Source of the DNA: a virus | Length of the DNA stretch: 64,000 nt | IMG/VR virus record: IMGVR_UViG_3300045988_015843 | Reading direction: 5' to 3' (one strand) | Part shown: piece after piece, positions 1-64,000 of the stretch | Layout of the letters: each line of letters begins with the position of its first letter | How positions within the stretch are numbered: position 1 is the first letter of the stretch | Notes under the pieces: model-generated | Seen by the model: the letters and a program-made list of their open reading frames with translations, nothing else | Told to the model about the DNA's origin: nothing | Database searches by the model: none | Translations under genes and position numbers: made by a program

Positions 1-623
1 GCTCGTTCAGCTTTCAAACCTTTAGATAACAAGGTCTTATATACGGATTCAGATGCTGTTATATGATCTTTAAACAGCTTCTTTGTTTCAGCATCATACG
101 TATTCCAGTCAGACGGATAGATATATTCAAGATCTCCGTTATACGTAACATACCTTGTACTTTCTTGCAGGAATGAAAATACTCTATGTCTCATGAATGA
201 TTGAGAGTTAATCCTGTTGCACGTAATCCTGAATGAATAACGCTTTACGTGAAGCTTATGGGGCTCTGTGAGATATTTGAGATCGTAAGTCCAACCATTC
301 TCGATAACCATTCGATAGTTTGTTGTTATGTATGCATTTCCATCAAACTCGATAACTCTAGAATACTTGTTTTGTTGATACATCTTAACCATCCCTTTGT
401 ACAACTTCTCGGTTTTAGGTATTGTCAAATAGATCGTAGCATGCTCTAATGCTGCACCATGGTTGTACGATATGAGTTTATTAGTAAATGCCTCAGCTGT
501 TGTAGAACGCCCATTCTCATCAAAAGACATATTCTTCTCTGATTTGTACGAAGTTCTACCAGCAAGCTCAACCATTTCGAATATTCCAAGTTTGTCGTAC
601 TGCTGAGTAAGTAATTCAACATG
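1..623 (-). CDS. thyX: Flavin-dependent thymidylate synthase ThyX; the C-terminal end runs off the left edge of the window
   Basis: Missing from the ORF track because it has no stop inside the window. The reverse frame is open from ATG (623..621) down to position 1. The translation contains the ThyX signature FMRHRVFSFLQESTRY (RHRxxSxxxxSxRY) and an N-terminal EMVELAGRTSYKSE motif. There is no in-frame TAG. A better-looking N-terminus (MKMIKPHVELLTQQ, ATG at 642..640) lies one frame off; see findings. Confidence 0.8.
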
Positions 624-712
624 TGGTTTAATCATCTTCATAATCAACGTTGTTATATATTCTTAATAACTTCTTCTATGCTTGTATCATGCGATCAACA
701 GATTTTACATAT

Positions 713-1189
713 TCAGGATCTGTTGCTGTTGATTTTAGCCTAGACGTGCGCTACATATTTTGTGCACTCTTTTGTTTCTGGTCCGTGTTCTCCTTGTGTG
801 ACATAGTGATATGATTGATTCTATTTAAACTCGTTGTATTTTCTATATGCTTTGCTTCGTATGTATCTATCACTATCTCGATGTATGTGTTTTAACATAG
901 ACTCTCCTGTAACGCATCCTGAGACTCCTAGGTTGCAAATATTGTCTAAAAAAGATAAAATTCCATCTTCTCCAAACTATTTTTTTAATATTCCATATGT
1001 CTCTGTTGCTTGTACAACATAAGGATTGTGTTTATCGTACATTGGATCAACACCAGCTATATACGAAATATTCATAGGAATCTTGTGTATATAGAAATAT
1101 TTGCATGTATCTGTTACAGGAACTGATTTCTACTACATAGATAAGAAATCCGCATAATACAAAATAGCACTTAATTCAAACTTATTCAT
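713..1189 (-). CDS. Hypothetical protein, 158 aa, recoded with 5 in-frame TAG including a tandem TAG-TAG. The N-terminal LYYADF motif weakly resembles DUF4065/Panacea-type proteins.
   Basis: I checked plus-strand triplets in phase with 1187-1189 (CAT = ATG) one by one. CTA (= TAG) occurs at 740, 821, 977, 1130 and 1133. There is no TTA or TCA until TCA at 713-715 (= TGA stop). A run of 159 codons without TAA/TGA in AT-rich DNA is very unlikely by chance. The family assignment is weak. Confidence 0.6.
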
Positions 1190-1194
1190 GTTAT

Positions 1195-1386
1195 CTAATA
1201 TAATCTAATTAGTCTCATGAGTCTATGTAGGGACGTAAGAAGTAATATTATATAGTCTTACTTTCCTAAGGAGACTCATGTTATATTATATATAGTCTTA
1301 CTTATTATCATGAGACTCATGTATATATTATTAGTCTTACTATTCTACTTAGACTCATGTTATTATATTAGCTAATATAATCTAAT
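1195..1386. repeat. Iteron-like repeat array in the divergent intergenic region
   Basis: There are three tandem ~40-bp units, each TAGTCTTACT-N8/9-(G/T)AGACTCATGT. AGTCTTAC occurs at 1254, 1294 and 1333; AGACTCATGT at 1272, 1313 and 1351. Each unit holds the inverted pair AGTCT/AGACT. A near-palindrome AGTCTCATGAGTCT lies at 1211-1224. The whole array is bracketed by a 15-bp direct repeat CTAATATAATCTAAT (1195-1209 and 1372-1386). Confidence 0.8.
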
Positions 1387-1498
1387 ATAGTTTATATATA
1401 ATATAATATTCCCCCGAAGCTCTCGTGGCTGTAACGTATTAACTAAGCGTTTTGGTTTCACAAGCTATGAAAAAATTTATAAAAAAATAAATTTTTAA

Positions 1499-1506
1499 TA
1501 TTTTTG
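1499..1506 (+). promoter_or_regulatory. Candidate Bacteroidota-type -7 promoter element (TAnnTTTG) upstream of the early plus-strand genes
   Basis: TATTTTTG at 1499-1506 matches TAnnTTTG and lies 59 nt upstream of ATG 1565. I found no well-spaced -33 TTTG, so this is weak. Confidence 0.2.
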
Positions 1507-1564
1507 CAACCAAAATGCGCACTTCATACGTTACTGCCCCAGTAATTTAAAACAACAGATTGCT

Positions 1565-1969
1565 ATGACAAAGAAATTAGAAGTGATTGAACCGTTCTTC
1601 GGACTTGAACTTGGTGATGTTATGAATCTCTCTGATGACGAAAAGTCTTATGTTGCAGAGTATAATTCTGCATACAAGGAGAATGACGATGATGATTCTT
1701 CTGTAAAGGCTACCTATTCGTCCAAGTGCTCTATCTCTGTCGATTATGCAAAAGAGCTTATTGACGAGGGCATGCTTAAGGAGCTCATTGATAAATCAGA
1801 GCCGTTTATAAATGTGTTTGATGAGATCGATTCATTGATTGAGAAGTATACGTATGACCTGAACAAGGTTGATACACAGGATATGCCTGAGTGTATGAAG
1901 GTCGAACAACGTACAGTGATGCTTAATCTCATCAAAGTTCTTAACTATTTAAAGGGTCTTAAGAAGTAA
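1565..1969 (+). CDS. Hypothetical acidic protein (134 aa), early block
   Basis: Intact ORF ending in TAA with no in-frame TAG. It is the first gene after the divergent intergenic region. Confidence 0.6.
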   Translation: MTKKLEVIEPFFGLELGDVMNLSDDEKSYVAEYNSAYKENDDDDSSVKATYSSKCSISVDYAKELIDEGMLKELIDKSEPFINVFDEIDSLIEKYTYDLNKVDTQDMPECMKVEQRTVMLNLIKVLNYLKGLKK

Positions 1970-2385
1970 TGCAAGAGAAGATTAATCAGAAACCTTTAGC
2001 TGAGGATGTAAGTAATAAGATCAAATATGAGTTCTTTGACAGCTTTTTAGTAAAGCCGCTTACACCAGTAAAGGTCAAGAAGGAATTCAGTACACCGATT
2101 GCGACAGATAAGCCTAAGGCTGATAAGAACGGAATCGAGGCAACTGATTATGATAAAGTAAAGAAAGAAGTTAAAGAGGTTGATTCAGACTATTTAACAG
2201 GTATTGTACTTAAGGTTCCATACAGATATACTAAATGGATGGGTAATGAGAAGAGTTATGATCTTCCTCCGATACATGTTGGAGATACGATTTTCTATAA
2301 AGCCAGACACTTTGAGTACTTCGATCTTGTTAAAGACTCTCATCTAGTACGACAATTTGACATTATCGGAAAGGTCCATGATTGA
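1969..2385 (+). CDS. Hypothetical protein, possibly a GroES/gp31-like co-chaperonin fold
   Basis: Intact ORF. The pattern FLVKPL..VKVKKE ... TGIVL ... HVGDTIFY ... DIIGKV follows the GroES layout (IKPL..RV.VK / GGIVL / VGD.V.F / DILA). This is motif-level resemblance only. Confidence 0.35.
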   Translation: MQEKINQKPLAEDVSNKIKYEFFDSFLVKPLTPVKVKKEFSTPIATDKPKADKNGIEATDYDKVKKEVKEVDSDYLTGIVLKVPYRYTKWMGNEKSYDLPPIHVGDTIFYKARHFEYFDLVKDSHLVRQFDIIGKVHD

Positions 2386-2587
2386 TGTTAATAGTTTGAG
2401 CAATCAAATATCTAAAGAACTCAATATTGATAAAAACATTGTCAATGATGTTATACACCAGGTATTTGATTGTACAGCAACGATTATGAAAGACCCGAAT
2501 GATCAAAGAGATATATTGTTTGCTAAGTTATTTAAATTTAAATTAAAACCAAGATTTAAACATGAAAACGATTGCAGCGACGTATAA
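2378..2587 (+). CDS. Hypothetical small protein (69 aa from ATG 2378)
   Basis: Taken from the track ORF 2357..2587. ATG 2378 forms an ATGATTGA overlap with the stop of the upstream gene. No TAG. Confidence 0.45.
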   Translation: MIDVNSLSNQISKELNIDKNIVNDVIHQVFDCTATIMKDPNDQRDILFAKLFKFKLKPRFKHENDCSDV

Positions 2588-2891
2588 TTCAGATGTACTT
2601 ATTGTCGATACAGAAACCGCTAATATCGAACCGCTTGATGTACAAAGGAATGCGTGCAACAGAGTATACATGGCTCCTGAAGATATGCATTTCAAGTTCA
2701 TAGATCGCGACAGGAGTGTTGAAGAGTTCGATGTTAAAGCTGGCGATATTATACTTGCGTTTTGGGATACAGATTTTCCGCACAAGTATATAAAGATAAC
2801 ATCTGACGAGTGGAAAGAAAACCTCGATAACTATAATAAACGAATGAAAGAACTTAAAACAATTAACGATGAAGTCAATGAAGCCTGTTAA
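2562..2891 (+). CDS. Hypothetical protein (109 aa)
   Basis: Intact ORF, TAA stop, no TAG. Confidence 0.5.
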   Translation: MKTIAATYNSDVLIVDTETANIEPLDVQRNACNRVYMAPEDMHFKFIDRDRSVEEFDVKAGDIILAFWDTDFPHKYIKITSDEWKENLDNYNKRMKELKTINDEVNEAC

Positions 2892-3231
2892 GAAATATGT
2901 GATCGTAGATCTTACAAACGTTGAGAGCCCCAGTGATGTATATGCAGCTTTTGTAGAGGCTAAGTGTGGTGTAGAGCCTATCACTAAAGAGGAGATGTTC
3001 AACTACGCTATGCACGTCACAGAGCTGATGAATTCAAACATCGTCAAGTCATGCGCTTATCTAGTAGATTATATTGATGCACTGATTGATACAATTGAGA
3101 GTGTTTATGATAATGATGATTCTGATGACGCTGAGAATGCCGTAAAGAAGCGAGAGGGTGAGGAGAATGAGGTTGAGAAGAAGCCTAATATCTTCAAGCG
3201 TTTCTGGAACTGGATTACACGTAAGAAATAA
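2869..3231 (+). CDS. Hypothetical acidic protein (120 aa)
   Basis: Intact ORF, TAA stop, no TAG. Confidence 0.5.
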   Translation: MKSMKPVKKYVIVDLTNVESPSDVYAAFVEAKCGVEPITKEEMFNYAMHVTELMNSNIVKSCAYLVDYIDALIDTIESVYDNDDSDDAENAVKKREGEENEVEKKPNIFKRFWNWITRKK

Positions 3232-3278
3232 ATAGTTGGTTACTAAAAACTATCTGCAGTGACACACAACACTGCAAT

Positions 3279-3370
3279 GCGGGAGTAGCTTATGAGGTAG
3301 AGCAGTGTGAAGTCTGGAATAATATCAGATGAGATCCTCATGGAAGCAGGTTCGAGTCCTGCCCCTGCGC
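3279..3370 (+). tRNA. Atypical tRNA-like gene with a type II (long variable arm) layout; anticodon not assignable by eye
   Basis: Elements that fit a type II tRNA:
- T arm GCAGG-TTCGAGT-CCTGC (3346-3362)
- D arm GCTT-ATGAGGTA-GAGC (3288-3303)
- acceptor 5' TGCGGGA(G) against 3' CCCTGCG, 6 of 7 pairs
- hairpin TCTGG-AATAATA-TCAGA (3313-3329)
- variable-arm hairpin TGAG-ATC-CTCA (3330-3340)
Problems: 8 extra nt (3305-3312) lie between the D and anticodon arms, and the 7-nt loop lacks U33. Read conventionally the anticodon would be UAA (Leu). It could be a degenerate or unusual tRNA. Confidence 0.45.
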
Positions 3371-3383
3371 AAAAAACTACAAT

Positions 3384-3602
3384 ATGCGGCTAAAAGAATC
3401 TAATAGACCAAAACATTTGTTGTACGCTATTCCTGCAGCATTTGTTGGTACGATATTATTCAGTACAGGTCTAGCGTTTGGAATGGAGTTTAAAGACAAA
3501 CAATGGGGAGGTAAGTTCGATTGGCTTGATATAGCTGCTACAGAAATAGGTGGTTTAATCGGACAAGCACTTCAAATAGGAGTGATTTCATTATTTGTTT
3601 AA
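3384..3602 (+). CDS. Small membrane protein (72 aa, two hydrophobic segments)
   Basis: Intact ORF. Hydrophobic stretches: LLYAIPAAFVGTILFSTGLAF and IGGLIGQALQIGVISLFV. Confidence 0.5.
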   Translation: MRLKESNRPKHLLYAIPAAFVGTILFSTGLAFGMEFKDKQWGGKFDWLDIAATEIGGLIGQALQIGVISLFV

Positions 3603-3606
3603 TTAA

Positions 3607-3631
3607 TTAACCTCCTTAAGAAAGAGGTTAA
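3607..3631 (+). terminator. Perfect 8-bp hairpin between the membrane-protein gene and the tRNA 5' half
   Basis: TTAACCTC-CTTAAGAAA-GAGGTTAA. There is no downstream T-run, so it may be a processing or attenuating structure rather than a terminator. Confidence 0.3.
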
Positions 3632-3669
3632 CACTGCCCTATGGTGTAGCGATTAGCACAAGAGGCTCT

Positions 3670-4648
3670 TTTATCCAATGAATAATTGAATATATGGAAA
3701 ATAAAATATATAAGCTCTCAGACGAACAGTTTGTTGAGCTGCTCAAGAATAGTTCGACTATATCTGAAGTGTTATTTAAATTAGGTTATAGTGTAAAGGG
3801 TAATTCTTGGGGGTTTGCTAAAGTTAAACAAAGAATGTCTGATTTAAATTTAGACGGAAGTATATTTAAAGGTAAATCTCCAATTACGAAATATGGTACT
3901 TTACACAAAGTAAATGCTTCAGATATATTAAAACCTAATTGTAAACATGCTCGTTCTGTTTTAAGACGATATGTCATAAAAAATAATCTAATCCCATATC
4001 GATGTGCGATTTGCGGATGTGTTGAATGGCAAGGTCGTACATTAAGCTTAGAGCTTGATCATATAAACGGAATCAACAACGATAATCGTATAGAAAATCT
4101 ACGATTTCTATGTCCGAATTGTCATAGTCAGACAACTACTTATGGTAGTAGAAATCAACAAAGAAATGATTCTGAATATGAAATTACAGACGATCTTAGA
4201 AATTTAGTTGAAGCTGAGTATCAAAAACGTCGTAATATAAAACAAGTTTCTTCAGCACTTGGTGTTCGTAGACATGTTGTAAACAGGATTGTTAGCGAAA
4301 GCGGTTTGAAAAAATCTAATCAAAAATATGTGATTCGATACGATGAGAACTGGAACGAAATTGCACGATATGGTTCTTTGATAGAGACTGCAAAGCAACT
4401 TATTCTCAACAACGAAGTTAAAACAAAACGAATTAAAACATGTACTCGTACGATCATGTACAATAAGGATAATTTTTGGTTGAACAGTCATTGGAAAATA
4501 TTGGATGGTAGCGGGATAATAAATAATCCGCTATTAGAATCTTCTCTAATTGACTCGGAAGACAATGTTGACGAGGCGCAAGCGAAAGCAGCGTGACAGA
4601 CTGAACGAGAAGACTGGTCTTAGGACTGGATGCAACAGTCGATTTATG
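3670..4648 (+). mobile_element. 979-nt intervening sequence in the anticodon loop of the suppressor tRNA, carrying an HNH homing-endonuclease ORF (group I intron-like; ribozyme core not verified)
   Basis: The 5' exon ends in U (3669) and the intervening sequence ends in G (4648), as at group I splice sites. No other junction giving a 7-nt loop satisfies both rules. The 3' flank has a GNRA-capped hairpin (AAGC-GAAA-GC, about 4578-4590) and ACUG...CAGU pairings (4600-03 / 4636-39). Only 24 nt precede the ORF and 52 nt follow it, so any catalytic core would have to overlap the coding sequence. Confidence 0.4.
3694..4596 (+). CDS. HNH homing endonuclease (300 aa)
   Basis: The motif CAICGC...LELDHINGINNDNRIENLRFLCPNCHSQ matches H-N-H with flanking Cys pairs. 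TGA stop, no in-frame TAG. It lies entirely inside the tRNA intervening sequence. Confidence 0.9.
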   Translation: MENKIYKLSDEQFVELLKNSSTISEVLFKLGYSVKGNSWGFAKVKQRMSDLNLDGSIFKGKSPITKYGTLHKVNASDILKPNCKHARSVLRRYVIKNNLIPYRCAICGCVEWQGRTLSLELDHINGINNDNRIENLRFLCPNCHSQTTTYGSRNQQRNDSEYEITDDLRNLVEAEYQKRRNIKQVSSALGVRRHVVNRIVSESGLKKSNQKYVIRYDENWNEIARYGSLIETAKQLILNNEVKTKRIKTCTRTIMYNKDNFWLNSHWKILDGSGIINNPLLESSLIDSEDNVDEAQAKAA

Positions 4649-4700
4649 AACCCTCCTGGTCCGGGTTTGACTCCTGGTAGGGCTACTAAAATATAATAAG

Positions 4701-5264
4701 ATGGAAATTAAATTCAAGAAACTTTCTCATAAGGCTGTAATGCCTTCAAAAGCACATAAGACAGATGCTGGTTTTGATCTAACTACTACGGGTATAACGA
4801 CAGAGTTGAATGAGTGTGGTCAGTTGGTGATCGTATATCATACAGATCTTGCATTAGAGATTCCTGAAGGATACTTTGCTCTGGTGATGCCAAGATCATC
4901 TATTGCAAAGAAGTCATTACGTCTTACGAATAGTTGTGGTGTGATCGATTCAGGCTATCGTGGTGAAATACTTGGTAAATTTATCGCAACTACAGATGTT
5001 GTTCCTGCCGTATACAAGGTTGATGATAAATTTGCTCAGCTGGTGATCTTGCCTGTTCCTGATGTAGAGTTTGTTGAGTCTGATAATTTTTCAGAATCTG
5101 ATCGAGCTGATGGTGGTTACGGATCTTCTGATAAGGCACAGACTGCTGTAGACTCTGATACTAATACATCTGGCAACGACGAAAATATTTCAGTGCGAAG
5201 TGCACGACCGACAGATTGGCAGTCTGCAGTAACTGAGGACAATCAGTGCGAGTCTGCAGCATAA
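4701..5264 (+). CDS. dut: dUTP diphosphatase (dUTPase) with an acidic/Ser-rich C-terminal extension
   Basis: Motifs: AGFDL, PRSSIAKK, GVIDSGYRGEI. Intact ORF with no TAG. Confidence 0.85.
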   Translation: MEIKFKKLSHKAVMPSKAHKTDAGFDLTTTGITTELNECGQLVIVYHTDLALEIPEGYFALVMPRSSIAKKSLRLTNSCGVIDSGYRGEILGKFIATTDVVPAVYKVDDKFAQLVILPVPDVEFVESDNFSESDRADGGYGSSDKAQTAVDSDTNTSGNDENISVRSARPTDWQSAVTEDNQCESAA

Positions 5265-5292
5265 TAACACATGACAACCATCAAGGTTGTTT

Positions 5293-5367
5293 GGAAGTTT
5301 AGCTCAGTTGGTTTAGAGCGTCTGCCTTACAAGCAGAAGGTCGATGGTTCGAATCCACCAACTTCCA
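5293..5367 (+). tRNA. tRNA-Val (anticodon UAC)
   Basis: Cloverleaf elements:
- acceptor GGAAGTT/AACTTCC, 7 of 7
- D arm GCTC-AGTTGGTTTA-GAGC
- anticodon arm TCTGC-CTTACAA-GCAGA
- variable AGGTC
- T arm GATGG-TTCGAAT-CCACC, one mismatch
- discriminator A
Total length 75 nt. Confidence 0.85.
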
Positions 5368-5403
5368 CCTTCATTTTTTTCATACTGACTTTTTGAATTT
5401 GCG

Positions 5404-5427
5404 TTACTCCAACTTCGGTTGGAGTAA
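5404..5427 (+). terminator. Perfect 10-bp hairpin with a UUCG tetraloop at the boundary between the TAG-free early island and the recoded late genes
   Basis: TTACTCCAAC-TTCG-GTTGGAGTAA. A T7 run precedes it at 5374-5380; no T-run follows. Confidence 0.35.
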
Positions 5428-5451
5428 TTGCGTATATACGTATATATAAAT

Positions 5452-5943
5452 ATGATTTATTCAAAGCTTAGACGTACAAATATACAGAATGCGGCAGGTA
5501 CTCCTGTCACACCTCGTATTTTACATATGCAAGAGCCTGATAAATTGAAAATCGTGGATAGCTCTCAGTTTCAATTCGGAGATGTTCTCGATGCAAAATC
5601 TACAATGGAACTTATCGGAAAGGGCGGTGGTTCTGGTGTAGATATGAAAATGCTCTAGGCATATGTGAACAAAATGACGATTGAGTATGATCCAGCAACT
5701 AAATCTGTAAAACTAATCTCTCCAGATGGGATTGTTATTGGATCTGCTGATATGTCATCTATTGCAACAGAGGGTGGTGTTGCAATTGAATCTGGTTCTT
5801 ACGATAAGGGTAGTGATAAACAGAACGTGCTGCGTCTGAAAATGACTGACGGATCTTCTAAGGAGATCTTGATGAACGATGTTATGGACTCTAATGACGA
5901 TTATTCTATCGACACAAAAGACATCGCATCAATCTTAAATTAA
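5452..5943 (+). CDS. Hypothetical protein (163 aa), 1 in-frame TAG (5656)
   Basis: Track ORFs 5428..5658 and 5665..5943 share frame 1 and are separated only by TAG. The start is taken at ATG 5452. Confidence 0.5.
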
Positions 5944-6024
5944 TCACTTAAATTTTTAAATTATGGAAGAGATTAACAAAATTTATACGAGTGACACGGC
6001 TAATAGCTTTAGCAATGGTGCTTG

Positions 6025-6708
6025 ATGGGCGCAATGCTTGGTAATAATGACCGCAACGATGCCTTGACAGCTATGTTAGCTAATGGTGGTAATCAGCAGA
6101 TGTGGAATAACCCGTTTGCATATCTGATATGGTTGATATTTACCGGTCAGTTCGGTGGCTTCGGCAATAACGCAAATAATTGCATTGGTGATCAAATCCA
6201 GAATTTACAAAATCAGATTCAAGACAACCATAATAGTGATCTCACTATGCAGGCTGTCAATGGTAACACTGGTGCTATTGCACAACTATCTCAGACATTG
6301 AATGTCGGATTCGATCAGGTACAGTCAGCTGTTAACCAGATGACTACGATGATGTAGGGTGGTATGAACAATATTAATACATCCATTTTATCTCAGGGTT
6401 ACCAGAATCAACTGAACAATTGTCAACAGACAAATACTATTCTGATGCAGAGTCAGGCGCTTCAGAATGCTGTTCAGAACGGTTTCGCACAGGTAGGTTT
6501 CCAGGCTGAGCGAAACGCATGTGATGCTAAGGAAACAAGTACACAGAATACACAGAAGATCATTGATACCCTGACTAATCATTGGAATCTGGAACAGCAG
6601 ACTACGATTCAGCAACTACGCGATGAGATTGGTAGATTAAATCAAACCAATGCTCTAATCTCAGTTCTTAAACCGAGCTCTGCTGTCACAACAACTACAA
6701 CAGTTTAA
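6025..6708 (+). CDS. Q/N-rich hypothetical protein with one hydrophobic segment (227 aa), 1 in-frame TAG (6355)
   Basis: Track ORFs 6022..6357 and 6364..6708 share a frame and are joined by TAG. TAA stop. Confidence 0.55.
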
Positions 6709-6719
6709 TAAAATAATAA

Positions 6720-8030
6720 ATGCAATATTTAGATCTATTAGGCCTTCAGCAACTTTGGACGTCTGCTAAGGCCAAGTTTGCTACAAAAGGTACTCTTGCA
6801 AATAGTGGTATTACAGACGGTTACTCAAGCATTGAGACCGGTACTGTTGTCCCTATTAGGAATCTTGATAATGGTATTCTCGCAGATATTATCACTGGAA
6901 GTGATAATCATAAACTTAAGACTCAGTATGTCACAGTTGACGCCACTGGTGGTCTTGCTACAACGAACTATGTTGACACCAAGGTTGGTGCTGTAAAGGT
7001 TCCCGCTTATACGCTCACCAAGTCTACATCTACTGATTATGCTGCCGTATATCACCTCCAGAAGGATGGTGCTAATGTTGGTGAAGCCATCAACATTCCG
7101 AAGGATATGGTTGTTGAGTCAGGTAAGGTTGTTTGGGGTTCTTATGTTGATGGTGTGTTCACTCCCGCAACGGATAAGAAGAATGCTACTCCGTATGTTG
7201 AGTTGACTCTGGCTAACAGTACAGCTAACAAGATTTATATCGCTGTTGCTGATCTTGTCAATGAGCATAAGGCTGGTACTGGTATTAGTATTACGAATAA
7301 CACTGATGGTACTCGTACGATTGAACTTGGAGCTGATGTTAATGCAAAGATCAACTAGAGTGTGATTGAATTCAGCGTACCTAAAGAGGGCAATAAATTG
7401 CTATGCCATAAAAACAACAACGACTCAGTGGCGATATTGGCGGGTGATGGAACAAATGTTATTATAGGTGAAAATTCGGATGGAATAGCTGAGCTCACTA
7501 TTAATGCGAATATTCTAAATGATGTCAATGCCGCAAAGTCTCAGTCAAGCACTAACAAGACCAATCTTGACGCACTAACTAAGCGTGTTGATGGTATTGT
7601 TGCAACGGGTGGTGAGGCCAACCAGGATGCTTATTCTAACATTAAGGTTGGTTCTACTACGCTTGCTGCTACAAGCAAGACTGATACTGTATAGTTTGCT
7701 GGTGCTGGTCTGATTTCTGTAACTGGTTCTACTGCAGACAAGAAGGTTACGATCGGCCACTCTAATCCGACTGGTGCCGCTGTTAAGGCAGCTGGTTTCT
7801 ATAAGTTTGCTACGGATGCTGCTGGTCACGCTACTGGTTTGACTGCTGTTGCTGCTAGCGATATTACGGCACTCATCGGTGCTCATGGCCTTACGCTGAG
7901 CAAGACGAATGCTGCGAACGATACTGCTGCTATCACGATTGGTAGCACTTCTTACACGGTTGGTCCGATTCCTCTTGGTGATGAGACTAATCCTGCTAAG
8001 GACACTGTTCGTTATATTCTGAATCATTAA
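6720..8030 (+). CDS. Tail-fibre-like structural protein (436 aa), 2 in-frame TAG (7356, 7692)
   Basis: Track ORFs 6720, 7362 and 7839 are all in frame 0. The gaps contain only TAG. The Gly/Thr/Ala-rich sequence with a FYKFATDAAGH motif is typical of fibre proteins. The N-terminus MQYLDLLGLQQLW parallels that of ORF 9039. Confidence 0.6.
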
Positions 8031-8033
8031 TAT

Positions 8034-8073
8034 TGGATTGGTACGGGGTTATCTCGTACCCAATCCATTTTTT
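8034..8073 (+). terminator. Rho-independent terminator
   Basis: Stem TGGATTGGTACG / CGTACCCAATCCA with one bulge, loop GGGTTATCT, followed by TTTTTT (8068-8073). Confidence 0.7.
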
Positions 8074-8085
8074 AACAACATACAT

Positions 8086-8508
8086 ATGCTATTTAAAGAT
8101 TTGAAACAAGGATGTTCTGTCTACATGTTTGACAGGAACAACATTGAGGTACACACTGTACAAGTTGTAACAGTCTCAACACCTCATATGGATAAGTACA
8201 ATAACCAATTTGATATGGTGGTTGATGTCGCAGTTTTAGATGCCGGTAAGACCCAAACGTATACGTTTAAAGATAGCAATGAAGTTGGGTATACCGGTCA
8301 ACTTATGATAACTCCTAACAAAGAGTGTGTTATAAAAGAACTCCAGTTACTTAAATCTCAATCGCAGACTATACTTGATAACATCGATCAACATAGAAAT
8401 AATGTTGAAAAGTGTAATGCACTTATTCAAGAGTTTGACCCTGCTATAAAAGCAAAGCAGGAAAACGATGCTCGATACGAAGAGCTAAAACAATCTTAGA
8501 GAGTTTGA
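8086..8508 (+). CDS. Hypothetical protein (140 aa), 1 in-frame TAG (8497)
   Basis: ATG 8086 lies downstream of the terminator. The ORF reads through TAG to TGA at 8506. Confidence 0.5.
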
Positions 8509-8541
8509 AACAAATGATTATTGATTCTAATAAACCTAACG

Positions 8542-9030
8542 ATGGAAACTCTTGATAAGATATTTAAAGATTATGGATACGATAAACAAACATCGGTAAT
8601 TCATAAAGCGATCACAAACATATCTGAATATTTACAGAAGGTTTTGGATAAAGACCAGTATTGTAAAGTGATCAAAGATACATATTGTACGTTTGTTGGT
8701 GGACATTACAATGAACCGTTTGCTGATGATCAGGTATCTAAGATGTATTACGAAAAAGATGGGTCTAAATACACAGGACCATTTTTGAACAAGAATCTCG
8801 TACTAAATAAGTATAAAGAGATACGTGGCGTAATACCTGATTATAATGAGTGGGATTATTATGTAACTGTACAGATGATATATTCAGATAACTATAATCT
8901 CATACATGAGTGGTTTCCGAACATATCAGAAGATGAGTTCAATCAAAAGATTTATCAACTTGCTACCAACTGGTTGAACGATAAGGATAACCCGTTTGGT
9001 AATAGTAAAACATGGTGTTATTTTAACTAA
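8542..9030 (+). CDS. Hypothetical protein (162 aa)
   Basis: Track ORF 8521..9030 trimmed to the first ATG. No TAG. Confidence 0.5.
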   Translation: METLDKIFKDYGYDKQTSVIHKAITNISEYLQKVLDKDQYCKVIKDTYCTFVGGHYNEPFADDQVSKMYYEKDGSKYTGPFLNKNLVLNKYKEIRGVIPDYNEWDYYVTVQMIYSDNYNLIHEWFPNISEDEFNQKIYQLATNWLNDKDNPFGNSKTWCYFN

Positions 9031-9038
9031 TATAAATA

Positions 9039-10592
9039 ATGAAATTTTTAGATCAATCAGGTTTAGTAATTGTTCAATCTTGGATCAACAATAGCTTTGC
9101 AAAAGTTGATCAAGCGTTCGGTACTATAAGTTATGCAGGAAACATATCCGGTATAACTGTTAGTCAAGTCAGTACAACAACAAACGGTAGTCCTTCAACT
9201 GTTTATTACGACACAACTGGTGGACAATTTGTATTGAAAGCTGGTAACAACGTATATTACAACAACTGGCCGAACAAATATGTATGGGTTGTTCCTGGCA
9301 TTAATGAGCCTTGGGGTTGTGTAATCTATAAAGATCTGAGCTTAAATAAGCTATATAAATATCTTCCCGAGGAAGGTAGTATGACAGCGTGTGACGTAAC
9401 AGATTATCCTGCAATGCGTCTTCGTGATCTGCTTGCTGATATTGAGATGTATATTGCTCAGAAAAGTATATATGCTCCGTCACAGCATACTCACTCTATT
9501 GCAAATGTTACTGGACTTCAGGCCAAGCTTGACACTATAAACAAGGGTTTGACCGTACTTGGACTTGATCAATGGGGTGCTGTTAAAGTAGATGGTGTTC
9601 TGACCAATTCTATTAATGCTGCACAAGGTGGTGTTGGAAATCCGACCGATATATATATTGCACAGTCTATCTCAAGTCCGTCTGGTACGATATCTGGAAT
9701 TGTTGGTAGGATTGGATCTGCATATTATACGACATGGAGTGGTACTAATGTACCAACCAATTTGTATATGAAGACAAATGGTAGTCCTTATTACAGCAAG
9801 TATTATTATACTATGGGTTCTAATGGTCTGCCAAACGCGGTATACAGATGGAACGGTCAGAAGTTTACGATCGATGAGGATTATTCAGATCATTCGATTT
9901 CTGATGGATTCGGCAAAGACCTTGAGGATGCAATACAGCCGGCATTGGATTATATTGATACAGTATCTGCTGAGTCGGTATCCAGAACAGATGCTGTTAC
10001 TCATAGTGCTATTAGCAGTACATCTAGCACAGTAAGATTAGCTTATGTACTTTCGTCAGCAAGTACACATGGTAATATTAAGAATGCTAGTGCTTCAGAG
10101 CTCGGCCTTGTCAATGGTGTAAGTTCATCAGGTACAGGTAATGTTGTAACAAGTATGTCAAAAGCTGCTAACTCAAGTAGTATTACATGGGAACGTAATT
10201 GGGTTGAGCCGTGGACAGCTAATGCTTATCATAAACAGGCATCTGCAACAGCTCGTATTTCAGCTACTGAAGGTGAGTTCTCGGTCCTTGACTTCAGATC
10301 AGGTTCAGGCATGTATCTTGGTTTTGCATCTCCGTATAGTTTGACTAACGGCATGAACCATCATTGGAGAGGTTTGATTATGAAGAAAGCTAATCAGCCT
10401 ATTAATATTGCAAAGCCTTCAATGCTCAAAACAGATTCTGTAATCCTGTGTAACCTTCCACAAACTCAGATTGTTAGTGGTACGAATTTCTATTTTGACG
10501 CATATACTACGACAAATACATCATCACTATCACATGATACTTTGGTACTAATACTGTATCCGGTTACAAACGTATTAGAGTTTTCAGCTTAA
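9039..10592 (+). CDS. Tail fibre / receptor-binding-like protein (517 aa), TAG-free
   Basis: Intact ORF. The N-terminus MKFLDQSGLVIVQSW parallels ORF 6720. Ser/Thr/Gly-rich. Confidence 0.5.
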   Translation: MKFLDQSGLVIVQSWINNSFAKVDQAFGTISYAGNISGITVSQVSTTTNGSPSTVYYDTTGGQFVLKAGNNVYYNNWPNKYVWVVPGINEPWGCVIYKDLSLNKLYKYLPEEGSMTACDVTDYPAMRLRDLLADIEMYIAQKSIYAPSQHTHSIANVTGLQAKLDTINKGLTVLGLDQWGAVKVDGVLTNSINAAQGGVGNPTDIYIAQSISSPSGTISGIVGRIGSAYYTTWSGTNVPTNLYMKTNGSPYYSKYYYTMGSNGLPNAVYRWNGQKFTIDEDYSDHSISDGFGKDLEDAIQPALDYIDTVSAESVSRTDAVTHSAISSTSSTVRLAYVLSSASTHGNIKNASASELGLVNGVSSSGTGNVVTSMSKAANSSSITWERNWVEPWTANAYHKQASATARISATEGEFSVLDFRSGSGMYLGFASPYSLTNGMNHHWRGLIMKKANQPINIAKPSMLKTDSVILCNLPQTQIVSGTNFYFDAYTTTNTSSLSHDTLVLILYPVTNVLEFSA

Positions 10593-10605
10593 TCAATAAC
10601 CAGCC

Positions 10606-11847
10606 ATGATAAACAATAAACTATTATATTATAAAACAAAGGATGGTTATGTTAAAGATGCGTCAAACATCTCTTCTGAATCAATAGTTTTCATCGAAGA
10701 TGATGGTACAATACGCACACATAACAAAACATTCGGACAGCCGTTGACGGCTGACGAGGACAACCTTACTGTGAAAAACAATGTGATTACAGTTAAGAAT
10801 CGTATATCGGATCATGGTCGTGGCTATGTTGTTCTCAAGAAAGACGATGATTTTGTATCATCTGTTGTAGACCAAAATACAACGTATGTTATCAAATATG
10901 ATTATGTACTAAATGAAGGTCTTAATCTACCTAAGGATGTAACCCTTAAGTTTGAAGGTGGCTCTCTTACAGGTGGTAGTATCGTTGGTCATGGAGCGTA
11001 TATAGACGCTCCAACTGATCATCAGATATTTAATAATGTACTTGTTGGAGGAAGCTTCTACAATCGTTACTTACCTATCGAATGGTTCGGGCTCCAGAGA
11101 GGTACAATAGTGGGTGTAAACTCATTTAATCTAAAAGGTACTAAATCTGTAGACAATCTTCCTCAAGATCCTGAAGAGTATGATGCATATGCCGTAGGTC
11201 ATGATGTATACGTATATTATAAGGACAGAGGTTGGATTAAGCATGAGAATATTATATCAAGCAAAGCTCTTGATATACAAGCATCACAACCTTCTGAGAG
11301 CATATCTATAACTAGTACGAGTATTGATTACGCTGTATCAGAAGATGGTCAGAATGCTCCAGCAACTGGATGGGCTAAAGAAATACCTACTATAACAATA
11401 ACACATCGATATGTATGGACTCGTACGATTGTGAATTATTCTGATGGTACGAATACAACATCTTATTCTGTAGCATACTCTGGTAAAGATGGTAAGAACG
11501 CTTCTGCACTCACTATAAAGGGTCGTGCTGGTAACCATTTTGCAACAGTAGATGATTTAAAGGCTAGCAATCCTCCTCAGATTTCAGGAACTGTTATATA
11601 TCTAGTCGATAAACCTTCTGCACACATTACAATAGTAAAGGATGGAAATGTATTAGCTGGTACTGATGAGCAGGTTAATGATGGTGATGCATACATTATA
11701 GCAACAGCTGATAATTCTGGTTCAACAAATGATGTTGTTTGGATTGCTACAACAAATGGTTGGATTGAGTACCACGGAGGTATCGGATCTGATTCTGAAG
11801 TAGATGTTATAACAGATAAAGACCTGTCTGATATGGGTATTAAATGA
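10606..11847 (+). CDS. Tail-associated structural protein (413 aa), TAG-free
   Basis: Intact ORF adjacent to the fibre genes. Function not recognised. Confidence 0.4.
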   Translation: MINNKLLYYKTKDGYVKDASNISSESIVFIEDDGTIRTHNKTFGQPLTADEDNLTVKNNVITVKNRISDHGRGYVVLKKDDDFVSSVVDQNTTYVIKYDYVLNEGLNLPKDVTLKFEGGSLTGGSIVGHGAYIDAPTDHQIFNNVLVGGSFYNRYLPIEWFGLQRGTIVGVNSFNLKGTKSVDNLPQDPEEYDAYAVGHDVYVYYKDRGWIKHENIISSKALDIQASQPSESISITSTSIDYAVSEDGQNAPATGWAKEIPTITITHRYVWTRTIVNYSDGTNTTSYSVAYSGKDGKNASALTIKGRAGNHFATVDDLKASNPPQISGTVIYLVDKPSAHITIVKDGNVLAGTDEQVNDGDAYIIATADNSGSTNDVVWIATTNGWIEYHGGIGSDSEVDVITDKDLSDMGIK

Positions 11848-11848
11848 T

Positions 11849-12364
11849 ATGTTTGACATACAAGGAAATAAAATAAAACTAAGTACTGAGGATTTAGCAA
11901 TACCCCCATTTAAAGATTACTACAACAATGCTGAAGATAAGACGTATGCATTAAAGGCTATTGAATACGTCATATGGAATAAGAAATGGAATAGTCCATA
12001 TAATGCATATCCAGAAAAAGATAGAGCGTCTAAGATAGCTTATGATGTGTTTGGAGATGCTAATTATATTCCAGATGATACAGTTAAAGATTTGATGCAG
12101 CGATTTACAGAATTTCAAGAAACTCCTGGAACAAGATTGCTAACAGCATCTAGATCTGCTGCAGAAGGACTTATTGAAGCATTGAGTAGTTATTCTGAAG
12201 ATGGTATGGATATTGACACAGCTATCAAAGTTACTCGTATCCTCAAGGATGTTGGTAATATAGTCAAGTCTCTTGATATAGCTGAAAAACAAACTAAAGC
12301 TGAACAATAGGAGACTGGTAGAATTAAAGGCGGTGGTACACTCAGCGCTTTTGAAATTGCTTAA
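11849..12364 (+). CDS. Hypothetical protein immediately upstream of terminase (171 aa; possible small terminase by position only), 1 in-frame TAG (12308)
   Basis: Track ORF 11849..12310 continues through TAG to TAA at 12362. Confidence 0.45.
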
Positions 12365-12366
12365 AC

Positions 12367-14433
12367 ATGATTGATTTTAATAAGAAAATAGTTAACTCAG
12401 ATAAGTTTAGACAAGCTGCTTTATTCTTCGAAAAGAACGGATGTTATACGTTTGCTCCAGAAGGTACGACAGACTACTTCAATTATTGGAAACAAGAACA
12501 ACAAAGATGTTTAAATGGATACACAGCTCCTGATGGAGATTAGATAACTGGGTATCATTACTTTTATCTCAACTATAGTCCTATTATGAAGCTTGTTGAA
12601 ACAGAATACACAGATCGTAATGGAACTAAGAGAACTAGACGAGAGCGTTTGTTTAGATTTCCTGATTTTTGGGATTACGATTGGTTCTATTATAATGCTA
12701 TAGAACAGGCTGAAGATGAAGGTAAACATATGGTTGTACTTAAAGCTCGTGCTCGTGGATACTCATTCAAAGGTGCGTCTATGTTATGTAGAAACTATTT
12801 TCTTATTCCAAAATCAAAGAATTTTGCTGTTGCATCGGAACAAAAGTTTCTAACAGGTGATGGTTTGTTAACAAAAGCTTGGCAAATCATGGACTTCTTA
12901 GATAAGCACTCTGGATGGGCTAAACGAAGATTGAGAGCAACTTCTTTAGAACGTACATCTGGATTTAAGGTTAAAGATGAGATAACAGGTAAAGAGGTTG
13001 AAGATGGTTATCTATCTAGCGTAACAGGTATAACACTTAAGAATGATCCAGAACGTATTCGTGGTACTCGTGGTAGATTGTTCTTATGGGAGGAGTCTGG
13101 TAAATTTCCAGACATTAAACAAGCTTGGCAAATAGCAAGACCTTCTGTAGAAACAGATGACGGTGTTGCGTTCGGATTGATGATTGCATTTGGTACTGGC
13201 GGATCTGAGGGTGCAAACTTTGAAGGTTTGTCAGATATGTTTTATCATCCAGAAGGCTTTAATTGTTTAGACTTCGATAATATTTGGGATGAGGGTATGG
13301 CTGATAAGAAGTGTGGATTCTTTGTTCCAGCATGGTCTAATCTGCAATCAGATGAACATCCTGAATGTATGGATTCTGATGGTAATACGAATAGATCTGC
13401 ATCTGTATAGGTAATATTAGAACAAAGAAGAATCGTAAGAGATAGTCAGCCTGATGAAACTGTAACAGATAGATATATTGCAGAGCACCCCAACACACCT
13501 TAGGAAGCAATTCTTGAGGTTGGTAAAAACATATTTCCAAAAAAGCAATTACAAATGCAGCTTAACAAACTAAGGACGAACACGAAATTAGCTAATATGA
13601 AACATGTTGTTGACTTGGTTTGGGAAGGGGATGGTACTGTAAAAGCCATTGAAAAGAAGGGTGGTGATATAACACACTACCCACTAAAGAAAGGAGAGTA
13701 GCCAACAGGATCTGTTGTTATATACGAATATCCTGTTAAAGATCCTCCTTACGGATTATACATAGCTGGTCAGGACCCTTATGATCAAGATGGTTCTCTT
13801 ACAAATTCATTAGGATCTACGTTTATATATAAACGATTCTAGCCAGGAGAAGCTTGGTCAGATGTGATAGTTGCTGAATATAGTGGAAGACCTGATACAG
13901 CTGAAGAATATTATGAGAATGTTCGTAAGCTATTGACTATGTATAATGCGAAATTATTGTTCGAGAATGAACGTAAAGGTATATACCCGTACTTTACAAA
14001 TAAGCATTGTGATTATATGCTAGCAGACCAACCAGATAAGGTTATAAGTGAAATATTCAAAGACTCTAAAGTACAACGTAAGAAAGGTTGTCATATGACA
14101 AAACAAATTAGATCATATGCAGAGGGTCTTATAAAAGAATGGTTACTTGAAGAATATGAACCGGGTCATCCAAATCTCGAACGTATATATAGTGAGCCAT
14201 TGATAGAAGAGTTGTTGTTAGATGATGGTGTACGAAATGTAGACCGTGTAATAGCTCTATGTATGGTCATGCTATATAGAGAAGAATTATATCAAGTAAA
14301 GATTGCAGCAGCAAAAGAGTAGAATAAACAAATAGATTTCTTTGAAACGCCATTGTTTAGTAACCAATGGTTTGACGAAGATAGTTCGTACGATAATTAG
14401 TACGACAATAACATTCCGACATTTACGTTTTAA
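12367..14433 (+). CDS. terL: Terminase large subunit (688 aa), 7 in-frame TAG
   Basis: Frame 1 is open from ATG 12367 to TAA 14431. TAG occurs at 12541, 13408, 13501, 13699, 13840, 14323 and 14398. Motifs: ARARGYSFKG, LFLWEESGKF, GTGGSEG, HPNTP(Q)EA, AGQDPYDQDGS. Confidence 0.9.
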
Positions 14434-14435
14434 CA

Positions 14436-17400
14436 ATGATAAGAGTAGAAGATAATTTATATAATGCGAACTTTCCGCAACAGAAACTACCTCTAAAGAA
14501 AAAAGATGAGTAGTGGTAGCATGACTGCGTGAATTACATTATCGGAGAAGGTAATGTTGTATCTGGCGGAATGTAGAAGACTCGGTTTAGCGAACTTCAA
14601 ACATATTACGATCTATATAATAGTATCTTTGATGAAAAGGACTTTAAACGTATAACCAACCCGTTTAAAGTATCAGACGGATTTCCTGCTACACCACAAG
14701 ACTTCAACATAATTAGGCCTAAGGTAGACCTCCTTATAGGTGAAGAGACAAAGAGGCCGTTTAATTTCAGAGTTGTACGTACATCACAGGAGGCAACATC
14801 TGACTTAATGGATTAGGAGAAAGAAATGCTAATCCAATATATGATGAGTGCTATTATGGGCAGAATGAGTCCTGAAGAGCAACAATAGTTCCAACAACAA
14901 CTTTAGAGTGGTGAGATAATGCCGCCTGAAGAGATTGGAAAGTATATGCGTAGGGATTACAAAGATGTTATAGAAAACACAGCCTATCATTCTCTGATGT
15001 ATATACGCGAGAAGTGTGGTATAGATAACGAGTTTATCAAAGGTTGGAAAGACGGTTTGATAGCGGGACAAGAGGTATACTATGTTGGTGTACAAAATGG
15101 AGATCCTTACATGGAACGTGTGAATCCTGTATATTTTTCATTCGATCAGTCACCAGACCTTGAGTTTATAGAAGATGCGTCATGGTGTTGTAGAAAAATG
15201 AGACTCCCTGTAGCTGAAGTATACGACAGATATCATGATAAGTTGTCTGAGAAAGATTTAGACAAATTAAACGAGATGTTAACAGGTCGTCCATCAAATG
15301 ATCTTGGAGAAAAAGACCCTGTTGATAATTTCAATCATATACAAATGCATATATACGATAATCCTGTTTTTGATCAGAAGACAAGACATAACATTAATGT
15401 ATGGCATTGTTGTTGGAAATCGTTTAAGAAGATTAAGTATGTTACGTTTCAAGATGAAAACGGAGATGCTTAGATTGAAATCGTAGACGAATTCTATAAA
15501 CCTGTTGGAACAGAGATAGGTATTGATGAGGATTGGATTGTTGAAGTATGGGAAGGATATAGAGCCGGATCAGATTTGTATTTTGGTATACAACCGGTTG
15601 CTTATCAACATATAAGCATTGATCAACCAGATAGTCAGAAGTTACCTTATTGTGGTGCTATATATAGTAACACTAACAGTAAGCCAAGATCCCTTGTAAG
15701 CATCCTCAAGCCTTTGCAGTATATGTACATTGTATTGTGGTATAGACTTGAATTAGCAATAGCTAGGGATAAAGGTAAGGTTATCAATATGGATATTACG
15801 TAGATACCTAAATCTATGAATATTACACCAGATCGATGGATGCATTATTTATCAAGCGTTGGTGTAAACTTCATAAATCCTTATGAGTGCTTTGATCCAG
15901 ATACAGAGGTGTTGATGTACGACAGATCTGTTCGTAAGATTAAAGATATTCATATTGGTGATAAGGTACTTGGTCCAGATGGAACTCCACGTACTGTATT
16001 GGATGAGTGTGAGGGTATCGACAAGATGTATAGAATACACAGTGGCACAGGATGTGATGATTAGATTGTAAACAGTAGACATAAAATTTATTATACTGAA
16101 TATAATCACTTTAAAAAAACATACACTGACAAGTTGGCAACTCCATTGGAGTTGATGAAAGAGGATCTACATAAGTCGTATATAAAACAAAATCGATATT
16201 TGAAACGAGTACATCCTACTGACAATAATGTTTCTTCAAATTTACTATTAGATCCGTATTATCTTGGATTATGGTTGGGCGATGGTTTTACAAACAGTCC
16301 TGCAATAATAAACGAAGATATAGAGGTGATTAAGTGGTTGTCAGAATATGCCGAGTCTAATGGTATGACAACAACAATCCTTTCTGATAAAAACGTTCCT
16401 GTTATATATCTTAAAAATAAGGTGTATAATCATAAGAACCCAATAAAAGACACACTTCAATATTATGGAATCTTAAATCAAAAAGATATCCCAGATGATT
16501 ACCTACATGGTAGTGTTGAAGATAAACTACAGTTAATGGCAGGTCTTATTGATACTGATGGGCATTTTTCAAAGCGTGATCGCATTTATACATTTAGCCA
16601 ATGTGAATCTAGAAAACATATTGTAGACAAACTTGCTTTTATAGCAAGATCTTTAGGATTTAAATGTAGTCTACACATGTACAAAACCGCTGGTACAAAA
16701 CACATATGTGGTAATAAGAGCACATGTCAAAATACATACACGTTACGAATAATTGATGGATTGTACGATATTCCATGTAAAATTGCTCGTAAGAAACATC
16801 ATTGGGTTCAAAAGCGTACAAAACGAAGTTTGACAAATTTCAAGGTTTCGTACAGCCATATTGGAAAATACAAAGGTATCACTACAGATGGAGATCACTT
16901 CTTTGTGTTAAAAGACTTTACAGTAGTACATAACTGTCAATGGGGTATTCCTGGCAGAGAGGGTGGTAAACCAGCTACGTTTAATCAAATAACATCACTT
17001 GATCTTACGATGAGTAATGTTATTGCGGAGTATATTCAACTCATGGATAAGATTGAACAATTAGCTGGAACAATCACTGGTATCACAGAGCAACGTCAAG
17101 GAGCTATTAGCACATCAGAACTTGTTGGAAACGTAGAACGATCTGTATTACAATCATCTCATATCACAGAACCCTTGTTCTGGGTACACAACCAATGTAA
17201 GAAGCACGTGTTAACAATGCTTCTTAATACAGCAAAAGGTGTCTGGGAAGAGTCTGGTAAGAAAAAGCTTCAATACGTATTTGATAATGGAGAAAGAGCA
17301 TTCTTAGCAATAACAAAACAATTCTATTATGAAGATATGGATGTATTCGTTAGTGACACATCTAAGGATGCTGAGAACATAGCAAAACTTCAACAGCTTA

Positions 17401-17969
17401 TTCAACCTGCAATGCAAAATGGAGCAAGCTTGTTAGAAGCAGCAGAGGTTCTTACGAATGATAACTTTAACATTATCAAACAGAAGCTTAAAGATATGCA
17501 AGATCGTCAAGATCAACTTTAGCAGCAGCAACAAGAGGCTCAGCAGCAACAAGCAATGCAACTTCAGCAGATGCAGAATGAGGCTAAAGAGCAAGAACTC
17601 ATGCTTAAGGAAGCTGAAATGGATCTTCAGAGGTATAAGATTGATGCTGATAATCAAACCAAGATTGCTGTGGCTGAAATTAGCACATATAGAGGTACTG
17701 AGGATAAGGATATCAATATGAATGGTATTCCAGATCCGATGGAGATAGCTAAGGATGCTACACAGCAACGTAAGATAGATTCAGAAGCATATACTAAGCG
17801 TTATGAAGCTCGTCAGAAAAAGGAGATTGAAGATAAGAAGATCAGTCTTGCTAAAGAACAGATGAAACATGAAAGTGAACTTTAGAAGTAGAAAGACGAC
17901 GCTGCTATGTAGAGAGAAGAGCTTAAGGCTAAGACCGCATTGAAAAACAAAGTAGCTGGTGAACGATGA
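14436..17969 (+). CDS. Portal protein precursor (1177 aa including a 349-aa intein), about 14 in-frame TAG
   Basis: Frame 0 is open from ATG 14436 to TGA 17967. Track ORFs 14919, 15576, 15816, 16134 and 17556 are all in frame. The portal-like motif FNIIRPKVDLLIGEE is present. It lies directly downstream of terL. Confidence 0.8.
15888..16934 (+). mobile_element. Class 1 intein with a LAGLIDADG homing endonuclease, inserted in the portal gene
   Basis: The N-terminal block is CFDPDTEVLM after NPYE. The two dodecapeptide motifs are YYLGLWLGDGF and LMAGLIDTDGHF. The C-terminal block FTVVHN is followed by the +1 Cys (CQWGIPG). The length is 1047 nt, exactly 349 codons. It contains one in-frame TAG (16062). 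Confidence 0.85.
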
Positions 17970-18169
17970 ATAAGGATTATATAAAACCTTCTGAACTTCT
18001 ACAAAGACAACGACAAACAGGTGAGTCTTATTGGGACATGGTTGGAAAACCGTTGACTAATAAGACTCAGTCTGATCGTCAGTTAGATTCAGAGCTTGCT
18101 AAGATAGAATATCTAGCTAACAAGTGGAAGGAAGAAGCTGAAGCAGATTTGTAGGACTATGATTATTAA
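17966..18169 (+). CDS. Small hypothetical protein (67 aa), 1 in-frame TAG
   Basis: ATGA overlap with the portal stop. It reads through TAG 18152 to TAA 18167. Confidence 0.4.
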
Positions 18170-18872
18170 TTACTTACCAGAATATAGAAAAGGCAAATCT
18201 AAAGTAAACCAAACATCTAAATAGTTTGTTGATAAAATGGGACCTCTGGTTTATGACAAGATGCATCAAATGGGTATCTACTCAGATAGAACGTTTGATT
18301 ATCTCATGCGTCAATTAGCATTTGAGTCAGCAAACGGAACATCGAATGTTGCGAGAAAATATAACAACTACGGTGGTGTTCGTGTACCAGGAAAGACACA
18401 ATATCAATCATATAAAAACGATTAGGCATTTGTTGATTACTGGCTCCCTATGATGAATCGTAAATATGCAAAAGCATTGAAGGCTCGTAATATTGATGAG
18501 TATGGCGCAGCATTGAAGAGTCTTGGTTATTATGAAGCTCCTGTGTTACAATATACATCAGGTTTAAAGAGTTCTACAAGCGTTGGATCTGCTGCTGCAG
18601 CTTATGCTACAAGTAGAAACAAGGCTAATAAACCAATGCCTATGCAGACATAGCCTGTATTAAAACCTGTAATAAATCTAATGCCTGATTATATGAAAAA
18701 TCAGACGCCTATTTGGCAACCAACATCTGATATTCAAGATGTCCCTGTACAGCAGGAACCTACACAACAGACATTATAGTTTACTTTACCTCCAATAGAG
18801 AATCTATATGCAAAATTGGTTAACGATCAGCCATGGATTCCTGGAGAAGTTCCAATGAATGGATTATTATAA
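18159..18872 (+). CDS. Glucosaminidase (FlgJ/LytD-like) peptidoglycan hydrolase located in the head gene block (237 aa), 4 in-frame TAG
   Basis: Frame 0 runs from ATG 18159 to TAA 18870. The motif QLAFESANGTSNVARKYNNYGGVR ... SLGYYEAP matches the E-S-G..S..A..NN.FGIK ... GYATDP pattern of the glucosaminidase domain. Confidence 0.65.
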
Positions 18873-18912
18873 ACAGTTATATTGAACTGAAATCAATAAC
18901 ATAAATATATTT

Positions 18913-20073
18913 ATGGCAGAAAAACAAACAAAAGAGACAGCATCATTGAATGATGTGTTGAGCATCTTCAGTGAACCTGACACTGCGTCAGGACGTACTA
19001 ATATGGATACTAGAGTACTGGATGCTGATAGTAAGAATGCACAAGACCCTGTGTCTTAGGATGGCAATAACGCGGATGATAATTCAGATATTCCGCAGGA
19101 TGTGATGGATCGTATGAACGGAAAGTCAGACGATACATCATCGCAAGATAATATACCTAGTGGCAACAATGTTCCAGCGGGCGACATTAATACTAATAAC
19201 AATGACAATGAGCCTTCAGCAGAGGATGTTGCTGAAGCAGAACAGGTCACAGCGCTATTTGACGCCATTGTTGAATCACTTGGTTATAATCCAAACGATA
19301 TCGACGGAGATAGAAAGCCTTTAACAGTTGATGATCTTACGACATCTCTTGGTAATATTGTAAAAGAGAATAGTAAGCCTCAGTACGCTGATGAACGAAT
19401 TGCTAAGCTTGACGATTATGTTAAGAACGGTGGTAAGTTTGAGGATTTCTATGGAGTACAGCGTGATTCGTTGAATCTTGATGATATTGATTTGGATGAT
19501 GAGAGTAATCAAAAAAGAGTGGTCAGAGAGCTTCTTAAGCTCGATGGTTATTCTGATGATCGCATCAATAAGAGAATTGAACGATTTGAAGATGCTGATA
19601 TGTTGTACGATGAAGCAGAGGATGCAGTTGATCGTCTTAAGGAGATTAAGAAACAACAGGCCGAGCAGCTTCAGAAAGAGCAAGAGGCTTATCGTCAACA
19701 GCAGGAGTAGGACGCTCAAAAGTTTTTCACAGACGTTAGAACTCAGATTGATAGTTTGAGTACTATTAGAGGCGTAGCTGTTCCTAAAGAAGATCGTAAA
19801 GCGTTGTTCGATTATATCTTCAGACAAGATGCCAATGGAGTAACTCAATATCAAAAAGACTTTAGTAAAAACTTGTCTAAGAATCTTATTGAATCAGCTT
19901 ATTTCACAATGAAAGGTGATTCTCTCATCAATGAAGCACAGCGGGATGGACAAACATCCGCAGCGCAGAAACTTAGAAATATGTTAAGAGATAGTTCTCG
20001 TAATCATAGCAGTAGAACTATCGATGATGGTAAACAACCTCAGGCATGGGATATTGCGTCAAAGTTCCTATGA
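18913..20073 (+). CDS. Putative scaffolding protein (386 aa), 2 in-frame TAG
   Basis: Frame 1 runs from ATG 18913 to TGA 20071. The protein is acidic with a Q/E-rich coiled-coil character. The call rests on its position immediately upstream of the capsid gene. Confidence 0.5.
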
Positions 20074-20098
20074 TGAGAAAGATTATTAATAAAATTTT

Positions 20099-21622
20099 AT
20101 GAATAACGGTTTGTTAAACAACCTTCAGCTTTATCGCGGACGTCGTTTCAGCGATCTTGTTGATGAGAATATGATTTCTAACGCATTGCTGACTAAGCCT
20201 CATGAGGTATCTGGTCTGCTTTCACTTGTCTTTGGTACCAAGGATGATGGTGTTTCTACAGCAATCGACTTGATTACCGGTGGTCTTGGTAAAACAATGA
20301 TCATTGAGAATCGTGAGTATGAGTGGTCTGTTATGATTGACGCTGATCACGCAGTAAATATTCGTTGGGCTAAGGCTAATGGTCAGGAGATTACTTCAGC
20401 TAATTTCGCTGATGCAACTGCTGGTCTTAACGGTGCTCCGATTTATATCGCACTTGAAGAGAAGTTCTTCGGTCCTGGTGCTATTCTTTCTTTTGACAAC
20501 TATAATTTCCAGGTTCGTGTAAGCGGTCAGCCTTACCAGGACGGTAGTGCTTGGGTATACGAGTGCTATGTTGTCGATGGTTTCTCTGGTTCTTACATTC
20601 CTGGTGAGTACTTGCTTCCTGGTCGTCAGGTTAGCCGCATGGCTTCTGCATACGAGGAGTACAGTGATGAGGAGGATATCATCAACTATCAGACCCCGTT
20701 TAAGATGCGTAATAACCTCATGACGCTTCGTCTTGGTTATGACATCACGGGTGATGCTTATAGCACGGTATTGGCTATTGCATTGAAGGATCCTGAGACT
20801 GGTAAGACATCTTATCTGTGGTCTGATTATCAGTATTGGCTCGCTCTTCGTGAGTGGAAGAGACGCGAGGAGAAGGCTCTTCTGTTTGGTAAGTCTAATC
20901 GTAACTCTGATGGTACGTATAACCTCAAGGGTTCTAATGGTCGTCCTGTTGCCGTATCAGCTGGTCTGTTCGAGCAGGTTGCTCCGGCTAATGTACGTTA
21001 TTACACGACTCTCACCGCTGAGTTGCTTGAGGATTATCTGTTTGATCTTTGCTACAATATGCTTGGTACTCAGGAGCGTAAGTTTATGGCTCTTACTGGA
21101 GAGATGGGTATCAGAGAGTTCGATCGTATTTTGAAGGAGAAGGTTGCTTCTTTCAATATGATTGATACGCACTTTGTAACTGGTTCTGGTCAGGATCTCG
21201 TTCTTGGTGGTCAGTTCACAACCTACAAGATGACTAACGGCATTGAGCTTACGCTTAAGCGTTGTGCAATGTTTGATAACATGGAGCTGTTCCGTCAGTT
21301 GCACCCGCTCACGGGTAAACCTCTGATGTCTTACACGTTCCTGTTTGTTGATCTTGGTAACCGTGATGGTCAGCCGAACATCGTTAAGGTTTGCCGTAAG
21401 GGTCGTGAGTTCGTACAGTGGTGCACTGGTGGTTCTGTAGTTCCTAGTGGCTATGCTAACAGCATCAATACGCTTCGTTCTAATAGCCGTGATGGTTATC
21501 AGGTTCACTTCCTCGGTGAGGAGGGCATTATGCTCCGTAACCCGCTGTCTTGCGGTATCCTGTATTGCGATGCTGAGGATTCTGAGCACACGAACAACGG
21601 TGGTATCAAGAAAGGTGCCTAA
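20099..21622 (+). CDS. Major capsid protein (507 aa), TAG-free
   Basis: Intact ORF. Codon usage is visibly richer in GC at third positions, as in highly expressed genes. It follows a scaffold-like gene and is followed by hairpins and a terminator. Size and position match crAss-like capsid proteins. No sequence motif was verified. Confidence 0.7.
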   Translation: MNNGLLNNLQLYRGRRFSDLVDENMISNALLTKPHEVSGLLSLVFGTKDDGVSTAIDLITGGLGKTMIIENREYEWSVMIDADHAVNIRWAKANGQEITSANFADATAGLNGAPIYIALEEKFFGPGAILSFDNYNFQVRVSGQPYQDGSAWVYECYVVDGFSGSYIPGEYLLPGRQVSRMASAYEEYSDEEDIINYQTPFKMRNNLMTLRLGYDITGDAYSTVLAIALKDPETGKTSYLWSDYQYWLALREWKRREEKALLFGKSNRNSDGTYNLKGSNGRPVAVSAGLFEQVAPANVRYYTTLTAELLEDYLFDLCYNMLGTQERKFMALTGEMGIREFDRILKEKVASFNMIDTHFVTGSGQDLVLGGQFTTYKMTNGIELTLKRCAMFDNMELFRQLHPLTGKPLMSYTFLFVDLGNRDGQPNIVKVCRKGREFVQWCTGGSVVPSGYANSINTLRSNSRDGYQVHFLGEEGIMLRNPLSCGILYCDAEDSEHTNNGGIKKGA

Positions 21623-21682
21623 GAAATAACAAGCCTCGATCTCGGCTTGATTTCAACCTAACGGTTGAAATAACAAGCCTCG
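21623..21682 (+). repeat. 16-bp direct repeat GAAATAACAAGCCTCG (x2) with an embedded hairpin, downstream of the capsid gene
   Basis: Copies lie at 21623-21638 and 21667-21682. The perfect hairpin TTTCAACC-TAAC-GGTTGAAA at 21651-21670 overlaps the second copy. Confidence 0.7.
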
Positions 21683-21710
21683 GGGCTCGTAATAAATGTA
21701 TATATAAAAA

Positions 21711-21746
21711 ACCGCTCGCATCTAGATAAGATGCTCGCGGTTTCTT
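21711..21746 (+). terminator. Probable terminator after the capsid gene
   Basis: Stem CCGC(TC)GCATC / GATGC(TC)GCGG with a 7-nt loop, followed by TTTCTT. Confidence 0.5.
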
Positions 21747-21786
21747 ATATATAATTTATTATAGGTGACAACACTAATTTAATATT

Positions 21787-22539
21787 ATGGTAGTTGAATT
21801 AAAAATTAAAAAGAAAAATCCCTGGGCTGGACTGTTAAAGTATAAGCATTGTTTTGATTACATTGCCCCTTATTACACTAGATCCGGGTCGATATATACA
21901 GGATTGACTCCTGAAGATGAAAAATATTTTGAGGAAGCTATGGGCCTTCCTGAAGGTAAGTTGTCTAAGACAAGTGATTATTGGACAACGTTTTGTGTAA
22001 AGGTTGGTGCTAGAGGATTGCTCCTTGATGATCAGTTCCCGACACAGGCTATGCAAATTAAATTTCTAAGTAATCACAAGCGTGTTGCAACGTCTCTTGA
22101 TAAGCTGACTGCTGGTAAGGATTATTTGCTAATCAATAGTGAGGCAGAGGCTGAGCAGAAGAATAAGGCTAATAAAGTACGTAGAGAAGCTATTAAAGCG
22201 TATGACACTATGTCTATGGATGACATGCGCAAGTGTCTTAGATTATTTGGTGTTCGTTCAGACAATATGTCTAACCAACTTATAGAATCAACAATGTTCG
22301 ATATTGTTGACAAAAAGAGCGATCAGTACTTGACCAAATGGGTTAATAATAAGAAGAAGGATACCGAGTTTATCATTGAAGAGGCTGTGGCCAAGGGTGT
22401 ACTTCGTAAGGAGCGTACACAATATTATTATGGTACTGAGATGATTGCCGACTCACTTTCAGACGCTGTTGCATATCTTGATAACAAGAAGAACCAAGAC
22501 CTAAAGCTTTCTATTATAAACGAGATTAAGAATAAGTAA
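21787..22539 (+). CDS. Hypothetical structural-module protein (250 aa), TAG-free
   Basis: Intact ORF, TAA stop. Confidence 0.5.
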   Translation: MVVELKIKKKNPWAGLLKYKHCFDYIAPYYTRSGSIYTGLTPEDEKYFEEAMGLPEGKLSKTSDYWTTFCVKVGARGLLLDDQFPTQAMQIKFLSNHKRVATSLDKLTAGKDYLLINSEAEAEQKNKANKVRREAIKAYDTMSMDDMRKCLRLFGVRSDNMSNQLIESTMFDIVDKKSDQYLTKWVNNKKKDTEFIIEEAVAKGVLRKERTQYYYGTEMIADSLSDAVAYLDNKKNQDLKLSIINEIKNK

Positions 22540-22557
22540 TCTTAATACACGACAAAT

Positions 22558-23229
22558 ATGACGTATAAGGACATACATAAAAAATACATGATTGAATATG
22601 ACAAAGAGAATGTTACTTCGTCATATCCGTCGCTAACAACATACGAGATTGCTACTATATTAGATAAAGCTTATCTTGCACTTATTGCTCAAAAGTTAAC
22701 TGGAAATCAACAAAGAGTTCCTTTTGAAGGAGACATTAAAGCCATAGAGGATGTTAGGAATCTCATAGCGTCTAAGAAAATTAGTAAGAGTAATACTACT
22801 TTACCAATAGATAACGCTGTGATATACAAGTTGTCTGACATCTTATACTTCTTAACTGCATTAGTACTGATTGATGGAAAACTTGTAACAACAAATCTTG
22901 TTAACCATGAGATTGCTAAGAATTTCATGCATACTGCGACAAATAGACCGTGGATAAAGAACAGTGTTTGTTATATAGAAGGAGATAATCTAATTGTTTT
23001 ATACGATGATTATTCTCATAAAAATGTCGGGGATCTACAACTTACGTATATCAAATAGCCAGATAAGTTTGTAGATCATATAATCGGAAAAACATTTGAT
23101 GACACTCAATTTGCATTGAATGATACTATGGTTGAAGAGCTAATAAGTCTTGCTATTATAATGTCTTTAGAGACTGTTGAATCTCCAAGATTACAAACAA
23201 AGTTGAACACTAAAGCACTAGAGTCATGA
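22558..23229 (+). CDS. Head-tail joining-like protein, paralog 1 (223 aa), 1 in-frame TAG (23056)
   Basis: The ORF continues past TAG to TGA 23227. The motif LTYIK(Q=TAG)PDKF is shared with the next gene. Confidence 0.5.
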
Positions 23230-23960
23230 CGAAGAAACAAACGAGAATGCTTGGAATAGAGTTCGAACGCAGGCTCTAGACAATGGACCCAACCCTTATT
23301 TAGATTAACAAGATTGATACTGATGATATATATGCTTATCTCAATGAGTATCAACAACTTTATGTAAAATAGTTGTATACAGCTGAAGATCAGGTCCCTA
23401 TAGGTACTAATACGTCGATACGAATATCCGATCAGTTAAAACCGCTATTGTCCAATAAGATTCTAACAAAATCATCTATCACAGATACCACTTATGATGG
23501 AAGGTATATAATGTATAACTTACCCGATGATTATTATATGTATGTCAGATCTACATCGTCTGCTGATATCGCGTATAACAATAAAAGTGGTTATAGTATT
23601 CCGAACGTATTGATTGATCAAAATAACGTACATAAAGTTATAGAATCTGCGTACGACACGAATAAGATTATTAGAAACCCAATAGTAGTTTTATCAACGT
23701 CAGATGATAAACCTGTGTTACAGCTTATACATGACGTATATACCAATATTATAAAGGTTAGTCTTACATATATTAAACAGCCAAATAGGTTCGGAATAGA
23801 TGACGATGACGATGCTTGCGAATTACCTATAGATTGTTTTGAGGATCTTGTTTCTGGTGCTGTTAATCTATATCTCACATATAAATATCCTGGATCTAAT
23901 AGAAAATAGGATAATGATAAGAAAGATGAACGAAAGGAGGAAGTGAATGAGAAACATTGA
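23226..23960 (+). CDS. Head-tail joining-like protein, paralog 2 (244 aa), 4 in-frame TAG
   Basis: ATGA overlap start. Frame 0 runs to TGA 23958. Motif LTYIKQPNRF, with Q encoded by CAG at 23778. Confidence 0.5.
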
Positions 23961-24651
23961 TATATTGATCGGTTTTGAACGTGAAATCAATAAGTTGAAC
24001 AATAGTTTGGATAAACCGACAACAGATGATTCTTTGTATTGGCTTAATCAAGCTGTTTCTAAATTCGTAAAAACAAGATTCAATGGAAATCTTCCACACC
24101 TTACATCTTACGAACAGACAGAGAAAAGATCGAAAGATCTGATTAACTTGTTGGTTGATAAAGAACTTCCTGTTGAACAAGATATTCATGGTATACGACC
24201 TGATTATGTAACTTATCATGTACAATATCCTGATGATTTCATGTTTGCATTAAACGAAGATGTTATGATATCAGATTTGTCTGGAGATCATAAAACAATG
24301 ACTTCTGTGTTTGAATGCACAGCTGATAGTTTCATGTATCGTGTAACAAACTCGTTAACAGATTTCCATTATCGTCATTATAAGGCAAGACCTTTAAGAG
24401 TACGTACAATGGTTGATGGATCATAGGGTTGTGATTTGTTAACTGACGGTAAGTATAAAATATTGAAATATAGATTAGGCTATCTACGTAATCCTAATAA
24501 AATATCTTTGGAAAAACCGCTTGGTGAGTATTCAGAGTTTCCAGAGATAATAATGCCTGAGATCATTAAAACTGCTGCTCAGATGTATATAGAAAATAAA
24601 TCAGATCAGCGATATCAGACATTAACTAATGAAGTGAATACTCAAGAATAA
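23947..24651 (+). CDS. Head-tail joining-like protein, paralog 3 (234 aa), 1 in-frame TAG (24424)
   Basis: Track ORFs 23947 and 24436 share a frame. The motif GYLRNPNKI and the N-terminal GFEREINKL parallel paralog 2 (GIEFERRLQ). Confidence 0.5.
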
Positions 24652-24722
24652 TTTTAACGTGGAAACCCCAGCTAGTTAGGTCTAGTATTATTATTTAGGG
24701 GGAGTAGAAGAAATTAAATAAT

Positions 24723-25775
24723 ATGATTACATTTGTAAATACGGTTTTGGTATCTAATCTCAAAGCCGAGAATATTGCTACTGCAGCTCCTGCTGCTTGT
24801 GACAGCATGAATGCTGTATCTGCTGATTATGGCAAGTTTGTCATCATGGATATGGACAAGGGTACGTTTGTGACTGCAGATGAGGCTAAGAAGGCTGATC
24901 GTATTAAGATCGGTCTTGTTACAAACAAGAACACTGTTCGTCGTGGCCCGAAGGACATTAAGTACCTTCCGATCATAAAGTGGTCTAACGTAATCGCTAT
25001 GGATGCTATTAAGAGCGTTAACGCTAGCGTTTATCCCACTGGTGATGCTGAGACTGAGGATACGGTTACGATTGACTTTTCAAAGATTGATGCTACGACT
25101 CTTGCTAAGTTTGCAGAGGGTGGTAAGCGTTTGATCGTTCGTCTTACGTTTAAGGATCTGCCCACTCGTTATCGTAAGTGGACTGAGTCTTATGAGTACG
25201 TGACTGAGGTTGACGATACTGCTGAGACGATTGCTAAGAACGTTGCTAACATGATCAATGCTCAGTGGAAGCGTGCTCGTGTACAGGCTTCTGATGCAGC
25301 TGGTGTTGTTACGCTCGTAGCACTTCCTTACGATGACGACAATGCTTCTAACACGATCAACTGGGCAGGTAAGGTTCGTTTTACTGTAAATACGTATTAC
25401 ACGGATCCTGCTGCTGATGGTTGGGAGAGTAAGAATAAGAATTTCCCGAAGGGTGTTGTTATCTCAAAGACTGAGGGTAAGCAGTATCCTGCAATGGGTA
25501 AGCTTGTACGTGATGAAGAGTCTAAGGCAATGGGTTATCAGGGTATCCTGAACCAGGGCTGTTGCACGTGGCCGATCATTCGCCCCGAGCTCGAAGCACA
25601 GAATGATGGTAAGTACAACATGCTTACGATTGAGTTCCGCACTCCGTACCGTGCAGCTGACGACATTACTCGTTATACGCAGCAAACGCTGAACGTATAT
25701 GCACAGGGTGATATTGCAGATCTTGCCGGTATCTTTGGTGTAACTCCTGAGGCTCTAACAGACGCCAAACCTTAA
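24723..25775 (+). CDS. Abundant virion structural protein (350 aa), TAG-free; exact role unknown (auxiliary capsid or tail component)
   Basis: Intact ORF with the same expression-type codon bias as the capsid gene. A strong terminator follows. Confidence 0.5.
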   Translation: MITFVNTVLVSNLKAENIATAAPAACDSMNAVSADYGKFVIMDMDKGTFVTADEAKKADRIKIGLVTNKNTVRRGPKDIKYLPIIKWSNVIAMDAIKSVNASVYPTGDAETEDTVTIDFSKIDATTLAKFAEGGKRLIVRLTFKDLPTRYRKWTESYEYVTEVDDTAETIAKNVANMINAQWKRARVQASDAAGVVTLVALPYDDDNASNTINWAGKVRFTVNTYYTDPAADGWESKNKNFPKGVVISKTEGKQYPAMGKLVRDEESKAMGYQGILNQGCCTWPIIRPELEAQNDGKYNMLTIEFRTPYRAADDITRYTQQTLNVYAQGDIADLAGIFGVTPEALTDAKP

Positions 25776-25788
25776 TAGTAACAACAAA

Positions 25789-25824
25789 GGTAGAGTAGAG
25801 GTATTCTCTACCCTACCTTTTTTT
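25789..25824 (+). terminator. Rho-independent terminator
   Basis: GGTAGAGTAGAG-GTATT-CTCTACCCTACC (one mismatch) followed by TTTTTTT. Confidence 0.8.
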
Positions 25825-25836
25825 ATATCAGTTCGT

Positions 25837-27267
25837 ATGAATAATAATATATTAAATCAAGATACATAGCTTGATAATATCAAAAGAATTCGTATAGGCA
25901 ATGACATACGTTTACGTATTAATCTGCTTAATATGAAAGGTATTGATACAATCAACATCAAGTCTATTAAAGTATATATAATAAACACATCTCGCGAAAA
26001 AGAGAAGGCTGACAAGATAGCAAATTGTACTAAGTTTATCAGCCGTTTTCCATGCGAACCACATCACCCAGCATTTGAGCCTTCTGCTTACGATTTGAAT
26101 CTTGCAGGTCTTCCTAGATATTATGCATATCCTGAGCATCATTGTCATTATTTTTATCATGGATTCGGACTTCATCCTGATTGGAGTCATATATATCCTG
26201 TTAAAGACTGTACTAATGATACAGAGTTTATTGCCCCTGTTCAAGCTACAGAATACAAAGATCAAGTTGATGCATACTTTCCTGCAAATAGCCAGCTGTA
26301 TTGCGGCGTATATAAGATCGTAGTAGTAGCTCGCATATATCAACCCGGTTATGGTTTGGATAATTTAAGAACTATCACAATGGATTATAATAACATATTT
26401 AGACTCGTAGATGACTCAACTGGTACTAATTCCGATGTAACTATAGAGATTGGAGCAGCTTCTGAAGTTGGTGTTCAGGGCCTTGAGCTTAGTGGTTCAA
26501 CAGAAATGACTGTTGGAGAAACTCAACTCATAAGTACTGTATTTACTCCGTCCAATGCTACCAATAAGCAAGTTACATGCACGACTAGTGGTAATAGTGT
26601 TGAGACCGTTGCACTTAGTACAGCAGGGGTTATGGTTCGTGCAACACAGCTTCCAAATCCTGCTGCTGGAGATACGTATGGTACTATAACAGCAACATCG
26701 TATGACAATAATTCTGTATCGGCATCTATTAAGATAAAGGTACATAATTATGCAATAGCTGTAACACTTGGAACGAATAATTCTATATCAATTCCTGCAA
26801 GAACGTCTGTTATAATAAATCCGTCTGTACTTCTAGAAAACGCTGATATTGTATCTAATTATAAGATTGGTGGCAAAATACACAATGCTGCACAGTTTGT
26901 TGTAGATGGTGTTTATTTTAAAACACAGGATGGTGAGACCTATGATCCTCATTATGGTAATTATGTTACAATCAACGAAGTTGGAGATATATCGAATCAG
27001 ATCGTTATATCAAACAATGGTGCTAATACAATTCCTGCTATATTGCGAGTAAGAATTGTTTCTAATATTGTTGACGAAAATAAAGACAATATCGAAAAAA
27101 CATTTGATATTCAATTGCAACCGTCTACTAATGTTACGACTGATGATAAGTATATACAGTCTGGTGTATACAACAAGCAGAATAATAACATTGAGTTGTC
27201 TAGGTCTGACAACACTATTGTTAATGTAGATCTTAGTGATGAACTTGGTTGGTATGAAGGAGAGTAA
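25837..27267 (+). CDS. Ig-like (BIG2-type) domain surface protein (476 aa), TAG at codon 11
   Basis: ATG 25837 is in frame with track ORF 25933. The segment VQGLELSGSTEMTVGETQLISTVFTPSNATNKQVTCTTSG...TATSYDNNSVSASIKIKV has the bacterial Ig-like group 2 pattern. Confidence 0.6.
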
Positions 27268-27694
27268 TTTAAACATTTTAATAAAAAGAGTTGCACTAAA
27301 ACCCACGTACACAATCGGTCATATGTATATTAACGGTAAATATATGTGTGATACATTAGAAGACACTAACCGTGATTCAAATAAGAATGGTGTTTTCGAT
27401 AATGGTGAGGTTAAGATTAAAGGACAAACAGCTATTCCATATGGTACTTATGAGGTTGTTTGGGCATATTCTCCTAAATACAAACGATTCACTCCAAGAT
27501 TGTTGAATGTACCTTCATTTGAAGGTATTCTGATACACTCTGGTAATACATCTAAGGATACTGAAGGTTGTATATTAGTCGGAGAAAACAAAAAGAAAGG
27601 TATGGTATTAAACTCAAGAGCCACTGTTAATAAGTTGTATCCTATCATAAGGAACGCTTGTAAACAAGGTAAAGTGCATCTCACCATACAATGA
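27254..27694 (+). CDS. DUF5675-like protein, candidate cell-wall hydrolase / endolysin
   Basis: The pattern TIGHMYINGKYMCDTLED ... IPYGTYEV ... LNVPSFEGILIHSGNTSKDTEGCILVG matches the DUF5675 family. It lies directly upstream of a holin-like gene. Confidence 0.5.
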   Translation: MKESNLNILIKRVALKPTYTIGHMYINGKYMCDTLEDTNRDSNKNGVFDNGEVKIKGQTAIPYGTYEVVWAYSPKYKRFTPRLLNVPSFEGILIHSGNTSKDTEGCILVGENKKKGMVLNSRATVNKLYPIIRNACKQGKVHLTIQ

Positions 27695-27695
27695 T

Positions 27696-27986
27696 ATGAA
27701 CAATTGGAAAGATGTGACGCAGTACGCTACAGCTGTTGCTTCGTTCTTATCTGGCGTAGCAATGGCTTTTGCGTCATTTATTAGAAATAATACAGTAGAA
27801 GGAGAAATCTTAGGATTCATCGGAGAGTGCTTCACTTTAACTGGAGGTATATTTGGAATAGGTTTGTATGTACGACATAAGGCCGAATAGATGGGTGCAA
27901 GAATTCGACATACTATATTAAATGATCTTAAGAATGTGGACAGCGATACTGAAGTGGCTGATGAGTCACAAAAAGATCGTCTATAA
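27696..27986 (+). CDS. Holin-like small membrane protein (96 aa, two TM segments), 1 in-frame TAG
   Basis: Track ORF 27696..27890 reads through TAG to TAA 27984. There are two hydrophobic helices. Confidence 0.45.
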
Positions 27987-28611
27987 CGCTCTTGTAGGCT
28001 CTCTAATCGCATTTCTAACAGCGTTTGGTATAATTACTCATAATAAGAATAAAATGCTCTCAGAAGAGCTTTTAGAGGCCTAGAATAACATTGAAGCCTA
28101 TTAGGGAATGCTTAGTGGTTCCCAATAGGCTAACAATGTCTTAACGCTTAATATGAAGAAACTCGGATAGTCTAAAGATTCATTATTGGTTGAGATGGAT
28201 CGTATAGCTAAGGAGAATAATATTAAGTCTAAAAATATCATAACTGGTGCAACCAACCATGAGCAAATAGACGTTACCCTCGACAAGGGGGTGGAGAGGG
28301 TTGTTGAGAGAGATACTATTAGAGATCTGGTAACTATATTAAAAGATACAGTATATACAGACTCTATACTATACAATCCTCAAACATCCGTACACTACAC
28401 TATAGGTAGAGATACGGTATAGGTGAGACTTAAGTTAGATAATACACAATACTTGTACATATATAAACGTAAGGAATACAAAAACAAAAAGAACTTCTTC
28501 TAGAGATTATTTACTCTTGATTGGAAGAAAGTAACTAAGTACAAGTATAAGATAATAAACACGAATGATCTTATAAACAATAAAGATGTTCGTATAGTAA
28601 ACGCTTAGTAA
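27961..28611 (+). CDS. Spanin-like protein (N-terminal TM plus coiled coil, 216 aa), 8 in-frame TAG
   Basis: Frame 1 runs from ATG 27961 to TAA 28609 and includes track ORF 28186. TM segment: IVYNALVGSLIAFLTAFGIIT. Confidence 0.4.
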
Positions 28612-28612
28612 A

Positions 28613-29326
28613 ATGACATATACTTCACTTAAAGAGATTATTGACGACATCCTATTGTTAGTCAGGAATAATAACATTAGTGAGAGTGAGGATTTATCAA
28701 GAGCTTAGATAGCATTATGGGTTCGTACATATAAGGCTGCTATAATCAAAGATAGGTTTGATAAATAGAAAGCTGGTCTGCTAGACGATGACGATGTAGT
28801 AAAGCTAATCGATAGCCTGTATATACGAGAGAAAGGCCCTCTTGAGTTAGAGGATGTTCAATCTTTAAGTGATAAACCCACATTTCTCAAAAGAACTAAA
28901 GATGCTCTAGAGAATATCTACGATAATGATGAGAATAGTATTCTTGCTATATATGATCAGCAAGGAGAGATTATTCAATATATGAGTCATACTCGTAGAC
29001 ACTATCAATACTTTAGAAAATACACATTTGGAGAAATGACTGGTTATTATAAAGATGACGGTCATGTTTACATAGAAGGCACTGCTGATAAAGGTAAGCT
29101 TAAATACATATGGGTTGAAGCTATCTTTGACACCATTGATGATGATGAAGATTCTGATAATATGGATGAGTCTGATGTTAAAATACCATCATGGATGGTT
29201 CCATTAATTAAGCAGAATATCATGAAGTATGAGCTTGGTTTAATGGTTGAGATGCCTAGTGATGATAGTAATAATGCAACGTTGAGCAGTATAAAGAAGC
29301 CAGGTCCTCAAGATAATGAGAAATAA
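28613..29326 (+). CDS. Hypothetical structural protein (237 aa), 2 in-frame TAG
   Basis: ATG 28613 is in frame with track ORF 28982. Confidence 0.5.
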
Positions 29327-29774
29327 AACCGATTCACATACGTATCATAGTATGTACAAGTATTATAAAGCAAACAGTCCATATAAGGTCGAATACAGCC
29401 TCTATAAGCGCATTTTAGACAGAATGAGTTAGATTATAGCGGAAGCTGTTTTAGATCGCTCAGAAGGCTTTAAAATGCCTTGTGGACTAGGTTATATTCA
29501 AGTTGGTAAGTATCAACCTAAGAACTATAATTCTAAATCTCTGAGTATAGATTATAAACTAACCAGAGAGTATGGCAAGGTGATATACCATTTGAATGAA
29601 CACAGTAACGGATATAAATATAGACTTCATTGGTCTAAAGTCCCTATGACGTTTGCTGATAGATATAAATATCAACTATGTCTTGTACGTGCTAACAAGC
29701 GTAAATTAGCTCAACTAATATTTAACAAACACGATTATTTAAACATCAATGATATACAAATATGTAAAATGTGA
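29316..29774 (+). CDS. Hypothetical basic protein (152 aa), 1 in-frame TAG; possibly the IHF/HU-like protein of crAss structural modules
   Basis: ATG 29316 is in frame with track ORF 29475. The GLGYIQVGKYQPK segment loosely resembles the HU/IHF arm. This is weak. Confidence 0.3.
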
Positions 29775-30669
29775 ATCTGTCATAGCTAAGATAATGGCTG
29801 ATTCTGACGCATCAGAGGTTCGTAATAGAATATCAGATATACGAGAATGGATCTTTGAGGCTATTGAGAAGATTGGTGCTCCAATGTAGTATATTAGAAA
29901 AGAGTCTGGTGTAGATGAGCCGTTACTCAAGCTTATAGATTACCAAGTGCCAATCCCTGATGATCTTATCCATTTAGATACTGTAGCATATTCTAACACG
30001 CCTAATGGTCCGTGGATACCTGCTAGAAAAGATACTTCGGATATACACCGGTTTAAACACGGTATTGTACATAAACCTGAATATGTGTATATTCCGCATG
30101 ACAATGCGAATAAGACAATACCTGATAAGATACGAGTTGCTCCTGAACATCAGGATCCTGCACACAAACTTATAACATCTCAATCTCAGTTGTTGACTAT
30201 GAATGGTCATAAAGCATTTCATCAGTTAGCACGTAATATATAGAGTAGTCCTACGTATTTTATTAAGCCAGGATGGATCGTTAGTAATAAAAGAGACGGT
30301 TTTATTAAACTTGTATACAAATCTATCGCAACAGATGAACGTGGATACCCTCTTATACCAGACAATGCAGCTTATCAAGAAGCTATTTATTGGTACGTAA
30401 TGATGAAGCTAGCATTCCCTAAGTTTATGAAAGGTAAGCTTGGAGGTCGTAGTGTTTACGATAATAGAGTGGCTTATACTCATATACAGCAACAGTGGGC
30501 TTATTATAGAGAACAAGCTTATGCTGAAGCTATGATGCCAACACAAGATGATCTTAGATCAATTAAAAATGATTGGCTAAGATTGATACCAGATATTGAT
30601 GCAGACGATTATTTCTTCAAACCCACTGGCGATAGAGAATTAACTTATAACGATAGCTATTATGACTAA
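29749..30669 (+). CDS. Tail/neck structural protein (306 aa), 2 in-frame TAG
   Basis: Frame 1 is open from 29743. The first ATG is 29749. It joins track ORFs 29947 and 30400 and ends in TAA. Confidence 0.5.
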
Positions 30670-30691
30670 TACAAATACTCAATAGGTAAAC

Positions 30692-33600
30692 ATGTTTTCT
30701 GGTGGTATGGATACTGATACTTCAGACATGTTTATTGATAAGAATAGATACCGCATGGCTAAGAACTTGAGGTTTGTAACAGACACTCAGTCTAGTGGCG
30801 GAGAATTACATGCGGTACAAGGATTTAAGCCTGTACTCAAAGGCTTATTGCCAAACGTTATTGCAACAACTGTTGTACGTAATCTAGGTGTTATTGTATA
30901 GAAAACGCCTAATGATGACGAGTCAAAATGGTGTGTTAAGACATTTGACAACAACAAACCGATTTAGCTAAAAACAGTCTTCTTATGTAAAGAAGAGATT
31001 GGCTCAGATAAACCCAGTGTATTAGGGTTATACGAAACAAATAAGATCTGTAAGCTATATATTGCAGATGGAGTACATCCATTGATGATTATAGACTTAC
31101 TCCCTAAAAAAGAAGTAGTCCCTGTTAACATAGATGAAGTTGCGATATACTCATCTGTTGTGTTAAACAAACCTATTATCAACGGTTTTACATCTGGATC
31201 TCTTAAATCAGGATGCGTATCGTATGCATATAGATTGTATGGATTATATGGTCCTGGAACAGAGATGTCTATACCAACGAGATAGCTTTAGATTCCAGAG
31301 AAACCGTTATCTGGAAATTAGTTGAAGGGTGCTAAGAGTGATTACGCAACAGGATGCGGAGTATCAATAACATGTAATTTAGATAATCCTGTTCCTGATA
31401 AATTTGATCACATTCTTATATACAGAATATCATATCAGGTACAAGGACAACTTCCGTTAGTAGAACTCATATACGATGGTAAGCGTACTGGTAATAGCGT
31501 AAAGTTCATAGACTCTGGTCAGAAAGCTCTTGGTACATTAACACTGGAGGAATACAACAGTGTATCTGGAAATCATATTATCCCCAAAATCATTGAATCT
31601 AAGAACGATTATTTGTTTGCCGGAAACATTAAAGAACAGCAACACGATTTGTTTGAAGACTATGACACACGAGCATACTCATTCAATCCTCGTGGAATTG
31701 CTTATTTGTATGATGCGTCTGGTGTAAATAAGATCAATGTGACAAGCTCTACGTATGACACTGTTAAGCCTACTGGAGACTGTTTCAATATGTACAACGA
31801 TATGTCAACAGAACCTCTTGATGATCGCTATAATTATATAGACGGAGATGGTTCTTATTGTAGATACGACATAGATAAGTACTATGGCGGTACTGGTGTT
31901 AATATATCTTGGAGGTTCGTAACAGCATCATTAGTTGGAGATGCAAATGTATCTGTGCTATCAACAGCTCCTAAATATGGAAATGATGGTATTGGTACTA
32001 GTTCTATATGTATCGATAAGAACACCAATAAGAGTACTGATGTTACAAAACCTGTTGTATGTGAATATTTAAAATATCACAACGATAATAGCTCTGAAAA
32101 TGCACAATATGATACATCTGAATATGTTAGTGTTAGCTCAAGTTTATCGTATTCTGATGCAAAGACATCTATGTTATTCAGATCATTAAGACGAGATGAG
32201 TTATATAGATACGGTATTGTGTTATATCATAAGAATGGATCTGCATCTAACGTCAAATGGATTGCTGATATACGTACTCCTAATATAACATGGGATGGTT
32301 GTGAAACATTCTATGCTCGTGGTAAGAATGGAAATAATCCAGAAGATCTTATTGTGAGACCATTGGGTGTTGAGTTTGATGTACGCAATCTGCCGGAAGA
32401 CTGTGTTGGATACGAGATTGTTAGATGTCAACGTAAAGAGTCTGATATAGCAACAATATCACAAGGAGTTATATCAAGGCCTATTGCTGAACAATATTCG
32501 CCAGGGCTTGCATCAAGACCGACTACAGCTGGTTCTACAGTATATACTCCGAGTGGATTTATAACAACGAATCGATATTGGACTGGTAATGATGCTTATG
32601 CTAGAGTACATAGTGATGCAGATAGCTCTGGCTGGGAAGCTGATAATTTTGAAAATAACACAATATATCAGTTTATATCACCTGAAGTATCTTATTTGAA
32701 AGGGTCTATAAAGGATTTTGATAACAACACATCTTTATCCCTAAACCCTGTAAAATATATATTTGGAGCAAGTTCTACAACCCTTGGAAATACGTACAAC
32801 CAATATAAAACAAGCCTTGCGTATGGTGGTAAGAAGTATCGTGGTATATATCCATCTGCTGGTAATGGTAGATTTGCTTGTGGCTATGACACATTCGTAC
32901 AATCTGATAATGGGCAGAGTCCTGTATACAAAACTCTAAGCAGAGACGATGTTGATGCTAATGCTAAGTCTAATGTGTTATTCCCAACGCTTTGTTGTAA
33001 AAAAGATGGTATTGATATTGTAAACTCATTATATAAGTTCAGATCGACATTTGAGCTATCTAGAGAAGGTGGTTTGTCACAAGCAGGTCGTGATGACATT
33101 AGTACAGATGCATATGGTAAACATGGCCAATACACAGGTGTAACTCCATCTTATGGAAACATATATATAAACAATAACGGTATTCTTAGTAGAGGTGTCT
33201 CATGGGTATCATCTACCGGAGATGAAATTGATGTTACCAACGGAGGATTCCAAACTGTACGAGATGCTACATATATGTACGTAAAACTATATGAACAAAG
33301 TTCTAATGTTTGGTCGCGTGTACATAATGCAAATCATATTGGGCAAGCTGGATATATTAAAGACGATAAAGCTATTGGATATGTACCTGTATATAGAAGA
33401 ATCACCAACAGTCTTAAGTTCTCTGTAAAAGACTCTGTAATACCAAAAGAGTTTAGCTGGGATGATTATGCATCACGAATCAAAGATACTGCAAACTGGA
33501 CTAAATCGTTCAATGATAAAATAGATGCTATTGGTAATACGAACTATTGCAATTATGTATCTGGTGGTGGATTCTCTCAAAACCTAGAAGCTAAAGATGG

Positions 33601-35329
33601 TGATAATTTCGTACGAGATTGTTAGTTATATGGCCCTGGAGGATCATGCATGTTGTTACAGATAGATCCGTACGATAATTATTTAGATAATGTGTCATAC
33701 GATAAAACTGTTCCAAATCCTGAAACACAGATCTTGTTTGATACATTTGGAACATCAAATGCTGTAAATAGCAGACCGTTTACTGTTCCAGGATATGATC
33801 CGAATGAGCCTAGTGAACCAGGTTCTGAAGATCTATATACCATCACAGGTTTTTCATCTAATGAGTCATTCAATGGTGTACCATTAGTCGTTAAACCTGA
33901 GAGCTTAATGGGTACGTTCTTATGCAATCTAAGAAAGAATATTATTCCTTATGGTGGTTATTCTGCTGTAGATAGATCTCTCAACACATACTGTAGTTAC
34001 GGCAATTACTTCAAGAAAGATGATACAAACACTAAACATGTGATCTTTGATGGAGATTGTTATATACAGCCGTTTGAGTATGTAAGTATGCATAAACAAG
34101 CAAACCCTGAATATCTTATCATGAAGACTATGATGGTTGTTTATGCAATACCTGTCGAAACAAATATCAACTTAGCTTATACGTATGGACATGAGCTTAG
34201 TAGGAATCTTGGAGATTGGAAGACGACTCTGTCTCAAATACAGCCTGCTAACGTGATGAATAAATATACTCAAACAACTCCTATGTATTAGTACAACAGT
34301 GCTTATTCTATTGATCCAACGGCTAAACAATATGCAGCACAATCTATAGAAGAGGTATCTGATACTGTTGATACTAGAGTTGTTTACGCTGGGCCTAAGT
34401 AGAATGGAGAACGTATAGACAGTTGGAGTAAGTTTCAAGCATCTAATTATATAGATGTTGATTCTAAGTATGGACAACTTACTCAACTAAAAAGCTTCCA
34501 TAATCAGTTGTTATTCTGGCAAGAAAATGCATTTGGTGTACTGTCTGTAAATGAACGAGTATAGATTACTGATGATAGTAATATGCCGTTGATGCTTGGT
34601 ACTGGTGGTGTATTGCAAAGATACGATTACGTATTAACAACAAATGGTATGAAAGCTGGTCAATATGCAGATACTCAATCAGATAGTGCGGTATACTGGT
34701 TTGATAATGATAGAAGGGAATTATGCTCATATACTCAAAATGGAAGTACATCATTATCTAAGGCAAAACAAATACAGAATCTTATGAATGCAAGCACACT
34801 CAACTATGAGCCTGTTGTTACGTATGATAAGAAATTTAACGAGGTGCTATTCAATGTTACAGATACTGGAGCTGTTGTATATAGTGAGCAAGCACAATCA
34901 TTCACAGGTTTATACACAATACCGATGAAGGCAGCATTGTCATTCTAGAGTGATTTGTACTTTACAGACGATACGATGTATAAGTGGAATGAAGATGGAG
35001 GTAACCTTGGTCATTCTCTTAAGTATGTCGTAAACGATAATAGTAGCTATGTGAAGATATTTGATAATGCTGAGTTTGGTGCTTAGACAAACGATGAGTA
35101 TAATAATATGAAATTGACATTCAGCACAAAAGTTGGTACCGGCACATTAACAAAAGACGATATAACGAATAGAGAATATTCGTATAGATACGCAATTCCA
35201 AGGGCAAACAACGCTTAGTATGGAGATCGAATGCGAGATAAAACAATGTCCGTTGAAATGACTACGGATGGTGATAATAACTTTTCAATACAATATATAA
35301 TAACTAAATATAGAATATCTTGGTCATGA
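30692..35329 (+). CDS. Large tail protein (1545 aa; tail hub/muzzle-type by size and position), about 12 in-frame TAG
   Basis: Track ORFs 30692, 31082, 31322, 33650 and 34583 are all in frame 2. I read every junction and each contains only TAG. The stop is TGA 35327. Confidence 0.7.
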
Positions 35330-37272
35330 TAGATGGATTAACAAATTACCCAAATACTAGGAGTTTTGCTGATTATTATTATAATAATCCATATCCTGCA
35401 ACATATACTGGCATGACTGTCCCGTCTGGAAACGGACGTGTTGATTTGTCAGGAGCTATGCCTAAGTTGGTTAACACTCCTCCTAAACTACAAGCTCCTG
35501 CATCATTCAATAAGACTCCGTTCAATATAAATAAGTACGGAGATTTGGTACAGCCAGCAATTCAGTTCGTAGGGTCTGCTATAAACGCATTTGGTTCAAC
35601 AGATAGTACACAATCCCTTATGCAGCAAAGTGGATCGTCTTACGTAGATACAGGCAACTTTGGGTATACGAAACAGAATGATGTTGATTATGCTGATCAA
35701 ATGAGAAAGGTTTCTTCTCAGAATAAGATCAATACACTCGGAGCAATGGGTGCTGGTGCTGCTTTAGGAAGTGTCATACCGGGATTGGGTACATTAGTCG
35801 GTGGTGGTATTGGAGCTGCTGTAGGACTCGTAACAGGATTGTTTGGTTCTGGTAAAAGAAAGGCTCAGGCTCGTAAACGATTGTTTGATGCTCAACAAAC
35901 AGTTAATAGAAATAATAATTACGCACAAGCATCTGCTTAGTCAGATTATCTTCAAAATAAGTATATACAAGAGAATGGAGATGCTTCTAATCAGATGTTA
36001 TATGGTGCTAAGAAAGGTAAGGATAAAGGTATGCGATTAAATGGTAGGTTAAGTACTGAACGTGTGTGGAGTCCGATCGGGCTGACCAGTGCTAAACCAA
36101 ATGCTAGAGTTAGCGGAGGAGAATCTATATTTGATGGAGAATCTGTTGATAACGCAACAGGTACGTATGTGAGCAAAGGAGCACCTAACAAGGATGATCA
36201 GTTAGCTAATTTAAGAGACCAGTCTGTTGTATTTGGAGACAACGTTAATCTGAGAACTGGTTATAAATATAAAGACGAAGTTGCTCCATATATATAGGCA
36301 CTTGAGAAAATAAATAAGAAGTACGAAATACGTACTGACAATAAATTAAATCAGCTCAGAGGCACTGTTGGTCAACATACAGACAACATAAACCAACAAG
36401 AGATAAACAAGTTGAAGAAGCCGATTGTTGATTTCCTAAACAACAAAGCTGATGAACAAAAACAAGATAGAGAAATGATGAGTTATTATCCGTCATACAG
36501 ATGCGGCAAAGATCGTTTGCCTGGATATGCTAACGGCCGTCCAACAATATTAGATACGATTATACCAACTGGTACCGGAGCACTGTTATCTCTTGGACAG
36601 TATTTCTAGGCCAAAAATCAGCGTCCAAAAGGATCTGATATATATGCTAGTAATCCTTACGAACAGGCTGCACTTAATCAAATGGATTCGTTTAGAATCA
36701 ATCCGTATGCTATAGCTAGAGCAAATGCTGATGCAGAAAGACGAGCAGCTTATCAAGTTGGTAATATTGGCGGATTAACAAGCGGACAAAGAGGTGCTGG
36801 TAGAATTGCATTAGCTCTTGGTACAATGGCTAACAATGCCAAGGCCTTGAGTGATATTGAACTACAGAATATTCAGTTAGCACAGCAAGCTGCTCAAGCT
36901 AAGATTAACGCTGGTGATGCTTACGCTAAACGTAGAATGGCTGCTAGTGCTCAAGATTATGAGAACTATGCATCAGCACATGCTGCAAGACAGCAGGGTA
37001 TGCAGATAGGTTTACGTAACTTTATGGATTATCTCAACAGCTATATGTCTAATGAATACAAACGTAAGCAGGGTATTAACATGCTTGATCTATATCAGCA
37101 ACAGATAGATTTAGACAAACAGAAGCAGTTATCTGAATACGAAAGGAATTTGGAAAGAAAAGCTAGTTCAAAGCCTCTTGATCTAGCAACACTTGCTAAC
37201 ATGTATTCAGTAAGATATCCGTGGAAACAACCTATACATTATGACTTCACTCCTAAAATGACATTAAGATGA
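35326..37272 (+). CDS. Internal virion / ejection (cargo) protein candidate (648 aa), 4 in-frame TAG
   Basis: ATGA overlap start. Track ORFs 35320, 35995, 36412 and 36682 share frame 1. A Gly-rich hydrophobic segment, GAMGAGAALGSVIPGLGTLVGGGIGAAVGLVTGLFG, is present. Confidence 0.55.
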
Positions 37273-39323
37273 TATATTCAAAAGACTAGTGGATACAATT
37301 ACCCACAAAAGATTTATATGATTCTCAGATCATGCTAGCATCTATCAATGCTGCAAGAGATATGTATGAAAAGGGTTTGCAGGAGACTAAGGAGTTTAAT
37401 AAACTGTATGGTGATTTTACGAGCCCTATTGCAAGAGATGTTGATTATTGGTACGATAACACATTGAAACCTGTTAGAGATGCTATAAACTACATGTATG
37501 ACAAGGGTATAGATCCAACACGATCTGCTGAAGGTCGAGCTCTTATATAGAAGCTTATTAACCAAGCACCTGTTGCTAAGTTAAATTAGATTAGACAATC
37601 AGCTAAGATAGCAGATGAATACGTAAAGAACCGAGGAACCATGTAGGCCAATGGCCTATATGATCCCGGATTTGAACAGTTTGCTTTACGAGATCAGTAT
37701 GGTAGACCTGTTGATCTATCTACTTGGAGTACTATCGATGATGGAACTTGGGAACGTACAGCACCATATAAGTATGAATCTTTATACGACTATACATCTC
37801 CGATGTTTAAAGACCTAAAACCTCATGAATTAACTAAAGCTGAAGTTTAGAGTTTTGGTGTAAAGTATGACCCGAGGTATCAATATCAAGGTATAAGTAA
37901 AGGTGATCTTGAAAGAATTACTGGAGAGAGGATCCCTGGTGTTCAAAATGAAACCTTATACAAATATTATAGAGATCGTGCAGCAGATGTTGTACGTAAG
38001 CAGTATATAGCCGCTGGTAAGAATCCTGCTGAAATAACTCAAGATGAAATTGATAGACAATTTGTTCAAGATGTGATACAAGCTAATTCAGCTCGTATTA
38101 TGGAGCCAACTAAATCTGCAGATCAGTTTGCTGTTATGGCGCAAGGTCAAGCTAACGATATGCAGAAATTAAGATTCCAACAGGATCGTGAAGATGCTAG
38201 ATTCAATAAAGATCTTGCTTATAAATACTGGGCTGATAAACAAGCTACTGGACGCGCAATGATGTCTGCTGGACTAAATCCTAATACAGGAGCTCCATTG
38301 AGCGGGTCTGGAAATGAAAGCATTGCACGTGGTGTCTATGATAGACTTCTTGATGATGTTGCTACTAATTTACAACAACGTGATGAGAAGTATTTAGCCT
38401 CATTTAAAGCTAAGGCTAACAATACGTATAGTGCATTCTTACGTGCTCATCAGAACTCACCTGTACATGATAATTCTGGAAGAGCATGGACTGGTAGAAG
38501 AATGGCTAATCATTATTTCGATGTTGCTCGTAAGAAAGGTTATAAAGCAGCAGAGAAATGGCTTGTTAAGAATTTCAATAAATCATGGCATAGAGCAAAA
38601 GGAACTGCTTTCTGGAGAAGTTTTGACCAATATCGTTTAGCTCGCAAAGAATACGAAATGCCTGGTGGTAAACATAGAGCTGAGTATATTGGAGAACAAC
38701 AAGGCATTAGCGGAACTCATCTTAATGATGCCGATATCAACAGGGCGTTCCAAGACTATTTGATACAGCGAGATGCCGCTTCGGCAGCAACACTAAGGTC
38801 AGCAATTCCTATGTCCGAGGTCAAAGATAAGAATGGAAAAGTTTAGAATTATTAGGGTATTATTGGCCCAGAAACAACACTTGCGACTATTGGCAAAGTT
38901 CTAGTTGTAACAGGAATGGGATATTCTTATAAGACTCCTGAGCGTAAATTAGACAGAGCCATTAAAGGTTTAACATTCACAATAGCTCCTGGAGATGTAA
39001 ATACTGCTCAATATGGAGCTGGAACAGGTCTTAGATATTCTAAGGGTATGAGAGGACTTATTGTACACAAAGCTACTTTTAGTAAAGCTGAGTTGAAGAA
39101 GAGAGGGTTTGATCCTGATAAATACAGATCTCGTTGGGGTCACTTTGGTATAACTGATAGTAAGAGACCTGGCTATGTTGATATACAAGTTATGACAGAT
39201 ATTTCAGGGTCTCAAGCAGCTCTTAATATTAAAGGTGATAAAGAGTGGGGTGGATCTGCTTATTCAAAATCACGTATTGCTAGAAACCAAGCTATGCAGG
39301 AAGAACGTGCTGCAATGGAATAA
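37269..39323 (+). CDS. Internal virion / cargo protein candidate (684 aa), TAG at codon 7 and 7 further in-frame TAG
   Basis: ATG 37269 overlaps the upstream TGA. Track ORFs 37332, 38073 and 38916 share frame 0. TAA stop at 39321. Confidence 0.55.
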
Positions 39324-39339
39324 TATAATAAAATAAATT

Positions 39340-42300
39340 ATGCGTAGAAAGAAACACGGTGACGTCTTAGATCCAACGATACATGTTGGATATGAGTTAC
39401 TTAAAAATAGAGAAGCTATTAACTATGCTGTAGCTGCTCATGAAAATGAATCTAAAGCAATAAGGCGTAGCTACACGGAAGCTTATGCTGAGTTAAATAA
39501 AAAACGTGCAAATGCTGTAAATACGCTTATTAAATCCGATAATCCAGAAGAAGTATCATTGGGTAAACAGTTGCAAGCAATGTGGAAAATGCAGCCTGAT
39601 AACGACAAATCAGATGATGCTAAATCTGCTCTTGTGGACGTACTTAGTGGTGGAATAAATGCTGATTTAAATTTATCAGTACTTTCGCACATAGACGGTT
39701 TGGGATTAAACAAGCTTATTACGCCTGATAATACACTCTCATATCTCAGTAGGCTTAATTCAACACAAGCTGATTCTGGAGTTGGTGCCTTGCAAAGACT
39801 TAGTAAGTATGAAGATCATATCAACAATTACTTAAAAGTCCTTGATGCTAAGAAAAAGATAGAGTATCTTGAACAACAAGAAGCTATTCTGAATGATCAA
39901 GCTATTAAGACGTCAGATCCTAAGATGAAGCAGTCGTATTTAAAGCGCTTGTATCAGGTGCGTGATTCTAAATACGCACAAGCAGATATTTTAAATGCGT
40001 ACCAAAAGGATGTTGATATACTTGAGAAAGCAGACCCTACATCAGCTGGTGCAATGATTGATAAGACCAGAAAAGCCATTGAAGACTTTTTTAATCCCAT
40101 GTGGGAAACAACGCCTTTGCGAGATGTATTGAATGATGCAAAAGCACCATTGTACGATTTAAAATCAAAGAGTGATGCTGAAAAACGTAATGCATTGCAA
40201 CAATCATTACGTAACATTGCTGACATCAAGCCATTGTTACAAGCTAATGTTGATCGTAATCTAAAAGATGCTGCATATTATGAACGAAGAATAAGCCCTG
40301 AGTTTGTTGCTAAAAGAGATACTCCAGGTATGGACTTTTTTGATGCAGATACTTATTTATATAAGATGTCTGGTGTAATGGGTTCATCTGGTACATCTTG
40401 GAGAACTCAAATTGCATCTGCTGTTATTGGTGCTGCAGGTGGACTAGCAGCCTCGTTTACAGGAGGTGCATCTGTTGCAGCAGCAGCTCCAATAGTATTT
40501 GGATTGAATTATGCTGCTGGTATTGATGAGAACCAAGCTGAAGTTGCAACAGCTGCTCGTGAAAAGTTTACGGCAATGCTTGGTGGTGAAAACAGTCCTA
40601 AGTATAAGCAGTTTATAAAAGATGGTCGTGCTCAATTACCTAAGAACATATCTGTTCCAGATTCTAGGATTGTTGATATGTATCTAACCGGTTAGATTGT
40701 ATCGAATAAATCTGATATAAATAGAGCTAAGGTTGATACTCATAAAGATATTGAGGCTTTGTTTACAAAAGATATGGTTGCCACTACAGCAAACAATCTA
40801 ATTAATACTGTGTTGGAAGTAATGCCATTCGGTAAGAGTGTCTCAGAAACAATGGGTCTCAAAAACTGGAAGTTCTATAAGAGAGCTAGCGCAATACCCA
40901 GATACTTACGTAAAAAAGGTGGTCTTGCTAAAGAAGCTTATGAAATAGGTTCTGCATTTAAAGCTGGTGCTAAAACTGGTTCTAAGTTGTTTTCACCACT
41001 TGGTGTTGGAGGAACAACTATTGGTGCAGGTATTGGTGGAGCTACAAACACTGCGTTTAGATATATAGGAATGCCGTTCGGAGATCCTGGTTTTAAAAAG
41101 CTTTGGGGTAGTATTACTGACAAATTTCATAGAGTGGTCAATGCAGTAGACAGAGTAAATATCAAATGGTTGAAGAAGTTTAATGCTAAACCTGCTAAAG
41201 GAATTCTTGGTGATAGATTTATCGAGATGAACTATTTTCAAAACAGAAATTATGGTTTGGAATTAGCTAAACGTCTAGGTATATCTGGTGTTTCAGAAGG
41301 TGTTGAGGAAGGTAAACAGTATTAGAATGCAGAAGATTTTAAGAAAGGTTATGATGAACGTCAATTAAGAACTGACGTTATAAGTCTTGCATTCGATGAT
41401 TTCTTAACAGGTCTCGATGTTGGTAGAGATATACTTTCAATACCACTAGATCCTATTGGTATACTTAAAACTAAAGATAAGGATAGACTTGCTGAGGTTA
41501 AGGGCGGTATGTTAGCTGGTTTAACACACGTCGGTTCCGTCGGCATTATGAACTCTGTAAGCCCGTATCTTGAAGAGAAAAGTGCTAATAAGTTCTTAAT
41601 TGAGAACATGCTCACTGAAAATGTTATCGCCAACGACAAGTTAGATAAGCTTATGCATTATTCTAATTCGTCGAGAGAACAGTCTGGCATATGGGATAAA
41701 ATAAAAGCTGGTGTAAAACAAGGAATAACACGCTCAAACAGACTACAGGCCCTTGAAAAAGCTTTTGCTAATTTTAAGGAGCTGAATCAAAAGGAATATG
41801 AGAATACTGGTGACTATATCACATCTCCTGAGAATATAGACAAAGAGTTTGCTGACTTTAGAAGAGCTGTTGGATTAACTAGATCTACACGTATGCAAGA
41901 GATGGCTGAACGTGCTGGAGTTGACACTAATAGTGATGACTATGGCGCATTTGTTGCTACGTATATGATGGCTGCTGACAATCTTCTTGATAAGTCAAAA
42001 CAGTTTGCTAAGAACGAAAGTGAGCGTAATACTGAAGCTAATAAGATACTAAATAGTATTAGTATTGTTAATGAACAAGTACTTGAGGACGCTGGTGTAC
42101 CTAGAGCTTTATGGAATGATCCTAGATTTAATGGTGCAGAACATGATTTAAAACGACCTTTTATTGAACGTCTTGCCAGATTACAAGCATTGCTTGAGAC
42201 TAAGCAGGAACTTGAAGATGCTCTAAAAGCTGGTGCTAATAGAGCGATTATGCGTAAATACATTGACGGTATTGAGCATCAGATTGATATTGTAAAAAAT

Positions 42301-45300
42301 GGACAATATCAAACAGATCCTGAGACTGGTGAACAGGTTAGAGTTGGAGGATTATCTGACCTTGCTCAACGACTTTATTCTGCAAAAATCGGAGTTGATG
42401 ACAAAGGTTATAATCTACATGTTGGAGAATCTATTAATACTCTTGATGATATTGCAGCAGTATCCGTAGATCAAGAAGCTCAAGATAAACTTGCTGATAT
42501 ATACAGACAATCATATCTCGAACAATTTAACATGGAAAATGCCAGTGCTGCATTAGAACAGATTACTGGTACCACAAAGATTGTTAAAGATGAGAATGGA
42601 GAAGACAAAGTTGTTGTTGATAAACCGAGTGGGTTTAATACTATTTGGGATAAGATAAAGGAAGCTCGTAATGACAACGATGTGTTTTGGAATGAGCTTA
42701 CATCTGATGCGTTTAAGACGGATGAAGAGCTTGAAGCCGATAAAGATGCTGGTGAAGTTTATGAAAGTGGTTGGAGTAAACTACGGAATATTACCACAGA
42801 ATACGCTCTCGATGAAAAAGGAGACCGTATTAAAGCGGATGAAAACACTAAACTAAAAGACGATTAGACTGTAAGTCAGGACGGGTACGTATTAAATATA
42901 ACAAAAGAGTCTCCCATTAAAGAGCGTTTGATATTTACTCCAGAAGATCAGGACGAAGTGTCGAAATCTAATGAATATCAAGAAACTATTGAAAGTATTG
43001 CACCCGATATTAAGATTGCATATGGTTATGAAAATAGTTCCAATATAGGTTTAGTAACACAACAAGTTGGCGAAGCAAAACAGCAATTGTTAGAAGCTAA
43101 AGAGTCTGAGAAGCGTGCTAAAGAAGCTGCTAGACTCAGAGCTGAATTGAAACGTAAGCTTGAGAAGGAAGCTGATGAAAAACGCAAAGCATTCATTAAA
43201 TCAAATCCTAAGTACGAAGGTAAATCTAACGAAGTAGTTGATGCAGCTATTGCTAAGCATGAGAAGATAGTACAGAGACGTAAACAACGTGAACAAGAAC
43301 GTGAAGCCAAGGCTCTTGCGAAGTAGATTGAAAAAAATAAGCTTACTAGAGTTGATGGTAAAGTTCATATTGATAAAAAAGGTATTTCACATAAAGTATA
43401 TTAGAGAAAAGATGGTACTTATGTGACAGTACGTTGGGACGAACTTGGTAATCTTAAACAAACAGTTGTCAATAAAAACGATATTATCTCTGAGAAACAG
43501 GGCCTTATAAACGATGCATACACAGAACTTGTCAAACTCATAAAAGAGGTTGACGGACATAACGGCGATGTGATGCGTGCGATACTGTCTAAGATATAGA
43601 TCTCAGATCTTTCAAAGAACGGTATTCTTAATACGTATACACAGCTTTACAAACTACTAAAGGTTGCTGGTAGAGCAAACTCTATTGACATCTATGAGGC
43701 TGTTGTTATGCTTGGATATAGGTTAGCATCTACAGGATATGTGTGGAACAGATCTATGTCTGATCACGATGTTATTGATAGCAATGATATTGAAAATGAT
43801 TATGTTTAGAATGATAAGTTACGTATTGATGAACAACGTTTGAAGTCATTAGATGCTCCAATCATTTATCACAATGGCAAGATTGTAAGTAATCCTACTG
43901 CAACTGTCGAACGTGGTATGTCGTTATCAGATGCTATTAAAAAGGCTAGGTCTGGTGACAAAACGATTGTTGCTAAACTCGTTGAATACAAAAAATATCT
44001 GTCTGAAAATTTAGAAGCTGCTGTTGCAGATATACAATATCCTGGAGATGCAAACGCGGCAAAGTTGATTGAGAAAATCGATCACGAGTTAGATGAACTA
44101 AACAAGAGTCCTGAACAGAAAAAGATCGATAAGATCGTTTCAGATAAAGGTTTAACTAAAACAGATGATGTTTATACGTACAAAGATGGTCGTCAAACAC
44201 CAGTATACTTAGATAAAAATGGAAAGAAATGTATATTATCTAAGTCTAAGAAAGGTTATCGTGTAAACTATACTGTTAAATTTGATCAGAAACCTGCAAC
44301 TAAACCTGAACCTGCTCAACCAGCGCAACCTACTAAACCTATATAGCCTTCTAAACCAGAACAACCAACACAGCCTACTCAGCCTACATCTACCAAACCT
44401 GTTGATAAACCTGTAACCACGGATAAGACTACGCTTTCTCCTCAACAAAAAACTGTCGAAATGCTTGCTAAAAAACGGGCTGAAGACAAGTTAAAAGTTG
44501 GTGTTGATGGTTACGAATTAACAGGACAGGCTTATTTCATAAAAGTTGATGGTAAAATACAACGATTCAGACGTGTTCATGCTACTATTCCTGCACAAAC
44601 TTTAAATCTTAAGAGATCTATTGATCGTATGATCAATACTTTTGAGTAGATTTATAACGAACCAATGTCTGATGAAGAGGTTGTTTAGGAGGTAGTAAAC
44701 ATAATAGAAGATGTCATAAAAAATGGTGCGTATGTAAAGCTCGAACGTGATCGTTGGAGCAACAGCCATGTCACAATTGTTGATTTTGAGAAACAACCAG
44801 GCCTTGAGAGACATCCGCTTTCTGCGCAAGCAATTCATGATCTGAATGTATACTTGAAATATCTCAAAGAAGCAGGGCCGTTTAATTATGATGAGTTTTT
44901 TGGTATAGTTAGTGATGTTGCACACATCATAGCATCAACAGAACCTGGTACATCTGTACATGTTGGTAATGTAGTAGAAGGTGTTGTTAACCATGTCGTA
45001 CAACGTGTATTGGATCAAGGTTATGAAAATATTGTTGGTACTGAAGAGCAACTTGTCGATGAAATACTTAATACAAGATCTCATGACAGTTTTAAACAAT
45101 CATCAACTCCTGAATCTGGTGAATACGGATCTAACCGTACGTATGACGAGTGGTTTAATAAAAACAGAGGCGTAGTAAAGAATCTTGTATTAGATGTATT
45201 AAGATAGCTTAAATCTTTCCACGACTTAGGTTGGGTTGTACAATCTGAAAAGCTTACATTATATGGGGAGTTTAAAGGTGTTGGTCGTGTTGCTGGAGAA

Positions 45301-48300
45301 CCTGATCTTATTGCTATTGATCAAGATGGTGGTATCCACATGATCGATATTAAAACATCAACAAAATCATTCTACGATGGTGAAGGTTATTCTAGTAGAT
45401 ATGTTGATGTTTATGGTGCTGATACATGGGGTCAGAGATTTAGCACACAAACGCAATACTCTAATCAACAGACTGCATATAGAATGTTGATGAAAGCATC
45501 GTTAGGATTAGATACAACTGCTGAATTAATGCCGTATGTTGTAGACTACAACTACGGTACTGGACTGATATCAAATGTTGTGCTTGAGCCACGTATTCCT
45601 ATTATATATTCTGATTTTATAGAGGCAATGTTCAATGGTGTGGAGTATTCAACGACTGAAAACTACACTATGATGTCTGGATTCTCTGAACGATTTGTTC
45701 AAGGTATTTTGGATACATATAATACAGCAATAGAAAATTACAATAAAGCTGTTTCTGACTTTGAAAGTCAGGTTGGACAACTTCCCAAACAATTCATGTT
45801 TGATCTCTCTATTATTGAGTATATGACCCCTGCACAGTATACTCTTGATGAGATTCATAGAATAGACGCAAAAGCTAAAAGGTTGTGGGATATTACGCAA
45901 CAGATACATCATTGTATCGAACAAGCGTTGGCTAATGAAGAAGATAAAGCCAATGGGCAATCTACTACCGGGTCAAATCCTAAACCTTAGGCTACACCAC
46001 AGCCTGAAACTAAACCAGAACCTGAAAAACAACCTAACGCTCAAACAAAGCCTAGTGAACAACCACAAGTTAAACCAAGTGATAGTTCTACAGAACCAAC
46101 AGGTTTGATTAGACTTTCAGACGGTTAGGTTTATAAATTCTCAGTTAGTTTCGAGAATCCATATCCGCAGATTCAAAGCGATCGTGCTGAAAGAGATACA
46201 CAGTTTGCAGCTATAATAAATGCTGCTGACTTTGGATTACCTGAAACCACTTTTGCTACGATATCTAATACTGGTAAAAATCTCGATAAGATATAGATTA
46301 AGATAACATACGTAGATAGAAAGACTGGTAAGAAATATGAGTTTGGTAAGACTCTTCCTAATGGTAAGCGAGATTATTTGTTTATAAACTCTGGTAATAA
46401 CTTACCGGGACATGACGTTACAGCAAATTTCAGAGCGTTATATGATCTGGCTATGCAGCTCACAGAGTACAACAAAGCTAATCCTGGCAAGAAAGCTATT
46501 CTTCGTGTCACATAGTGGTATCGTACAGATGGTAGGATGATATATAAAGAGGAGGATGGTGTTGTGTCTCGTGAAACACATCCTGTCGTAGATCCTAAAC
46601 TAGGCATTATTACAGACGATCTATATCAATTTAGTGCTGAAAGCCAAGTTCCTGGTGATACACGTACAATGTTAAACGATATAGGCTTTGTAAAAGATGG
46701 CGCTGTTTATACGTATGGCGATAGTAGTACTAGACGTCAATTAGATGTTGTACCTAAAGATATCCCTAATGGATTTATAGTATATTCTAAACGTATACCA
46801 AGAGCCGAAGCACCTGGTGGATTTAGACGTCTACCCATTGTACTAAGGAAAAGAGCCCTTTCTGACGGAGATGTTAATTTCATAATGGATGTTCTTAAGG
46901 ATCCATCATTGCTTGGCCAACCTTATAATGGGTTACATGGAGCAACGATAGGTTCTATAAGTAATCTTATTTTACCTATTATAACAGACGCTAAGTACCT
47001 ATCACCTCAAAAGAAGCTGTTTGTAGATCGTGCTAGCAATACAGTTTATTATATAACTGCTAAAGAATGGAAAGATGCCAAAGACGGTGTTGGAACACTG
47101 AAGGGTTACAACATGTCTAATGAAAGTCATGTTGAAGAGTTAAAGCAAAGGATAAAAGATTTGTCTATAGAAGTTAACTCTGATATGATGCAATCTAGAT
47201 TTGGTAATGACACTGATTCAAACTTACCGTTGAAAGCTATACGAGAGTGGTTCAACGACAATCCTTCAGAAAAAACATTTACAGTTAGAGGTAGTCTTGG
47301 TAATACGTCAATATCATTTGATAGGAGTGATTTCCAAGATCATAAGACTGATAACGGCGATGTGTATAATGGATTAAGTGGTGCTGGTTGGTATTTACGT
47401 AGTGGTATATTACAAACAAATGCTGTTGGTATTGGTGCACCTCACGTTCACATCAACGCAGTTACTATGGACACTAAAGGATATCCGAAAAAATTGTTTA
47501 GTAACGGAGCTATTATTGATGATACTACAGAGTCAAAACAAGAGCCCAAGACTGAAACTAAGCCTGAATTGAAAATAAATCCAGATTCGAAGAAAAAGCC
47601 ACCTAAACCTAGTCCAACGAGCGGTGGTTAGAAATCTGATTCTGCATTAGGTGCTTTATCGTCACTTCTTGACACGCAAGATGACAATCAAGTCACGACC
47701 GATAATATAGATAACCAATCTGCTGATCAACAAGCTTTGGATAATGAACAGATAGAAGACTGGGAGCTCTTTCATATTGGACGAGTTGCCACAGGTAAGA
47801 CTATCAATAAAGAGAAAGCTCGTAGACACGCTGAACATATTCTTGGAAAAGAGTTTGTTTCTGATGATAGAACATTTGGATTTATTGATGGCGTTATTAA
47901 ACAATTCGACGATGGATCTGCTGTATTAGGTGTATGTAGAAAAGATTCGATAAGATTATCATCACTCGCAGAGAACGGTGTTGAATATCACGAGGCGTTC
48001 CATAGAATATTCGAGCTTATTATACCAGAGCATTTACGTGATTCTATATACGAAAAGGTTGCTGCTGACAATGACATAGATTTGAAAAACGATCCTGATT
48101 ATACGAACCATCGTAAGGTTGCAGAGTTGATGGCCGATTGGTATTGGGATTATCAAGTTGGACGATTCCATGTTGATTCTTACAACATATTCGCAAAAGC
48201 TTGGAATAGAATGCGTGACTTTGCATTACGTTTCACCAATAGATATCGTAATGATCGTGCGATATTAAAACTATTCTCTGATATACGTAGAGGTAAGTAT

Positions 48301-51300
48301 GCATCTCGTAAAGCTAATAGTAGTGCTATAAAACGATTTGTTACAAACTTTAAAAACAACTTGATGTACAAACAGCATGGTAAGGATTTCAAACACATCG
48401 TTGGTGATGAAATGTATTATCATATTGTTGAAAGTGCAAAGTTCTTCGTATTTACCGGATCTGATATAGCTGTTAACGGTTCAAATATATCTGATTTGAG
48501 CAATGCTTTAAACAAAGAAACTATTCTGAAAGGTGCTCAACGTCTTGCTGATGCAGGCAATGATATACTCGGAATCAACTTATCTGAAGACCAAAGAAGT
48601 GAGGGTCAAAAAGCATTGTTTGAGCTTATAGACAATCTTGATAATATACAGTTTAAATTAGATCTTGCTAATTCTATAAAAGCTATTAGTACTAACTTCG
48701 AACAAGTTGAATCTGAAAAAGCTGATAACGATGCTGATGCAGGTGATACGTATTCTATAAATCAATCTATAGAAGGCCATATAAAAGATGCCGTCGAATT
48801 CGATCCGTTTGAGAAAACGTCTCAGCAGGTCAGATTCTTCTTTGCAACAATACCAAATCAGAAATGGTCATATATGCCTAGTATACAAAATGGTAGGGTC
48901 AAGCTTGTTCGTACTAAAGAACAAGTCTTTAACGAGTATGGTTTACCTGAGTTTATACCTGTACGAGATGCTTATAACAAGTTTATAAACACTGTACATA
49001 ACGTAGATACACTCGATGAACTAATTGATACTCTCAACAAGAAGGCTCAGATAGAACCGTTCTATGAGACGATTGCTGAGAACATAAAGGCTGTTATGGA
49101 TAAGCGCATGTCATATGATGGAGATTCTGTCAAATATGACATTGATGCTGAAAACCTATTAGTTCAGATAATGGCACAAGCTCGTTCTAATAAGTACAAC
49201 ATGGTTACCATGATGAGCTCTAGTGCTGAAGAAGGTGTTGATACAACATTCGGAGAGTATAAGACTAGAGTCATGCCTACTGGTGTAGAGTATCAAGCTA
49301 GAAATACAGCTATTTCTTGGTCATCTAATTTTGCTAATGGTGGTACAAATCTTGTTAAGATAACTAAAGTTGGAAAGCGTGCTATAAACGATAAGGATGC
49401 TGATGCAGCTAGTACGTTCTCAAACTTTGCCAAGTTCTTAACTGGTACATATGATAACAAACGTTTATCCTTGAAGGATTTTATACAAAACGCTATACTT
49501 GGAAAGCTTGGACTGAAACAATACTTAGGATTACCAGTTGGAAACAAGATATTTAAGATACAAGATATAGACGATGTTTCAATGCAGTTATGTAAAGAAT
49601 ATATCGTACAACAGTTGAATTCTATGGGTATTAACATAGAACTCAATGCGTTTAACTATATGCTTGTTGAAAAATACGGTTCTGCTGGTGCTGAAGCATT
49701 GTTGAAGATGCTAACATCAACAAATGTTGAGGATTCTATGACTACATTCATACAGTTCTTAAATAACATTGTTGTAAACAACCAACTAAATGTTACAGAT
49801 GACAACAAGTTCTATGTTGGATCTTTGCCAGTCGCACTTGATTTGATCTATACAAAGTTTGCATTCACTAGTAATCTGGCTAACTGGCAGTATAGATATA
49901 AGCAAGCAACAACTTAGTTATCTGTAAAGGGTTCTGGTAATAACCTTAAATACTTAATATCTCAAAACAACTTCTTAACAGATAGTACTCGTGACTTCAA
50001 TAAAAGGGGTCCTCAATTCCAACTTATATCATCTGGTACAGATCCATACATCTATTCAACACGTACAGATCCAAATACAGGCCAGTCTATTTGGGCAGGA
50101 TCTTTTGTATTGCATAGTATGTTAAATAATAGCCAAGCATCTATTGAATTACAATCGCTTGATGGATTCCGTACAGACAACAAAGGTGATTATGGTGCAG
50201 ACTATTTTTAGATGACGAATGACGAGGATATTCTAAGTAAGATTAGATTCTTGATGGATAATTCTCTCATATTCCAAACATTGTCTGATAAGAAGAGTTA
50301 TTTCACCGTACATCTCAAAGGTTTCCGCATTCCTGGTATTGATTATTCTCACATGTACGATAATTCTGGAAAGGTTGTTGTAGATGGTAATGCGTTAGGT
50401 GATCAGATTACCAACGGCAGTTGCTCATATGATATTGCTGGTTTTGGCACACCTGTATTAATGCAAAGACAAGACGTCATAGATCAACTTTTATCATATG
50501 CATATGCTGAGCGTGAAAGTATTATTAAGACTATTAACGCAATGTCTGAAATGACTGATGATGAGAAGAAGAAGGCTGTTAAAAATTTCTATTCTTCTCA
50601 AAACGGTGCTAAATTCTCATCATTGCTTGGAATATGGCCTGTGACTGAAAGCGGTGTTGGATCATATTTATCGTTTAATAATGAAAAACTAACTCCTAAA
50701 AAAGCTCTCGAAAGAGCAGATGAATACTTCTTTGCACCAACAGTTGGTAATAAACCAATGACAGAGCGGGCTGCTAATGACTATCGTAGAACTTTAATTG
50801 AGCTGAATTTACAAAGGCGTTTAGACGCTATGATGGAAAACTTACAACATCGTGGTCTTATTGCAAAAGATTCAGATGGTTATTTAGTAAACAAAGGTCT
50901 TCCAGCAGATGCTATTGAATTTATAGCGAAGTCACTACTTAGAAAACAAAACAAACTCGATGCTACAGGAAACGCTATAGACCAGAACACAATGCGTATG
51001 GCAATACATACTGCAATCGGACTGTTTGCAAACGACATGATGGTTAAATCTATCATGTCAGTACAAGAAACCGAACGTATTTATGCAGCAAACCCTGCGT
51101 ATTTCAAATGGAAGTACGATAAGAATACTGGTGAACTATCTGATCGTACTGTAGATGAGCTTAAGCGTGCTGGCGGTTTCGTATCTACTGGTATAAACAA
51201 CTTTATGGAACTTACTAACATTCCTCAACACTGGCTTGATAAGGATGGTTAGTTTACAGGTGAATATCGTTGTTGTGAGATTAAAGATGAAGAAGTGGCA

Positions 51301-54300
51301 TCTCCTCAAATAGAGGAAATTAAAACACTAATGACAACGTCTGCTCGTGTACAAGCGTTACGTGAACATTATCTAAAACAACAGAAGTCTGATTATGAAG
51401 AGCGCATACTTAAGATGAAACGTGACGAACGCCCTAACGAAGATGAACAGTTATATGAGCGTGAACGTATTGCATAGGATGTTGAAAATAAACTCGCTAC
51501 GATGAGTGATGACGTCGTTAAGCGAGAGCTTAAGTCATTAGGTATGTTGGATATTATAGACAAGAAGTCGAAAGCTGCGTATAATAGTTATACAGGAGGC
51601 ATTGATGTAAATGACGGTGCTGCATATATAACAGACGATATGTGTGAGATGCTTTTACGAATGGTTGGTTCGTATTCGTCAGAGGTGGCCGAAGCGTTTA
51701 AAATATTACGATCTACGTCTGTTAAAGATATGCGTTAGATTGCAGATGCATATACTAAGGTTATAACAACTGTCATTGGTACATAGAAATATACAGCCTA
51801 TGGCCGTAGGTAGGATTCTACTGGAAATATTGTAGATTATTATCACAAATATGCGCTGTTCCCAATATTCCCAATGCTTGCAACTGGTAAATTAGGAAAC
51901 ATCTATAATATGATGAAAACTAATAATACCGACATGGTATTGATTAGCTCTGCTGTAAAAGTAGGAAGCCAAGGTGCTGTAGCTAATCCTAAATGGGATG
52001 ATTATCGTCAAGATAATGATAAAGATAACAAAGCTAATTACAACAAAGACGGTTCGTTAAAGCCATTGTTTTCAGAATCATTTAAAGTCAACCCGTATTC
52101 TGTATCGTTTGAATATCTTCGTAAACAGTTAAATACTGATCCGAATGAGAAAAAGTATATGAATATTGGTACTTAGACTACTAAGATTGCATTAACAAAC
52201 TTGAATCTCCATGCACAATATTTAACAAGAAGTGGTGAAGTTAGATCTGGTTAGTAGATACATGACGATATCATGCAATCTATGAATGCTCTTAGTAATA
52301 TCGGAAGAGATTAGTTACGGAGCCAATATTTCTTAACAAACGATAAAGGATAGTTTGTTGATGAGAACGGAAATGTTGTAGATAAGCCTGTTGTAGATCC
52401 AGTTAAGTATTCGAAAGCATTAAAACAAATCATTGGTTCTGATAAAATAAGTTTGAATTTAGCTTAGGCACTACAACTTGTTCCTTATAAATACGGTAAT
52501 GGTAAAACTCGTTACAGGCTCAATATGCCTTTAGATGCTGTACAATCATCTAATTTCTTAGAATCTAAGATTATTTCTAATATAAACAAGTCTGTTATTG
52601 ATACTAAAACACCTGGTGCTGCATTCATACAACGCTCTGTGTGGGGTATGGAAGGTTCTACGCTATATGATAGTCGTAAAGGCAATATTGTAAGTGATGA
52701 TGATATTGCTCCGTCTATAAATGGTGGTAACAGCCTTCAGATGGTTAATGAAGAGGGCTCTATGGACTGTGTATTATCAGTAGATTTCTTTACAAAGATT
52801 CTTGGTGACTTGTTCCATTATACAACTGGTGGCGATTATATACTCGATAGATTTGGAGAGCGTATACCAGTAACCAGAATATATAAAGGCAAGACTTTGT
52901 ATAAAGTTAAATCTGCAGACATGTTTAACGAAGGTAAGTTTGTAGAAACATGGGTCGATGACATAGACAATCTTCCTGATGGTACTGAGGTAGTTTACAA
53001 GAAAAATAAAACAGAACACCATACACGTAGTTTTGATGAAGTTCGTCAATACCTGATAGATCAAGGTATGATTGGTCCTAAAGCTAAAGCTAACATTCTA
53101 GCTTATCGTATTCCTACACAGGCTCAATCATCGATCCACGCATTAAGATGCGTTGATATATTGCCTGTTGTTAACGATACTGTAATGCTACCTGCAGAGT
53201 TTACTAGAATTACAGGATCTGACTTTGATATTGACAAACTATATTTAACAGCTCTTAATTATCATAATAGAAAAGATGGTGGTGTATCTGATATATACGA
53301 TGAGGGTACTGAAAAATATTATCAAAACAAGATTGTAGATGCATATCTCGCATTGTTGACAGACAGAGCTGACGAGAATTCAAAACCAAGATCGTTTATA
53401 TCATTACACCGTTCTATTGATAACGATACACAGTTAGCATTTGACGCATTAAACGAAATTGGTACAACAGATTCTACCAAGACTGAACAACCATATCAAT
53501 TCTACGATCTTACTACTCAGACTGGTGTTAAGAATAGTTATATAACTGGTAAAATTGGTATTGGCCCGTTTGCATTGAACAACAATAATCACATCTTGAC
53601 ATGGCTATATCATGTTAGCTTTAAGCCAACTAAGAATTCAATCATGACATAGTTTGGCTTGAATAATCTTGATAATATGACAGATATAGATGGTGATTCT
53701 ATAATGGGTTGGTTGTCTGCATTTATTAACGGACACGTGGATATTGCTAAAGATGCGTGGGTTTCTCGTTGTAATGTAAACCCGTTCACATACAATTTAA
53801 CAAACTTGTTACTACGTACTGGTTGGGGTAAGAATACAATATTCTTTTTACGACAACCTATTATGATGGCAATGGCTGATGCATATATGAACGCTAGTTC
53901 TGAATATATGTCAGACGGAACATCAAAGTTTAGACGTCAACAACAAGCTATAGACGATGTTGTGTTTGGAGAAGATAGTAAATATCATCTTGAAAATGTT
54001 GTGGTTAGTGGTAGTACTGTAGCACAATGGTTAGAAGTTTTTGAAAGTAACGATCCTGAAACAGCTTAGCTTAAAAAGGGTCTTAATGAAGACTTGAAAA
54101 AGATACTGACTCGTGAAAATATGCTAGCTTAGGCTAAAACACCTCTTGGCAAAATGGGCGATATATAGTTCCAAGCAGCTGTCTATCTTGCATACAAACA
54201 GTTCGATAAATACGCAAATGCATTGTCAAATCTAGTAAAGTATTGTAAGATTGATACTAAGAAACAGGGTAAGAGTATAGCAGAACAACTTGTTTGGTAC

Positions 54301-57300
54301 GAAGGATACGATGATTTGTTTAACAATGGTGAAACTGGTGCATTGTTTAACAGAGCGTCTCTTTTAAAGCTTAGAGATGAAAGCTATGTAGGTGTTAAGA
54401 CTGAAAATGCTATCAATGCTACAAAACATATTATTGAAGGTCAGTTCTTCAGTGGTTCACATTAGTTTATCAAAGCTATTGAAAATTTAAGCAAGCTTGT
54501 TGGTAATGAACATCGTTACGAAACTGTTAATTTTGTCGAAGCAGCTACAAAAGCTATTAGCGCATCGATCAAATCAGAATACTTTAATTATTATGTCAAT
54601 AAGCTATTTGGTGATTCTACATACGTAAGAGATCTTGTTAATGGGAGTTCGGAGCAGCATAACGTAAGATATCATTATGATAAAAAGGCCCCTTATATCG
54701 AGGTTGATGAAGATATGATTTATCCATTGAGAACGTATATTGGTAAACCGATAAATATTTCATGGAAGACCAAAAGCGGTTCTCAAATGAAAGCATATCC
54801 GAATGTTATCGTTGCTATTAGTGGTAATAAAGTATATCTTCAGAAGGAGATATAGTTCAATAGTAAGGGTAGAAGATCACCTCTTACTGTTGATGCCAAT
54901 ATAGATGTACAATTTACTCAAGGTAATAATACAATATATGACCGCATAGGAGCTCTTAAGACTCTTATTGAGAACAACAGTGCTCTTGCAGATCTTAAAG
55001 GTAATATATTGTTGCGTGATATAATATTAGCTGCAACATAGAAGTATACTCCATCTCATAAACGCATTGCTGGAGAAGCATCTGATACGTATGATGATCT
55101 TAAGTTCATTAAGCTTGAAACATTCTTTGAAGATAATGGAGATAAGACTGATCAGTATATTAGAGCATGGGATTCATTGCTGAGATATACTAATGATAAT
55201 GAAAGATTGTAGAATGCCATTCGTAAATTAGCAAACGATCTTGTTATATACGCATTTATAACATCTGGCGATACTAAAGGATCCACTAAATTATTCCAGT
55301 ATGTACCTGATTCCTGGAGAAACGGTGAGTTTAATCCTGAAGGTGTGACATCATATGCTGAATTTATTCGTAATAAACTTGACGAGTTAAATGGTTATGG
55401 CGAAACTAAGATAGATCTTGATGATGTTATATTGAATAACTGGCAAAATGATCAGTTTGTACCAAGATATCGTGTGGATGATAAGGCTGAATAGCAAAAG
55501 CTGACACCTATATATACTGACGGACGTAATACATATGGTTATCCTGTAGTAATTCAGGGTATGAACATTGAAAAACCTGCGGATAAAAACCATATGCCTA
55601 AGGTAAATGTTGTAATAGATCCTACAAAGGCTCCTCAATATATTAAGATAACCCGTGATTATAAACATCGTAATTCACAAAGACAGTATTCTATATACAA
55701 GTTCCACTCTGTTGCTCAAACTGCTGATGGAATAAGGTATCCTATATACGTTAAAGTTGAACCAAAAGGTATTACTATAAAATCTTCTGGTGGTACGTAT
55801 ATGGTGACAGAATATGGTCGTTCAGACAGACTAGATAAGGCTGAGAATAGCACTATACCTGAACTGTTTGAGTTGTTATACACAGCTCAAAACTTCCAAG
55901 ATCAGTTGAGAGGTATGCCTAAGAGTGATCTAAAGGATTCTAATATATTATAGGACCTTAGACGATTTGCTGAGTTGGACATGGCTGAAAAGATGGCCAT
56001 CAGTCGTAGATCATATAGTGCTAATATGGACATTGCACAAACTCAATCTGTTCAATTTAATGATACAACTTAGAATGTGAATGGTGTTACTAACACTGCT
56101 GTAAATCCGCTTACTATATCTGATAAAACTGAAGCATTTGGTGTAACTGTAGATCCTAAGCTTAAATAGAATTACAAACAATGGTTAGTAGATCATCCAA
56201 ATGGTATTGTTGCGTATAGGATTAATTATAATAACTTTAATACTGCTGAAAATGTAAATAAGAATATTATAGGAAATCCATTTGATTGGTAGAAATATGG
56301 TCAAGAAAAATCACTATAGATGTTCTACGAATGGCTTACTACAGGGACTAATCATGGCGAAGTTTTAGCTACCGATGAATATCGTAATGCTATAATCAAC
56401 AAGTTGCTAAGTATAGACAAGCCTGAAATTTTATATTACAAAGAACTTGGTCATCCTAGTCATGCAACAGTTCTTGGATATCTTATTGAACACAAAGAGC
56501 TGTTACAACCTCAATCTCAAGCAAGTACGTCTGTTACCAGTAGTGCTACTTAGACAAATGATAGACCTGTTAATATATATTTTGGCAATGGTCAAAATGA
56601 TGAAAATATCGAATTAAGTAATTTTGCAATAAGGCCGTTTTCGTTTACGCCAAAAGATTTTTATTTCGGAGATGATGCTCGCGAACACCAGTTTTATAGT
56701 GTAGAATAGGCGTTTTAGTATTATAAAATAATGGTGTTGGCGTCTATGTCCGGCTCTTTAAATTATTCGATACCTACAGGTGCTCAAGAGGCTGCTAGAA
56801 AAAGTATAAGTGCAAATAGAAACATTTTATTAAAAAGAGCACGAGAGATATTAAATGCTTCAACTTCTGCGCATGCGAGATATTTAGGTAGACAGCCTCT
56901 TGGATTGTAGGATGTATCTTCTCAATTTGGAACTATTGCCTCTGCCAAAGATATTGAAAAGTCTATATTTAAAGTTTGGGATGAGAGAAGTTCAAAAATA
57001 ATGAAGGCTCTTATTAAAGCTTCTTTTGAACAGAATCCTCAAGCAGCTCAAAGACTTCTCGACACTGGTAACGCTACACTCACGCATAACCAAGATAAAT
57101 CTAAGTGGAAGATTGAATTCCCAAGATTGTTAATGGAGGTTCGTGATGAGTTACGTAAATCTCAAAGTAATAGTGTTGATCAAACAAGTAGTATCGTAAA
57201 TATAACCAATGATCCTCAAGAAATTATTAGTCTAAACAACGTTGTCATAAGACCATTTGTGCATACGTTCGAAGACGGTAGTAAAAAGGAATTTAAATCT

Positions 57301-60300
57301 ATAGCACAAGCCTTTCAATATATAAAAGCAACGTATGCAGATCCTGTTGTTAACGAAAATATAATTAGACAGATAGAACAGACTACAGATCCTTCTGATT
57401 TAATAGACCTTGGTGAATTTATCAAACAACTTGATGTTAAGTCTTGGGATAATGATTCTTATAATATAATGACACAATTAACCAAAGAATCATTTGAACA
57501 AAATCCATCTGCTGCTAAGATTTTGACTAATGAATTACGTAAAATCGGTGTTGACACTTCAAGTAAACCTCAGAGTAATAAATCTTATAACAGTATAACA
57601 ATAAGCACAGGTTATACAAAAGGTGAACCTGAGGATAATCCGAATACAGATTATGTATTTACTGAGAACGCAGAGGCTGCATTAGCTGTATCAAGTCGTG
57701 GACACGGTCTGGATAAGAGTGGAATATTTGACCAAGAAGAATTCCCGTTCAAAGGCAGTGTTAAGTTGAACGTATCTGATGTACATCAAACTAACAGTGC
57801 TGCTGTACGTACTGACGCCAAAGGAAACATTACACAAAATGCATACGGTATTGTTGTTAAAAAATATCAACATGATGCGAATGGTAAATTTGTAGCACAA
57901 CCAGGATGTTTTGAAGATACAGATGAAGATTTTAAAAAATTCAAATCTATCAATAATATCGTCTTTAAAGACATAGAGCAATCTAAAAACACAAACATAG
58001 TATTTCCGTCACAGATCGCTCTTGGGCGAGCTGCGTTACCATTGCAATTTGCGGGCTGGTTACACAATTAGCTTGAGCAAAGATTTGGGTTGGAGACTAA
58101 TATAGAACGATCTAAAAAAGCTTCTTACGAAGGTTATGGTTTACGTGTAATTGGAGTTGGTACAAAAACTAACACATCTGTTGATACTAACAGCCAATCT
58201 AGTACTGAAGATTCTAAACCAAAGACTAATGAAGACAGTAAGTCTGTACAACAGATTAAATTAACAGCTGGTCAAGAAACTGCTAAGAAAGCCATATTGA
58301 ACTTTATAAAGACTGCAGATGCTTCCAAAGGAGAGTATTTCACTCTAACAGGTAAAGCTGGTACAGGTAAGACTACGTTAATACAAGAGGTTATTAGAGA
58401 GATTGCTAAAGACAATCCTTATCAGAGATTTGTTGTATCTGCATTAGCTCATAAAGCAGTACAAGTCATATATGGTAAGACTAAAAAGTCTTCAAAGTTT
58501 GTTTCTGCTTCAACCGTAGCATCGTTACTTGGTATGAAATTAGATCAAGAAACTGGAAAATTCAAGCAAGTTAAAAGTGGTAAATCCAAGATTAAACCCG
58601 GTAGTATATTGTTTGTAGATGAAGCGTCTATGTTGAATGAACAGAATATAGAATGTTTAATAGATGCTGCAATAAGTAGCGATTCTAAAGTCATATTCTT
58701 AGGTGATCCTGGACAACTTCCTCCAATACGAACAGGCGATCTCGTTAAGTACGGAACTGATTCGTTATCTCCGGTATTTAAGACCCAAAAGGATGAATAC
58801 TCAGCAGGTCTTACAGAAAGAATACGACAAGGAGAAGGTAGTCCGATATTGGATTATGCAGATACGTTCTGGAACTATAGTACAACAGAAGGTTAGACTG
58901 ATCGACGTGTTAATGACGAAAATATGTCTCGTGTTGAAAACGCTCAAGGATCTATTGAGTTTATAAACGAACAACAGGTTGATAAGATAGTACCGTTATT
59001 TAAACAAGCTGTTGAAACAAACAATCCTTCATTAGTTAAGATTGTAGCATATCATAATAAAGCTGTTAAAGAGTGGAACCAAGATATTCGTCGCAGTGTG
59101 TATGGTGATGAATATAGTCCGAACCCGTTACCTGGAGATATTCTGATGATGACAGATACATACAATGACCCAACGTCTGATGTTGCAAAACCGTTATTGT
59201 TTAATAGTGAAGATATATCTGTAATTAGTACAGGACCTATTCGTACAGTAGATGGTATTCAAATCATGGAGACTACTATAAAAGACGCTCGTGGCAAAAT
59301 GGTCACAGTGCCTTTAATAATACCTACTGCACAGAATATAGCTGCGTTTACTGCTCAGAAAAATAAGTTATTTAGTTATGCTAAGTCGCTAAAATCCAAG
59401 AATTATAGAGCATATCTTAATGCATTAGATACGGCTTGGAATTATGGAACAGAATGGGCTCATGTTGAATATGGTTATGCTATAACAAGCCATAAATCAC
59501 AAGGTTCTACATACGATGTATCTATTGTAGATTCTGCAGACATCAACAGTAATGAATTTATGTCAGACATCAGTAAAGCTCGTAGTATCTATACAGCTAT
59601 AACAAGAGCTCGTAACTCAGCTGTTATCTTACGTGACAAGCTTGGTACTCTCGATGTTGATCTGAAACAGCTTAATGACCGTATAAACGGTTATAAAGAT
59701 GGTTCTGTAACACCTCCTGCTCAGATCACACCTGATACTGTAGATAATGTAGGTAATACATATAAAGAGAATATCGAAACATTGGAGTCTGATAAAACAA
59801 TATTATCTAATGAAGAGATATTGAAGCTTAGACCATTTACTGGTAATGATAAAGCTCCTCGTATAGCTGTTGCGTCCGAACATACTGATCCTGTATTTTT
59901 TGCTAAGCATATAAAAGACTTCTTCGATGGTAAAACATCTGTAAAACGAAAGTTCGGTGATCCAATCACGGCCAAAGACATCGATGCTTTATATATTATA
60001 ACAAAGCATGATGGCATTCCTTTAAGAACCATTCTTTCTATAAAAATACCTAAGATAATACATTTCAGTATAACAGGCATGGGTGGTACTAAATATGAAC
60101 CTGGTGTTATGCCATATAACGAATTACTTGATCGTATTGGTGATTATATAAAGCAAGGTCTCGATCCATCTATGGTAACAGTTCGTATTGATCCTATTAT
60201 ACCTGGTGTAACACCTAGACATGTTATTGAAAATATTATAAAACGAGCGTCTTCTATGGGTATTAAGAATATAAGATTTAGTGTTATGGACTTTTACTCA

Positions 60301-61137
60301 ACAACAGCTCAGTTTACAGAAGCTGCTGGTTTTGATTATTCTAAATATTACATACCGATGAAGGGTTATGATGGTAAATAGCTTATGACATTGATATCTA
60401 GGGACGGAAGATCGTTTTATGACTCTAGTGATAAAAATTCTCCGCTCAATAGTGCTAGAGGTAGGAGAGTTGGCAACAGCATTGTTGTTACTGTGAGTTA
60501 TGGAGCTGAGACGAAGATGTATGTTCGTGGCAAAAGTGGTAAAGTTTTGACGAAGACTATAAATACGTCTGAAATGACCGATGATGCCATTAAGAGTAAT
60601 ACTGGGTGGAATGCTTTAACTGCAGATCAAATCATACACGACTAGGTAGCAAACAGAGTAGCTGCTGGTGTATTATTACAACCGATGTATGAAAGACACG
60701 CTCGAAAAGAGGTAATAACCAACATTGCAAAAATAGTTAAAGAATATGGAGATAAATATGGTGTTACGTTGTCGACATGTGCTGAACCAGATATTCTTCC
60801 ATCTGGAATATCTCATGAGGGTTGTTTGAGCGTTTAGGCTATAAATAGAATACTTGGTACGCATATTGACGATAAAGGTACGGATAATAACAATATTAAA
60901 TCAAGACCTCTTTGTTCATGTTATGGTGGTAAGACGGATATTCTTGCATATGATAAACGTTGTGCTTCAAGCTGCACATACTGCTATGCGCATCACAATA
61001 GTAACGCTGCAGCACTTTTATATAACAAAGATGGATCTTTGAGGAACATTCCTCTCACAACTACTCGTAAAGATACTGAGAAATTTGATGATACAGATAT
61101 TGATGATAAATTCATATATCATTGTAAAGGTAAATAA
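39340..61137 (+). CDS. Giant polyvalent virion protein (7265 aa) that includes the crAss-type virion RNA polymerase region
   Basis: There are 23 track fragments: 39340, 40759, 41509, 42928, 43840, 44461, 44854, 45340, 46537, 47737, 50212, 51295, 51502, 51874, 52525, 53659, 54223, 55561, 56320, 57001, 58090, 58924 and 60385. All are in frame 1. I read every gap codon by codon. Only TAG interrupts the frame (about 52 times). The first TAA/TGA in frame is TAA at 61135. Confidence 0.8.
44461..45990 (+). other. PD-(D/E)XK nuclease domain within the giant ORF
   Basis: GEPDLIAIDQDGGIHMIDIKTS at 45295-45360 gives the D ... D-x-K motif. A downstream QYSNQQTAY supplies the Q..Y motif, and RRVHATIP lies upstream. 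Confidence 0.6.
46537..55953 (+). other. Virion RNA polymerase-like region of the giant ORF (catalytic DFDID at 53221-53235)
   Basis: ITGSDFDIDKLYL is a DxDxD metal-binding motif of the type found in the crAss-like virion RNAP. Region size and position after the cargo genes fit. Domain limits are approximate. Confidence 0.55.
47989..48003 (+). other. HExxH zinc-metallopeptidase motif (HEAFH) within the giant ORF
   Basis: The context is NGVEYHEAFHRIFELIIPEH. This is a motif-only call. Confidence 0.4.
56170..56553 (+). other. DUF4326-like segment
   Basis: IGNPFDW(Q)KYGQEKSL(Q)MFYEWL ... ILYYKELGHPSHATVLGYLI resembles the GNPF ... W ... CH..VL pattern. Low certainty. Confidence 0.3.
56554..57180 (+). 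other. NADAR (YbiA/DUF1768) domain 1
   Basis: Pattern: LSNFAIRPF ... FYSVE(Q)AF(Q)YYK ... GRQPLG ... W ... SFEQNPQAAQRLLDTGNATLTHN... Confidence 0.65.
57220..57540 (+). other. NADAR domain 2 (shorter paralog)
   Basis: Pattern: VVIRPF ... FKSIAQAFQYIKA ... SWDNDSYNIMTQLTKESFEQNPSAAKIL. Confidence 0.55.
58240..59650 (+). other. SF1 (RecD/Dda-like) helicase domain
   Basis: Motifs:
- Walker A: TGKAGTGKTT (58351-58377)
- Walker B: ILFVDEASML
- LGDPGQLPPI
- YAITSHKSQGSTYD
- YTAITRARNSAVIL. Confidence 0.8.
59830..61040 (+). other. DUF1848-like domain at the C-terminus of the giant ORF
   Basis: Pattern: IAVASEHTDPVFFAKH ... ITGMGGTKYEPGV ... VTVRIDPIIPG ... C-terminal Cys cluster CSCYGGKTDILAYDKRCASSCTYCYAHHN. 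Confidence 0.5.
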
Positions 61138-61139
61138 TT

Positions 61140-64000
61140 ATGATAATTGCATGTCCCAATTTAGCAAATCCTGAAGTAAAACAGGAATTTAATGAGCTCG
61201 TATCCGTATTAGGAGAGAAAGCTGCTTATGCAGCATGGGCTCTAAATGATGGGAACATGATAGATCGAGCTCCTAACGGAGCTCCTTCTATCTTGTTTCA
61301 ATCATTACTATCTAAAAATAAAAATGATCGTACAGCAGCCATACGTGAAAAGGCTGAAATATACAAGAAATCGTTCAATTCTTGGTTTACAAAGCTAGGT
61401 GATGAAGCTAAAGAATTATTTACCGACGCTAATGGAGAACCATTGACAGAAGTATTGGATAAGAATTTTAGTTCTATTTACGATATTCTTGTTGGTAAAC
61501 AAGATCCTGTAGTTGATTTAAACTCAGACACTGAATATGAAATAAATGCTCGTAGAGATACAAATTCTAAGCTAATAAACACTATTGCTAGTACACATAG
61601 ACAACTCAAACAGATACCTAAGAAAGTAAACACAACACGTTACGGTGGAGATAATATATATTATCAACTACGTAAAGCTTTACCTAAGGAGATTGTTGAA
61701 GATATAGTTAAGTTCTATTATGAAGAAAAAGATCGTGATTCGTTCTTAGATAGAGTAGAATTCTATATCAATAACGAGCTTAAGCAATCTGTTATGCCAA
61801 AAGTTATAGCTGCGGCTAAAGAAAGACAACTTGAATTATCAACACATTATGATGCTCGTCAAATAACTGCATAGTTGTTTGGAGCACTTAAGAGTGGTAG
61901 AATAACAGGTGATGTTGAAGCAGACGAGGCATTCATTGGTCATTATCAAACGCAGTTAGCTCAACAATTATTTCCAGCTATTTATAAAAAAGGTTGGTCT
62001 AAATAGAGGTATGGTTATTATGCTAAGTAGTTTTCTTAGATATCTAAAAAGATATATGCTGACGTTATATCGTAGAATAATGCTCGCATGGGCAATCTTA
62101 ATCATATATACAAGCTTGAAGCCGTTGTTGCAGGGTTAAAAAACTATAAGTTTAAACAACACCTTATTGAATATATAACAGCTGTTGATCGTACAACTCA
62201 ACGTAACAAACCTAGTGATGGTAAAAAACATCGTGTTTTTGGATACGGTTTCACAATCGATGGTTTTGCTGCTAAAAAAGATTTTCAATTATCACCACTA
62301 TATCTTACTTTTGGAAATAAACGAAAACGATCTCTTAAAGAAGTTCTTTCTGATATAAAACAACGTACTGGTATTTATGATAATGTTATAGACGCTATCT
62401 TGAGCAAGATGCGTGGCGATACAACTGTATAGTTGACCGTTACTGAGCACCGTCATGCACTCGGTGTTACAATATCATCTAACTCTAATCCGTCTATGTC
62501 GATTATACATCTTTCGACTGAAAACATTGATGAATTTGAACTTATGCATACGATTATACATGAAGCAATTCATGTTGTAACGAATCAGTATTTCCACGAT
62601 AACCCTCAAGCAACTGAGTTATTTAATAAATATGCTAAATATTTATAGATGATAGATAGTAATTGGTACGGCAACACCAATGCAAAAGAGATGATGGCGG
62701 AGTTCTTCTCAAATGCTGATTATAGAGAGTGGCTGAAGACGGTGCCTGCACCAAAAGTTAAAATATCAATGTTTGAGAAGATTGTAGATTTTATTGTACG
62801 TATATTTACAGGTGATTCTAAAAATGCTTACGAACAAATAAAGCCTGCATTCGAATACATTTTTAATGAATCATTAGCTGATATAACTGTTAGTGAACTT
62901 ACTGGTTATGACAAAGCTGTTAAATCAGATTATCTAAAATCAGTACAGTCTATATCAGAACAAGTTCAAGAGATGTATGACGATATCCAGTCAAAGAAAC
63001 GTGAATATTTAGATAATGTTAAAGCTCAACATAAAAACAATACAGGCGTTGCTTATACTCCGGATTAGATTAATCGTATAACAGTACAATATGATCAGAA
63101 TCAATTATCTAAGTAGATATCTACATATCAAAAGACATTAGCTCAGCTACACGGTTTAATCTTTAACGGTACGTACTATGAGTCAACAGGGCACTCTTTA
63201 ATGAACGGTATTGTAGAGTATGTTGTCAATGCATTAGATCAATCAACGTTCTCAGCATATCGTAATTAGAATATTGATAGATACTCTGATTTAACACCAG
63301 ATCATATGTCTAATGTTACTGAAATCATAAGAAATGCTTTTGTTGATGGTGACATACAAACTCTTGACAAACAATTAGCGTTGACATACGTTAGAATGTT
63401 CTGGCAAACTCCATTGATACAATAGGGTTTACAACTGCTCGATAATGGAAGTAAGAACCCCAATCAACTTGAGACAGAACTCGTTAATCTTATAACAGAA
63501 GAGTCTCTTAAAGATCGTATCTAGAATAAAAGTTTACGTGATTATATCAAAGACTTTTGGAATAATCTTAAAAAGATCGTATCTAAAGTGTTTGATCCTA
63601 AAAACGTTAGCCAACAACAGCGTGATGAGATATTTAAAACTATCAAAGCTGCTCAATTATACGATCAAGAATTAAAGGAGGATTCTTCTATAACTCCGAT
63701 ATATGATAGAGCTAATGGTGATTTTACATCATCTTTGTTGTTATCTGAACAAGATAAATAGATTCTTCCAGAAGTTATAAAACACGGTAAAACTAGATTA
63801 TCTGCTCTACGAGCAAAACGTGTTCGTAATGAACGTAAAATGGTTGAAATACGTAACCAAATAGAGTAGTTTGAAGAGTTAAATGGTGAGAGTATTGTAG
63901 ATACGTATAATACTGTTATAGAATGTTTAGTTGATGCTGAAAACGACTTCAGATAGACGTTGAACTATATGGATTAGTTGACATCTAGAGATATTAGTTC
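61140..64000 (+). CDS. Second giant ORF (more than 953 codons; runs off the right edge) with an HExxH metallopeptidase motif; about 16 in-frame TAG
   Basis: ATG 61140 lies 3 nt after the previous TAA. Track ORFs 61140, 62088, 62433 and 62649 share frame 0, and the rest of the window stays open apart from TAG. HEAIH lies at 62559-62573 (MHTIIHEAIHVVT). Confidence 0.75.

Follow-up and report, generated by a model that had tools for sequence, protein, structure and literature searches.

The stretch of DNA analyzed here, referred to as the window, comprises 64,000 nucleotides of the IMG/VR virus record IMGVR_UViG_3300045988_015843 and spans the greater part of the late-gene arm of a crAss-like gut phage belonging to the Suoliviridae (delta) group of the Crassvirales. 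The capsid protein matches the Crass_capsid family, the large terminase (TerL) is 69% identical to those of cr130_1 and cr7_1, and its closest relatives in GenBank belong to the delta-group Suoliviridae, cr7_1 being an example. Table 1 presents an overview of the genes and RNA features. The longest ORF carries two NADAR domains, an SF1 helicase and DUF1848 in its C-terminal third.

Table 1. Features of the window, with in-frame TAG counts and supporting matches.
Feature	Position	Strand	Remarks
188-aa ORF, head of opposite-strand gene block	713-1279	-	7 TAG; homolog cr7_1 gp71 (6 TAG)
tRNA(CUA) exon 1, tRNA positions 1-35, ends C34 U35	3635-3669	+	aligns with uninterrupted tRNA(CUA) of cr7_1 and L008
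Intervening sequence in anticodon, 979 nt	3670-4648	+	U before, last base G
HNH homing endonuclease ORF, 300 aa	3694-4596	+	no TAG; phrog_10822, E 2.6e-44
Structured RNA core: P2, P3, P4, P6, P7, P8, P3/P7 pseudoknot	4499-4648	+	covariation alignment
tRNA(CUA) exon 2, A36 through discriminator A73	4649-4685	+	
tRNA-Val(UAC), ordinary phage tRNA	5293-5369	+	Rfam 72.3 bits
Large terminase, 688 aa	12367-14433	+	7 TAG; ends TAA
Portal protein, 1,177 aa; intein at 15888-16934	14436-17969	+	13 TAG; ends TGA
Putative glucosaminidase-type lysis enzyme	18159-18872	+	4 TAG; positional homologs in L005 and L008 carry PF01832
Crassvirus major capsid protein, 507 aa	20099-21622	+	no TAG; PF23898, E 1.5e-211
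Two paralogous genes, 22558-23229 and 23226-23960	22558-23960	+	TAG 23056 opposite CAG 23778
229-aa membrane-anchored protein	27922-28611	+	ends TAG-TAA
Three large virion or tail genes: 30662-35329, 35326-37272, 37269-39323	30662-39323	+	13, 3 and 7 TAG
7,265-codon ORF	39340-61137	+	52 TAG; ends TAA
Two TAG codons (56707, 56716), NADAR copy 1	56707-56718	+	opposite CAA 57307 and 57316 in copy 2
ORF running off window end, at least 953 codons	61140-64000	+	16 TAG

TAG as a sense codon

In this phage, TAG is a sense codon, which confirms the central observation of the earlier note. The 34 plus-strand genes contain 142 in-frame TAG but neither TAA nor TGA within 20,051 codons, while the other two frames over the same codons hold 1,782 TAA and 1,556 TGA. 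As previously claimed, the 33 complete plus-strand genes all end in TAA (22) or TGA (11) and never in TAG. Coding density, computed by greedy ORF tiling, rises from 78.6% (90 genes) under code 11 to 97.1% (39 genes) when TAG is sense, the improvement that the earlier note had proposed as a check; reading TGA or TAA as sense gives 81% (91 genes) and 84% (95 genes), respectively. The longest TAG-sense ORF, at 7,266 codons, compares with a mean of 194 and a maximum of 280 in 100 dinucleotide shuffles. Protein lengths agree with those of relatives: TerL falls within the 684-691 aa of its homologs, the portal minus its intein equals the intein-less portal of the relative L005 at 828 aa, and the capsid protein is of the same length in L005. 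Since TAA and TGA are never found in frame, end every gene and yield proteins matching their homologs in length, UAA and UGA are considered to have remained terminators.

Some details of the earlier description require adjustment. Its TAG counts for terL and the longest ORF were reproduced exactly; the portal gene is recoded as stated, with 13 TAG from its ATG instead of about 14. Overlapping ATGA start/stop junctions, said to occur often, are present at only 3 of 33 junctions. Position 713, given as the start of the recoded stretch, stands insofar as it corresponds to the minus-strand ORF of Table 1.

The assignment of UAG to glutamine is supported by paralogs within the window and by a codon-level comparison with 116 related loci, which agree. 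In the frame of the long ORF at 39337-61137, NADAR copy 1 reads GTA GAA TAG GCG TTT TAG TAT TAT AAA (56701-56727) and copy 2 reads ATA GCA CAA GCC TTT CAA TAT ATA AAA (57301-57327), exactly as first noted. Likewise, LTYIK-TAG-PDKF in one head-tail paralog matches LTYIK-CAG-PNRF in the other, and both TAGs described inside poly-Q runs are present, at 14884 and 17520. In alignments with relatives at 80% HSP identity or above, TAG in the window lies opposite TAG 156 times and opposite CAG or CAA 60 times, while any other single amino acid occurs at most 11 times. When the residues opposite TAG were scored against each amino acid's own substitution profile, taken from the same alignments as those residues, glutamine ranked first in all five identity bins, with a total lnL of -1486 against -1798 for glutamate in second place. 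Tabulating the residue aligned with TAG in homologs, as had been suggested, thus identifies Gln as best-fitting, and in the reverse test the window's Gln codons are those most often opposite TAG in relatives.

Two other readings of these codons were weighed. That TAG encodes Glu, Lys, Tyr, Trp or pyrrolysine is very improbable. GAG, AAG, TAT/TAC, TGG, TTG and TCG each lie one mutation from TAG, K or E make up a minority of the codons aligned with it, and ARAGORN labels CUA tRNAs 'Pyl' by default; against this, Gln outscores all other amino acids by a wide margin in each identity bin of the likelihood comparison, CAA is nearly as frequent a partner as CAG despite being two changes from TAG, the tRNA(CUA) described below resembles Bacteroidales tRNA-Gln, and Gln was found by proteomics in related phages (PMC9523058). 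The notion that the TAGs are real stops, leaving pseudogenes, assembly errors or rare read-through products, has a negligible chance of being correct: only the standard-code reading itself speaks for it, while assemblies made independently from other samples preserve the TAG positions, the merged proteins match full-length homologs, and frame statistics together with ORF-length shuffles refute it.

Recoding is not uniform. TAG is lacking from 1565-5264, 8542-11847, 20099-22539 and 24723-25775, which take in the intron ORF, the genes around the tRNA and the capsid gene; these blocks hold 89 CAA/CAG and no TAG, while elsewhere TAG makes up about 15% of Gln codons (chance of about 5e-7 by our own arithmetic from gene codon counts). 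Genes for packaging, tail, lysis-type and giant virion proteins use TAG often, and the most TAG-biased plus-strand gene encodes the membrane-anchored protein at 27922-28611 (7 TAG versus 4 CAA/CAG).

TAG recoding in crAss-like phages has been described (Yutin 2021, PMC7886860; Borges 2021, bioRxiv 10.1101/2021.08.26.457843) and confirmed by proteomics (Peters 2022, PMC9523058). The earlier note was correct to call it known for some crAss-like phages, a statement that can be narrowed to the delta-group Suoliviridae (cr7_1 RefSeq CDSs; Yutin 2021, PMC7886860). Many in-frame TAGs are already annotated in RefSeq CDSs of delta-group relatives, and in cr7_1 the late arm is rich in them while the replication arm is nearly devoid. 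TAG-to-Gln recoding of late genes is therefore published for this group and is not in itself new. What is added here is an intron-split amber suppressor tRNA within the window, which the earlier note overlooked.

The split tRNA(CUA) gene

As judged from its anatomy, the window encodes an amber suppressor, a predicted tRNA-Gln-like tRNA(CUA) split by the insert between anticodon bases 35 and 36. Deleting the insert produces a canonical cloverleaf with anticodon CUA at a place syntenic to the tRNA(CUA) of cr7_1, which adjoins the dUTPase gene. The T-loop of the spliced form, UUUGACU, is unusual in having U in place of C at position 56. The same split gene recurs in at least 23 further phage contigs of IMG/VR, in all of which ARAGORN overlooks it; standard tRNA finders miss the suppressor because it is split by a 1-kb intron. 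A suppressor tRNA has been detected in only about 40% of TAG-recoded genomes, the remainder being attributed by those surveys to undetectable tRNAs (bioRxiv 10.1101/2021.08.26.457843; PMC9523058). No description of an intron-split suppressor was found in the papers searched.

Over 21 distinct sequences, the tRNA halves on either side of the insert co-vary, with 97.9% of cells paired and compensatory changes in five of seven acceptor-stem pairs and all four anticodon-stem pairs. Among 120 bacterial tRNAs sharing the motif of the 5' half, 98 are tRNA-Gln, mostly from Bacteroidales. By virtue of its tRNA-Gln-like build (U1, a weak 1-72 pair, U35 and discriminator A), the tRNA(CUA) would be charged by the host glutaminyl-tRNA synthetase.

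All 23 IMG/VR loci with an HNH homolog (54-98% identity) have the break between CU and A and an insert of 979-1003 nt ending in G; counting the window, U before the insert and G at its end recur in 24 of 24 sequences of this HNH-bearing family. Covariation supports a putative core of about 150 nt with group I intron topology at the end of the insert. In its helices 99.5% of cells are paired, with compensatory changes in 15 of 36 pairs; the P3 pseudoknot helix co-varies in six of seven pairs, and none of 500 shuffles reached the covariation score. Both the element order and the sequence motifs follow the RF00028 consensus: P3 then AAU, ACAGACUrAA, P3', P8, J8/7 and AGUC. The Rfam group I model gave no match to the insert, even when short stretches were searched with E values of up to 10 allowed; it does score a relative's capsid-gene intron, at 41.8 bits. 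A canonical P1 helix with its U-G pair and guide sequence was sought in the insert and none was identified. The P4-P6 domain is very small. In one subclass of the intron family (L119, L135, L147, L148, L171, L179 and L159), exon 2 is preceded by A; group I chemistry needs G there, so this subclass counts against group I. In the window's group, the 3' part of the HNH ORF reads through the core, and its translation could interfere with folding.

Maturation and use of the suppressor

Taken as a whole, the explanation we consider probable is that the phage would supply its own amber suppressor, whose precursor would be spliced, most likely by itself, to the mature tRNA(CUA); this would be charged with Gln by the host synthetase and decode UAG. 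Until the primary transcript is spliced, no suppressor would exist. Since packaging, tail, lysis-type and giant virion genes are rich in TAG, their completion would await accumulation of the mature suppressor, a timing we infer from codon usage. Such gating of late genes has already been proposed for recoded phages. For half of the ribosomes to finish the ORF that has 52 UAGs, read-through would have to exceed about 98.7% per codon, suggesting that host release factor 1 is heavily out-competed or disabled.

Could UAG mean glutamine while the split gene is a dead homing-endonuclease relic, with the suppressor supplied from outside the window or by the host? The Rfam group I search of the insert had no match, about 35 kb (roughly one third) of the genome lies beyond the window and could hold another suppressor, and host-encoded suppressors were considered possible by Yutin 2021 (PMC7886860). 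Yet both halves keep a perfect cloverleaf, compensatory changes affect 9 of 11 cross-exon pairs over a 1-kb gap, conservation of the intron core, with covariation, extends to loci whose HNH proteins are as little as 54% identical, and the complete relative cr7_1 has a single tRNA(CUA), at the same position. To our knowledge, an amber suppressor is not expected in any standard-code Bacteroidales host, which also counts against a relic, and we regard that reading as improbable. Somewhat less improbable, though still unlikely, is removal of the insert other than by canonical group I self-splicing, through a protein-assisted or divergent ribozyme or by cleavage and an RNA ligase. The missing RF00028 match, P1 and guide sequence, the subclass ending in A and the small P4-P6 domain fit such a route, whereas the P3/P7 pseudoknot, P8, J3/4 AAU and conserved motifs in consensus order, the invariant U and G at the HNH-bearing inserts, and the well-known group I introns in anticodon loops of bacterial tRNA genes (PMC3984707) favor group I self-splicing.

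Comparison with known systems

The closest model is cr7_1 (Burzaovirus coli NC_055895; Yutin 2021, PMC7886860), whose genes lie in the same order and whose portal, terminase and capsid proteins come from the same families. It, too, has giant virion ORFs, restricts sense TAG to the late arm, carries a tRNA(CUA) next to the dUTPase gene and has inteins and introns in core genes. The TerL identity nonetheless places the window in a different genus-level lineage among GenBank phages, and its suppressor gene, unlike the uninterrupted one of cr7_1, is split by an HNH-bearing insert. As in phages of genetic code 15 (bioRxiv 10.1101/2021.08.26.457843; PMC9523058), TAG reads as Gln in structural and lysis genes, and the genes most biased towards TAG include those for a lysis-type enzyme and a small membrane protein.

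Group I introns of the IC3 type occupy anticodon loops of cyanobacterial tRNA-Leu(UAA) and tRNA-fMet and of Azoarcus tRNA-Ile, while all phage introns known in 2014 lay in protein genes (PMC3984707). The insert resembles them in its anticodon-loop location, the U before the 5' splice site, the G at the intron end and a compact core that includes a P3/P7 pseudoknot; an endonuclease is likewise present in one cyanobacterial tRNA-fMet intron. The insert differs in being phage-borne, in interrupting a suppressor tRNA between positions 35 and 36, in an HNH ORF that takes up most of its length and runs into the core, and in having neither an Rfam match nor a recognizable canonical P1. In the Vibrio N4-like phage pVa5, a 'tRNA-Stop interrupted by a ~2.5 kb ORF-containing area' was noted, with neither a conserved RNA core nor comparative evidence reported (PMC5746245). 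There, too, DNA with an ORF breaks up a suppressor-type tRNA gene of a phage, but the case concerns a single genome from another phage group, the insert is much larger and no recoded genes depend on the tRNA.

Escherichia coli supE is a tRNA-Gln amber suppressor (CUA) with a change at anticodon position 36 that keeps U35, read by GlnRS, and it is a weak chromosomal suppressor competing with RF1. The tRNA(CUA) of the window similarly appears to derive from tRNA-Gln with U35 kept; unlike the weak supE, it would serve 149 TAGs in essential genes, which imply near-complete decoding.

The phage genome and its TAG codons

Crassvirales hallmark proteins (capsid, TerL and portal) are present in the window, and tblastn matches are to Suoliviridae. 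The window is about two thirds of the roughly 98-kb genome of a delta-group crAss-like phage, for which near-identical contigs of 96-100 kb are present in ENA, Logan and IMG/VR. The nearest GenBank phages are cr130_1, cr7_1 and cr272_1, with a TerL about 69% identical; among them, cr7_1 (Burzaovirus coli, NC_055895; Suoliviridae, Oafivirinae) is available as a complete genome.

Features of the window discussed in the text, with coordinates and supporting details
Feature	Coordinates	Details
ORF heading the opposite-strand block	713-1279 (minus)	188 aa; 7 TAG vs about 3 CAA/CAG
Divergent intergenic region	1286-1564	AT-rich; between both gene blocks
TAG-free stretch	1565-5264	tRNA region, HNH gene, dUTPase gene
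tRNA-like element	3279-3369	Rfam tRNA 27.6 bits, just under 29-bit threshold
tRNA(CUA), 5' half	3635-3669	exon 1
Insert	3670-4648	979 nt
HNH endonuclease ORF	3694-4596	phrog_10822 E 2.6e-44; no TAG
Conserved RNA core of insert	4499-4648	21-sequence alignment
tRNA(CUA), 3' half	4649-4685	exon 2
T-loop of spliced tRNA	4666-4672	UUUGACU
TAG-free stretch	8542-11847
Large terminase (TerL)	12367-14433	phrog_6681 E 7.6e-138
Portal	14436-17969	P22_portal match
Portal intein	15888-16934	349 aa; Hint and homing endonuclease; one TAG inside
Crassvirus major capsid protein	20099-21622	PF23898 E 1.5e-211
TAG-free stretch	24723-25775
Small membrane-anchored protein	27922-28611	7 TAG vs 4 CAA/CAG
Terminal TAG-TAA of the same gene	28606-28611
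Giant ORF	39340-61137	7,265 codons

Without its intein the portal is 828 aa, the exact length of the intein-less portal in the related locus L005, while several relatives have a LAGLIDADG intein in TerL instead (the 1,063-aa TerL proteins P0002-P0014). The capsid genes of three related loci (L006, L007 and L008) are split by an intron with an HNH_3 gene (e.g. L008 18867-21362); that of the window is uninterrupted. The giant ORF is among the largest in phages, and the same region of cr7_1 holds ORFs of 5,443 and 1,945 aa. A domain scan covering the residues past the first 5,000 located two NADAR domains 600 nt apart, an SF1 (RecD/Pif1-like) helicase and DUF1848 in its last third. The divergent intergenic region contains repeated motifs (AGTCTTACT twice, GAGACTCATG and TAGACTCATG) and may be a divergent promoter or origin region.

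The earlier note on this DNA had proposed that TAG is read as a sense codon while TAA and TGA remain stops, and the reading frames bear this out. The 34 plus-strand genes contain 142 in-frame TAG and neither TAA nor TGA in 20,051 codons, against 1,782 TAA and 1,556 TGA in the other two frames of the same genes. All 33 complete genes end at TAA or TGA, as the note had said of its merged genes (22 TAA, 11 TGA), and the sequence strings that it quoted are all found at their coordinates, in frame of the long ORFs; position 713, from which it started the recoding, falls in a minus-strand ORF with TAG codons of its own. Two details needed revision, since ATGA start/stop overlaps, described as frequent, are present at just 3 of 33 junctions and the portal has 13 TAG counted from its ATG rather than about 14. 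Coding density, suggested there as a check, was computed from greedy ORF tiling and rises from 78.6% under code 11 to 97.1% with TAG as sense, more than with TGA (81%, 91 genes) or TAA (84%, 95 genes) as sense. With TAA and TGA as the only stops, the fragmented plus strand becomes a tight gene array of about 39 genes instead of 90 fragments. The longest TAG-sense ORF runs for 7,266 codons, compared to a mean of 194 and a maximum of 280 in 100 dinucleotide shuffles.

To assign the amino acid, the protein databases were set aside. The Q found at TAG positions in database TerL proteins was dropped as evidence because close relatives there were apparently called with TAG as Gln and are not independent; owing to this circularity, codons were compared on the raw DNA of relatives. 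For 116 related loci, every stop-free frame was aligned with the window proteins, which carried X at each TAG, and the partner codon was recorded. At an HSP identity of 95% or more, a window TAG stands opposite TAG 81 times, CAG 13 times, CAA 4 times and seven other codons once each; at 80-95% the partners are TAG (75), Gln (43), Lys (10) and Glu (10). When the non-TAG partners were scored against the substitution profiles that the 20 amino acids show in the same alignments, Gln gave the best total lnL (-1486, with Glu at -1798 and Lys at -1820) and came first in all five identity bins, the outcome of the homolog tabulation that the note had also put forward. In the reverse direction, window Gln codons are most often opposite TAG in relatives, and internal paralog pairs agree with Gln. 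In-frame TAG codons occur all through the late genes and evolve like Gln, an assignment that has been confirmed by peptides in other crAss-like phages (PMC9523058).

Use of the recoded codon is uneven. Of the 938 Gln-type codons in plus-strand genes, 142 (about 15%) are TAG, and the TAG-free genes, namely those of the three stretches listed in the table and the capsid gene with its neighbour, together contain 89 CAA/CAG and no TAG, for which the chance is about 5e-7 by our arithmetic. The strongest bias towards TAG is found in the gene for the small membrane-anchored protein and in the minus-strand ORF; a glucosaminidase-type gene has 4 TAG, and a PHROGs search of the TAG-richest small genes returned no annotation. 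Among recoded phages at large, lysis amidase and spanin are the most TAG-biased families (Borges 2021, bioRxiv 10.1101/2021.08.26.457843). In cr7_1, TAG is abundant across the late arm, nearly absent from the replication arm and never the terminal codon of a gene, a late-arm pattern that matches Yutin 2021 (PMC7886860) and Borges 2021. The window has TAG-free blocks; the replication arm lies outside it, and the opposite-strand ORF is TAG-rich. The homolog of that ORF in cr7_1, gp71, has 6 TAG within an otherwise TAG-free replication arm; hence the ORF is strongly recoded outside the late module. The gene for the membrane-anchored protein ends in TAG directly followed by TAA, so its product would end at essentially the same place with or without suppression.

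A suppressor tRNA gene in two halves

Over the window, ARAGORN and Rfam report only a tRNA-Val(UAC) and one weak tRNA-like element. In cr7_1, a tRNA with anticodon CUA, labelled tRNA-Gln in RefSeq, adjoins the dUTPase gene. The syntenic place in the window has a very similar 5' half, followed by the HNH gene and, after 979 nt, by the 3' half. The joined halves form a canonical cloverleaf with anticodon CUA (ARAGORN on the joined exons), the break lying between anticodon bases 35 and 36 and the predicted spliced junction reading ...AAGAGGCUCU joined to AACCCUCC.... The window encodes a split tRNA(CUA) of the tRNA-Gln type. The split tRNA is not found by the intron mode of ARAGORN, presumably owing to a break away from the canonical 37/38 position, and default ARAGORN finds tRNA(CUA) only in two intron-less loci among 188 phage loci.

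A gene interrupted within its anticodon could be either a working gene or a wreck. The gene is uninterrupted in L008, a related locus whose TerL is about 98% identical. Among IMG/VR loci with a homolog of the HNH protein (54-98% identity), the split architecture is present in 23 of 23, each with an exon 1 ending CUCU, an insert of 979-1003 nt ending in G and an exon 2 starting AA. Compensatory changes across the two exons occur in 5 of 7 acceptor-stem pairs and 4 of 4 anticodon-stem pairs (21 distinct spliced sequences), and the cross-exon helices are paired in 97.9% of cells, compared to 46-58% in slid controls. Because of the intron-less allele, the recurrence in 23 loci and the covariation across the gap, there is comparative evidence that the split tRNA is probably a working gene rather than a wreck.

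An exact-pattern scan of IMG/VR for the core motif of the insert gave 70 stretches on contigs of 4.5-282 kb, for which the exons were joined by brute force, keeping only normal-length tRNAs broken after anticodon base 2. Brute-force joining also produced many other anticodons, which were rejected as spurious; every normal-length tRNA that could be rebuilt from two available flanks had the anticodon CUA. The split architecture recurs in dozens of IMG/VR contigs.

Turning to ancestry, no tRNA-Gln gene was found in the phage loci compared, and the isotype comparison was therefore made with bacterial genomes. A scan of these for the 5'-half motif yielded 120 tRNAs, 98 of which are tRNA-Gln (UUG or CUG), mostly from Bacteroidales, that share U1, length and discriminator A with the phage tRNA; tRNA-His matches (n=21) are on Saccharibacteria and Paceibacterota contigs. 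Across all 21 phage sequences, tRNA positions 1 and 72 form U-G or U-A or are mismatched. In E. coli, GlnRS reads a weak 1-72 pair and U35, and supE, the classical suppressor, is a tRNA-Gln with anticodon CUA. By analogy with these features and with the supE precedent, a host enzyme would be expected to charge tRNA(CUA) with Gln, in agreement with the codon comparison.

Some peculiarities of these and neighbouring tRNA sequences were also seen. The T-loop of the spliced tRNA has U, not the near-universal C, at position 56; related loci L011-L018 have a more aberrant T-arm (GGCAGCA loop), and ARAGORN rejects their tRNA even without the insert. The tRNA-like element has an anticodon region of 31 nt compared to the usual 11, and an extra hairpin that covaries with L008 (UCUG/CAGA vs UCUGG/CCAGA). 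ARAGORN gives it either a 4-base anticodon or an identity of tRNA-Leu(GAG) with a 16-nt intron.

The insert and its endonuclease gene

Sequence conservation is much higher in the last 150-185 nt of the insert than in the coding part that precedes them. Helices P2, P3, P4, P6, P7 and P8 are proposed for this core on the 21-sequence alignment, in which pairing holds in 99.5% of cells and both sides have changed in 15 of 36 pairs; the long-range P3, which forms a pseudoknot with P7, covaries in 6 of 7 pairs. In the controls, 500 shuffles never attained the covariation score, and slid helices are paired in 33-47% of cells. The insert has a conserved, covarying RNA core together with an HNH gene, whose ORF runs through core P2-P6 in the group of the window and stops just before the core in a more distant group.

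The order of the core elements is a P3 strand, AAU, a small P4-P6, ACAGACUrAA, the P3 return strand, a P8 hairpin, a 7-nt J8/7 and AGUC, which is the order of the RF00028 (Intron_gpI) consensus as printed for a control match. That control, the capsid-gene intron of L008, scores 41.8 bits (E 5.5e-9); the insert itself gave no RF00028 match at E up to 10 in scans of 3100-5500, 3620-4700 and 4300-4700. The last base of exon 1 is U and the last base of the insert G in all 24 sequences of the HNH-bearing family, the window included. The core order, the preceding U and the terminal G of the insert point to a group-I-type intron that would probably be self-splicing. Counting against group I are the missing RF00028 match, the lack of a convincing P1 or guide, the terminal A of a sister subclass and, in the group of the window, the course of the HNH ORF through the core. 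A complement to the boundary sequence (CUCU followed by UUUAUCC) that could serve as P1 or guide was sought without a convincing match. Candidates seen by eye are a 3-bp UCU/GGA pairing with the invariant UAUUGGAUG and a UCCAAU/AUUGGA helix spanning the ORF; the partner element is invariant.

Two further observations concern the 3' end of the insert. A weak tRNA-like match at 4616-4685 (14 bits) corresponds to the P8/P7 region plus exon 2 rather than to a second tRNA. In a sister subclass of seven loci (L119, L135, L147, L148, L171, L179 and L159), the insert ends ...UAAUA, ...UAACA or ...GCUA, with A as the last base before exon 2 compared to the terminal G required in group I, and P7 is unchanged.

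Signs of mobility are the homing endonuclease gene in the intron and the intron-less alleles in L008 and cr7_1. In L008, a free-standing GIY-YIG endonuclease gene (2365-3144) lies right after the intact tRNA(CUA) (2277-2351), at the place where the window has the HNH intron; the locus is therefore one that attracts homing endonucleases. The D-arm and anticodon stem of tRNA(CUA) differ a lot between L008 and the window despite the near-identity of their TerL. These observations suggest endonuclease-driven exchange at the tRNA(CUA) locus.

The code switch and known systems

In the proposed mechanism, the tRNA precursor would be spliced, and TAG-containing genes would be completed only once mature tRNA(CUA) accumulates. 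With 52 TAG in one ORF, a half-maximal yield of full-length protein would call for about 98.7% read-through per codon (0.5^(1/52) about 0.987), so release factor 1 would presumably be out-competed or disabled. That this phage and many relatives from the gut rely for their code switch on a suppressor tRNA made only by RNA splicing, with a mobile family of HNH-carrying group-I-type introns specialised on tRNA(CUA) genes between CU and A of the anticodon, is a tentative proposal, plausible and only slightly short of probable. If true, it could explain some of the cases in which a suppressor tRNA is "missing" from a TAG-recoded phage genome, and splicing could add a maturation delay that helps to time the change from the standard code to code 15. 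Provided that the tRNA is indeed spliced, surveys of suppressors would have to be repeated with split-tRNA searches, and the timing of the code switch could be tested at one RNA processing step. The insert would also be a rare example of group-I-type introns in phage tRNA genes, one whose homing endonuclease targets an anticodon.

The recoding of TAG to Gln is already known, as the earlier note had recognised for some crAss-like phages: it was described in the delta group (PMC7886860), generalised (bioRxiv 10.1101/2021.08.26.457843), confirmed by peptides (PMC9523058) and included in the annotation of RefSeq relatives. Its practical consequence, that the code-11 annotation of the window is wrong, is likewise established for delta-group crAss-like phages. 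The split suppressor is the part that may be new. In surveys of recoded phages, far fewer than half of the TAG-recoded genomes yielded a suppressor tRNA (bioRxiv 10.1101/2021.08.26.457843, PMC9523058), and undetected suppressors were left unexplained by Yutin 2021 (PMC7886860), Borges 2021 (bioRxiv 10.1101/2021.08.26.457843) and a 2025 paper (PMC12386605). In the window the suppressor is present, hidden by its intron from ARAGORN and from Rfam at the gathering score.

The full-text literature searched gave no description of an intron-split suppressor in recoded phages. The sole precedent found is a one-line note on an "interrupted tRNA-Stop" in Vibrio phage pVa5 (PMC5746245). According to a 2014 review, all phage introns then known sit in protein genes; the insert of the window may be likened to the group I introns in the anticodon loops of bacterial tRNA genes (PMC3984707).

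Follow-up and report, generated by a model that had tools for sequence, protein, structure and literature searches.

The segment from 1565 to 5451 is probably a promoter-proximal 'code-change' module that heads the rightward (virion) gene block of a recoded Oafivirinae phage, a discrete unit that would belong to the late wave of transcription. This type of architecture has already been described, as the 'code-change module' or late-gene recoding model (Yutin 2021; Borges 2021). The window, that is, the whole stretch of 64,000 nt analysed here, comes from a TAG-to-Gln recoded gut crAss-like phage of the Suoliviridae/Oafivirinae: it shows 75–78% nucleotide identity to cr7_1, cr273_1, cr130_1 and cr131_1, and both its terminase gene and the TAG-free island at 1565–5264 are collinear with classified relatives (Crassvirales, Suoliviridae, Oafivirinae). 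In cr131_1 the gene order is identical, including tRNA-Val, the membrane protein, tRNA(CUA), an endonuclease gene and the dUTPase. TAG is a sense codon (Gln), since sibling strains carry CAG or CAA in its place at 5656, 6355 and, on the minus strand, 1135, and since the summed length of the plus-strand ORFs rises from 43 kb under code 11 to 62 kb under code 15. There are 7 in-frame TAGs in the terminase gene, 13 in the portal gene and 52 in an ORF of 7265 codons, and the frames are restored when TAG is read as sense. Proteomic proof of TAG as Gln comes from other crAss-like phages only (Peters 2022). Annotation of the island ORFs with phrog and Pfam revealed neither RF2 nor GlnRS accessory factors.

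The island comprises eight plus-strand ORFs which, as the preliminary description had claimed, contain no in-frame TAG in 1129 codons, the HNH ORF and dut included. The first, at 1565–1969, encodes a DUF7399 protein (PF24132, 2e-36) with orthologues in all 12 related loci. It is followed by a gene for a Cpn10/GroES-like small protein (1969–2385), 48% identical to a cr131_1 gene that is annotated 'chaperonin' and itself gives a weak Cpn10 match; profile comparison of this product with crAss001 gp15 was not significant. Next come an HU/IHF-like small DNA-binding protein (2378–2587; phrog_379 at 0.005, PF00216 at 0.11) and two hypothetical proteins, one with a collinear cr131_1 orthologue (2562–2891) and one whose gene has no Gln codon at all (2869–3231). 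A small membrane protein of 72 residues (3384–3602, phrog_38535), the HNH endonuclease (3694–4596) and the dUTPase (4701–5264; phrog_135 at 3e-48, PF00692 at 4e-19) complete the set. On the other strand, the first gene of the leftward arm (713–1189), a real conserved gene of hypothetical function, is recoded as previously stated: its 5 in-frame TAGs, one per 32 codons, make it the most TAG-dense gene of the window. The same arm carries a gene for a 568-aa HExxH protein that has 7–12 TAGs in relatives.

The module looks like a unit of its own, since a conserved control element lies upstream of it and a terminator-like hairpin closes it. The divergent intergenic region contains three to four iterons of about 40 nt (TAGTCTTAC...GAGACTCATG; 1203–1360, repeat families D1–D5, spacing 38–41 nt) and then, at 1427–1538 on the plus strand and some 55 nt before the ATG of the first island gene, a palindromic element (inverted repeat I1) of the form TAACGT .. 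GGTT(G/T)CA .. AT-rich core .. TTTGCAACC .. ACGTTA. This architecture precedes the DUF7399 gene in all relatives, even those that are only about 48% identical, and the motif occurs nowhere else among the intergenic regions of the window; it is absent from crAss001 and IAS virus. The element is a candidate promoter/operator, or possibly an origin of replication. At the other end, the hairpin at 5404–5427 is indeed the perfect UUCG-capped stem reported earlier (10 bp), is 100% conserved in six strains and has a GC-rich equivalent in all relatives, with a T-run in L013 (T8), L002 and L017. A terminator scan made no call at 5404–5427 because the hairpin lacks a T-run in the window. Directly 3' of it, the motif CGTATATACGTATATATA (5431–5450) may serve as a promoter element of the following unit; in L002, L012, L014 and L015 the sequence after the hairpin is (C)GTATATA(TA)C.

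The preliminary description also placed the onset of recoding at 5452, directly after the hairpin, and this border turned out to be strain-specific rather than conserved, since every alignable sibling strain has CAG or CAA at the positions of the first two TAGs downstream (five at 5656, six of six at 6355) and since all seven post-hairpin genes of L011 are TAG-free. The eight genes that follow the hairpin in the window (5452–12364), some of them tail-fibre-like, contain 6 TAGs in 2229 codons (1 per 372), which vary between strains, and TAG density climbs gradually from there without a sharp border. The range of one TAG per 60–140 codons proposed for downstream genes consequently describes the region from the terminase onward (1 per 124) but not these eight genes. 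The near-equal scarcity of TAG in these 2229 codons next to the island is a point against the module reading.

In the 64 kb, only three tRNA-type loci were detected, all of them inside the island, as had been claimed. tRNA-Val(UAC) at 5293–5367 is a canonical case (Rfam, 72.3 bits; ARAGORN). The locus at 3279–3369 is a non-canonical tRNA-like RNA, with tRNA-like acceptor, D and T arms and 31 nt replacing the anticodon stem-loop; it scores 27.6 bits with Rfam, below the threshold of 29, is called 'tRNA-?(ggaa)' by ARAGORN, with an undetermined four-base anticodon, and is 93–99% conserved in five sibling strains. The third is an amber suppressor tRNA(CUA) that standard tRNA finders overlook because an intron interrupts the gene. 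Its first exon (3635–3669) ends in ...CUCU, after anticodon position 35, and its second lies at 4649–4685; joining the two in silico gives a 73-nt tRNA(cta), and sibling strain L009 possesses an intact allele that is identical to the spliced suppressor at 72 of 72 positions. Among the phage tRNAs compared, the closest to it is the tRNA-Gln of IAS virus; a U1 mismatch is conserved.

The intron (3670–4648, 979 nt) is inserted between anticodon positions 35 and 36, with the junctions ...CUCU|UUUAUCC and UUUAUG|AACC, so that a U precedes the 5' splice site and a G (4648) the 3' splice site. It is mobile and of the group-I type, with self-splicing predicted. A P3-P4-P5-P6-P7-P3'-P8-P7' core with a P3/P7 pseudoknot can be folded at about 4500–4640, including R-like AGACU(G/A)AAC and S-like A(C/U)AGUC elements, and in 19 copies its 42 pairs are formed in 99.5% of the alignment cells, 17 of them with compensatory changes; the covariation score is 0.396, as against 0.05–0.13 for slid controls. 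Rfam RF00028 has no match in the window even at E<=10, while L008 contains a different, ORF-less intron at the same site that RF00028 detects with 27.1 bits (E=1.7e-4, gathering score 50). No P1 or internal guide sequence was identified next to the 5' splice site; the sole P1 candidate, a GGGG 140 nt from the start of the intron and inside a conserved Trp-Gly codon pair, showed inconsistent covariation. Most of the intron is filled by the HNH homing endonuclease ORF (phrog_10822 at 2.6e-44, PF01844), which overlaps the 5' hairpin of the core.

Group I introns in tRNA anticodon loops are familiar from cyanobacterial tRNA-Leu(UAA) and Azoarcus tRNA-Ile. The intron studied here resembles such bacterial introns in site, U/G splice ends, P3-P8 core, P3/P7 pseudoknot and the existence of intron-less alleles, and differs from them in that it interrupts a phage amber suppressor, an HNH ORF lies inside, P1 was not identified and there is no Rfam score (PMC13168695 and general knowledge). 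A ribozyme-dependent maturation step, predicted here, also recalls the theta (HDV-like) ribozymes found next to suppressor tRNAs of recoded gut phages, for which a role in the code switch has been proposed, but these are 3'-trailer ribozymes and not introns inside the tRNA (Kienbeck et al. 2024, PMC10879173); Rfam matches at E<=5 in 3200–5460 include no HDV-like family. Lak megaphages, likewise TAG-recoded gut phages, have tRNA-gene introns whose presence is polymorphic between strains, but these introns are, according to the text, short, 'enigmatic' and devoid of an endonuclease ORF, and they interrupt genes such as those for tRNA-Tyr and tRNA-Thr, not a suppressor (Devoto et al. 2019, PMC6784885).

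Late-gene stop-codon recoding accompanied by a phage suppressor tRNA has been reported in crAss-like phages (Yutin et al. 2021, PMC7886860), low- and high-amber domains by Ivanova (2014), and a 'code change' model has been put forward by Borges et al. (2021/22). The phage described here agrees with the recoded crAss-like phages (PMC7886860) in using TAG as Gln in the terminase, portal, tail and RNAP genes, in encoding tRNA(CUA), in having a TAG-poor standard-code block with the suppressor upstream of the recoded structural block, and in belonging to the Delta/Suoliviridae group for which this was reported. It departs from that model in four respects: its TAG-poor block heads the virion-gene strand instead of being the replication module, heavy recoding affects several genes on the replication side, the rise in TAG is gradual, and the suppressor is interrupted by an intron.

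The code-switch programme outlined in the preliminary description survives insofar as a standard-code module with an amber suppressor does lie upstream of TAG-containing virion genes, but the label 'early' is unsupported. The only time-resolved data for gut crAss-like phages are those on crAss001 (Shkoporov et al. 2021, PMC8375218, supplementary Fig. 4b table). As in the window, the equivalent crAss001 segment (the plus-strand tRNA array and gp9–gp18) follows the divergent region and precedes the terminase and portal genes, with tRNAs scattered among small ORFs and HNH genes, and with HU and Cpn10-like genes; a homologue of gp16 (24% identity) lies just before the terminase. Unlike the phage studied here, crAss001 is a standard-code phage with 23 tRNAs, no suppressor and no Oafivirinae palindrome, and its segment is experimentally late. 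The plus-strand tRNAs t1–t4, t16–t18 and t23, and the small genes upstream of the terminase (gp4–gp7, gp10, gp12–gp18), all rise steeply between 30 and 60 min (+8 to +17 log2), at the same time as terminase and portal, and the genes rising at 10 min are the minus-strand gp96–gp104 and t24, beside the divergent region (PMC8375218). In the window, the position of these early genes is taken by the TAG-dense gene 713–1189. By this analogy, drawn from a standard-code phage of another family (Steigviridae), the module is most likely switched on in the late wave of transcription and not as an early class. The small-protein homology to crAss001 gp14/gp15 is weak or undetectable and the palindrome is confined to one side of the comparison, which counts against the late assignment.

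That the island is instead a true early class, from which the suppressor accumulates first so that late TAG genes become translatable afterwards, seems to me rather unlikely. In its favour, the conserved upstream promoter-like element and the terminator-like end would suit a separate temporal class equally well; the region is TAG-poor throughout the subfamily; this order of events was proposed in general terms by Borges et al.; and the TAG-rich leftward genes near the control region would call for an early suppressor, so that if they are expressed in early or mid-infection, the suppressor must be early too. Against this stand the late rise of all genes and tRNAs measured in the equivalent crAss001 segment, where the early operon is on the minus strand, and the nature of the products: dUTPase, Cpn10-like and HU-like proteins are not regulatory 'early' functions, and the HU and Cpn10 genes of crAss001 are late. 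Moreover, the HU-like orthologues break the absence of TAG, with one TAG in cr131_1 and two in L017. Conversely, the late block contains TAG-free stretches.

Such stretches raise the question whether there is any programme at all. The island might simply consist of short, Gln-poor genes and be one of several stretches created by gene-by-gene avoidance of TAG where efficient translation matters, an explanation that I regard as improbable. It has only 28 Gln-type codons (2.5%, vs 4.5–4.8% elsewhere), none of them TAG. Counted per codon against a uniform expectation, as had been suggested, the probability of finding no TAG is 2e-4 in this window, but it becomes 0.009 per Gln-type codon, 0.057 when the mobile HNH ORF is left out, and 0.019–0.065 when gene-level heterogeneity is allowed for; the significance of the depletion within the window is thus modest, and only nominal in a single genome. 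Off-frame TAG is similar in the island (15.9/1000) and downstream (14–20/1000), and 0.65% of equal-sized downstream windows are likewise TAG-free. The longest TAG-free run, 1247 codons at about 8500–12308, belongs to the late block and not to the island; the MCP gene (0 TAG, 16/16 CAG), 21787–22539 and 24723–25775 are TAG-free as well; no difference is seen between the island and the eight genes after it (Fisher P=0.34); and the share of TAG falls as the preference for CAG rises (rho -0.71, P=1e-4). This anticorrelation may merely mirror the origin of TAG from CAG, and codon optimisation has no explanatory power for the depletion because the CAG share of the island (10/28) is ordinary. When six lineages that are about 50% diverged are pooled, TAG accounts for 3 of 158 Gln-type codons (1.9%) in the island orthologues vs 56 of 334 (16.8%) downstream (P=1.8e-7), which establishes the depletion as real, though not absolute. 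In L013, tRNA(CUA) is missing and 1724 downstream codons contain no TAG.

It is very improbable that the absence of TAG arose because much of the island is mobile or recently acquired DNA of standard-code origin (the tRNAs, the membrane protein, the HNH intron) and not through code-switch selection. In favour of this idea, some sibling strains carry the HNH intron and others lack it or have something else in its place; the membrane protein is 90% identical to its cr131_1 copy and 88% to that of IAS virus, so that it is conserved across families, whereas its neighbours show 30–58%; and the positions of tRNA-Val and of the endonuclease genes vary among relatives. Against it, the core families that are inherited vertically (DUF7399, Cpn10-like, two hypotheticals, dUTPase) keep their order in all relatives and are TAG-free as well. 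The HNH family resides specifically inside suppressor tRNAs of recoded phages, with 23 of 23 relatives at the same tRNA site, yet its 23 copies contain 238 Gln codons and no TAG, so that selection rather than recent arrival is indicated.

The favoured reading, a code-change module at the head of the virion genes, can be cast as a sequence of steps. Transcription would start downstream of the palindromic element and stop at the hairpin, and would deliver small conserved proteins, tRNA-Val, the degenerate tRNA-like RNA and the tRNA-Gln-like amber suppressor (CUA). I propose that the module ORFs are almost TAG-free because they are translated while mature suppressor is scarce or absent. The genes from terminase to RNAP and several leftward genes would depend on the suppressor, which, being split by a mobile group-I-type intron whose HNH ORF is also written in the standard code, would first have to mature. 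The 'switch' would then amount to a lag within the late wave, made up of transcription, splicing and processing, charging by the host GlnRS, and finally competition with RF1.

A bolder extension, which I consider improbable, sees in the intron not just a parasite but the gate of the code switch itself. GTP-dependent self-splicing would have to precede mature tRNA(CUA), excision would set the lag until TAG becomes translatable, and the strictly TAG-free HNH endonuclease would be translated before the switch from RNA that still contains the intron, and would act on the uninterrupted suppressor alleles of other recoded phages in the same cell. Should this be the case, many 'recoded phages without a detectable suppressor' would carry intron-split suppressors.

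When TAG is read as sense, the long plus-strand ORFs of the window add up to 62 kb instead of 43 kb, and the gene array becomes continuous. The portal/MCP region is 75–78% identical (megablast) to the crAss-like phages cr7_1, cr273_1, cr130_1 and cr131_1; the classification (Crassvirales, Suoliviridae, Oafivirinae) is taken from the records of two of these four matches, cr131_1 and cr7_1. The window opens with the end of the leftward arm, represented by ThyX (3-641, minus strand) and a hypothetical gene with five in-frame TAGs (713-1189, minus strand), and separated by a 375-nt divergent intergenic region from the island, the block of TAG-free ORFs and tRNA-type loci with which the rightward arm opens. 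Eight variable genes, terminase (12367, plus strand), portal, MCP (20099, plus strand), tail genes and a 7265-codon ORF follow in that order. The latter is uninterrupted (39340-61137, plus strand), contains 52 in-frame TAGs and presumably encodes the crAss-like phages' giant virion RNAP/cargo protein, though at an unusual length; a second ORF of more than 950 codons comes after it and exits the window end. PHROGs and Pfam gave almost no matches for 5452-10592 and 713-1189.

The eight island ORFs of the preliminary description are real, and their order is collinear with that of cr131_1. They encode a DUF7399 protein (Pfam, 2e-36), a Cpn10-like protein, an HU-like protein, two hypotheticals, a 72-aa membrane protein, an HNH endonuclease (PHROG, 2.6e-44) and a dUTPase (3e-48). 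Orthology of the Cpn10-like protein to crAss001 is only positional, since comparison of its family with the crAss001/IAS virus "chaperonin" gave a profile-profile probability of 1.6%; blastp of the island proteins against the crAss001 early proteins gp96-104 returned no match. The membrane protein (3384-3602) is 90% identical to its cr131_1 copy and 88% identical to that of IAS virus, a member of a different family whose copy lies inside a tRNA array, while neighbouring island proteins are 30–58% identical; this suggests horizontal transfer or a very strong constraint tied to the tRNA cluster. ARAGORN and Rfam detected no tRNA-type locus in the 64 kb outside the island. The island locus 3279-3369 resembles non-canonical tRNA-like RNAs of cr131_1 (~8553-8640 and ~8676-8750) and of the related contig L017 (~11523-11600): acceptor stem and T arm are good, the body is aberrant, with an "anticodon" region of 17–31 nt, and these RNAs are kept among strains. 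The crAss001 early operon holds a similar "tRNA-OTHER (taat)".

The island indeed contains no in-frame TAG in 1129 codons (CAA+CAG = 28), off-frame TAG being as frequent there as elsewhere. Against a uniform per-codon expectation derived from 144 TAGs in 19,309 downstream codons, this absence has a probability of 2e-4, but the effect weakens once Gln content is considered, as the island is Gln-poor (2.5% vs ~4.7% elsewhere). Per Gln-type codon, P is 0.009 (Fisher 0.015); it becomes 0.057 when the mobile HNH ORF is left out, and 0.019–0.065 under a beta-binomial model of between-gene variation. Among downstream windows of equal size, 0.65% likewise lack TAG. A stretch of 1247 codons at ~8500-12308, the longest without TAG in the window, lies in the late arm, where it spans three genes and is partly tail-fibre-like (8542-11847), and the MCP and two further structural genes also have no TAG. 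TAG density increases stepwise, from zero in the island to 1/372 codons in 5452-12364 and 1/124 from the terminase onward; post-hairpin genes differ from the core (P=0.003), the island does not differ significantly from post-hairpin genes (P=0.34). The initial observation is essentially right, but the pattern is less sharp and less unique than claimed. Codon optimisation is rejected as the cause of the TAG-free island, since its CAG share is ordinary. Across genes 5452-63998, the TAG share of Gln-type codons is anticorrelated with CAG preference (Spearman -0.71, P=1e-4), and the MCP uses CAG in 16 of 16 cases and no TAG; this anticorrelation could stem from an avoidance tied to expression, or from CAG being the main source of TAG.

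Comparison with twelve related viral contigs, including six close strains and lineages ~50% diverged, places the depletion on firmer ground. The island is TAG-free in all six close strains. In the six diverged lineages, conserved island families contain 3 TAGs among 158 Gln-type codons vs 56 among 334 downstream (P=1.8e-7), the three all falling in HU-like genes (cr131_1 and L017). Depletion is therefore real at the family level, but not absolute. The switch to recoded genes at 5452 fares differently: at the window's TAG positions 5656 and 6355, every close strain alignable there has CAG or CAA, and in one of the compared loci, L011, all seven post-hairpin genes are devoid of TAG. The switch is therefore a property of the window's strain only. 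Throughout 5452-12364, TAG presence varies between near-identical strains through CAG/CAA-to-TAG polymorphisms; gain and loss of TAG are ongoing, which makes borders drawn from one genome alone unreliable. Compared with strain L006, this region also lacks one nucleotide, at 5963-6025 (GGTGCT-TGATGG vs GGTGCTATGATGG); the loss puts the first 21 codons of gene 5963/6025-6708 out of frame and reflects an assembly error or a genuine N-terminal truncation.

One relative, L013 (IMGVR_UViG_3300012016_000020), has the same island gene order minus the membrane protein, no tRNA(CUA), the amber suppressor, and not one TAG among 1724 codons downstream. It seems to use the standard code and is useful as a natural control. 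For the first leftward gene, 713-1189, the five TAGs in 158 codons, the highest density in the window, were confirmed, orthologues aligning full length across the TAG positions. A 568-aa HExxH-motif protein of the relatives (L006 5168-6874, minus strand, and orthologues) has 7–12 TAGs; ThyX and others of the leftward arm have none. The TAG-rich leftward genes show that recoding goes gene by gene and not by arm. Variability in the recoding of replication genes was already noted by Borges et al.

Is the island nevertheless a unit, and when is it expressed? Upstream of its first gene, every relative carries a palindromic arrangement, TAACGT..GGTTGCA..AT-rich..TTGCAACC..ACGTTA, which in the window occupies 1427-1538, ~55 nt ahead of the first gene on the rightward arm, and which neither crAss001 nor IAS virus has. 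The divergent intergenic region also contains three to four 40-nt iterons (1203-1360), and palindrome and iterons together are a candidate promoter/operator or origin. At the other end, the hairpin 5404-5427 is as originally described: a strong hairpin follows dUTPase/tRNA-Val in every relative, with a T-run in L013, cr131_1 and L017, and is itself followed in several relatives by (C)GTATATA(TA)C. The conserved upstream element and end hairpin support the view that the island may be a discrete unit. As a unique code border, the hairpin was rejected, similar hairpins with T-runs occurring at 8031-8085, at 25776-25836 and after the MCP, in the late block. Bacteroides-type TAnnTTTG promoter boxes showed no enrichment in intergenic DNA, and TGCAACC was discarded as a recurring promoter motif because its frequency is that expected by chance.

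The preliminary description saw the island as fitting a programme with standard-code genes expressed before the late ones. The published crAss001 time course (PMC8375218, supplementary Fig. 4b table) does not support this label. There, minus-strand gp96-gp104 and tRNA t24, beside the divergent region, are up 8–13 log2 within the first 10 min; only at 30–60 min do the plus-strand tRNA array (t1-t4, t16-t18, t23) and gp4-gp7, gp10 and gp12-gp18 go up, by 8–17 log2, and terminase and portal rise with this array and the small genes. The island's positional counterpart is therefore late, and that of TAG-dense 713-1189 early. By this analogy, which is drawn across families and with weak homology of the small proteins, the island would more probably fire with the late wave than early.

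The most interesting content of the island is its intron-split, endonuclease-invaded suppressor gene. Segments 3635-3669 and 4649-4686, once joined, form a 73-nt cloverleaf with anticodon CUA, the exon junction reading GGCTCT joined to AACCCTCC. The junction is fixed between anticodon positions 35 and 36 by the allele of L009, which holds the spliced sequence uninterrupted (72/72 identical). The U1 mismatch of this tRNA is conserved, and its nearest relative among the IAS virus and crAss001 tRNAs compared is the IAS tRNA-Gln. ARAGORN in intron mode did not recover the 1.1-kb split gene, and misses every split tRNA(CUA) gene among the loci examined.

The 979-nt insert is preceded by U and ends with G. 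Rfam scans of the window intron and tRNA flanks, at gathering and permissive thresholds, found no group I, HDV-like or other ribozyme match. An alignment of 19 copies, however, supports a P3, P4/5, P6, P7, P3', P8, P7' topology with a P3/P7 pseudoknot: pairing holds in 99.5% of cells, compensatory changes occur in 17 pairs, and covariation scores 0.396 vs 0.05–0.13 for shifted controls. R- and S-like sequences are present in the core. A helix, AUCCAAU/AUUGGAU in the window and AAUUUGAA/UUCAAAUU in L033, identified by eye in these two sequences, appears to close off the ORF. No convincing P1/internal guide sequence was found in the window intron; the only candidate, GGGG in a conserved Trp-Gly codon pair, was rejected as the adjacent base covaries inconsistently with the exon. 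The intron is putatively self-splicing.

In the loci compared (window 3635-4685, L006, L008, L010, L014 and L017-L040), this one site of tRNA(CUA), between anticodon nucleotides 35 and 36, holds a family of HNH-bearing group-I-type introns in at least 23 viral contigs of 37–282 kb. Every one of the 23 IMG/VR relatives of the HNH ORF lies at this position of tRNA(CUA)-type genes, and their ORFs contain no TAG against 238 Gln codons. Sibling strains carry other elements. The site is taken in L008 by an unrelated 189-nt intron that lacks an ORF, has the canonical guide GGAGC and matches Rfam group I below threshold (27.1 bits, E=1.7e-4). In L014, the insertion lies 3' of the anticodon arm, which is intact, and its HNH ORF contains two TAGs. 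Directly downstream of a divergent tRNA(CUA) allele, cr131_1 (L002 9356-10135) and L011 (12160-12939) carry a free-standing endonuclease gene, an arrangement that suggests intron-less homing at the tRNA(CUA) locus; in L007, nothing but a 79-codon ORF (6173-6412) comes after this allele. Taken together, these cases mark the suppressor tRNA gene as a homing hot spot. Separately, the related crAss-like contig L014 has at 654-712 (minus strand) a type III hammerhead match with 49.8 bits, at the gathering score of Rfam.

The code-switch model was proposed by Borges et al. and mapped on crAss-like genomes; a 2026 preprint took up again the low- and high-amber domains and the "code change module", and noted recoded Suoliviridae with no detectable suppressor. 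The island is one more instance of this published architecture, which Yutin et al. (2021, PMC7886860) have also described. HDV-like theta ribozymes have been tied to suppressor tRNA maturation (Kienbeck et al. 2024, PMC10879173), and short enigmatic tRNA introns are described in Lak phages (Devoto et al. 2019, PMC6784885). A limited literature search yielded no account of group I/HNH introns in phage suppressor tRNAs, nor of any tRNA intron in Crassvirales; this absence does not prove novelty. Equating TAG-free with early is unsafe in Crassvirales, since in the best experimental precedent the tRNA module is late and the early genes lie where the window is most recoded; set against the window's recoding pattern, this precedent implies that recoding acts gene by gene and not block by block. 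A split suppressor adds an RNA-processing step to any code-switch model, and the escape of such genes from standard tRNA finders offers an explanation for some of the recoded phages reported to be suppressor-less.

Follow-up and report, generated by a model that had tools for sequence, protein, structure and literature searches.

A group I intron carrying an HNH gene interrupts the anticodon of a suppressor tRNA(CUA) gene in a TAG-recoded crAss-like phage

How are in-frame TAG codons read in a phage in whose DNA no tRNA with the anticodon CUA is detected? TAG-recoded gut phages are common and many of them show no detectable suppressor tRNA; for recoded genomes of this kind, the use of host tRNAs or of very divergent tRNAs has been suggested (Yutin et al.). 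The question is raised again by the sequence analysed here, a stretch of 64,000 nucleotides from IMG/VR record IMGVR_UViG_3300045988_015843 (the window), whose source is a TAG-recoded crAss-like gut phage (Crassvirales, nearest to Suoliviridae/Oafivirinae). Its plus-strand ORFs of at least 200 aa contain 147 in-frame TAGs, fewer than the several hundred claimed in the initial annotation, and these codons appear from position 6004 onward, with none before 5300. A megablast search with positions 9000-30000 returned no complete genome above about 80% identity.

The region between 3635 and 4685 is a single amber-suppressor tRNA(CUA) gene, interrupted in its anticodon. The two halves of this gene are the following:

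3635 to 3669, plus strand: 5' exon of tRNA(CUA) (ARAGORN on the join; stems covarying with the 3' half in 20 genes; syntenic uninterrupted homologue in cr130_1).
4649 to 4685, plus strand: 3' exon of tRNA(CUA) (ARAGORN on the join; stem covariation; minimum-free-energy cloverleaf).

The 5' exon contains the 5' strand of the acceptor, the D arm, the 5' strand of the anticodon stem (AGAGG) and the loop nucleotides C32, U33, C34 and U35, terminating in GAGGCTCT at 3669. The 3' exon, which opens with AACCCTCC at 4649, supplies A36, A37, C38, the 3' strand of the anticodon stem, the variable loop, the T arm, the 3' strand of the acceptor and the discriminator A, CCA not being encoded. When both segments are joined in silico, the junction reads GAGGCUCU followed by AACCCUCC, giving the loop CUCUAAC, and ARAGORN identifies a tRNA of 73 nt with anticodon CTA, whose minimum-free-energy fold is a clean cloverleaf. 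The acceptor is closed by GCCCTA (3636-3641) and TAGGGC (4678-4683); this 6-bp pairing, together with all the other coordinates initially given for the split gene, including the 24 nt and 52 nt flanking the ORF, was found to be correct on re-checking. On the unspliced locus (3400-4900), ARAGORN calls no tRNA even when introns of up to 3000 nt are allowed, and Rfam detects no full tRNA there, cmscan at E<=10 giving only a 14-bit partial tRNA match to the 3' half. The tRNA of the window is somewhat atypical, because of its U1·U72 and A27·C43 mismatches and its T loop, UUUGACU.

A locus in which neither ARAGORN nor Rfam recognises a tRNA could be a dead relic, as the initial annotation had cautioned, the homing element having destroyed the gene and suppression being due to a different tRNA(CUA) of phage or host origin. 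However, the two halves co-evolve. When 19 spliced genes and one intron-less gene are aligned, covariation links the strands of the acceptor and anticodon stems over the gap of about 1 kb, with compensatory changes in all four counted pairs of the anticodon stem and in 4 of the 7 acceptor pairs, and 98% of the cells are paired, versus 46-53% when the partners are slid. Furthermore, 18 different anticodon-stem variants were collected among the relatives, each of them complementary between halves. The ribozyme core described below is conserved in all 38 members examined, and in the 38 relatives examined the HNH ORF is both intact and TAG-free. With regard to an alternative source of the suppressor, the tRNA search bore out the earlier remark that the window has no contiguous CUA tRNA: the other ARAGORN calls are a tRNA-Val(TAC) and one aberrant tRNA-like gene, and there is no second tRNA(CUA) in the window, which represents about two-thirds of a genome of ~98 kb; a second copy may still lie in the 34% beyond it, a point in favour of a relic. 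The complete genome of Bohxovirus, which is TAG-recoded and carries the split gene, is devoid of a contiguous tRNA(CUA); its GenBank record lists no suppressor and, the standard code having been used, shows the genes as fragments. Finally, an amber suppressor of host origin would harm a host that uses the standard code. Taken together, these data leave the relic caveat unsupported and make such a reading very improbable.

The insertion that separates both halves is located as follows:

3670 to 4648, plus strand: group I intron of 979 nt, between anticodon positions 35 and 36 (intron-plus and intron-less alleles; core covariation; 70 loci).

It splits the anticodon exactly between U35 and A36. 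The family comprises at least 70 loci with an insertion at the identical spot, 58 of them with both halves (35 distinct), and in all of these 58 the junctions are CTCT at the 5' side and AA(C/A) at the 3' side. Two relatives, once spliced, are identical over 73/73 positions to contiguous tRNA(CUA) genes of other viral contigs (L003 to those of L148, L099 and L076; L008 to those of L151, L133 and L132), the intron-plus and intron-less alleles differing by a precise presence or absence of the insertion. Taking into account that the spliced relatives are identical to intron-less alleles, the intron boundaries are fixed, and U3669 and A4649, the junction originally proposed, are its correct ends. 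The Rfam tRNA model scores these intron-less genes at 54.1 and 31.7 bits, above threshold, values that belong to the genes matching the spliced relatives and not to the window's own join. In addition, cr130_1 harbours an uninterrupted tRNA(CUA), with the loop CTCTAAC, at the syntenic position between a lipoprotein gene and a dUTPase gene.

The recurrence of this arrangement in 70 loci is far beyond chance, and the split tRNA has been recovered in at least 70 viral contigs from several phage lineages. The ARAGORN call on the join, the stem covariation and these loci all agree with the claim, made from the window alone, of a CUA tRNA split in its anticodon by an HNH-encoding intervening sequence. 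A scan of genome contigs yielded six matches, five of which come from MAG contigs that are short, resemble phage and also carry the split tRNA; the sixth, in a GC-rich Gammaproteobacteria contig, was discarded as a chance match. The scan gave no evidence of a bacterial chromosomal copy of the element, which was found only on phage contigs.

An insertion in the anticodon loop recalls the tRNA introns that are spliced by proteins, and the halves might be joined by an endonuclease and a ligase of the archaeal/eukaryal kind, or assembled in trans as in a split tRNA. Nevertheless, protein-spliced introns are short, adopt a bulge-helix-bulge and are canonically found between positions 37 and 38, whereas here 979 nt with a covarying group I core lie between 35 and 36. 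The bacterial hosts (Bacteroidota) are not known to have the splicing endonuclease. Assembly in trans is in turn opposed by the co-linearity of the halves on one strand, with neither a separate promoter nor leader complementarity of the Nanoarchaeum type. A protein pathway or a trans-assembled tRNA is therefore hardly credible for this locus.

The nature of the insertion is revealed by its 3' part, since it is a group I intron with a covariation-supported core at 4501-4648. The initial reading of the element as group I holds, although it had been stated that a canonical core was not evident; the core is present, and was overlooked because it shares ~100 nt with the 3' end of the HNH ORF. Its elements are listed below:

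4508 to 4534, plus strand: P2 hairpin, GUAGCGG-G-AU with AUCCGCUAU (9 pairs, 6 compensatory, 98.7% paired; RNAalifold).
4540 to 4546, plus strand: 5' strand of P3, UCUUCUC (pairs with 4607-4613; 6 of 7 pairs compensatory; RNAalifold).
4554 to 4575, plus strand: P4, CUCG (4554-4557) with CGAG (4572-4575), around a short P5 (4 pairs, 2 compensatory, 100% paired).
4576 to 4594, plus strand: P6 hairpin, GCGCAAGC-GAAA-GCAGCGU (6 pairs, 1 compensatory, 100% paired).
4597 to 4603, plus strand: 5' strand of P7, C-A(bulge)-GACUG (pairs with 4636-4641; 2 of 6 pairs compensatory, 100% paired).
4607 to 4613, plus strand: 3' strand of P3, GAGAAGA (core covariation alignment).
4614 to 4629, plus strand: P8 hairpin, CUGGUC-UUAG-GACUGG (6 pairs, 2 compensatory, 98% paired).
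4636 to 4641, plus strand: 3' strand of P7, CAGUCG (core covariation; in sibling L172, the Rfam model places the equivalent segment on J8/7-P7').

The core alignment (A1) comprises 26 sequences and 38 pairs in six helices (P2, P3, P4, P6, P7 and P8); 99.2% of its cells are paired, 19 of the 38 pairs show compensatory changes, and its covariation score is 0.364, versus 0.05-0.09 for slid controls (0/500 shuffles). The helices follow the group I order P3-(P4-P5-P6)-P7-P3'-P8-P7', P7 crossing P3 to form the pseudoknot. RNAalifold independently recovers P2, P3, P4, P6 and P8, and offers an alternative in which the guide region is paired with J8/7. The segment formed by J3/4 and P4, UAAUUGACUCGGAAG, is similar to the group I 'P' element, the 5' strand of P7 resembles the 'R' element, and J8/7 with the 3' strand of P7, GGAUGCAACAGUCG, is similar to the 'S' element. 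In P7, where C-G to A-U and G-C to A-U replacements are found, G4599-C4640 occupies the place of the group I guanosine-binding pair, and C4597, the bulged A4598 and G4599-C4640 are invariant in the 26 sequences. The hairpin at 4508-4534 was first read as P4 (P/Q-like), and was reassigned to P2 when covariation placed the 5' strand of P3 after it. The whole core is compact, of about 150 nt, with a short P5 and, in the window lineage, no P9 hairpin before the 3' splice site; a covarying P9 occurs only in a divergent subfamily.

The search with the Rfam group I model (RF00028) that had been suggested as a check gave no match on the window, even at E<=10 (cmscan of 3000-5600 and 4380-4700). This model is insensitive to the clade of the window intron, since nine sibling phage introns are also unmatched at its gathering threshold. 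Among the relatives, L044 reaches 10.3 bits and an ORF-less sibling, L172, 23 bits (E 0.001), the gathering score being 50 bits, and in both the register of the model agrees with the covariation core: the relatives' equivalent of 4554-4575 is placed on its J3/4-P4, and their GACUAAA and GAUAGUCU fall on its P7 strands.

The splice sites would be positioned by these additional elements:

3674 to 3681, plus strand: 5' strand of the P1 extension, UCCAAUGA (RNAduplex pairing with 4488-4495).
4488 to 4495, plus strand: 3' strand of the P1 extension, UCAUUGGA (RNAduplex; closes an ~800-nt loop holding the ORF).
4501 to 4505, plus strand: internal guide sequence, UUGGA (directly 5' of P2; GGA invariant; RNAduplex).
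4648, plus strand: terminal guanosine, omega-G (sequence; G in 29 of 35 distinct relatives).

P1 is a 3-bp helix, UCU/GGA, with a U3669·G4503 wobble at the splice site followed by C3668-G4504 and U3667-A4505, while U4502 and U4501 are able to pair with A4649 and A4650 (P10). The guide ends 2 nt before P2, a placement like that of group I introns. Its GGA is kept in every member examined, including L183, which lacks the UU; as the guide never varies, P1 has no support from covariation. RNAduplex recovers the 3-bp P1 together with its extension in 13 of 16 loci. As the splice-site rules invoked in the initial annotation demand, the exon ends in U, opposite the guide G, and the intron ends in G4648. 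The last nucleotide of the intron is G in 29 of the 35 distinct relatives and A in the other 6, P7 being unchanged in those that end in A; the Bohxovirus-type intron, with UUUAACA before the AAC of the exon, belongs to the latter. Part of the family may work with a terminal A, which would be a natural exception to the near-universal terminal G of group I introns.

The P1 extension covaries across subtypes: the leader/partner duplexes of 10 subtypes have a mean of -14.6 kcal/mol for cognate pairs versus -9.0 for non-cognate ones, with shuffle z-scores of -2.4 to -5.0. A weaker distal pairing reaches to about 3703, taking in the AUG at 3694. Another long-range helix, AUCCAAU (3673-3679) with AUUGGAU (4500-4506), was considered and would block the guide sequence; UCCAAUGA with UCAUUGGA is preferred because the guide stays accessible and covarying equivalents are found in other subtypes. 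An alternative guide, GGGG(U/A), found ~140 nt into the intron and able to pair with CUCU in most members, was rejected as the main candidate, since it is fixed by Trp-Gly codons of the protein, lies at a distance from P2 and is missing from L014.

The remainder of the insertion is largely occupied by a gene placed in the P1 loop:

3694 to 4596, plus strand: HNH homing-endonuclease ORF, 300 aa, with no in-frame TAG (ORF list; Pfam HNH; PHROG 10822).

Within the insertion, 24 nt precede this ORF and 52 nt follow it. Its final ~32 codons are shared with the guide sequence, P2, P3, P4 and P6, and the TGA stop is located directly before P7. The product is matched by Pfam HNH (21.9 bits, the cut-off being 21.4) and by PHROG 10822, 'HNH endonuclease' (E 2.6e-44), and gave no significant match against PDB sequences; the HNH protein of IMG/VR record UViG_3300045988_025212 is 98% identical to it. 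Near-identical introns are found in tRNA alleles with differing stems. The endonuclease would be translated in the standard code, its ORF having no TAG, and presumably cuts the intron-less tRNA(CUA) genes of co-infecting relatives, its putative target, allowing the intron to spread. For a mobile intron, a gene that its phage cannot afford to lose is an ideal place to reside.

Considering the structure of the gene and of its insertion, the locus very probably contains a group I intron that is spliced from the tRNA(CUA) transcript of this recoded phage to give the suppressor. We infer from the conserved fold that the intron is self-splicing. The locus would be transcribed as a precursor of ~1.05 kb, in which the leader (3674-3681 and beyond) would pair with 4488-4495, shutting off the ~800-nt loop with the HNH ORF and setting the 5' splice site beside the guide UUGGA (4501-4505). 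UCU (3667-3669) and GGA (4503-4505) would then pair as the 3-bp P1, whose U·G wobble marks the cleavage site, and the core (4508-4641; P2, P3, P4, P6, P7 and P8, without P9) would fold with the P3/P7 pseudoknot. Free guanosine would attack after U3669, G4648 would next take the G site, and ligation of the exons would release the 72-nt tRNA with the loop CUCUAAC, which would decode UAG in the late genes, beginning about 1.3 kb further downstream. The homologue of cr130_1 is labelled tRNA-Gln in RefSeq, and metaproteomics has shown that TAG is read as Gln in crAss-like phages (PMC9523058); the spliced tRNA most probably reads UAG as glutamine.

It might be argued that the element derives from a group I intron but is no longer self-splicing, its removal being assisted by proteins (the HNH protein as a maturase, or an RNA chaperone of the host or the phage), or only its first step being catalysed by the ribozyme. 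The unusually small core (~150 nt, with no P9 and a short P5), the 3-bp P1, the absence of the terminal G in 6 of 35 relatives and the very low Rfam group I scores point in this direction. However, every core helix is kept by compensatory change, which argues for a working ribozyme. As for the terminal G, Raghavan et al. are said to have reported in 2007 that a group I intron in the 23S rRNA of Coxiella burnetii self-splices without the canonical one, a precedent for the six A-ending members in a different gene and organism, the window intron itself ending in G. As for the short P1, the 205-nt Azoarcus tRNA intron also has one of 3 bp and splices well unaided. The latter intron is both compact and efficiently self-splicing (PMC13168695). 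Assisted removal is for these reasons regarded as improbable, and splicing by the group I intron itself is the reading followed here.

Under autocatalytic splicing, it appears that the phage cannot switch its genetic code without splicing an RNA, and the whole late proteome of the phages with a split tRNA would hang on one ribozyme reaction. A more tentative idea, which we consider unlikely, is that splicing acts as a timing gate for this switch. The suppressor would appear only once the ~1-kb precursor had been folded and spliced, and folding would compete with the translation of the TAG-free HNH ORF, which starts within the P1 extension and shares its final 32 codons with the guide, P2, P3, P4 and P6; the onset of late TAG-gene expression would then be set by the competition between ribozyme and ribosome.

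Split tRNA genes offer a third explanation for the recoded genomes without a detectable suppressor, in addition to host tRNAs and very divergent ones, since ARAGORN, tRNAscan-type tools and Rfam are blind to them and they are consequently missed. Once the intron is recognised, the tRNA that seemed absent is found in at least 70 viral contigs. The dependence of late decoding on a ribozyme would also connect RNA splicing and a selfish homing element with the switch of genetic code, a connection that can be tested by experiment. The suppressor tRNAs already described in TAG-recoded crAss-like and other gut phages (PMC7886860; preprint 10.1101/2021.08.26.457843; PMC9523058) have the same role, a tRNA(CUA) enabling the TAG recoding of late genes, and theta ribozymes have been found adjoining suppressor tRNAs, a ribozyme tied to their maturation (PMC10879173). 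A tRNA intron is mentioned in none of these four works. No description of a group I intron splitting a phage suppressor tRNA was found in the literature, consistent with the initial claim that the arrangement was undescribed.

Group I introns have been known for a long time in the anticodon loops of bacterial tRNAs, including one accompanied by a homing endonuclease. This is reportedly the cyanobacterial tRNA-fMet intron of Bonocora and Shub (2001), which is said to encode I-Ssp6803I. Like the phage intron, it is of the self-splicing type and lies in a tRNA anticodon loop, carries an endonuclease gene targeting the anticodon region of the intron-less tRNA (a target that is putative in the phage) and shows presence/absence polymorphism among relatives. 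In contrast, its host gene is a cellular initiator tRNA instead of a phage amber suppressor, and its endonuclease belongs to the PD-(D/E)XK family instead of HNH; the phage insertion also differs in being located between 35 and 36, with an ORF that is placed in the loop of P1 and extends into the core of the ribozyme. The ORF-less introns of cyanobacterial and plastid tRNA-Leu(UAA) and of Azoarcus tRNA-Ile(CAU) share with it the anticodon-loop location, a compact core without P5abc, a very short P1 with a P1 extension, and anticodon-stem nucleotides as exon context. Nevertheless, these are cellular introns of 200-250 nt with a P9, whereas the phage intron has 979 nt and an HNH gene, lacks P9 in the window lineage and is confined to phage contigs. 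Ribozyme researchers may find the P9-less core of ~150 nt and the relatives ending in A of interest.

Phage-borne group I introns with HNH homing endonucleases are also known from the DNA polymerase genes of Bacillus phages SPO1 and SP82, with I-HmuI/II. In cyanophage Pf-WMP3, the DNA polymerase gene contains a group I intron with the HNH endonuclease I-PfoP3I (PMC3428280). Both cases combine the same two components in a protein gene, whereas here a tRNA is interrupted and the spliced product is a functional RNA that would control the decoding of the late proteome. The core motif GGCGCAAG..GCGTGA..GACUNAA also occurs in more than 100 further group I introns of phages, located outside tRNA genes.

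In the window, a tRNA 5' half, TGCCCTATGGTGTAGCGATTAGCACAAGAGGCTCT, ends at 3669 and a 3' half, AACCCTCCTGGTCCGGGTTTGACTCCTGGTAGGGCTA, begins at 4649, as the initial annotation had described; the 979 nt that separate them contain a 300-aa ORF (3694-4596). Joined in silico, the halves are called by ARAGORN as a 73-nt tRNA whose anticodon, CTA, is the one proposed, and their minimum-free-energy structure is a cloverleaf.

This region is 67-80% identical to Suoliviridae/Oafivirinae crAss-like phages. Proteomic support for the reading of TAG as Gln in crAss-like phages is reported in PMC9523058. When TAG is read as sense, the long ORFs from 6004 to the window end hold 147 in-frame TAGs, and a single ORF of 7267 codons (39337-61137, + strand) has 52. 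It is followed by a frame of >955 codons with 16 TAGs, which runs off the window end; the 39337-61137 block presumably comprises the giant virion RNA-polymerase/tail-associated genes. No TAG occurs in the ORFs upstream of 5300, among them those of the HNH protein and the dUTPase, and thus the split tRNA lies at the border between a standard-code block and a recoded late block on the same strand. ARAGORN agrees with the initial annotation that no contiguous tRNA(CUA) is present in the 64 kb, about 34 kb of the phage genome lying outside the window. Its only calls are a tRNA-Val(TAC) at 5293-5369 and an aberrant tRNA-like gene of 93 nt (3278-3370, + strand), located 260 nt upstream of the split tRNA. 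The latter has good acceptor, D and T arms and an oversized anticodon region, read by ARAGORN as 'anticodon ggaa' or, with introns allowed, as Leu(gag) with a 16-nt intron, and scores 27.6 bits with the Rfam tRNA model, slightly below the threshold of 29; at the corresponding place Bohxovirus carries a normal tRNA-Met.

The split gene and TAG-recoded late genes are likewise present in the complete 98-kb genome of Bohxovirus, in which ARAGORN detects no other suppressor: its calls are limited to tRNAs for Met, Glu, Ser (two) and Cys, plus an odd one whose anticodon has four bases (tatg; L046, 23152-23224). This genome (PV686213.1, Bohxovirus sp. 'endotrachealis'; loci L045/L046) is annotated in GenBank in the standard code; the record shows the late genes as numerous short 'hypothetical protein' pieces and lists no suppressor tRNA. 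ORFs of 300 codons or more hold 74 in-frame TAGs.

An uninterrupted counterpart is found in phage cr130_1, at the syntenic spot between a lipoprotein gene and the dUTPase: its tRNA has anticodon CTA (ARAGORN), the RefSeq label tRNA-Gln and the loop CTCTAAC. Searches with a DNA pattern taken from the insertion's conserved 3' part, with the HNH ORF at the protein level and with a less strict core pattern yielded 70 loci that have the same element beside tRNA halves; 58 of them hold both halves, in 35 distinct versions. All members have a 5' exon ending in CTCT and a 3' exon beginning with AA(C/A), with introns of 950-1000 nt, and the contigs bearing the element range from 37 kb to 282 kb, indicating that several phage lineages are involved. 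The element is restricted to phage; a scan of 185,579 species' genomes returned only five true matches, all of them short phage-like MAG contigs.

Cloverleaf pairing reaches 98% in an alignment of 19 spliced genes with the intron-less gene of cr130_1, versus 46-53% for slid controls. Changes on both sides affect 4/4 counted anticodon-stem pairs and 4/7 acceptor pairs, the signal being carried by the two helices that bridge the 1-kb gap, and each of 18 anticodon-stem variants has complementary halves. These comparisons argue that the two halves are one functional gene. Contiguous tRNA(CUA) genes were also found at >120 loci, and the spliced tRNAs of two intron-containing loci, L003 and L008, are identical (73/73) to several of them, the contiguous counterparts scoring 54.1 and 31.7 bits, above threshold, with the Rfam tRNA model. 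This identity fixes the junction between U35 and A36, exactly where the initial annotation had placed it, and reveals a precise presence/absence polymorphism, as expected of a mobile intron. Among the interrupted tRNA(CUA) genes, some (3' exons of L024-L031, L005 and L017) have non-standard T arms, such as GUGGG-GGCAGCA-CCUAC, without a TPsiC-type loop; their spliced forms are not called by ARAGORN, their acceptor and anticodon stems being still complementary.

Comparative sequence evidence identifies the insertion as a group I intron with putative self-splicing. The initial annotation, counting 24 and 52 nt on the two sides of the ORF, saw no evident core; those lengths are correct, but a core does exist, overlapping the 3' end of the ORF. 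Its structure was drawn by eye from compensatory differences and then counted on 26 distinct sequences, giving the following covarying elements:

4508-4534, + strand, P2
4540-4546 with 4607-4613, + strand, P3
4554-4557 with 4572-4575, + strand, P4
4576-4594, + strand, P6
4597-4603 with 4636-4641, + strand, P7, A4598 bulged
4614-4629, + strand, P8

The 38 core pairs are 99.2% paired, with both-side changes in 19/38, and the covariation score is 0.364 (reached by 0/500 shuffles) versus 0.05-0.09 for slid partners. P3 crosses P7, which is the group I pseudoknot; RNAalifold, in which pseudoknots cannot be drawn, independently recovered P2, P3, P4, P6 and P8. A divergent subfamily (54-60% protein identity) has in addition a P9 hairpin, also covarying, that precedes the 3' splice site and has been lost in the window lineage. 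RNAalifold also offers a pairing of the guide region AUUGGAU (4500-4506) with AUGCAAC of J8/7 (4630-4636), which may be an inactive alternative conformer or a chance match of two conserved segments.

The Rfam group I model (RF00028), which the initial annotation had suggested running, gave no match on the window; only relatives are aligned, weakly and in the register assigned here (L044, 10.3 bits; the ORF-less sibling L172, 23 bits, E 0.001). Taking into account that 0/9 sibling phage introns reach the RF00028 gathering score, the silence of Rfam is uninformative for this intron clade. The motif GGCGCAAG..GCGTGA..GACUNAA is common to the window core and >100 further group I introns of phages, located outside tRNA contexts. 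These come from IMG/VR contigs of many environments (L167-L271), with the core motif UAAUUGACUYGRA...GGCGCAAG...GCGUGA..GACUAAA...GAUAGUCY.

Directly 5' of P2 lies an invariant UUGGAUG (4501-4507), forming a P1 of 3 bp (G4503·U3669, G4504-C3668, A4505-U3667) with the canonical U·G wobble; a P10 is possible between U4502, U4501 and A4649, A4650. One variant, L183, retains GGA and has lost UU. A long leader helix is predicted by RNAduplex in 16/16 loci tested, accompanied in 13 of them by the 3-bp P1. The partner of the leader is the segment just 5' of the guide, and the helix sequences vary between subtypes: cognate pairs reach -14.6 versus -9.0 kcal/mol for non-cognate ones, the cognate partner is best in 7/10 subtypes, and shuffle z-scores are -2.4 to -5.0. 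In the window, RNAduplex gives:

3674-3681 (UCCAAUGA) with 4488-4495 (UCAUUGGA), + strand, P1 extension

This extension closes the ORF loop, and a weaker distal pairing takes in the AUG.

A terminal G is near-universal in group I introns, and the last intron nucleotide in the window is G4648. Of the 35 distinct members, 6, including Bohxovirus, end in A, not G, with an identical P7. Loci with a terminal A are L002, L003, L007, L009-L012, L016, L019 and L014; 3' ends among them read ...UUUAACA or ...GCUAGCUA, followed by AAC. The exons of members ending in A continue to co-vary, and L003, once spliced, is identical to an intron-less tRNA. The Coxiella 23S intron is reportedly a precedent for a terminal nucleotide other than G, to our knowledge the sole one.

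The intron ORF encodes an HNH endonuclease (Pfam 21.9 bits, cut-off 21.4; PHROG 10822, E 2.6e-44). It is intact (270-304 aa) and free of in-frame TAG in 38/38 members examined, so the endonuclease can be made without the suppressor whose gene it interrupts. The ORF of the divergent subfamily terminates within the 5' strand of P2; that of the window lineage continues across the core to a TGA stop adjoining P7, and thus translation and the predicted ribozyme folding must compete.

The initial observation is real and its interpretation essentially right. The mechanistic type is already known: a tRNA whose anticodon loop houses a group I intron with a homing endonuclease, as reported for one bacterial example. 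Bacterial tRNA introns of group I at this location are described in PMC13168695, and Yutin et al. explicitly report recoded genomes without a detectable suppressor. It is the setting that is new: the gene interrupted by the putative self-splicing intron is a suppressor tRNA, and this is biologically important because phage genetic-code switching depends on it. Full-text searches and a focused look at the principal papers on crAss phages, recoding and theta ribozymes turned up no report of a phage suppressor tRNA with an intron, in keeping with the earlier statement that the arrangement was undescribed.

Finally, the stretch that separates the upstream ORF, with its stop codon at 3600-3602, from the 5' end of the tRNA contains an 8-bp hairpin, TTAACCTC-CTTAAGAAA-GAGGTTAA (3607-3631, + strand), which may act as a terminator, as a signal for processing or as a stabiliser. 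At the equivalent place cr130_1 has GGTTCC-CTTAAGAAA-GGAACC, with an identical loop and a different stem, and some hairpin stands a few nt 5' of the tRNA in most other family members too.

Follow-up and report, generated by a model that had tools for sequence, protein, structure and literature searches.

A 1047-nucleotide segment within the portal gene of a crAss-like phage recoded from TAG to Gln is very likely a class-1, bifunctional intein of the PI-SceI/VMA1 type. The segment lies in a stretch of 64,000 nucleotides, hereafter the window, taken from IMG/VR record IMGVR_UViG_3300045988_015843. The phage is a crAss-like gut phage of the family Suoliviridae ("Delta group"), and its closest named relative is cr130_1. 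Phages of the crAss-like type are among the most abundant virus groups in the human and animal gut. An intein at 15888-16934, between the flanks NPYE and CQWGIPG, had been proposed in the initial annotation, and this placement proved exact to the base. The portal gene and its parts are as follows.

14436..17969, plus strand: portal precursor gene, 1177 codons and a TGA stop (TGA at 17967)
14436..15887, plus strand: N-extein, 484 aa, C-terminal end ...VGVNFINPYE
15888..16934, plus strand: putative intein, 349 aa (codons 485-833, 1047 nt), a Hint domain split by a double-motif LAGLIDADG endonuclease, PI-SceI type
16935..17969, plus strand: C-extein, 344 aa and stop, N-terminal start CQWGIPGREGGKPATFNQ

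The precursor is encoded by a single plus-strand reading frame (14436..17969) with 13 in-frame stops, every one of which is TAG. We joined the exteins (14436..15887 and 16935..17969), as the initial annotation had suggested, and obtained an 828-aa protein that matched the profile phrog_6547, "portal protein", from end to end (positions 5-822 of 827, E=7e-161). The joined exteins also scored above the cutoff for Pfam P22_portal (PF16510; 28.5 bits, cutoff 26.1) and aligned with residues 6-795 of crAss001 gp20 (PDB 7QOG; E=3.5e-90), with the C-extein aligning from approximately gp20 residue 493 onward. At the nucleotide level, the N-extein is 75% identical to the cr130_1 portal gene, and this match ends exactly at gene base 1451-1452.

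Within the frame, the junctions read NPYE / CFDPDTEVLM...TVVHN / CQWGIPG, and the segment between them carries the following features.

15888..15890, plus strand: Cys1 codon TGC, block A nucleophile, aligned to PI-SceI Cys1 and invariant in three portal inteins
16062..16064, plus strand: in-frame TAG at intein residue 59, read as Gln; Gln or TAG in the relatives' column
16068..16082, plus strand: block B, VNSRH (residues 61-65; Asn62...His65, NxxH), with N62 and H65 invariant in portal inteins
16263..16289, plus strand: LAGLIDADG motif 1, LGLWLGDGF, in which Asp132 is the counterpart of PI-SceI Asp218
16533..16565, plus strand: LAGLIDADG motif 2, LMAGLIDTDGH, in which Asp224 is the counterpart of PI-SceI Asp326
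16929..16937, plus strand: block G, His348-Asn349 (CAT AAC), with the Cys+1 codon TGT next; aligned counterparts in the VMA1 precursor are His453-Asn454-Cys455

The Asn349 codon AAC occupies 16932-16934 and the Cys+1 codon 16935-16937. Matches to intein profiles are far above chance. Both Pfam Hom_end_hint (PF05203; E=1.5e-18, 68 bits, cutoff 32) and Hom_end (PF05204; E=5.7e-9, 36.5 bits, cutoff about 21.1) exceeded their curated cutoffs, and Cys1 aligns with position 1 of Hom_end_hint. In a sequence search of the PDB, PI-SceI was the best match (E=2.5e-16), and the alignment pairs Cys1, the two catalytic Asp residues, His-Asn and Cys+1 with their counterparts. The NCBIfam search returned no intein splice-region model, giving only weak matches to intein-containing radical-SAM models. 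An AlphaFold model restricted to intein residues 60-350 had a pLDDT of 80, with values above 90 in the endonuclease core and of 50-65 in the C-terminal Hint strands; the N-terminal part of the Hint domain is covered by the Pfam sequence profiles. Foldseek placed PI-SceI first for this model (E=2e-16, TM 0.69), with the TliVMA intein and I-DmoI as further matches and a probability of 1.00 for both PI-SceI and I-DmoI. The hallmarks on which the initial annotation rested (Cys1, two LAGLIDADG motifs, the terminal Asn and Cys+1) align in profile, PDB and fold searches alike. They are also conserved: among 22 homologues, H65 is kept in at least 90%, G127, W129, L130 and G131 of motif 1 are invariant with D132 conserved in at least 90%, and G219, D222 and D224 of motif 2 are invariant. 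Each of the 81 relatives examined terminates in (H/K/M)N, with C, S or T as the next residue.

Closely related genomes provide the empty site. Two of them, L003 and L004, lack exactly nucleotides 15888-16934, and the remaining sequence closes to the base. With the intein deleted in silico, they are 98.6% (L003) and 98.2% (L004) identical to the window in nucleotide sequence over 8.5 kb, and the exteins alone are 99.5% (N-extein) and 99.0% (C-extein) identical to those of L003. The empty site of L003 reads ...AATCCTTATGAA/AATCAATGGGGTATTCC..., and the only allele-specific changes in the flanks are GAG/TGT in the occupied allele, with 1047 nt between the two codons, versus GAA/AAT in L003 and L004. 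More broadly, the best 80 IMG/VR relatives of the portal are all intein-free, at 826-829 aa, and intein-free alleles at 99% amino acid identity fall in clusters with 59, 45 and 2 member sequences.

Occupied sites recur as well. The window's version, allele A, is found in at least eight independent assemblies (the window, L083 and L166-L171). A second version, allele B (L084/L085), sits at the same site in exteins 97-98% identical to the window's, while its intein is only 63% identical in nucleotides and 60% in amino acids. Within one phage species, the portal intein is polymorphic, being present, absent or represented by a divergent variant. In other crassvirus lineages, the same site holds a third allele (65% amino acid identity) and a version with Ser at +1, and within the same conserved portal stretch, NPY(E/D)-x-x-W-x-(I/V)-PGREGGK-P, related inteins are inserted at points 3 and 12 residues downstream. 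Neighbour-joining analysis groups the portal inteins in a clade of their own (bootstrap 77; the bootstraps obtained were 77-86).

The residue after the intein differs between occupied and empty alleles. At +1, the intein-free alleles carry Asn (AAT) or Ser, and relatives overall have Asn, Glu, Thr, Ser or Asp. A non-conserved +1 extein residue is less typical for inteins. Cys or Ser occupies +1 in every occupied allele and Cys in no empty allele, which argues that the +1 Cys/Ser serves splicing. Since this nucleophile is not a conserved residue of the extein, homing has to bring at least the +1 codon along by co-conversion. A search among 159 proteins and 80 loci for an empty allele with Cys at +1, the footprint of precise loss, returned none.

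These observations bear on two readings in which no functional intein is present. In one, the 349-aa segment is a native or domesticated domain that the mature portal keeps, or a remnant no longer able to splice. Large lineage-specific insertions do occur in some phage structural proteins, and the +1 position in relatives is not a conserved nucleophile, as this reading would allow. It does not account for the retention of Cys1, His65, His348, Asn349 and Cys+1 or for the +1 pattern just described, and portals that are nearly identical yet lack the segment, with a base-precise junction, effectively rule it out, leaving it very improbable. The claim of the initial annotation that the segment is an insertion rather than a native portal domain accordingly stands, given 80 related portals without it and exact closure in the two at 98.2-98.6% DNA identity. 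In the other reading, the insert is an assembly chimera or sequencing artefact, a concern for any metagenomic-style sequence such as the window. However, at least eight independent assemblies, from different sequencing runs and with mostly synonymous differences, carry the in-frame insertion at an identical base position, which rules this out and makes its probability negligible.

A less easily dismissed alternative concerns the endonuclease. It supposes that the intein is splicing-competent but no longer cuts, and that it is kept by vertical descent and ordinary recombination between phages instead of homing, as at a late stage of the homing cycle. The coexistence of empty, A and B alleles at comparable abundance would be expected once spread has stopped, and the flanks display much ordinary mosaicism (the L083 exteins are 98.6% identical to the window's in the N-extein and 86% in the C-extein). 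The pattern of substitution points the other way. The window and L083 inteins differ by 50 synonymous and 10 non-synonymous changes (dN/dS 0.04), and the intein is under strong purifying selection in both domains; the endonuclease domain is still under selection because it alone accounts for 20 synonymous and 6 non-synonymous changes. Alleles A, B and C and cr118 all retain the two LAGLIDADG motifs with intact acidic residues. In addition, 37% nucleotide divergence between inteins against 2-3% between their exteins requires transfer of the intein between lineages. The empty/occupied polymorphism in one species and an intein divergence far above that of the exteins are both indirect pointers to homing. 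We consequently give a cleavage-dead endonuclease little weight, and prefer an intein that is genuine, probably active and a member of an already known type of element.

The in-frame TAG at 16062, pointed out in the initial annotation, is present and is one of the 13 in the gene. In the alignment column of this residue, 59, allele B (L084/L085) has CAA, the cr118_1 intein has Gln, and TAG occurs in L083, L174 and the third allele, which has 5 TAGs. Relatives have mostly Gln at the portal positions where TAG stands (248 of the pooled residues). Based on these portal columns, the CAA of allele B at residue 59 and homology of the tRNA to annotated tRNA-Gln(CUA) genes, TAG means Gln in both portal and intein. 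The TAG/Gln pattern at residue 59 across related inteins also indicates that the intein lineage lives in TAG-recoded phages, in line with the initial proposal. Mobile elements, this case shows, have equilibrated to the TAG = Gln code. TAG supplies 1 of the intein's 8 Gln codons versus 12 of 71 in the exteins, numbers too small to distinguish.

The suppressor tRNA that would read these codons is itself interrupted, in the following arrangement.

3635..3669, plus strand: 5' half of the tRNA-Gln(CUA) amber suppressor, ending ...GGCUCU after anticodon nucleotide 35
3670..4648, plus strand: 979-nt insertion in the tRNA anticodon, preceded by U and with G as its last base; boundaries from alignment to intact tRNAs
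3694-4596, plus strand: HNH ORF in the tRNA insertion, 300 aa (Pfam HNH 21.9 bits, cutoff 21.4)
4649..4686, plus strand: 3' half of the tRNA-Gln(CUA) suppressor, joining the 5' half between 3669 and 4649

The joined halves form a tRNA(CUA) that aligns without gaps to intact suppressor tRNA-Gln genes of other Suoliviridae. The HNH element that the initial annotation had placed in the suppressor tRNA is therefore real as anatomy. Scanning the raw window with ARAGORN and Rfam yielded no tRNA(CUA), and the intron mode of ARAGORN missed it as well; the split gene emerged only after brute-force in-silico splicing. Rfam detected no group I intron in 3200-4750 at E<=1. The insertion would have to be spliced out to produce the tRNA, and its HNH protein may be an active endonuclease. 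A gene split in this way is one concrete explanation for the failure to detect suppressor tRNAs in some recoded Suoliviridae.

We envisage the following sequence of events, with the splicing steps taken from established intein chemistry. The 13 UAG codons of the late portal mRNA would be read by the phage's tRNA-Gln(CUA) to give a 1177-aa precursor. An N-S acyl shift at Cys1 would be followed by transesterification that moves the N-extein onto Cys+1. Cyclisation of Asn349, helped by His348, would then free the intein, and an S-N shift would leave the 828-aa portal with the junction ...NPYE-CQWGIPG.... The LAGLIDADG domain of the freed intein (Asp132, Asp224) would be expected to cut intein-free portal alleles of co-infecting relatives at ...CCTTATGAA/AATCAATGG..., and repair templated by the occupied allele would transfer the intein along with the adjoining GAG/TGT bases, including the Cys+1 codon. 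We infer that the protein is actually spliced, that the endonuclease actually cuts and that assembly depends on splicing.

The position of the insert is relevant to this dependence. By alignment to gp20, the insertion point corresponds approximately to gp20 492/493, upstream of the inner stem helix. In the gp20 structure, the inner stem helix spans 519-541 and the tunnel loop 550-563 (PMC10172136). Combining the sequence alignment with these helix coordinates, the insert would fall between the two stem helices, in a conserved stretch whose position corresponds to the clip region. Given that position, an unspliced precursor is unlikely to assemble. Placement in the tunnel loop was considered and ruled out by the same alignment and published coordinates (PMC10172136).

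A broader reading, which we put forward tentatively and hold to be less probable than not, joins these elements. One intein lineage may have colonised one conserved portal stretch and moved among three insertion points, offset by 3 and 12 residues, each time bringing its own +1 Cys or Ser rather than relying on a nucleophile already in place. The empty allele, A and B (60% amino acid identity) in one species might then represent a live homing cycle with competing allelic inteins. Portal maturation would end a three-step chain, in which the split suppressor tRNA is rejoined, UAG is read and the protein is spliced, and these steps together could time head assembly by serving as a checkpoint.

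The best match in both sequence and fold is PI-SceI, the S. cerevisiae VMA1 intein (PDB 1VDE, 1LWS; PF05203 and PF05204), which has the same architecture of a Hint domain interrupted by an endonuclease with two LAGLIDADG motifs. It shares Cys1, the Asn-x-x-His of block B, the Asp218/Asp326 equivalents and His-Asn-Cys+1, at about 20-23% identity over the aligned structure. The hosts differ, PI-SceI residing in a V-ATPase and the window intein in a phage portal with a recoded TAG, as do the lengths (454 versus 349 aa). The segment linking the N-terminal part of the Hint domain to the endonuclease is about 85 residues shorter in the window intein (51-122 versus 51-208 in PI-SceI). Residues 51-208 of PI-SceI hold its DNA-recognition region.

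Closer to the window, TAG-bearing TerL inteins are known in Delta-group (Suoliviridae) crAss-like phages, for example in cMAG OBYQ01000140 (Yutin et al. 2021, PMC7886860). These belong to the same family and likewise combine an intein with TAG recoding in one late gene, and they are 31-39% identical to the window intein; L219, likewise a TerL intein, has 6 TAGs. They reside in the terminase rather than the portal, and no intein interrupts the TerL of the window itself (688 aa). The accessible portions of the text and supplements of Yutin et al. 2021 (PMC7886860) make no mention of a portal intein. A further named case is the cr118_1 portal (NC_055872, 1195 aa), an orthologous gene with an unannotated related intein (40% amino acid identity) in the same conserved stretch. 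It is inserted 12 residues downstream (GGK/C...HN/SATF) with Ser at +1, in a standard-code genome and a gene without TAG. Portal genes of phages are known intein hosts, as in mycobacteriophages and other actinobacteriophages, and such inteins are sporadic and polyphyletic (Kelley et al. 2016, PMC5050341; bioRxiv 10.1101/2025.01.02.630785). The actinobacteriophage cases involve an unrelated portal family, another host phylum and another genetic code. Because phage portal inteins and TAG-bearing Delta-group inteins are already published, the element is not of a new kind.

The locus cleanly illustrates intein dynamics in nature, in a gut phage lineage that is highly abundant and uncultured. Empty, occupied and divergent second alleles occur in exteins that differ by 1-3%, and their frequencies can be tracked in existing metagenome time series. 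The intein is easily overlooked in current annotation. Standard-code gene callers break the portal into roughly ten fragments, with the intein pieces carrying no label other than Hint or Hom_end, and the GenBank entry for cr118_1 names its 1195-aa intein-bearing protein simply "portal protein". The portal is one of the marker genes in Crassvirales phylogenies, and unrecognised inteins therefore distort the alignments on which these are built.

Translation of positions 14436-17969 (+ strand) gave a single frame of 1177 codons ending in TGA, wherein all 13 internal stops were TAG. The initial annotation had interpreted part of this frame as a 349-aa LAGLIDADG intein interrupting the portal protein, and its coordinates, motifs and junction residues proved exact upon translation (listed here together with the gene 5' of portal):

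12367-14433, + strand: TerL, 688 aa
14431-14433: TAA stop of the gene 5' of the portal gene
15888, + strand: TGC, Cys1 of the intein
16062, + strand: in-frame TAG, intein residue 59
16263-16289, + strand: LAGLIDADG motif LGLWLGDGF
16533-16565, + strand: LAGLIDADG motif LMAGLIDTDGH
16929-16934, + strand: CAT AAC, His348-Asn349
16935, + strand: TGT, Cys+1

Pfam matched the segment to Hom_end_hint (E=1.5e-18) and Hom_end (E=5.7e-9), both exceeding the curated cutoffs. The closest solved structure by sequence was PI-SceI, the yeast VMA1 intein (E=2.5e-16). Cys1 aligned with Cys1 of PI-SceI, Asp132 with Asp218, Asp224 with Asp326, and His348-Asn349-Cys+1 with His453-Asn454-Cys455; Asp218 and Asp326 are the catalytic acidic residues of PI-SceI. 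A structural model covering residues 60-350, without the first 59, was predicted with 23 homologues at a pLDDT of 80, exceeding 90 in the endonuclease core. Searching this model with Foldseek returned PI-SceI first (E=2e-16, TM 0.69), followed by the TliVMA intein and I-DmoI.

Joining the exteins, the portal parts flanking the intein, yielded an 828-aa protein matching PHROG 6547 'portal protein' in one unbroken stretch (5-822/827, E=7e-161) and the solved crAss001 portal gp20 (7QOG, E=3.5e-90). The junction closed cleanly against both the portal profile and intein-free portals. Scanning IMG/VR with the extein-only alignment recovered 80 portals of 826-829 aa, of which none (0/80) contained the insert, so the 349-aa segment is not a native domain of these homologues. 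Two intein-free relatives, L003 (on a 97.9-kb contig) and L004, represent essentially the same phage as the window. With the intein deleted in silico, the window was 98.6% identical to L003 and 98.2% identical to L004 (8.5 kb aligned), and the alignment ran across the junction without a base gained or lost:

Window junction: ...CCTTATGAG-[1047 nt]-TGTCAATGG...
L003 empty junction: ...CCTTATGAA-AATCAATGG...

Across 120 nt on each side, just three bases separated all occupied from all empty alleles. From empty to occupied, the -1 Glu codon changes synonymously and Asn at +1 becomes Cys. Among 99%-identical intein-free portals in a large protein collection, the +1 residue was Asn (clusters of 59 and 45 members) or Ser (2 members) and never Cys, while more distant relatives had Glu, Thr, Ser or Asp. 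The +1 nucleophile therefore moves with the intein and is not a conserved portal residue. Given the profile, PI-SceI and fold matches, the exteins rejoining as a portal, and the precise empty alleles, the finding is real and the intein interpretation correct.

The same insertion site held several intein alleles. The window's allele (allele A) was present at this site in the IMG/VR contig L083 (94% nt, 97% aa identity) and in six assemblies of different ENA/Logan runs, which had 35 substitutions relative to the window common to all six. At exactly the same site, contigs L084, L085 and L175 carried allele B. This 353-aa intein shares just 63% (nt) and 60% (aa) identity with allele A and lies within exteins 95-98% identical (nt) to those of the window. 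A third allele, in L174, was 65% identical (aa) and also at the window's site, in a differing local portal sequence (NPYE-C GWNIPG, with insertion before C). A 42%-identical intein with Ser at +1 occupied this site in L176, a distant standard-code crassvirus. Since intein divergence exceeds extein divergence more than 10-fold within one species, the inteins must have had a history of their own, apart from that of the genes they occupy, as homing would predict. Between the window and L083, the intein differed by 50 synonymous and 10 non-synonymous changes (dN/dS 0.04), with 20 and 6, respectively, in the endonuclease domain; selection maintains both intein domains.

Divergence near the portal gene was unevenly distributed. 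Differences between the window and L003/L004 concentrated 1500-1900 nt 3' of the intein site (window ~18390-18890, in the gene after portal), and L083 was 98.6% identical (nt) to the window in the N-extein versus 86% in the C-extein. This mosaic among otherwise near-identical genomes points to frequent recombination around the portal gene.

Insertions fell within the conserved portal stretch NPY(E/D)ExW(N/D)(I/V)PGREGGKP, in which two further positions held related inteins (38-41% aa). The L089 intein lies behind Trp (W/C junction), 3 residues downstream of the window's site. Those of L177, L090 and the standard-code crAssphage cr118_1 lie behind GGK (GGK/S junction), 12 residues downstream. 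We built a neighbour-joining tree of 81 intein family members, most of which sit in P-loops of terminases and helicases. In this simple distance analysis with 100 bootstraps, support for the three portal insertion points (sites a, b and c) was 85 for site-a inteins, 86 for sites a and c together, 100 for site b and 77 for all portal inteins. It is moderately supported that one intein lineage shifted between adjoining portal sites. In alignment with crAss001 gp20, the window's site falls at about Lys492/Glu493. The inner stem helix of gp20 spans 519-541 and its tunnel loop 550-563 (PMC10172136), and the insertion is therefore predicted to lie between the two portal stem helices. Based on portal topology, this region would be the clip.

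Counting only TAA and TGA as stops produced a co-linear + strand gene set in the order TerL, portal, other genes and major capsid protein, as in crAssphage cr130_1. This phage was the sole INPHARED record with a megablast match to the portal gene (75% nt), and the match stopped precisely at the final base of the N-extein. It belongs to Suoliviridae, Oafivirinae, and originates from macaque faeces. In-frame TAG was nearly absent from the left blocks 1565-5264, which includes a dUTPase (4701-5264), and 8542-11847. Most long ORFs from 12367 on contained in-frame TAG, with several exceptions (e.g., a 507-aa ORF at 20099-21622). Recoding confined to part of the genome has been published for crAss-like phages, and the distribution of TAG fits this pattern. 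The frame at 39340-61137 was open for 7265 codons if its 52 in-frame TAGs are read through to a TAA stop, and would encode a very large late protein if translated as a single product.

Relatives that use a standard codon at any of the 12 TAG columns in the exteins mostly encode Gln there. Gln ranked first in 8 of these columns and, pooled, outnumbered the next commonest residue, Lys, by 248 to 61. By this predominance, TAG is read as Gln in the window phage. The TAG share of Gln codons was 1/8 in the intein and 12/71 in the exteins, which are indistinguishable at such small counts. The window, L083 and L174 share TAG at intein residue 59; the corresponding codon is CAA in allele B, and cr118_1 encodes Gln there. 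A separate TAG occurs in allele B at residue 71 (GAA in the window), and the inteins of L174 and L090 contained five and one TAGs, respectively. These codons support the proposed residence of the intein in recoded phages and its movement between them. A same-family TerL intein with 6 in-frame TAGs and Cys +1, on a 97.8-kb human gut metagenome contig (OZSH01000001), likewise shows equilibration to the TAG = Gln code. Multiple TAGs had already been described in both the extein and the intein parts of a double-intein Delta-group TerL (Yutin et al. 2021, PMC7886860). Hence, a TAG-bearing intein in a recoded phage is of a kind already known.

An HNH element had also been placed within the suppressor tRNA, which held up. 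ARAGORN and Rfam detected no intact tRNA(CUA) in the unspliced window, only tRNA-Val(UAC) (5293-5369) and, at 3278-3370, a tRNA-like sequence scoring below threshold. The latter (93 nt; Rfam tRNA 27.6 bits, just below the gathering score of 29) was called by ARAGORN as a 4-base anticodon tRNA or a tRNA-Leu(GAG) with a 16-nt anticodon-loop insert. Joining 3635-3669 to 4649-4686 in silico created a 73-nt tRNA with anticodon CUA, and the join (3669/4649) was unique:

3670-4648: tRNA insert, 979 nt, between anticodon nucleotides 35 and 36, carrying the HNH ORF
3694-4596: HNH ORF, HNH domain 21.9 bits (cutoff 21.4)

The joined tRNA aligned gap-free, with an identical anticodon stem-loop, to the intact annotated tRNA-Gln genes of cr60_1 and cr53_1, in both of which ARAGORN identified anticodon CUA. 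The comparison shows an amber-suppressor tRNA-Gln(CUA) gene split by the insert. Group I introns follow U and end in G. The insert is preceded by U and its last base is G, with 24 nt only before the ORF; Rfam detected no group I intron in this region at E ≤ 1. Standard tRNA finders overlook this split gene; suppressor tRNAs that seem 'missing' from some recoded Suoliviridae may have gone unnoticed for that reason.

Portal proteins of mycobacteriophages and other actinobacteriophages have been listed as hosts of inteins (PMC5050341; 10.1101/2025.01.02.630785), and inteins of Delta-group crAss-like phages have been described for TerL (PMC7886860, PMC10136315). No mention of crassvirus portal inteins was found in these texts and the supplements searched. 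The insertion site is new and the element type thoroughly known. Beyond the routine are the empty/A/B polymorphism in one species, the three-site portal hotspot, and a putative dependency chain from split suppressor tRNA to UAG read-through to protein splicing.

The portal intein of cr118_1 is present but unannotated in its GenBank record. Its TerL (NC_055872, L002 locus 1-2520) is annotated at >1050 aa, and the TerL proteins of cr130_1 and the window have 685-688 aa. Given this length, TerL of cr118_1 probably carries an intein too, and both packaging genes would then have inteins.

Follow-up and report, generated by a model that had tools for sequence, protein, structure and literature searches.

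Very long RNA polymerase (RNAP) genes, encoding up to ~6000 aa, have been described as characteristic of crAss-like phages (PMC10136315). In the Steigviridae ΦcrAss001 and phi14:2, the parts considered here are encoded by separate genes. PD-(D/E)xK and HExxH modules are found in crAss001 gp47, while crAss001 gp50 and phi14:2 gp66 contain the RNAP core with its DFDxD loop; gp47 and gp50 of crAss001 lie on opposite strands. The Steigviridae RNAP proteins are encoded in the standard genetic code, and no NADAR, helicase or DUF1848 extension was detected in them. Mass spectrometry has detected gp47, gp49 and gp50 in crAss001 virions (PMC10172136). In the subfamily Oafivirinae, TAG-containing giant ORFs are known from RefSeq, with products of 6,386 aa in cr272_1 (YP_010113476.1) and 5,801 aa in cr130_1 (YP_010113266.1), and of 4,372+1,401 aa in cr131_1, where a group I intron splits the gene at DFDID.

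Two further systems are relevant. Polyvalent proteins (Iyer et al., 2017, PMC5512222) are virion-associated chains with many unrelated enzymatic domains, organised around a zincin-like MPTase that displays an HExxH helix and a Glu on the next conserved helix; in N4-type vRNAP such an MPTase stands beside the virion RNAP. In code 15 gut phages (Yutin, 2021, PMC7886860; Borges et al., 10.1101/2021.08.26.457843), the late/structural block is recoded and headed by a suppressor tRNA(CUA). For one phage of the Suoliviridae, MS/MS has validated that TAG is decoded as Gln (PMC10136315).

A 7,265-codon ORF under purifying selection

The window analysed here comprises 64,000 nucleotides (IMG/VR virus record IMGVR_UViG_3300045988_015843). 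Judged from its sequence, the phage is a gut crAss-like phage of the Oafivirinae, a subfamily of the Suoliviridae, with a capsid protein (MCP) that shares 82-86% identity with those of cr272_1 and cr124_1. On the plus strand, as for all features below, positions 39340-61137 form a single frame of 21,798 nt from ATG to TAA, with 7,265 sense codons; TAG occurs in frame 52 times, and both TAA and TGA are absent. The closest in-frame stop on the 5' side is a TAA at 39334. This recount agrees with the initial annotation, which had proposed one uninterrupted ORF after TAG read-through. With the 52 TAG read as Gln, the predicted product has a mass of ~817 kDa and a pI of 6.2. From base composition, ~406 TAA/TGA are expected over this length (probability of none, ~6e-177), and the remaining five frames of the same interval contain 256-943 of them per frame. 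The uninterrupted ORF was recovered, with no breaking stops, in three independent metagenome assemblies (6,563, 6,608 and 7,080 codons) at 84-97% DNA identity to the window. In all 500-codon bins, dN/dS against three relatives was between 0.05 and 0.43, and a motif scan found the catalytic motifs along the ORF intact. The interval 39340-61137 is a genuine gene under purifying selection and not an artefact.

The ORF follows the virion-protein genes and precedes a gp65-like gene, in synteny with cr130_1, cr131_1 and cr272_1. This next gene of the transcription block (61140-64000), which runs off the window, is homologous to the RNAP-associated protein gp65 of phi14:2, and its N-terminus (MIIACPNL...) matches the genes located after the giants in the same three genomes. 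Genomic position, gene order and a TAG-recoded single ORF are common to this locus and the giants of cr272_1, cr130_1, cr131_1 and cr124_1. The N-terminal region, the zincin, the RNAP core and NADAR are also shared with the Oafivirinae RefSeq giants, and DUF1848 was detected in that of cr272_1. Despite the high capsid identity, the RNAP region is only 26-37% identical to these giants. The middle modules (aa ~1320-2800) have no BLAST-detectable counterpart in them, and a second NADAR, a DUF7831-like domain and a Dda-like helicase are added here. The product had been considered one of the largest phage proteins. It is longer than the known ones, by 880-1,460 codons for the RefSeq giants, but the claim was overstated given the 5,801 and 6,386 aa already reached within the subfamily. 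One ORF exceeding 4,000 codons, with zincin and RNAP and at the conserved position, is what defines the known giant-RNAP family, of which this ORF is an unusually long, indeed the longest-seen, member and not a new kind.

Modules along the predicted chain

The conserved N-terminal region (aa 1-1240, 39340-43059) has homologues at the N-terminal ends of the giants of cr131_1, cr272_1 and other IMG/VR loci, and gave zero matches in Pfam, PHROG or PDB. A hydrophobic scan revealed a Gly/Ala-rich hydrophobic segment in it at aa ~355-395 (40402-40524). It is followed by a Lys/Glu-rich helical stretch and a further domain (aa 1241-1646, 43060-44277), present in the closest relatives only. Three Pro/Thr/Gln/Lys-rich linkers were then recognised at module borders, in agreement with the initial annotation. 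Linker 1 lies at aa 1647-1707 (44278-44460) and linker 3 at aa 2727-2800 (47518-47739), with aa 2727-2766 as the part that fits the coordinates of the initial annotation. Linker 2 (aa 2203-2256, 45946-46107) differs in length and sequence between strains and carries indels, as disordered linkers do. As had been proposed, the linkers may act as hinges or sites of cleavage.

The region between linkers 1 and 2 (aa 1708-2202, 44461-45945) is a putative PD-(D/E)xK nuclease module. Its core, GEPDLIAID...MIDIKT...QxxxY, spans aa 1986-2047 and is characterised by residues D1989, D2003-x-K2005, Q2043 and Y2047, all invariant across 8 diverse homologues. The QxxxY motif belongs to the RecB/Cas4-like branch of the PD-(D/E)xK nuclease superfamily. 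The module is homologous to aa 1744-1869 of crAss001 gp47, and its best PDB profile was a PD-(D/E)XK protein with a marginal E-value of 0.0048 (NucS, 1.2). The following module (aa 2257-2726, 46108-47517) was found in 11 related loci and has no family match in Pfam; its C-terminal part aligns to gp47. Beyond linker 3, a putative zincin-like metallopeptidase module (aa ~2848-3055, 47881-48504) displays HEAFH at aa 2884-2888 (47989-48003) and a candidate third ligand, E2929. Across 16 diverse homologues, neither the residues H, E and H of the motif nor the E downstream of them varies. This module shares homology with the C-terminal end of crAss001 gp47 (HExxH at 2157), the two putative enzymes have the same order in gp47, and the zincin lies inside the RNAP ORF in 81 of 82 loci. 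Its top PDB profiles, Pro-Pro endopeptidase/Zmp1 (M34-type), aligned on HExxH...E with non-significant E-values of 0.06-0.27. Neither module was matched in Pfam or PHROGs, and AF2 single-sequence models were unusable (pLDDT <50 for the nuclease core, 40 for the zincin-like module). Both assignments are thus putative, drawn from invariant motifs, homology to the equally uncharacterised gp47 and weak PDB profile matches.

The virion RNAP region (aa ~3056-5576, 48505-56067) was recognised by tblastn to Crassvirales genomes, BLASTP and profiles. BLASTP aligned it to phi14:2 gp66 (48% identity over 73 aa, E 6e-11), and profile matches over about 1,100 aa reached E-values of 7e-81 for phi14:2 gp66 and 1e-97 for crAss001 gp50. 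The motif DFDID is located at codons 4628-4632 (53221-53235). Homology identifies the region as a crAss-type virion RNAP, as had been proposed, with DFDID as its catalytic loop and two barrels assigned from the family. The putative zincin next to the virion RNAP recalls N4-type vRNAP, from which this RNAP differs by being of the two-barrel crAss type and not T7-like.

A strain-variable accessory cassette (aa 5577-6294, 56068-58221) was defined by its presence or absence in relatives and by Pfam and NCBIfam matches. It is composed of a domain at aa 5590-5740, two NADAR stretches (aa 5741-5945 and 5950-6070) and a DUF7831-like domain (aa 6080-6275). It is missing in three close relatives, where ~160 nt are found instead, and partial in the relatives L008, L010 and L011. 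NADAR (PF08719) scored 66.7 bits against a Pfam gathering threshold of 35.1; the match to NCBIfam TIGR02464 (E 2e-12) stayed under the model cut-off (47.6 vs 73.7 bits). For the DUF7831-like domain, 153 representative homologues were obtained; most are part of larger proteins (1.5-6.0 thousand aa), and a short one matches Pfam DUF7831. A Dda/RecD-like SF1B helicase follows (aa 6300-6780, 58237-59679), with Pfam AAA_30 and UvrD_C_2 above gathering thresholds, Walker A GKAGTGKT and Walker B LFVDEAS; it matched the PHROG Dda-like helicase (2e-77), PDB entries 9kwf, 8jx6 and Dda 3upu, and NCBIfam RecD2. The chain ends with a DUF1848 module and a C-terminal Cys cluster (aa 6830-7265, 59827-61134), for which PF08902 gave 68.8 bits (cut-off 30.5) with only profile positions 172-262 of 262 aligned. 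Its Cys residues are at 7147-7215; the C-terminal HCKG recurs in the cr130_1 and cr131_1 giants, and the cr272_1 giant ends in a similar HCKN.

Accessory modules are gained and lost among relatives, patchy and shuffled in order, and almost always located within the RNAP ORF, in the manner of the variable, shuffled accessory domains of polyvalent proteins (PMC5512222). RNAP, SF1B helicase, two NADAR and DUF1848 were all recognised on one chain by curated models, NADAR, helicase and DUF1848 passing their Pfam gathering thresholds. The initial annotation, which had read the locus as a polyvalent fusion of these modules with a nuclease and a peptidase, is supported in this respect, the last two by motif, weak profile and gp47 homology; it is a fusion relative to the Steigviridae. 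As in polyvalent proteins, many unrelated enzymatic domains share one chain, whose association with the virion is predicted here. NADAR and DUF1848 have 0 occurrences in Iyer et al. (2017, PMC5512222).

Synthesis and fate of the product

The ORF, a late gene of a crAss-like phage in which TAG is recoded to Gln, quite probably yields a single ~817 kDa chain that serves as cargo. Once suppressor tRNA(CUA) is available, translation would deliver one chain of three parts: a gp47-like half (N-terminal region, nuclease module, further module and zincin on Pro-rich linkers), a two-barrel virion RNAP similar to ΦcrAss001 gp50 and phi14:2 gp66, and a strain-variable set of accessory enzymes (two NADAR, DUF7831-like, Dda-like 5'-3' helicase and DUF1848). 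Because its homologues gp47 and gp50 are present in crAss001 virions, we infer that the product is packaged as virion cargo. It would be threaded into the host ahead of or with the DNA, and the RNAP part would next transcribe the early genes. By analogy, and following the logic of polyvalent proteins, the attached enzymes would immediately target nucleic acids of host or phage as well as defences based on ADP-ribose. As the halves work as separate proteins in Steigviridae, a single chain is not mechanistically required.

It is conceivable, with a lower probability, that the chain is translated as a whole and then cut into gp47-like, RNAP and accessory proteins, before packaging or after ejection. 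Its own zincin or the prohead protease would cut in or close to the Pro-rich linkers, or else where the gp47-like half and the RNAP meet. This would agree with the corresponding crAss001 and phi14:2 parts being separate virion proteins and with the placement of the zincin precisely where the two halves join. Moreover, polyvalent proteins are currently hypothesised to undergo autoproteolysis by their MPTase domains, and processing occurs in P1 DdrB, whereas N4 vRNAP, which among MPTase-bearing proteins is the nearest functional counterpart, enters the virion uncut (PMC5512222). The weak resemblance of the zincin to Pro-Pro endopeptidases would suit Pro-rich linkers, but the match is not significant, the linkers flank just two modules of the N-terminal half and not the RNAP or accessory modules, and no conserved cleavage motif was found.

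The phage uses genetic code 15, with TAG as Gln. As in other code 15 gut phages, the late block is recoded: nearly every plus-strand ORF from 5.4 to 64 kb needs TAG read-through, and identical recoding is annotated in RefSeq relatives. TAG makes up 15.7% of Gln codons, and those of the giant ORF are aligned in relatives mostly with TAG, followed by CAG/CAA.

Host RF1 had been suggested to truncate the chain at its TAGs into a graded set of products, a proposal for which the analysis gave no support. That TAG would be a tuned partial stop yielding functional N-terminal fragments or, in the extreme form, several same-frame genes, is very improbable. In its favour, truncation must occur early in infection, when the suppressor tRNA has not yet accumulated, an accepted hypothesis sees recoding as a means of timing (bioRxiv 10.1101/2021.08.26.457843), and each of the three linkers contains one TAG. 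Against this, TAG positions are not conserved: close relatives often have CAG, CAA or GAG there, and this also applies to two of the three TAGs in the linkers (44344 and 45988, replaced by GAG or CAG). The density of 7.2 TAG per 1000 codons equals that of the other late genes, TAGs also occur within the conserved catalytic domains of RNAP and helicase, and in-frame selection spans them all. Full read-through of the 29 TAGs that precede the catalytic DFDID would amount to ~5% (0.9^29) or ~75% (0.99^29), and since DFDID sits behind all of them, the essential RNAP would need near-complete suppression.

An assembly chimera, or a decaying pseudogene merely without TAA and TGA, is effectively refuted: the source sequence is of metagenome type and public gene calls for this phage species end at the first TAG (a 451-aa fragment, 24 copies), but at least four other samples yielded contigs with the same ORF, and the probability of zero stops, the dN/dS well below 1 and the intact catalytic motifs all speak against it.

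Suppressor tRNA and accessory cassette

The suppressor tRNA(CUA) gene (3635-4686) heads the late block as in other code 15 gut phages, and its position matches that of the cr124_1 tRNA(CTA), 5' of the dUTPase gene. Unlike in those phages, its anticodon is split by an endonuclease-bearing insert. The exons (3635-3669 and 4649-4686) are separated between anticodon nt 35 and 36 by 979 nt (3670-4648) encoding an HNH endonuclease ORF. Together they are identical to the intact 73-nt tRNA(CTA) of the relative L095, with the alignment break exactly at 3669/4649, and ARAGORN returned tRNA(cta) for the joined exons. In an Rfam search, no intron model matched the insert, and a signal of group I introns was not detected. 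As the gene is interrupted by an insert without this signal, function of the suppressor tRNA hinges on a putative splicing step.

The variable modules (two NADAR, DUF7831-like, Dda-like helicase and DUF1848) may represent a strain-swappable counter-defence kit tethered to the virion RNAP. Physical tethering would bring the kit into the cell together with the genome, ahead of the expression of any phage gene. Production of the giant chain, like that of every late protein, may in addition be gated by the removal of the endonuclease-bearing intron from the tRNA(CUA) anticodon. Tethered kit and splicing gate, taken jointly, are a tentative and rather unlikely combination. If true, the tRNA(CUA) intron would constitute an RNA-splicing checkpoint on top of genetic-code switching.

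Extent of the giant ORF and decoding of TAG

The giant ORF carrying the virion RNA polymerase (RNAP) runs in one frame from ATG to TAA over 21,798 nt (window 39340-61137, + strand) and comprises 7,265 sense codons. The in-frame stop preceding it is a TAA at 39334. As stated in the initial annotation, it is a single ORF devoid of TAA and TGA, with 52 TAG as the only in-frame stops. From the base composition, ~406 TAA/TGA were expected (probability of none ~6e-177), and each of the remaining five frames of the same DNA contains 256-943 of them. The predicted product has a mass of ~817 kDa and a pI of 6.2. The catalytic motif DFDID of the RNAP (nt 53221) and the three Pro/Thr/Gln/Lys-rich linkers (aa 1647-1707, 2203-2256 and ~2727-2800) were found where they had been placed.

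The continuity of the ORF was checked in independent assemblies. IMG/VR contigs from other samples displayed 84-97% DNA identity to the window. Merging of overlapping relative loci gave uninterrupted ORFs of 6,563, 6,608 and 7,080 codons with the common start MRRKKHG, and in a fourth relative genome the giant ORF runs across the contig ends. The dN/dS against three relatives was 0.05-0.43 in every 500-codon bin, and every part of the sequence is therefore under purifying selection in the frame of the giant ORF. The giant ORF is a real gene and not an artefact, directly observed as one conserved and selected ORF. Along window 39340-61134 (500-codon bins), the synonymous divergence from each close relative varies between ~0.06 and 1.3, suggesting that recombination between co-circulating strains has made the gene a mosaic.

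The + strand from ~5.4 kb to the window end consists of tightly packed long ORFs if only TAA and TGA are taken as stops; these ORFs shatter when TAG is counted too. In codon alignments with three close relatives, the TAGs of the giant ORF were paired with TAG (85), CAG (18), GAG (9) and CAA (7), while in the reciprocal alignment the TAGs of the relatives faced CAG (25) and CAA (7) in the window. This pattern of partners is as expected if TAG is read as Gln. TAG recoding in delta-group (Suoliviridae) crAss-like phages has been reported and confirmed by MS/MS (PMC7886860; PMC10136315). The observed TAG codons for Gln occur in the giant ORF at 7.2 per 1000 codons (15.7% of the Gln codons), a density typical of the neighbouring late ORFs, which display 0-30. 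Late ORFs without any TAG are located at ~20093-21622 (major capsid protein), 9036-10592, 10600-11847, 21778-22539 and 8518-9030, while those at 18057-18872 and 27922-28611 reach 25-30 TAG per 1000 codons. The next gene, coding for an RNAP-associated protein similar to gp65 of Cellulophaga phage phi14:2 (61140-64000, extending past the window end), contains 16.8, more than twice the value of the giant ORF.

Gene calling with the standard code shreds the giant gene. Public gene calls for the species end at the first TAG, giving a 451-aa N-terminal fragment present in 24 entries as 'hypothetical protein' (JGI/IMG, ENA, Logan, and NCBI nr DAW50087.1).

Module composition and turnover

Curated models identified only the C-terminal third of the protein, namely two stretches of NADAR, an SF1B Dda/RecD-like helicase whose Walker A and B motifs are intact, and DUF1848 with a Cys cluster. 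For the first ~5,000 aa, Pfam and PHROGs gave no match, also when ten sub-segments were scanned at E<=1, and neither did a direct PDB sequence search with the N-terminal and central thirds. Homologue searches at the protein level returned nothing for the segment with the low-complexity linker, and one and two fragments for two other segments.

The RNAP region was matched by BLASTP to gp66 of phi14:2, the crAss-type virion RNAP whose structure has been characterised. Matches by iterated profiles covered residues 647-1768 of gp66 (E to 7e-81) and residues 968-1935 of gp50, the RNAP of ΦcrAss001 (E to 1e-97). Upstream, residues 1744-1869 and 1868-2267 of ΦcrAss001 gp47 were aligned with residues 1948-2071 and 2590-3011 of the giant protein, respectively. 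The putative nuclease and zincin motifs of gp47 (...AGEVDILSVD...IYDVKTS...QLSAY..., and YHEAFH at 2157) follow the same order as in the giant protein. In alignments of diverse homologues, the D, D-x-K and Q..Y of the nuclease module and the H-E-x-x-H and downstream E of the zincin module are invariant. In profile searches of the PDB, the top match of the nuclease module was a PD-(D/E)XK protein (E 0.0048); that of the zincin module was Pro-Pro endopeptidase/Zmp1, with HExxH...E aligned, at a non-significant E of 0.06-0.27. Single-sequence AlphaFold2 models reached a pLDDT of 40 for the zincin and 47.5 for the nuclease module, with cores below 50.

From these homologies, the giant protein begins with a gp47-like protein, continues with a gp50-like RNAP and ends with the accessory modules. 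In ΦcrAss001, gp47 and gp50 are encoded by separate genes on opposite strands, and in phi14:2 the RNAP gp66 has its own gene, whereas both parts and further modules form one chain in the giant ORF. The proposed fusion is therefore correct with respect to Steigviridae. The linkers had also been regarded as possible hinges or cleavage sites. The three Pro-rich linkers enclose no modules other than the nuclease and an unassigned one, and the zincin is placed where the gp47-like part meets the RNAP. The giant chain may be proteolytically processed.

Module content was surveyed in ~90 related loci, each covered up to 10 kb on both flanks of the match. Almost all loci have zincin and RNAP, while nuclease, NADAR, helicase and DUF1848 were found in 22, 12, 11 and 10 loci, respectively, and two small cassette domains in four and two. 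Where present, these modules lie almost always within the RNAP ORF. In locus L025, DUF1848 and NADAR homologues are located in a separate 705-codon ORF (15513-17627) overlapping the end of the giant ORF, owing to a true gene split or else to a frameshift. The stretch at window ~56067-58219 (aa 5577-6294) acts as a cassette within the species-level cluster and contains one unassigned domain, both NADARs and a DUF7831-like domain. It is swapped for ~160 nt in three relatives and is partial in L008, L010 and L011.

The 153 representative homologues of the DUF7831-like domain mostly lie inside proteins of 1.5-6.0 thousand aa, which contain NADAR, cpYpsA-SLOG, SF1 helicase, PDDEXK and RNAP in differing orders. 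In one of them (P0042, 6,022 aa) and in proteins of other lineages, helicase, NADAR, DUF7831-like and DUF1848 are N-terminal to the RNAP; module order is therefore not fixed. Polyvalent proteins display combinatorial domain architecture, and virion RNAPs of the N4 type nearly always carry a fused zincin MPTase (PMC5512222). The giant protein family shares this architecture, its modules being directly observed to be shuffled, gained and lost, in agreement with the polyvalent make-up initially suggested. A literature search on crAss with NADAR, DUF1848 or polyvalent, or on DUF1848, retrieved nothing relevant.

TAG read-through and the split suppressor tRNA

Termination by the host release factor RF1 at the TAGs had been proposed to give a graded set of truncated products. 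This was not borne out: the TAG density matches the late-block average, and two of the three linker TAGs are not kept, being GAG or CAG in close relatives. The linker TAGs were rejected as gene boundaries for the same lack of conservation. The spread of TAG along the ORF is only mildly uneven (chi-square p 0.02). With 29 TAGs ahead of DFDID and 52 ahead of the stop codon, yields would be p^29 and p^52 for a per-codon read-through p. At p=0.9, ~5% of the chains would reach DFDID and 0.4% full length; at p=0.99, these values would be ~75% and ~59%. This argues that TAG is almost completely suppressed in late infection and that truncated chains are by-products rather than a series made by design. 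Because a single essential protein requires 52 TAGs to be read, the extent to which these phages reprogram termination has a strong lower bound.

ARAGORN detected no tRNA(CUA) in the window, also in intron mode, and the suppressor tRNA was recovered only by comparison with relatives. Its two halves (window 3635-3669 and 4649-4686) are identical to an intact 73-nt tRNA(CTA) in a related locus (L095 7167-7239). The DNA alignment of both sequences breaks exactly at 3669|4649, and the joined halves gave a tRNA(cta) call. In the RefSeq genome cr124_1, tRNA(CUA) lies just 5' of the dUTPase gene, and the halves occupy the corresponding place in the window. The 979-nt insert (3670-4648) separates anticodon nt 35 and 36 and harbours a TAG-free ORF for an HNH endonuclease (~3696-4596); contig L094 has the same insert. 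Group I introns follow a U and end in G, and the insert is preceded by U and has G as last nucleotide. No group I or other intron model of Rfam matched it. Since the late genes depend on the suppressor tRNA(CUA), we infer that the insert is spliced out of the transcript. Such a split gene may partly explain why suppressor tRNAs have been missed in recoded phages.

ARAGORN also reported a 93-nt tRNA-like gene at 3278-3370 whose anticodon has 4 nt (ggaa); it may be a class II (Leu-like) tRNA that has degenerated. It was rejected as suppressor for want of a CTA anticodon and of an Rfam call. A tmRNA-like gene was found in cr124_1 (L093 9358-9714, tag peptide GNVNNIVDYTNVA by ARAGORN), which is notable in a phage reassigning a stop codon.

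Related giant proteins and proposed function

Megablast against GenBank phages gave no match. The major capsid protein (window 20093-21619) shares 82-86% identity with those of the Suoliviridae/Oafivirinae phages cr272_1, cr131_1, cr124_1 and cr130_1. The RefSeq records of these genomes already list giant CDSs containing TAG in the equivalent position, of 6,386 aa in cr272_1, 5,801 aa in cr130_1, and 4,372 + 1,401 aa in cr131_1, while that of cr124_1 is incomplete, cut through by the record ends. BLASTP aligned the giant protein with them over the N-terminal region, the zincin and RNAP core (26-37% identity) and NADAR, and with cr272_1 additionally over the helicase end and DUF1848. Given the shared position and homology, this kind of object was already known. 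At 7,265 codons, the giant ORF exceeds the RefSeq maximum of 6,386 aa, its closest relative (7,080 codons) and all 152 representative proteins with a DUF7831-like domain (maximum 6,022 aa), and is the longest of ~240 related ORFs and proteins compared. It is the longest-seen member of an already annotated class and extends, without changing, the picture of the crAss-like transcription block.

Group I introns (RF00028) interrupt the DFDID motif exactly in L011 (8877-9757, corresponding to window 53226/53227; E 7e-9) and in cr131_1 (L003 22720-23632; E 6e-10), where the intron contains a 242-aa ORF and splits the giant CDS. The window copy is intron-free.

In ΦcrAss001, gp47, gp49 and gp50 are present in virions and have been proposed to leave the particle in a partly unfolded state (PMC10172136); by homology, the giant protein is most likely packaged virion cargo. 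Once ejected, its RNAP would initiate early transcription and the enzymes joined to it would act without delay. NADAR, SLOG and Macro domains were proposed as virion-packaged counters to ADP-ribose-based defences (PMC9503650). The architecture initially described was right; the proposed TAG truncation found no support, and the linkers are at most candidate cleavage sites. Within one species-level cluster of crAss-like phages, a dominant phage group of the human gut, the virion RNAP gene acquires and loses cassettes of enzymes associated with ADP-ribose and DNA conflicts. This turnover points to pre-packaged counter-defence functions.
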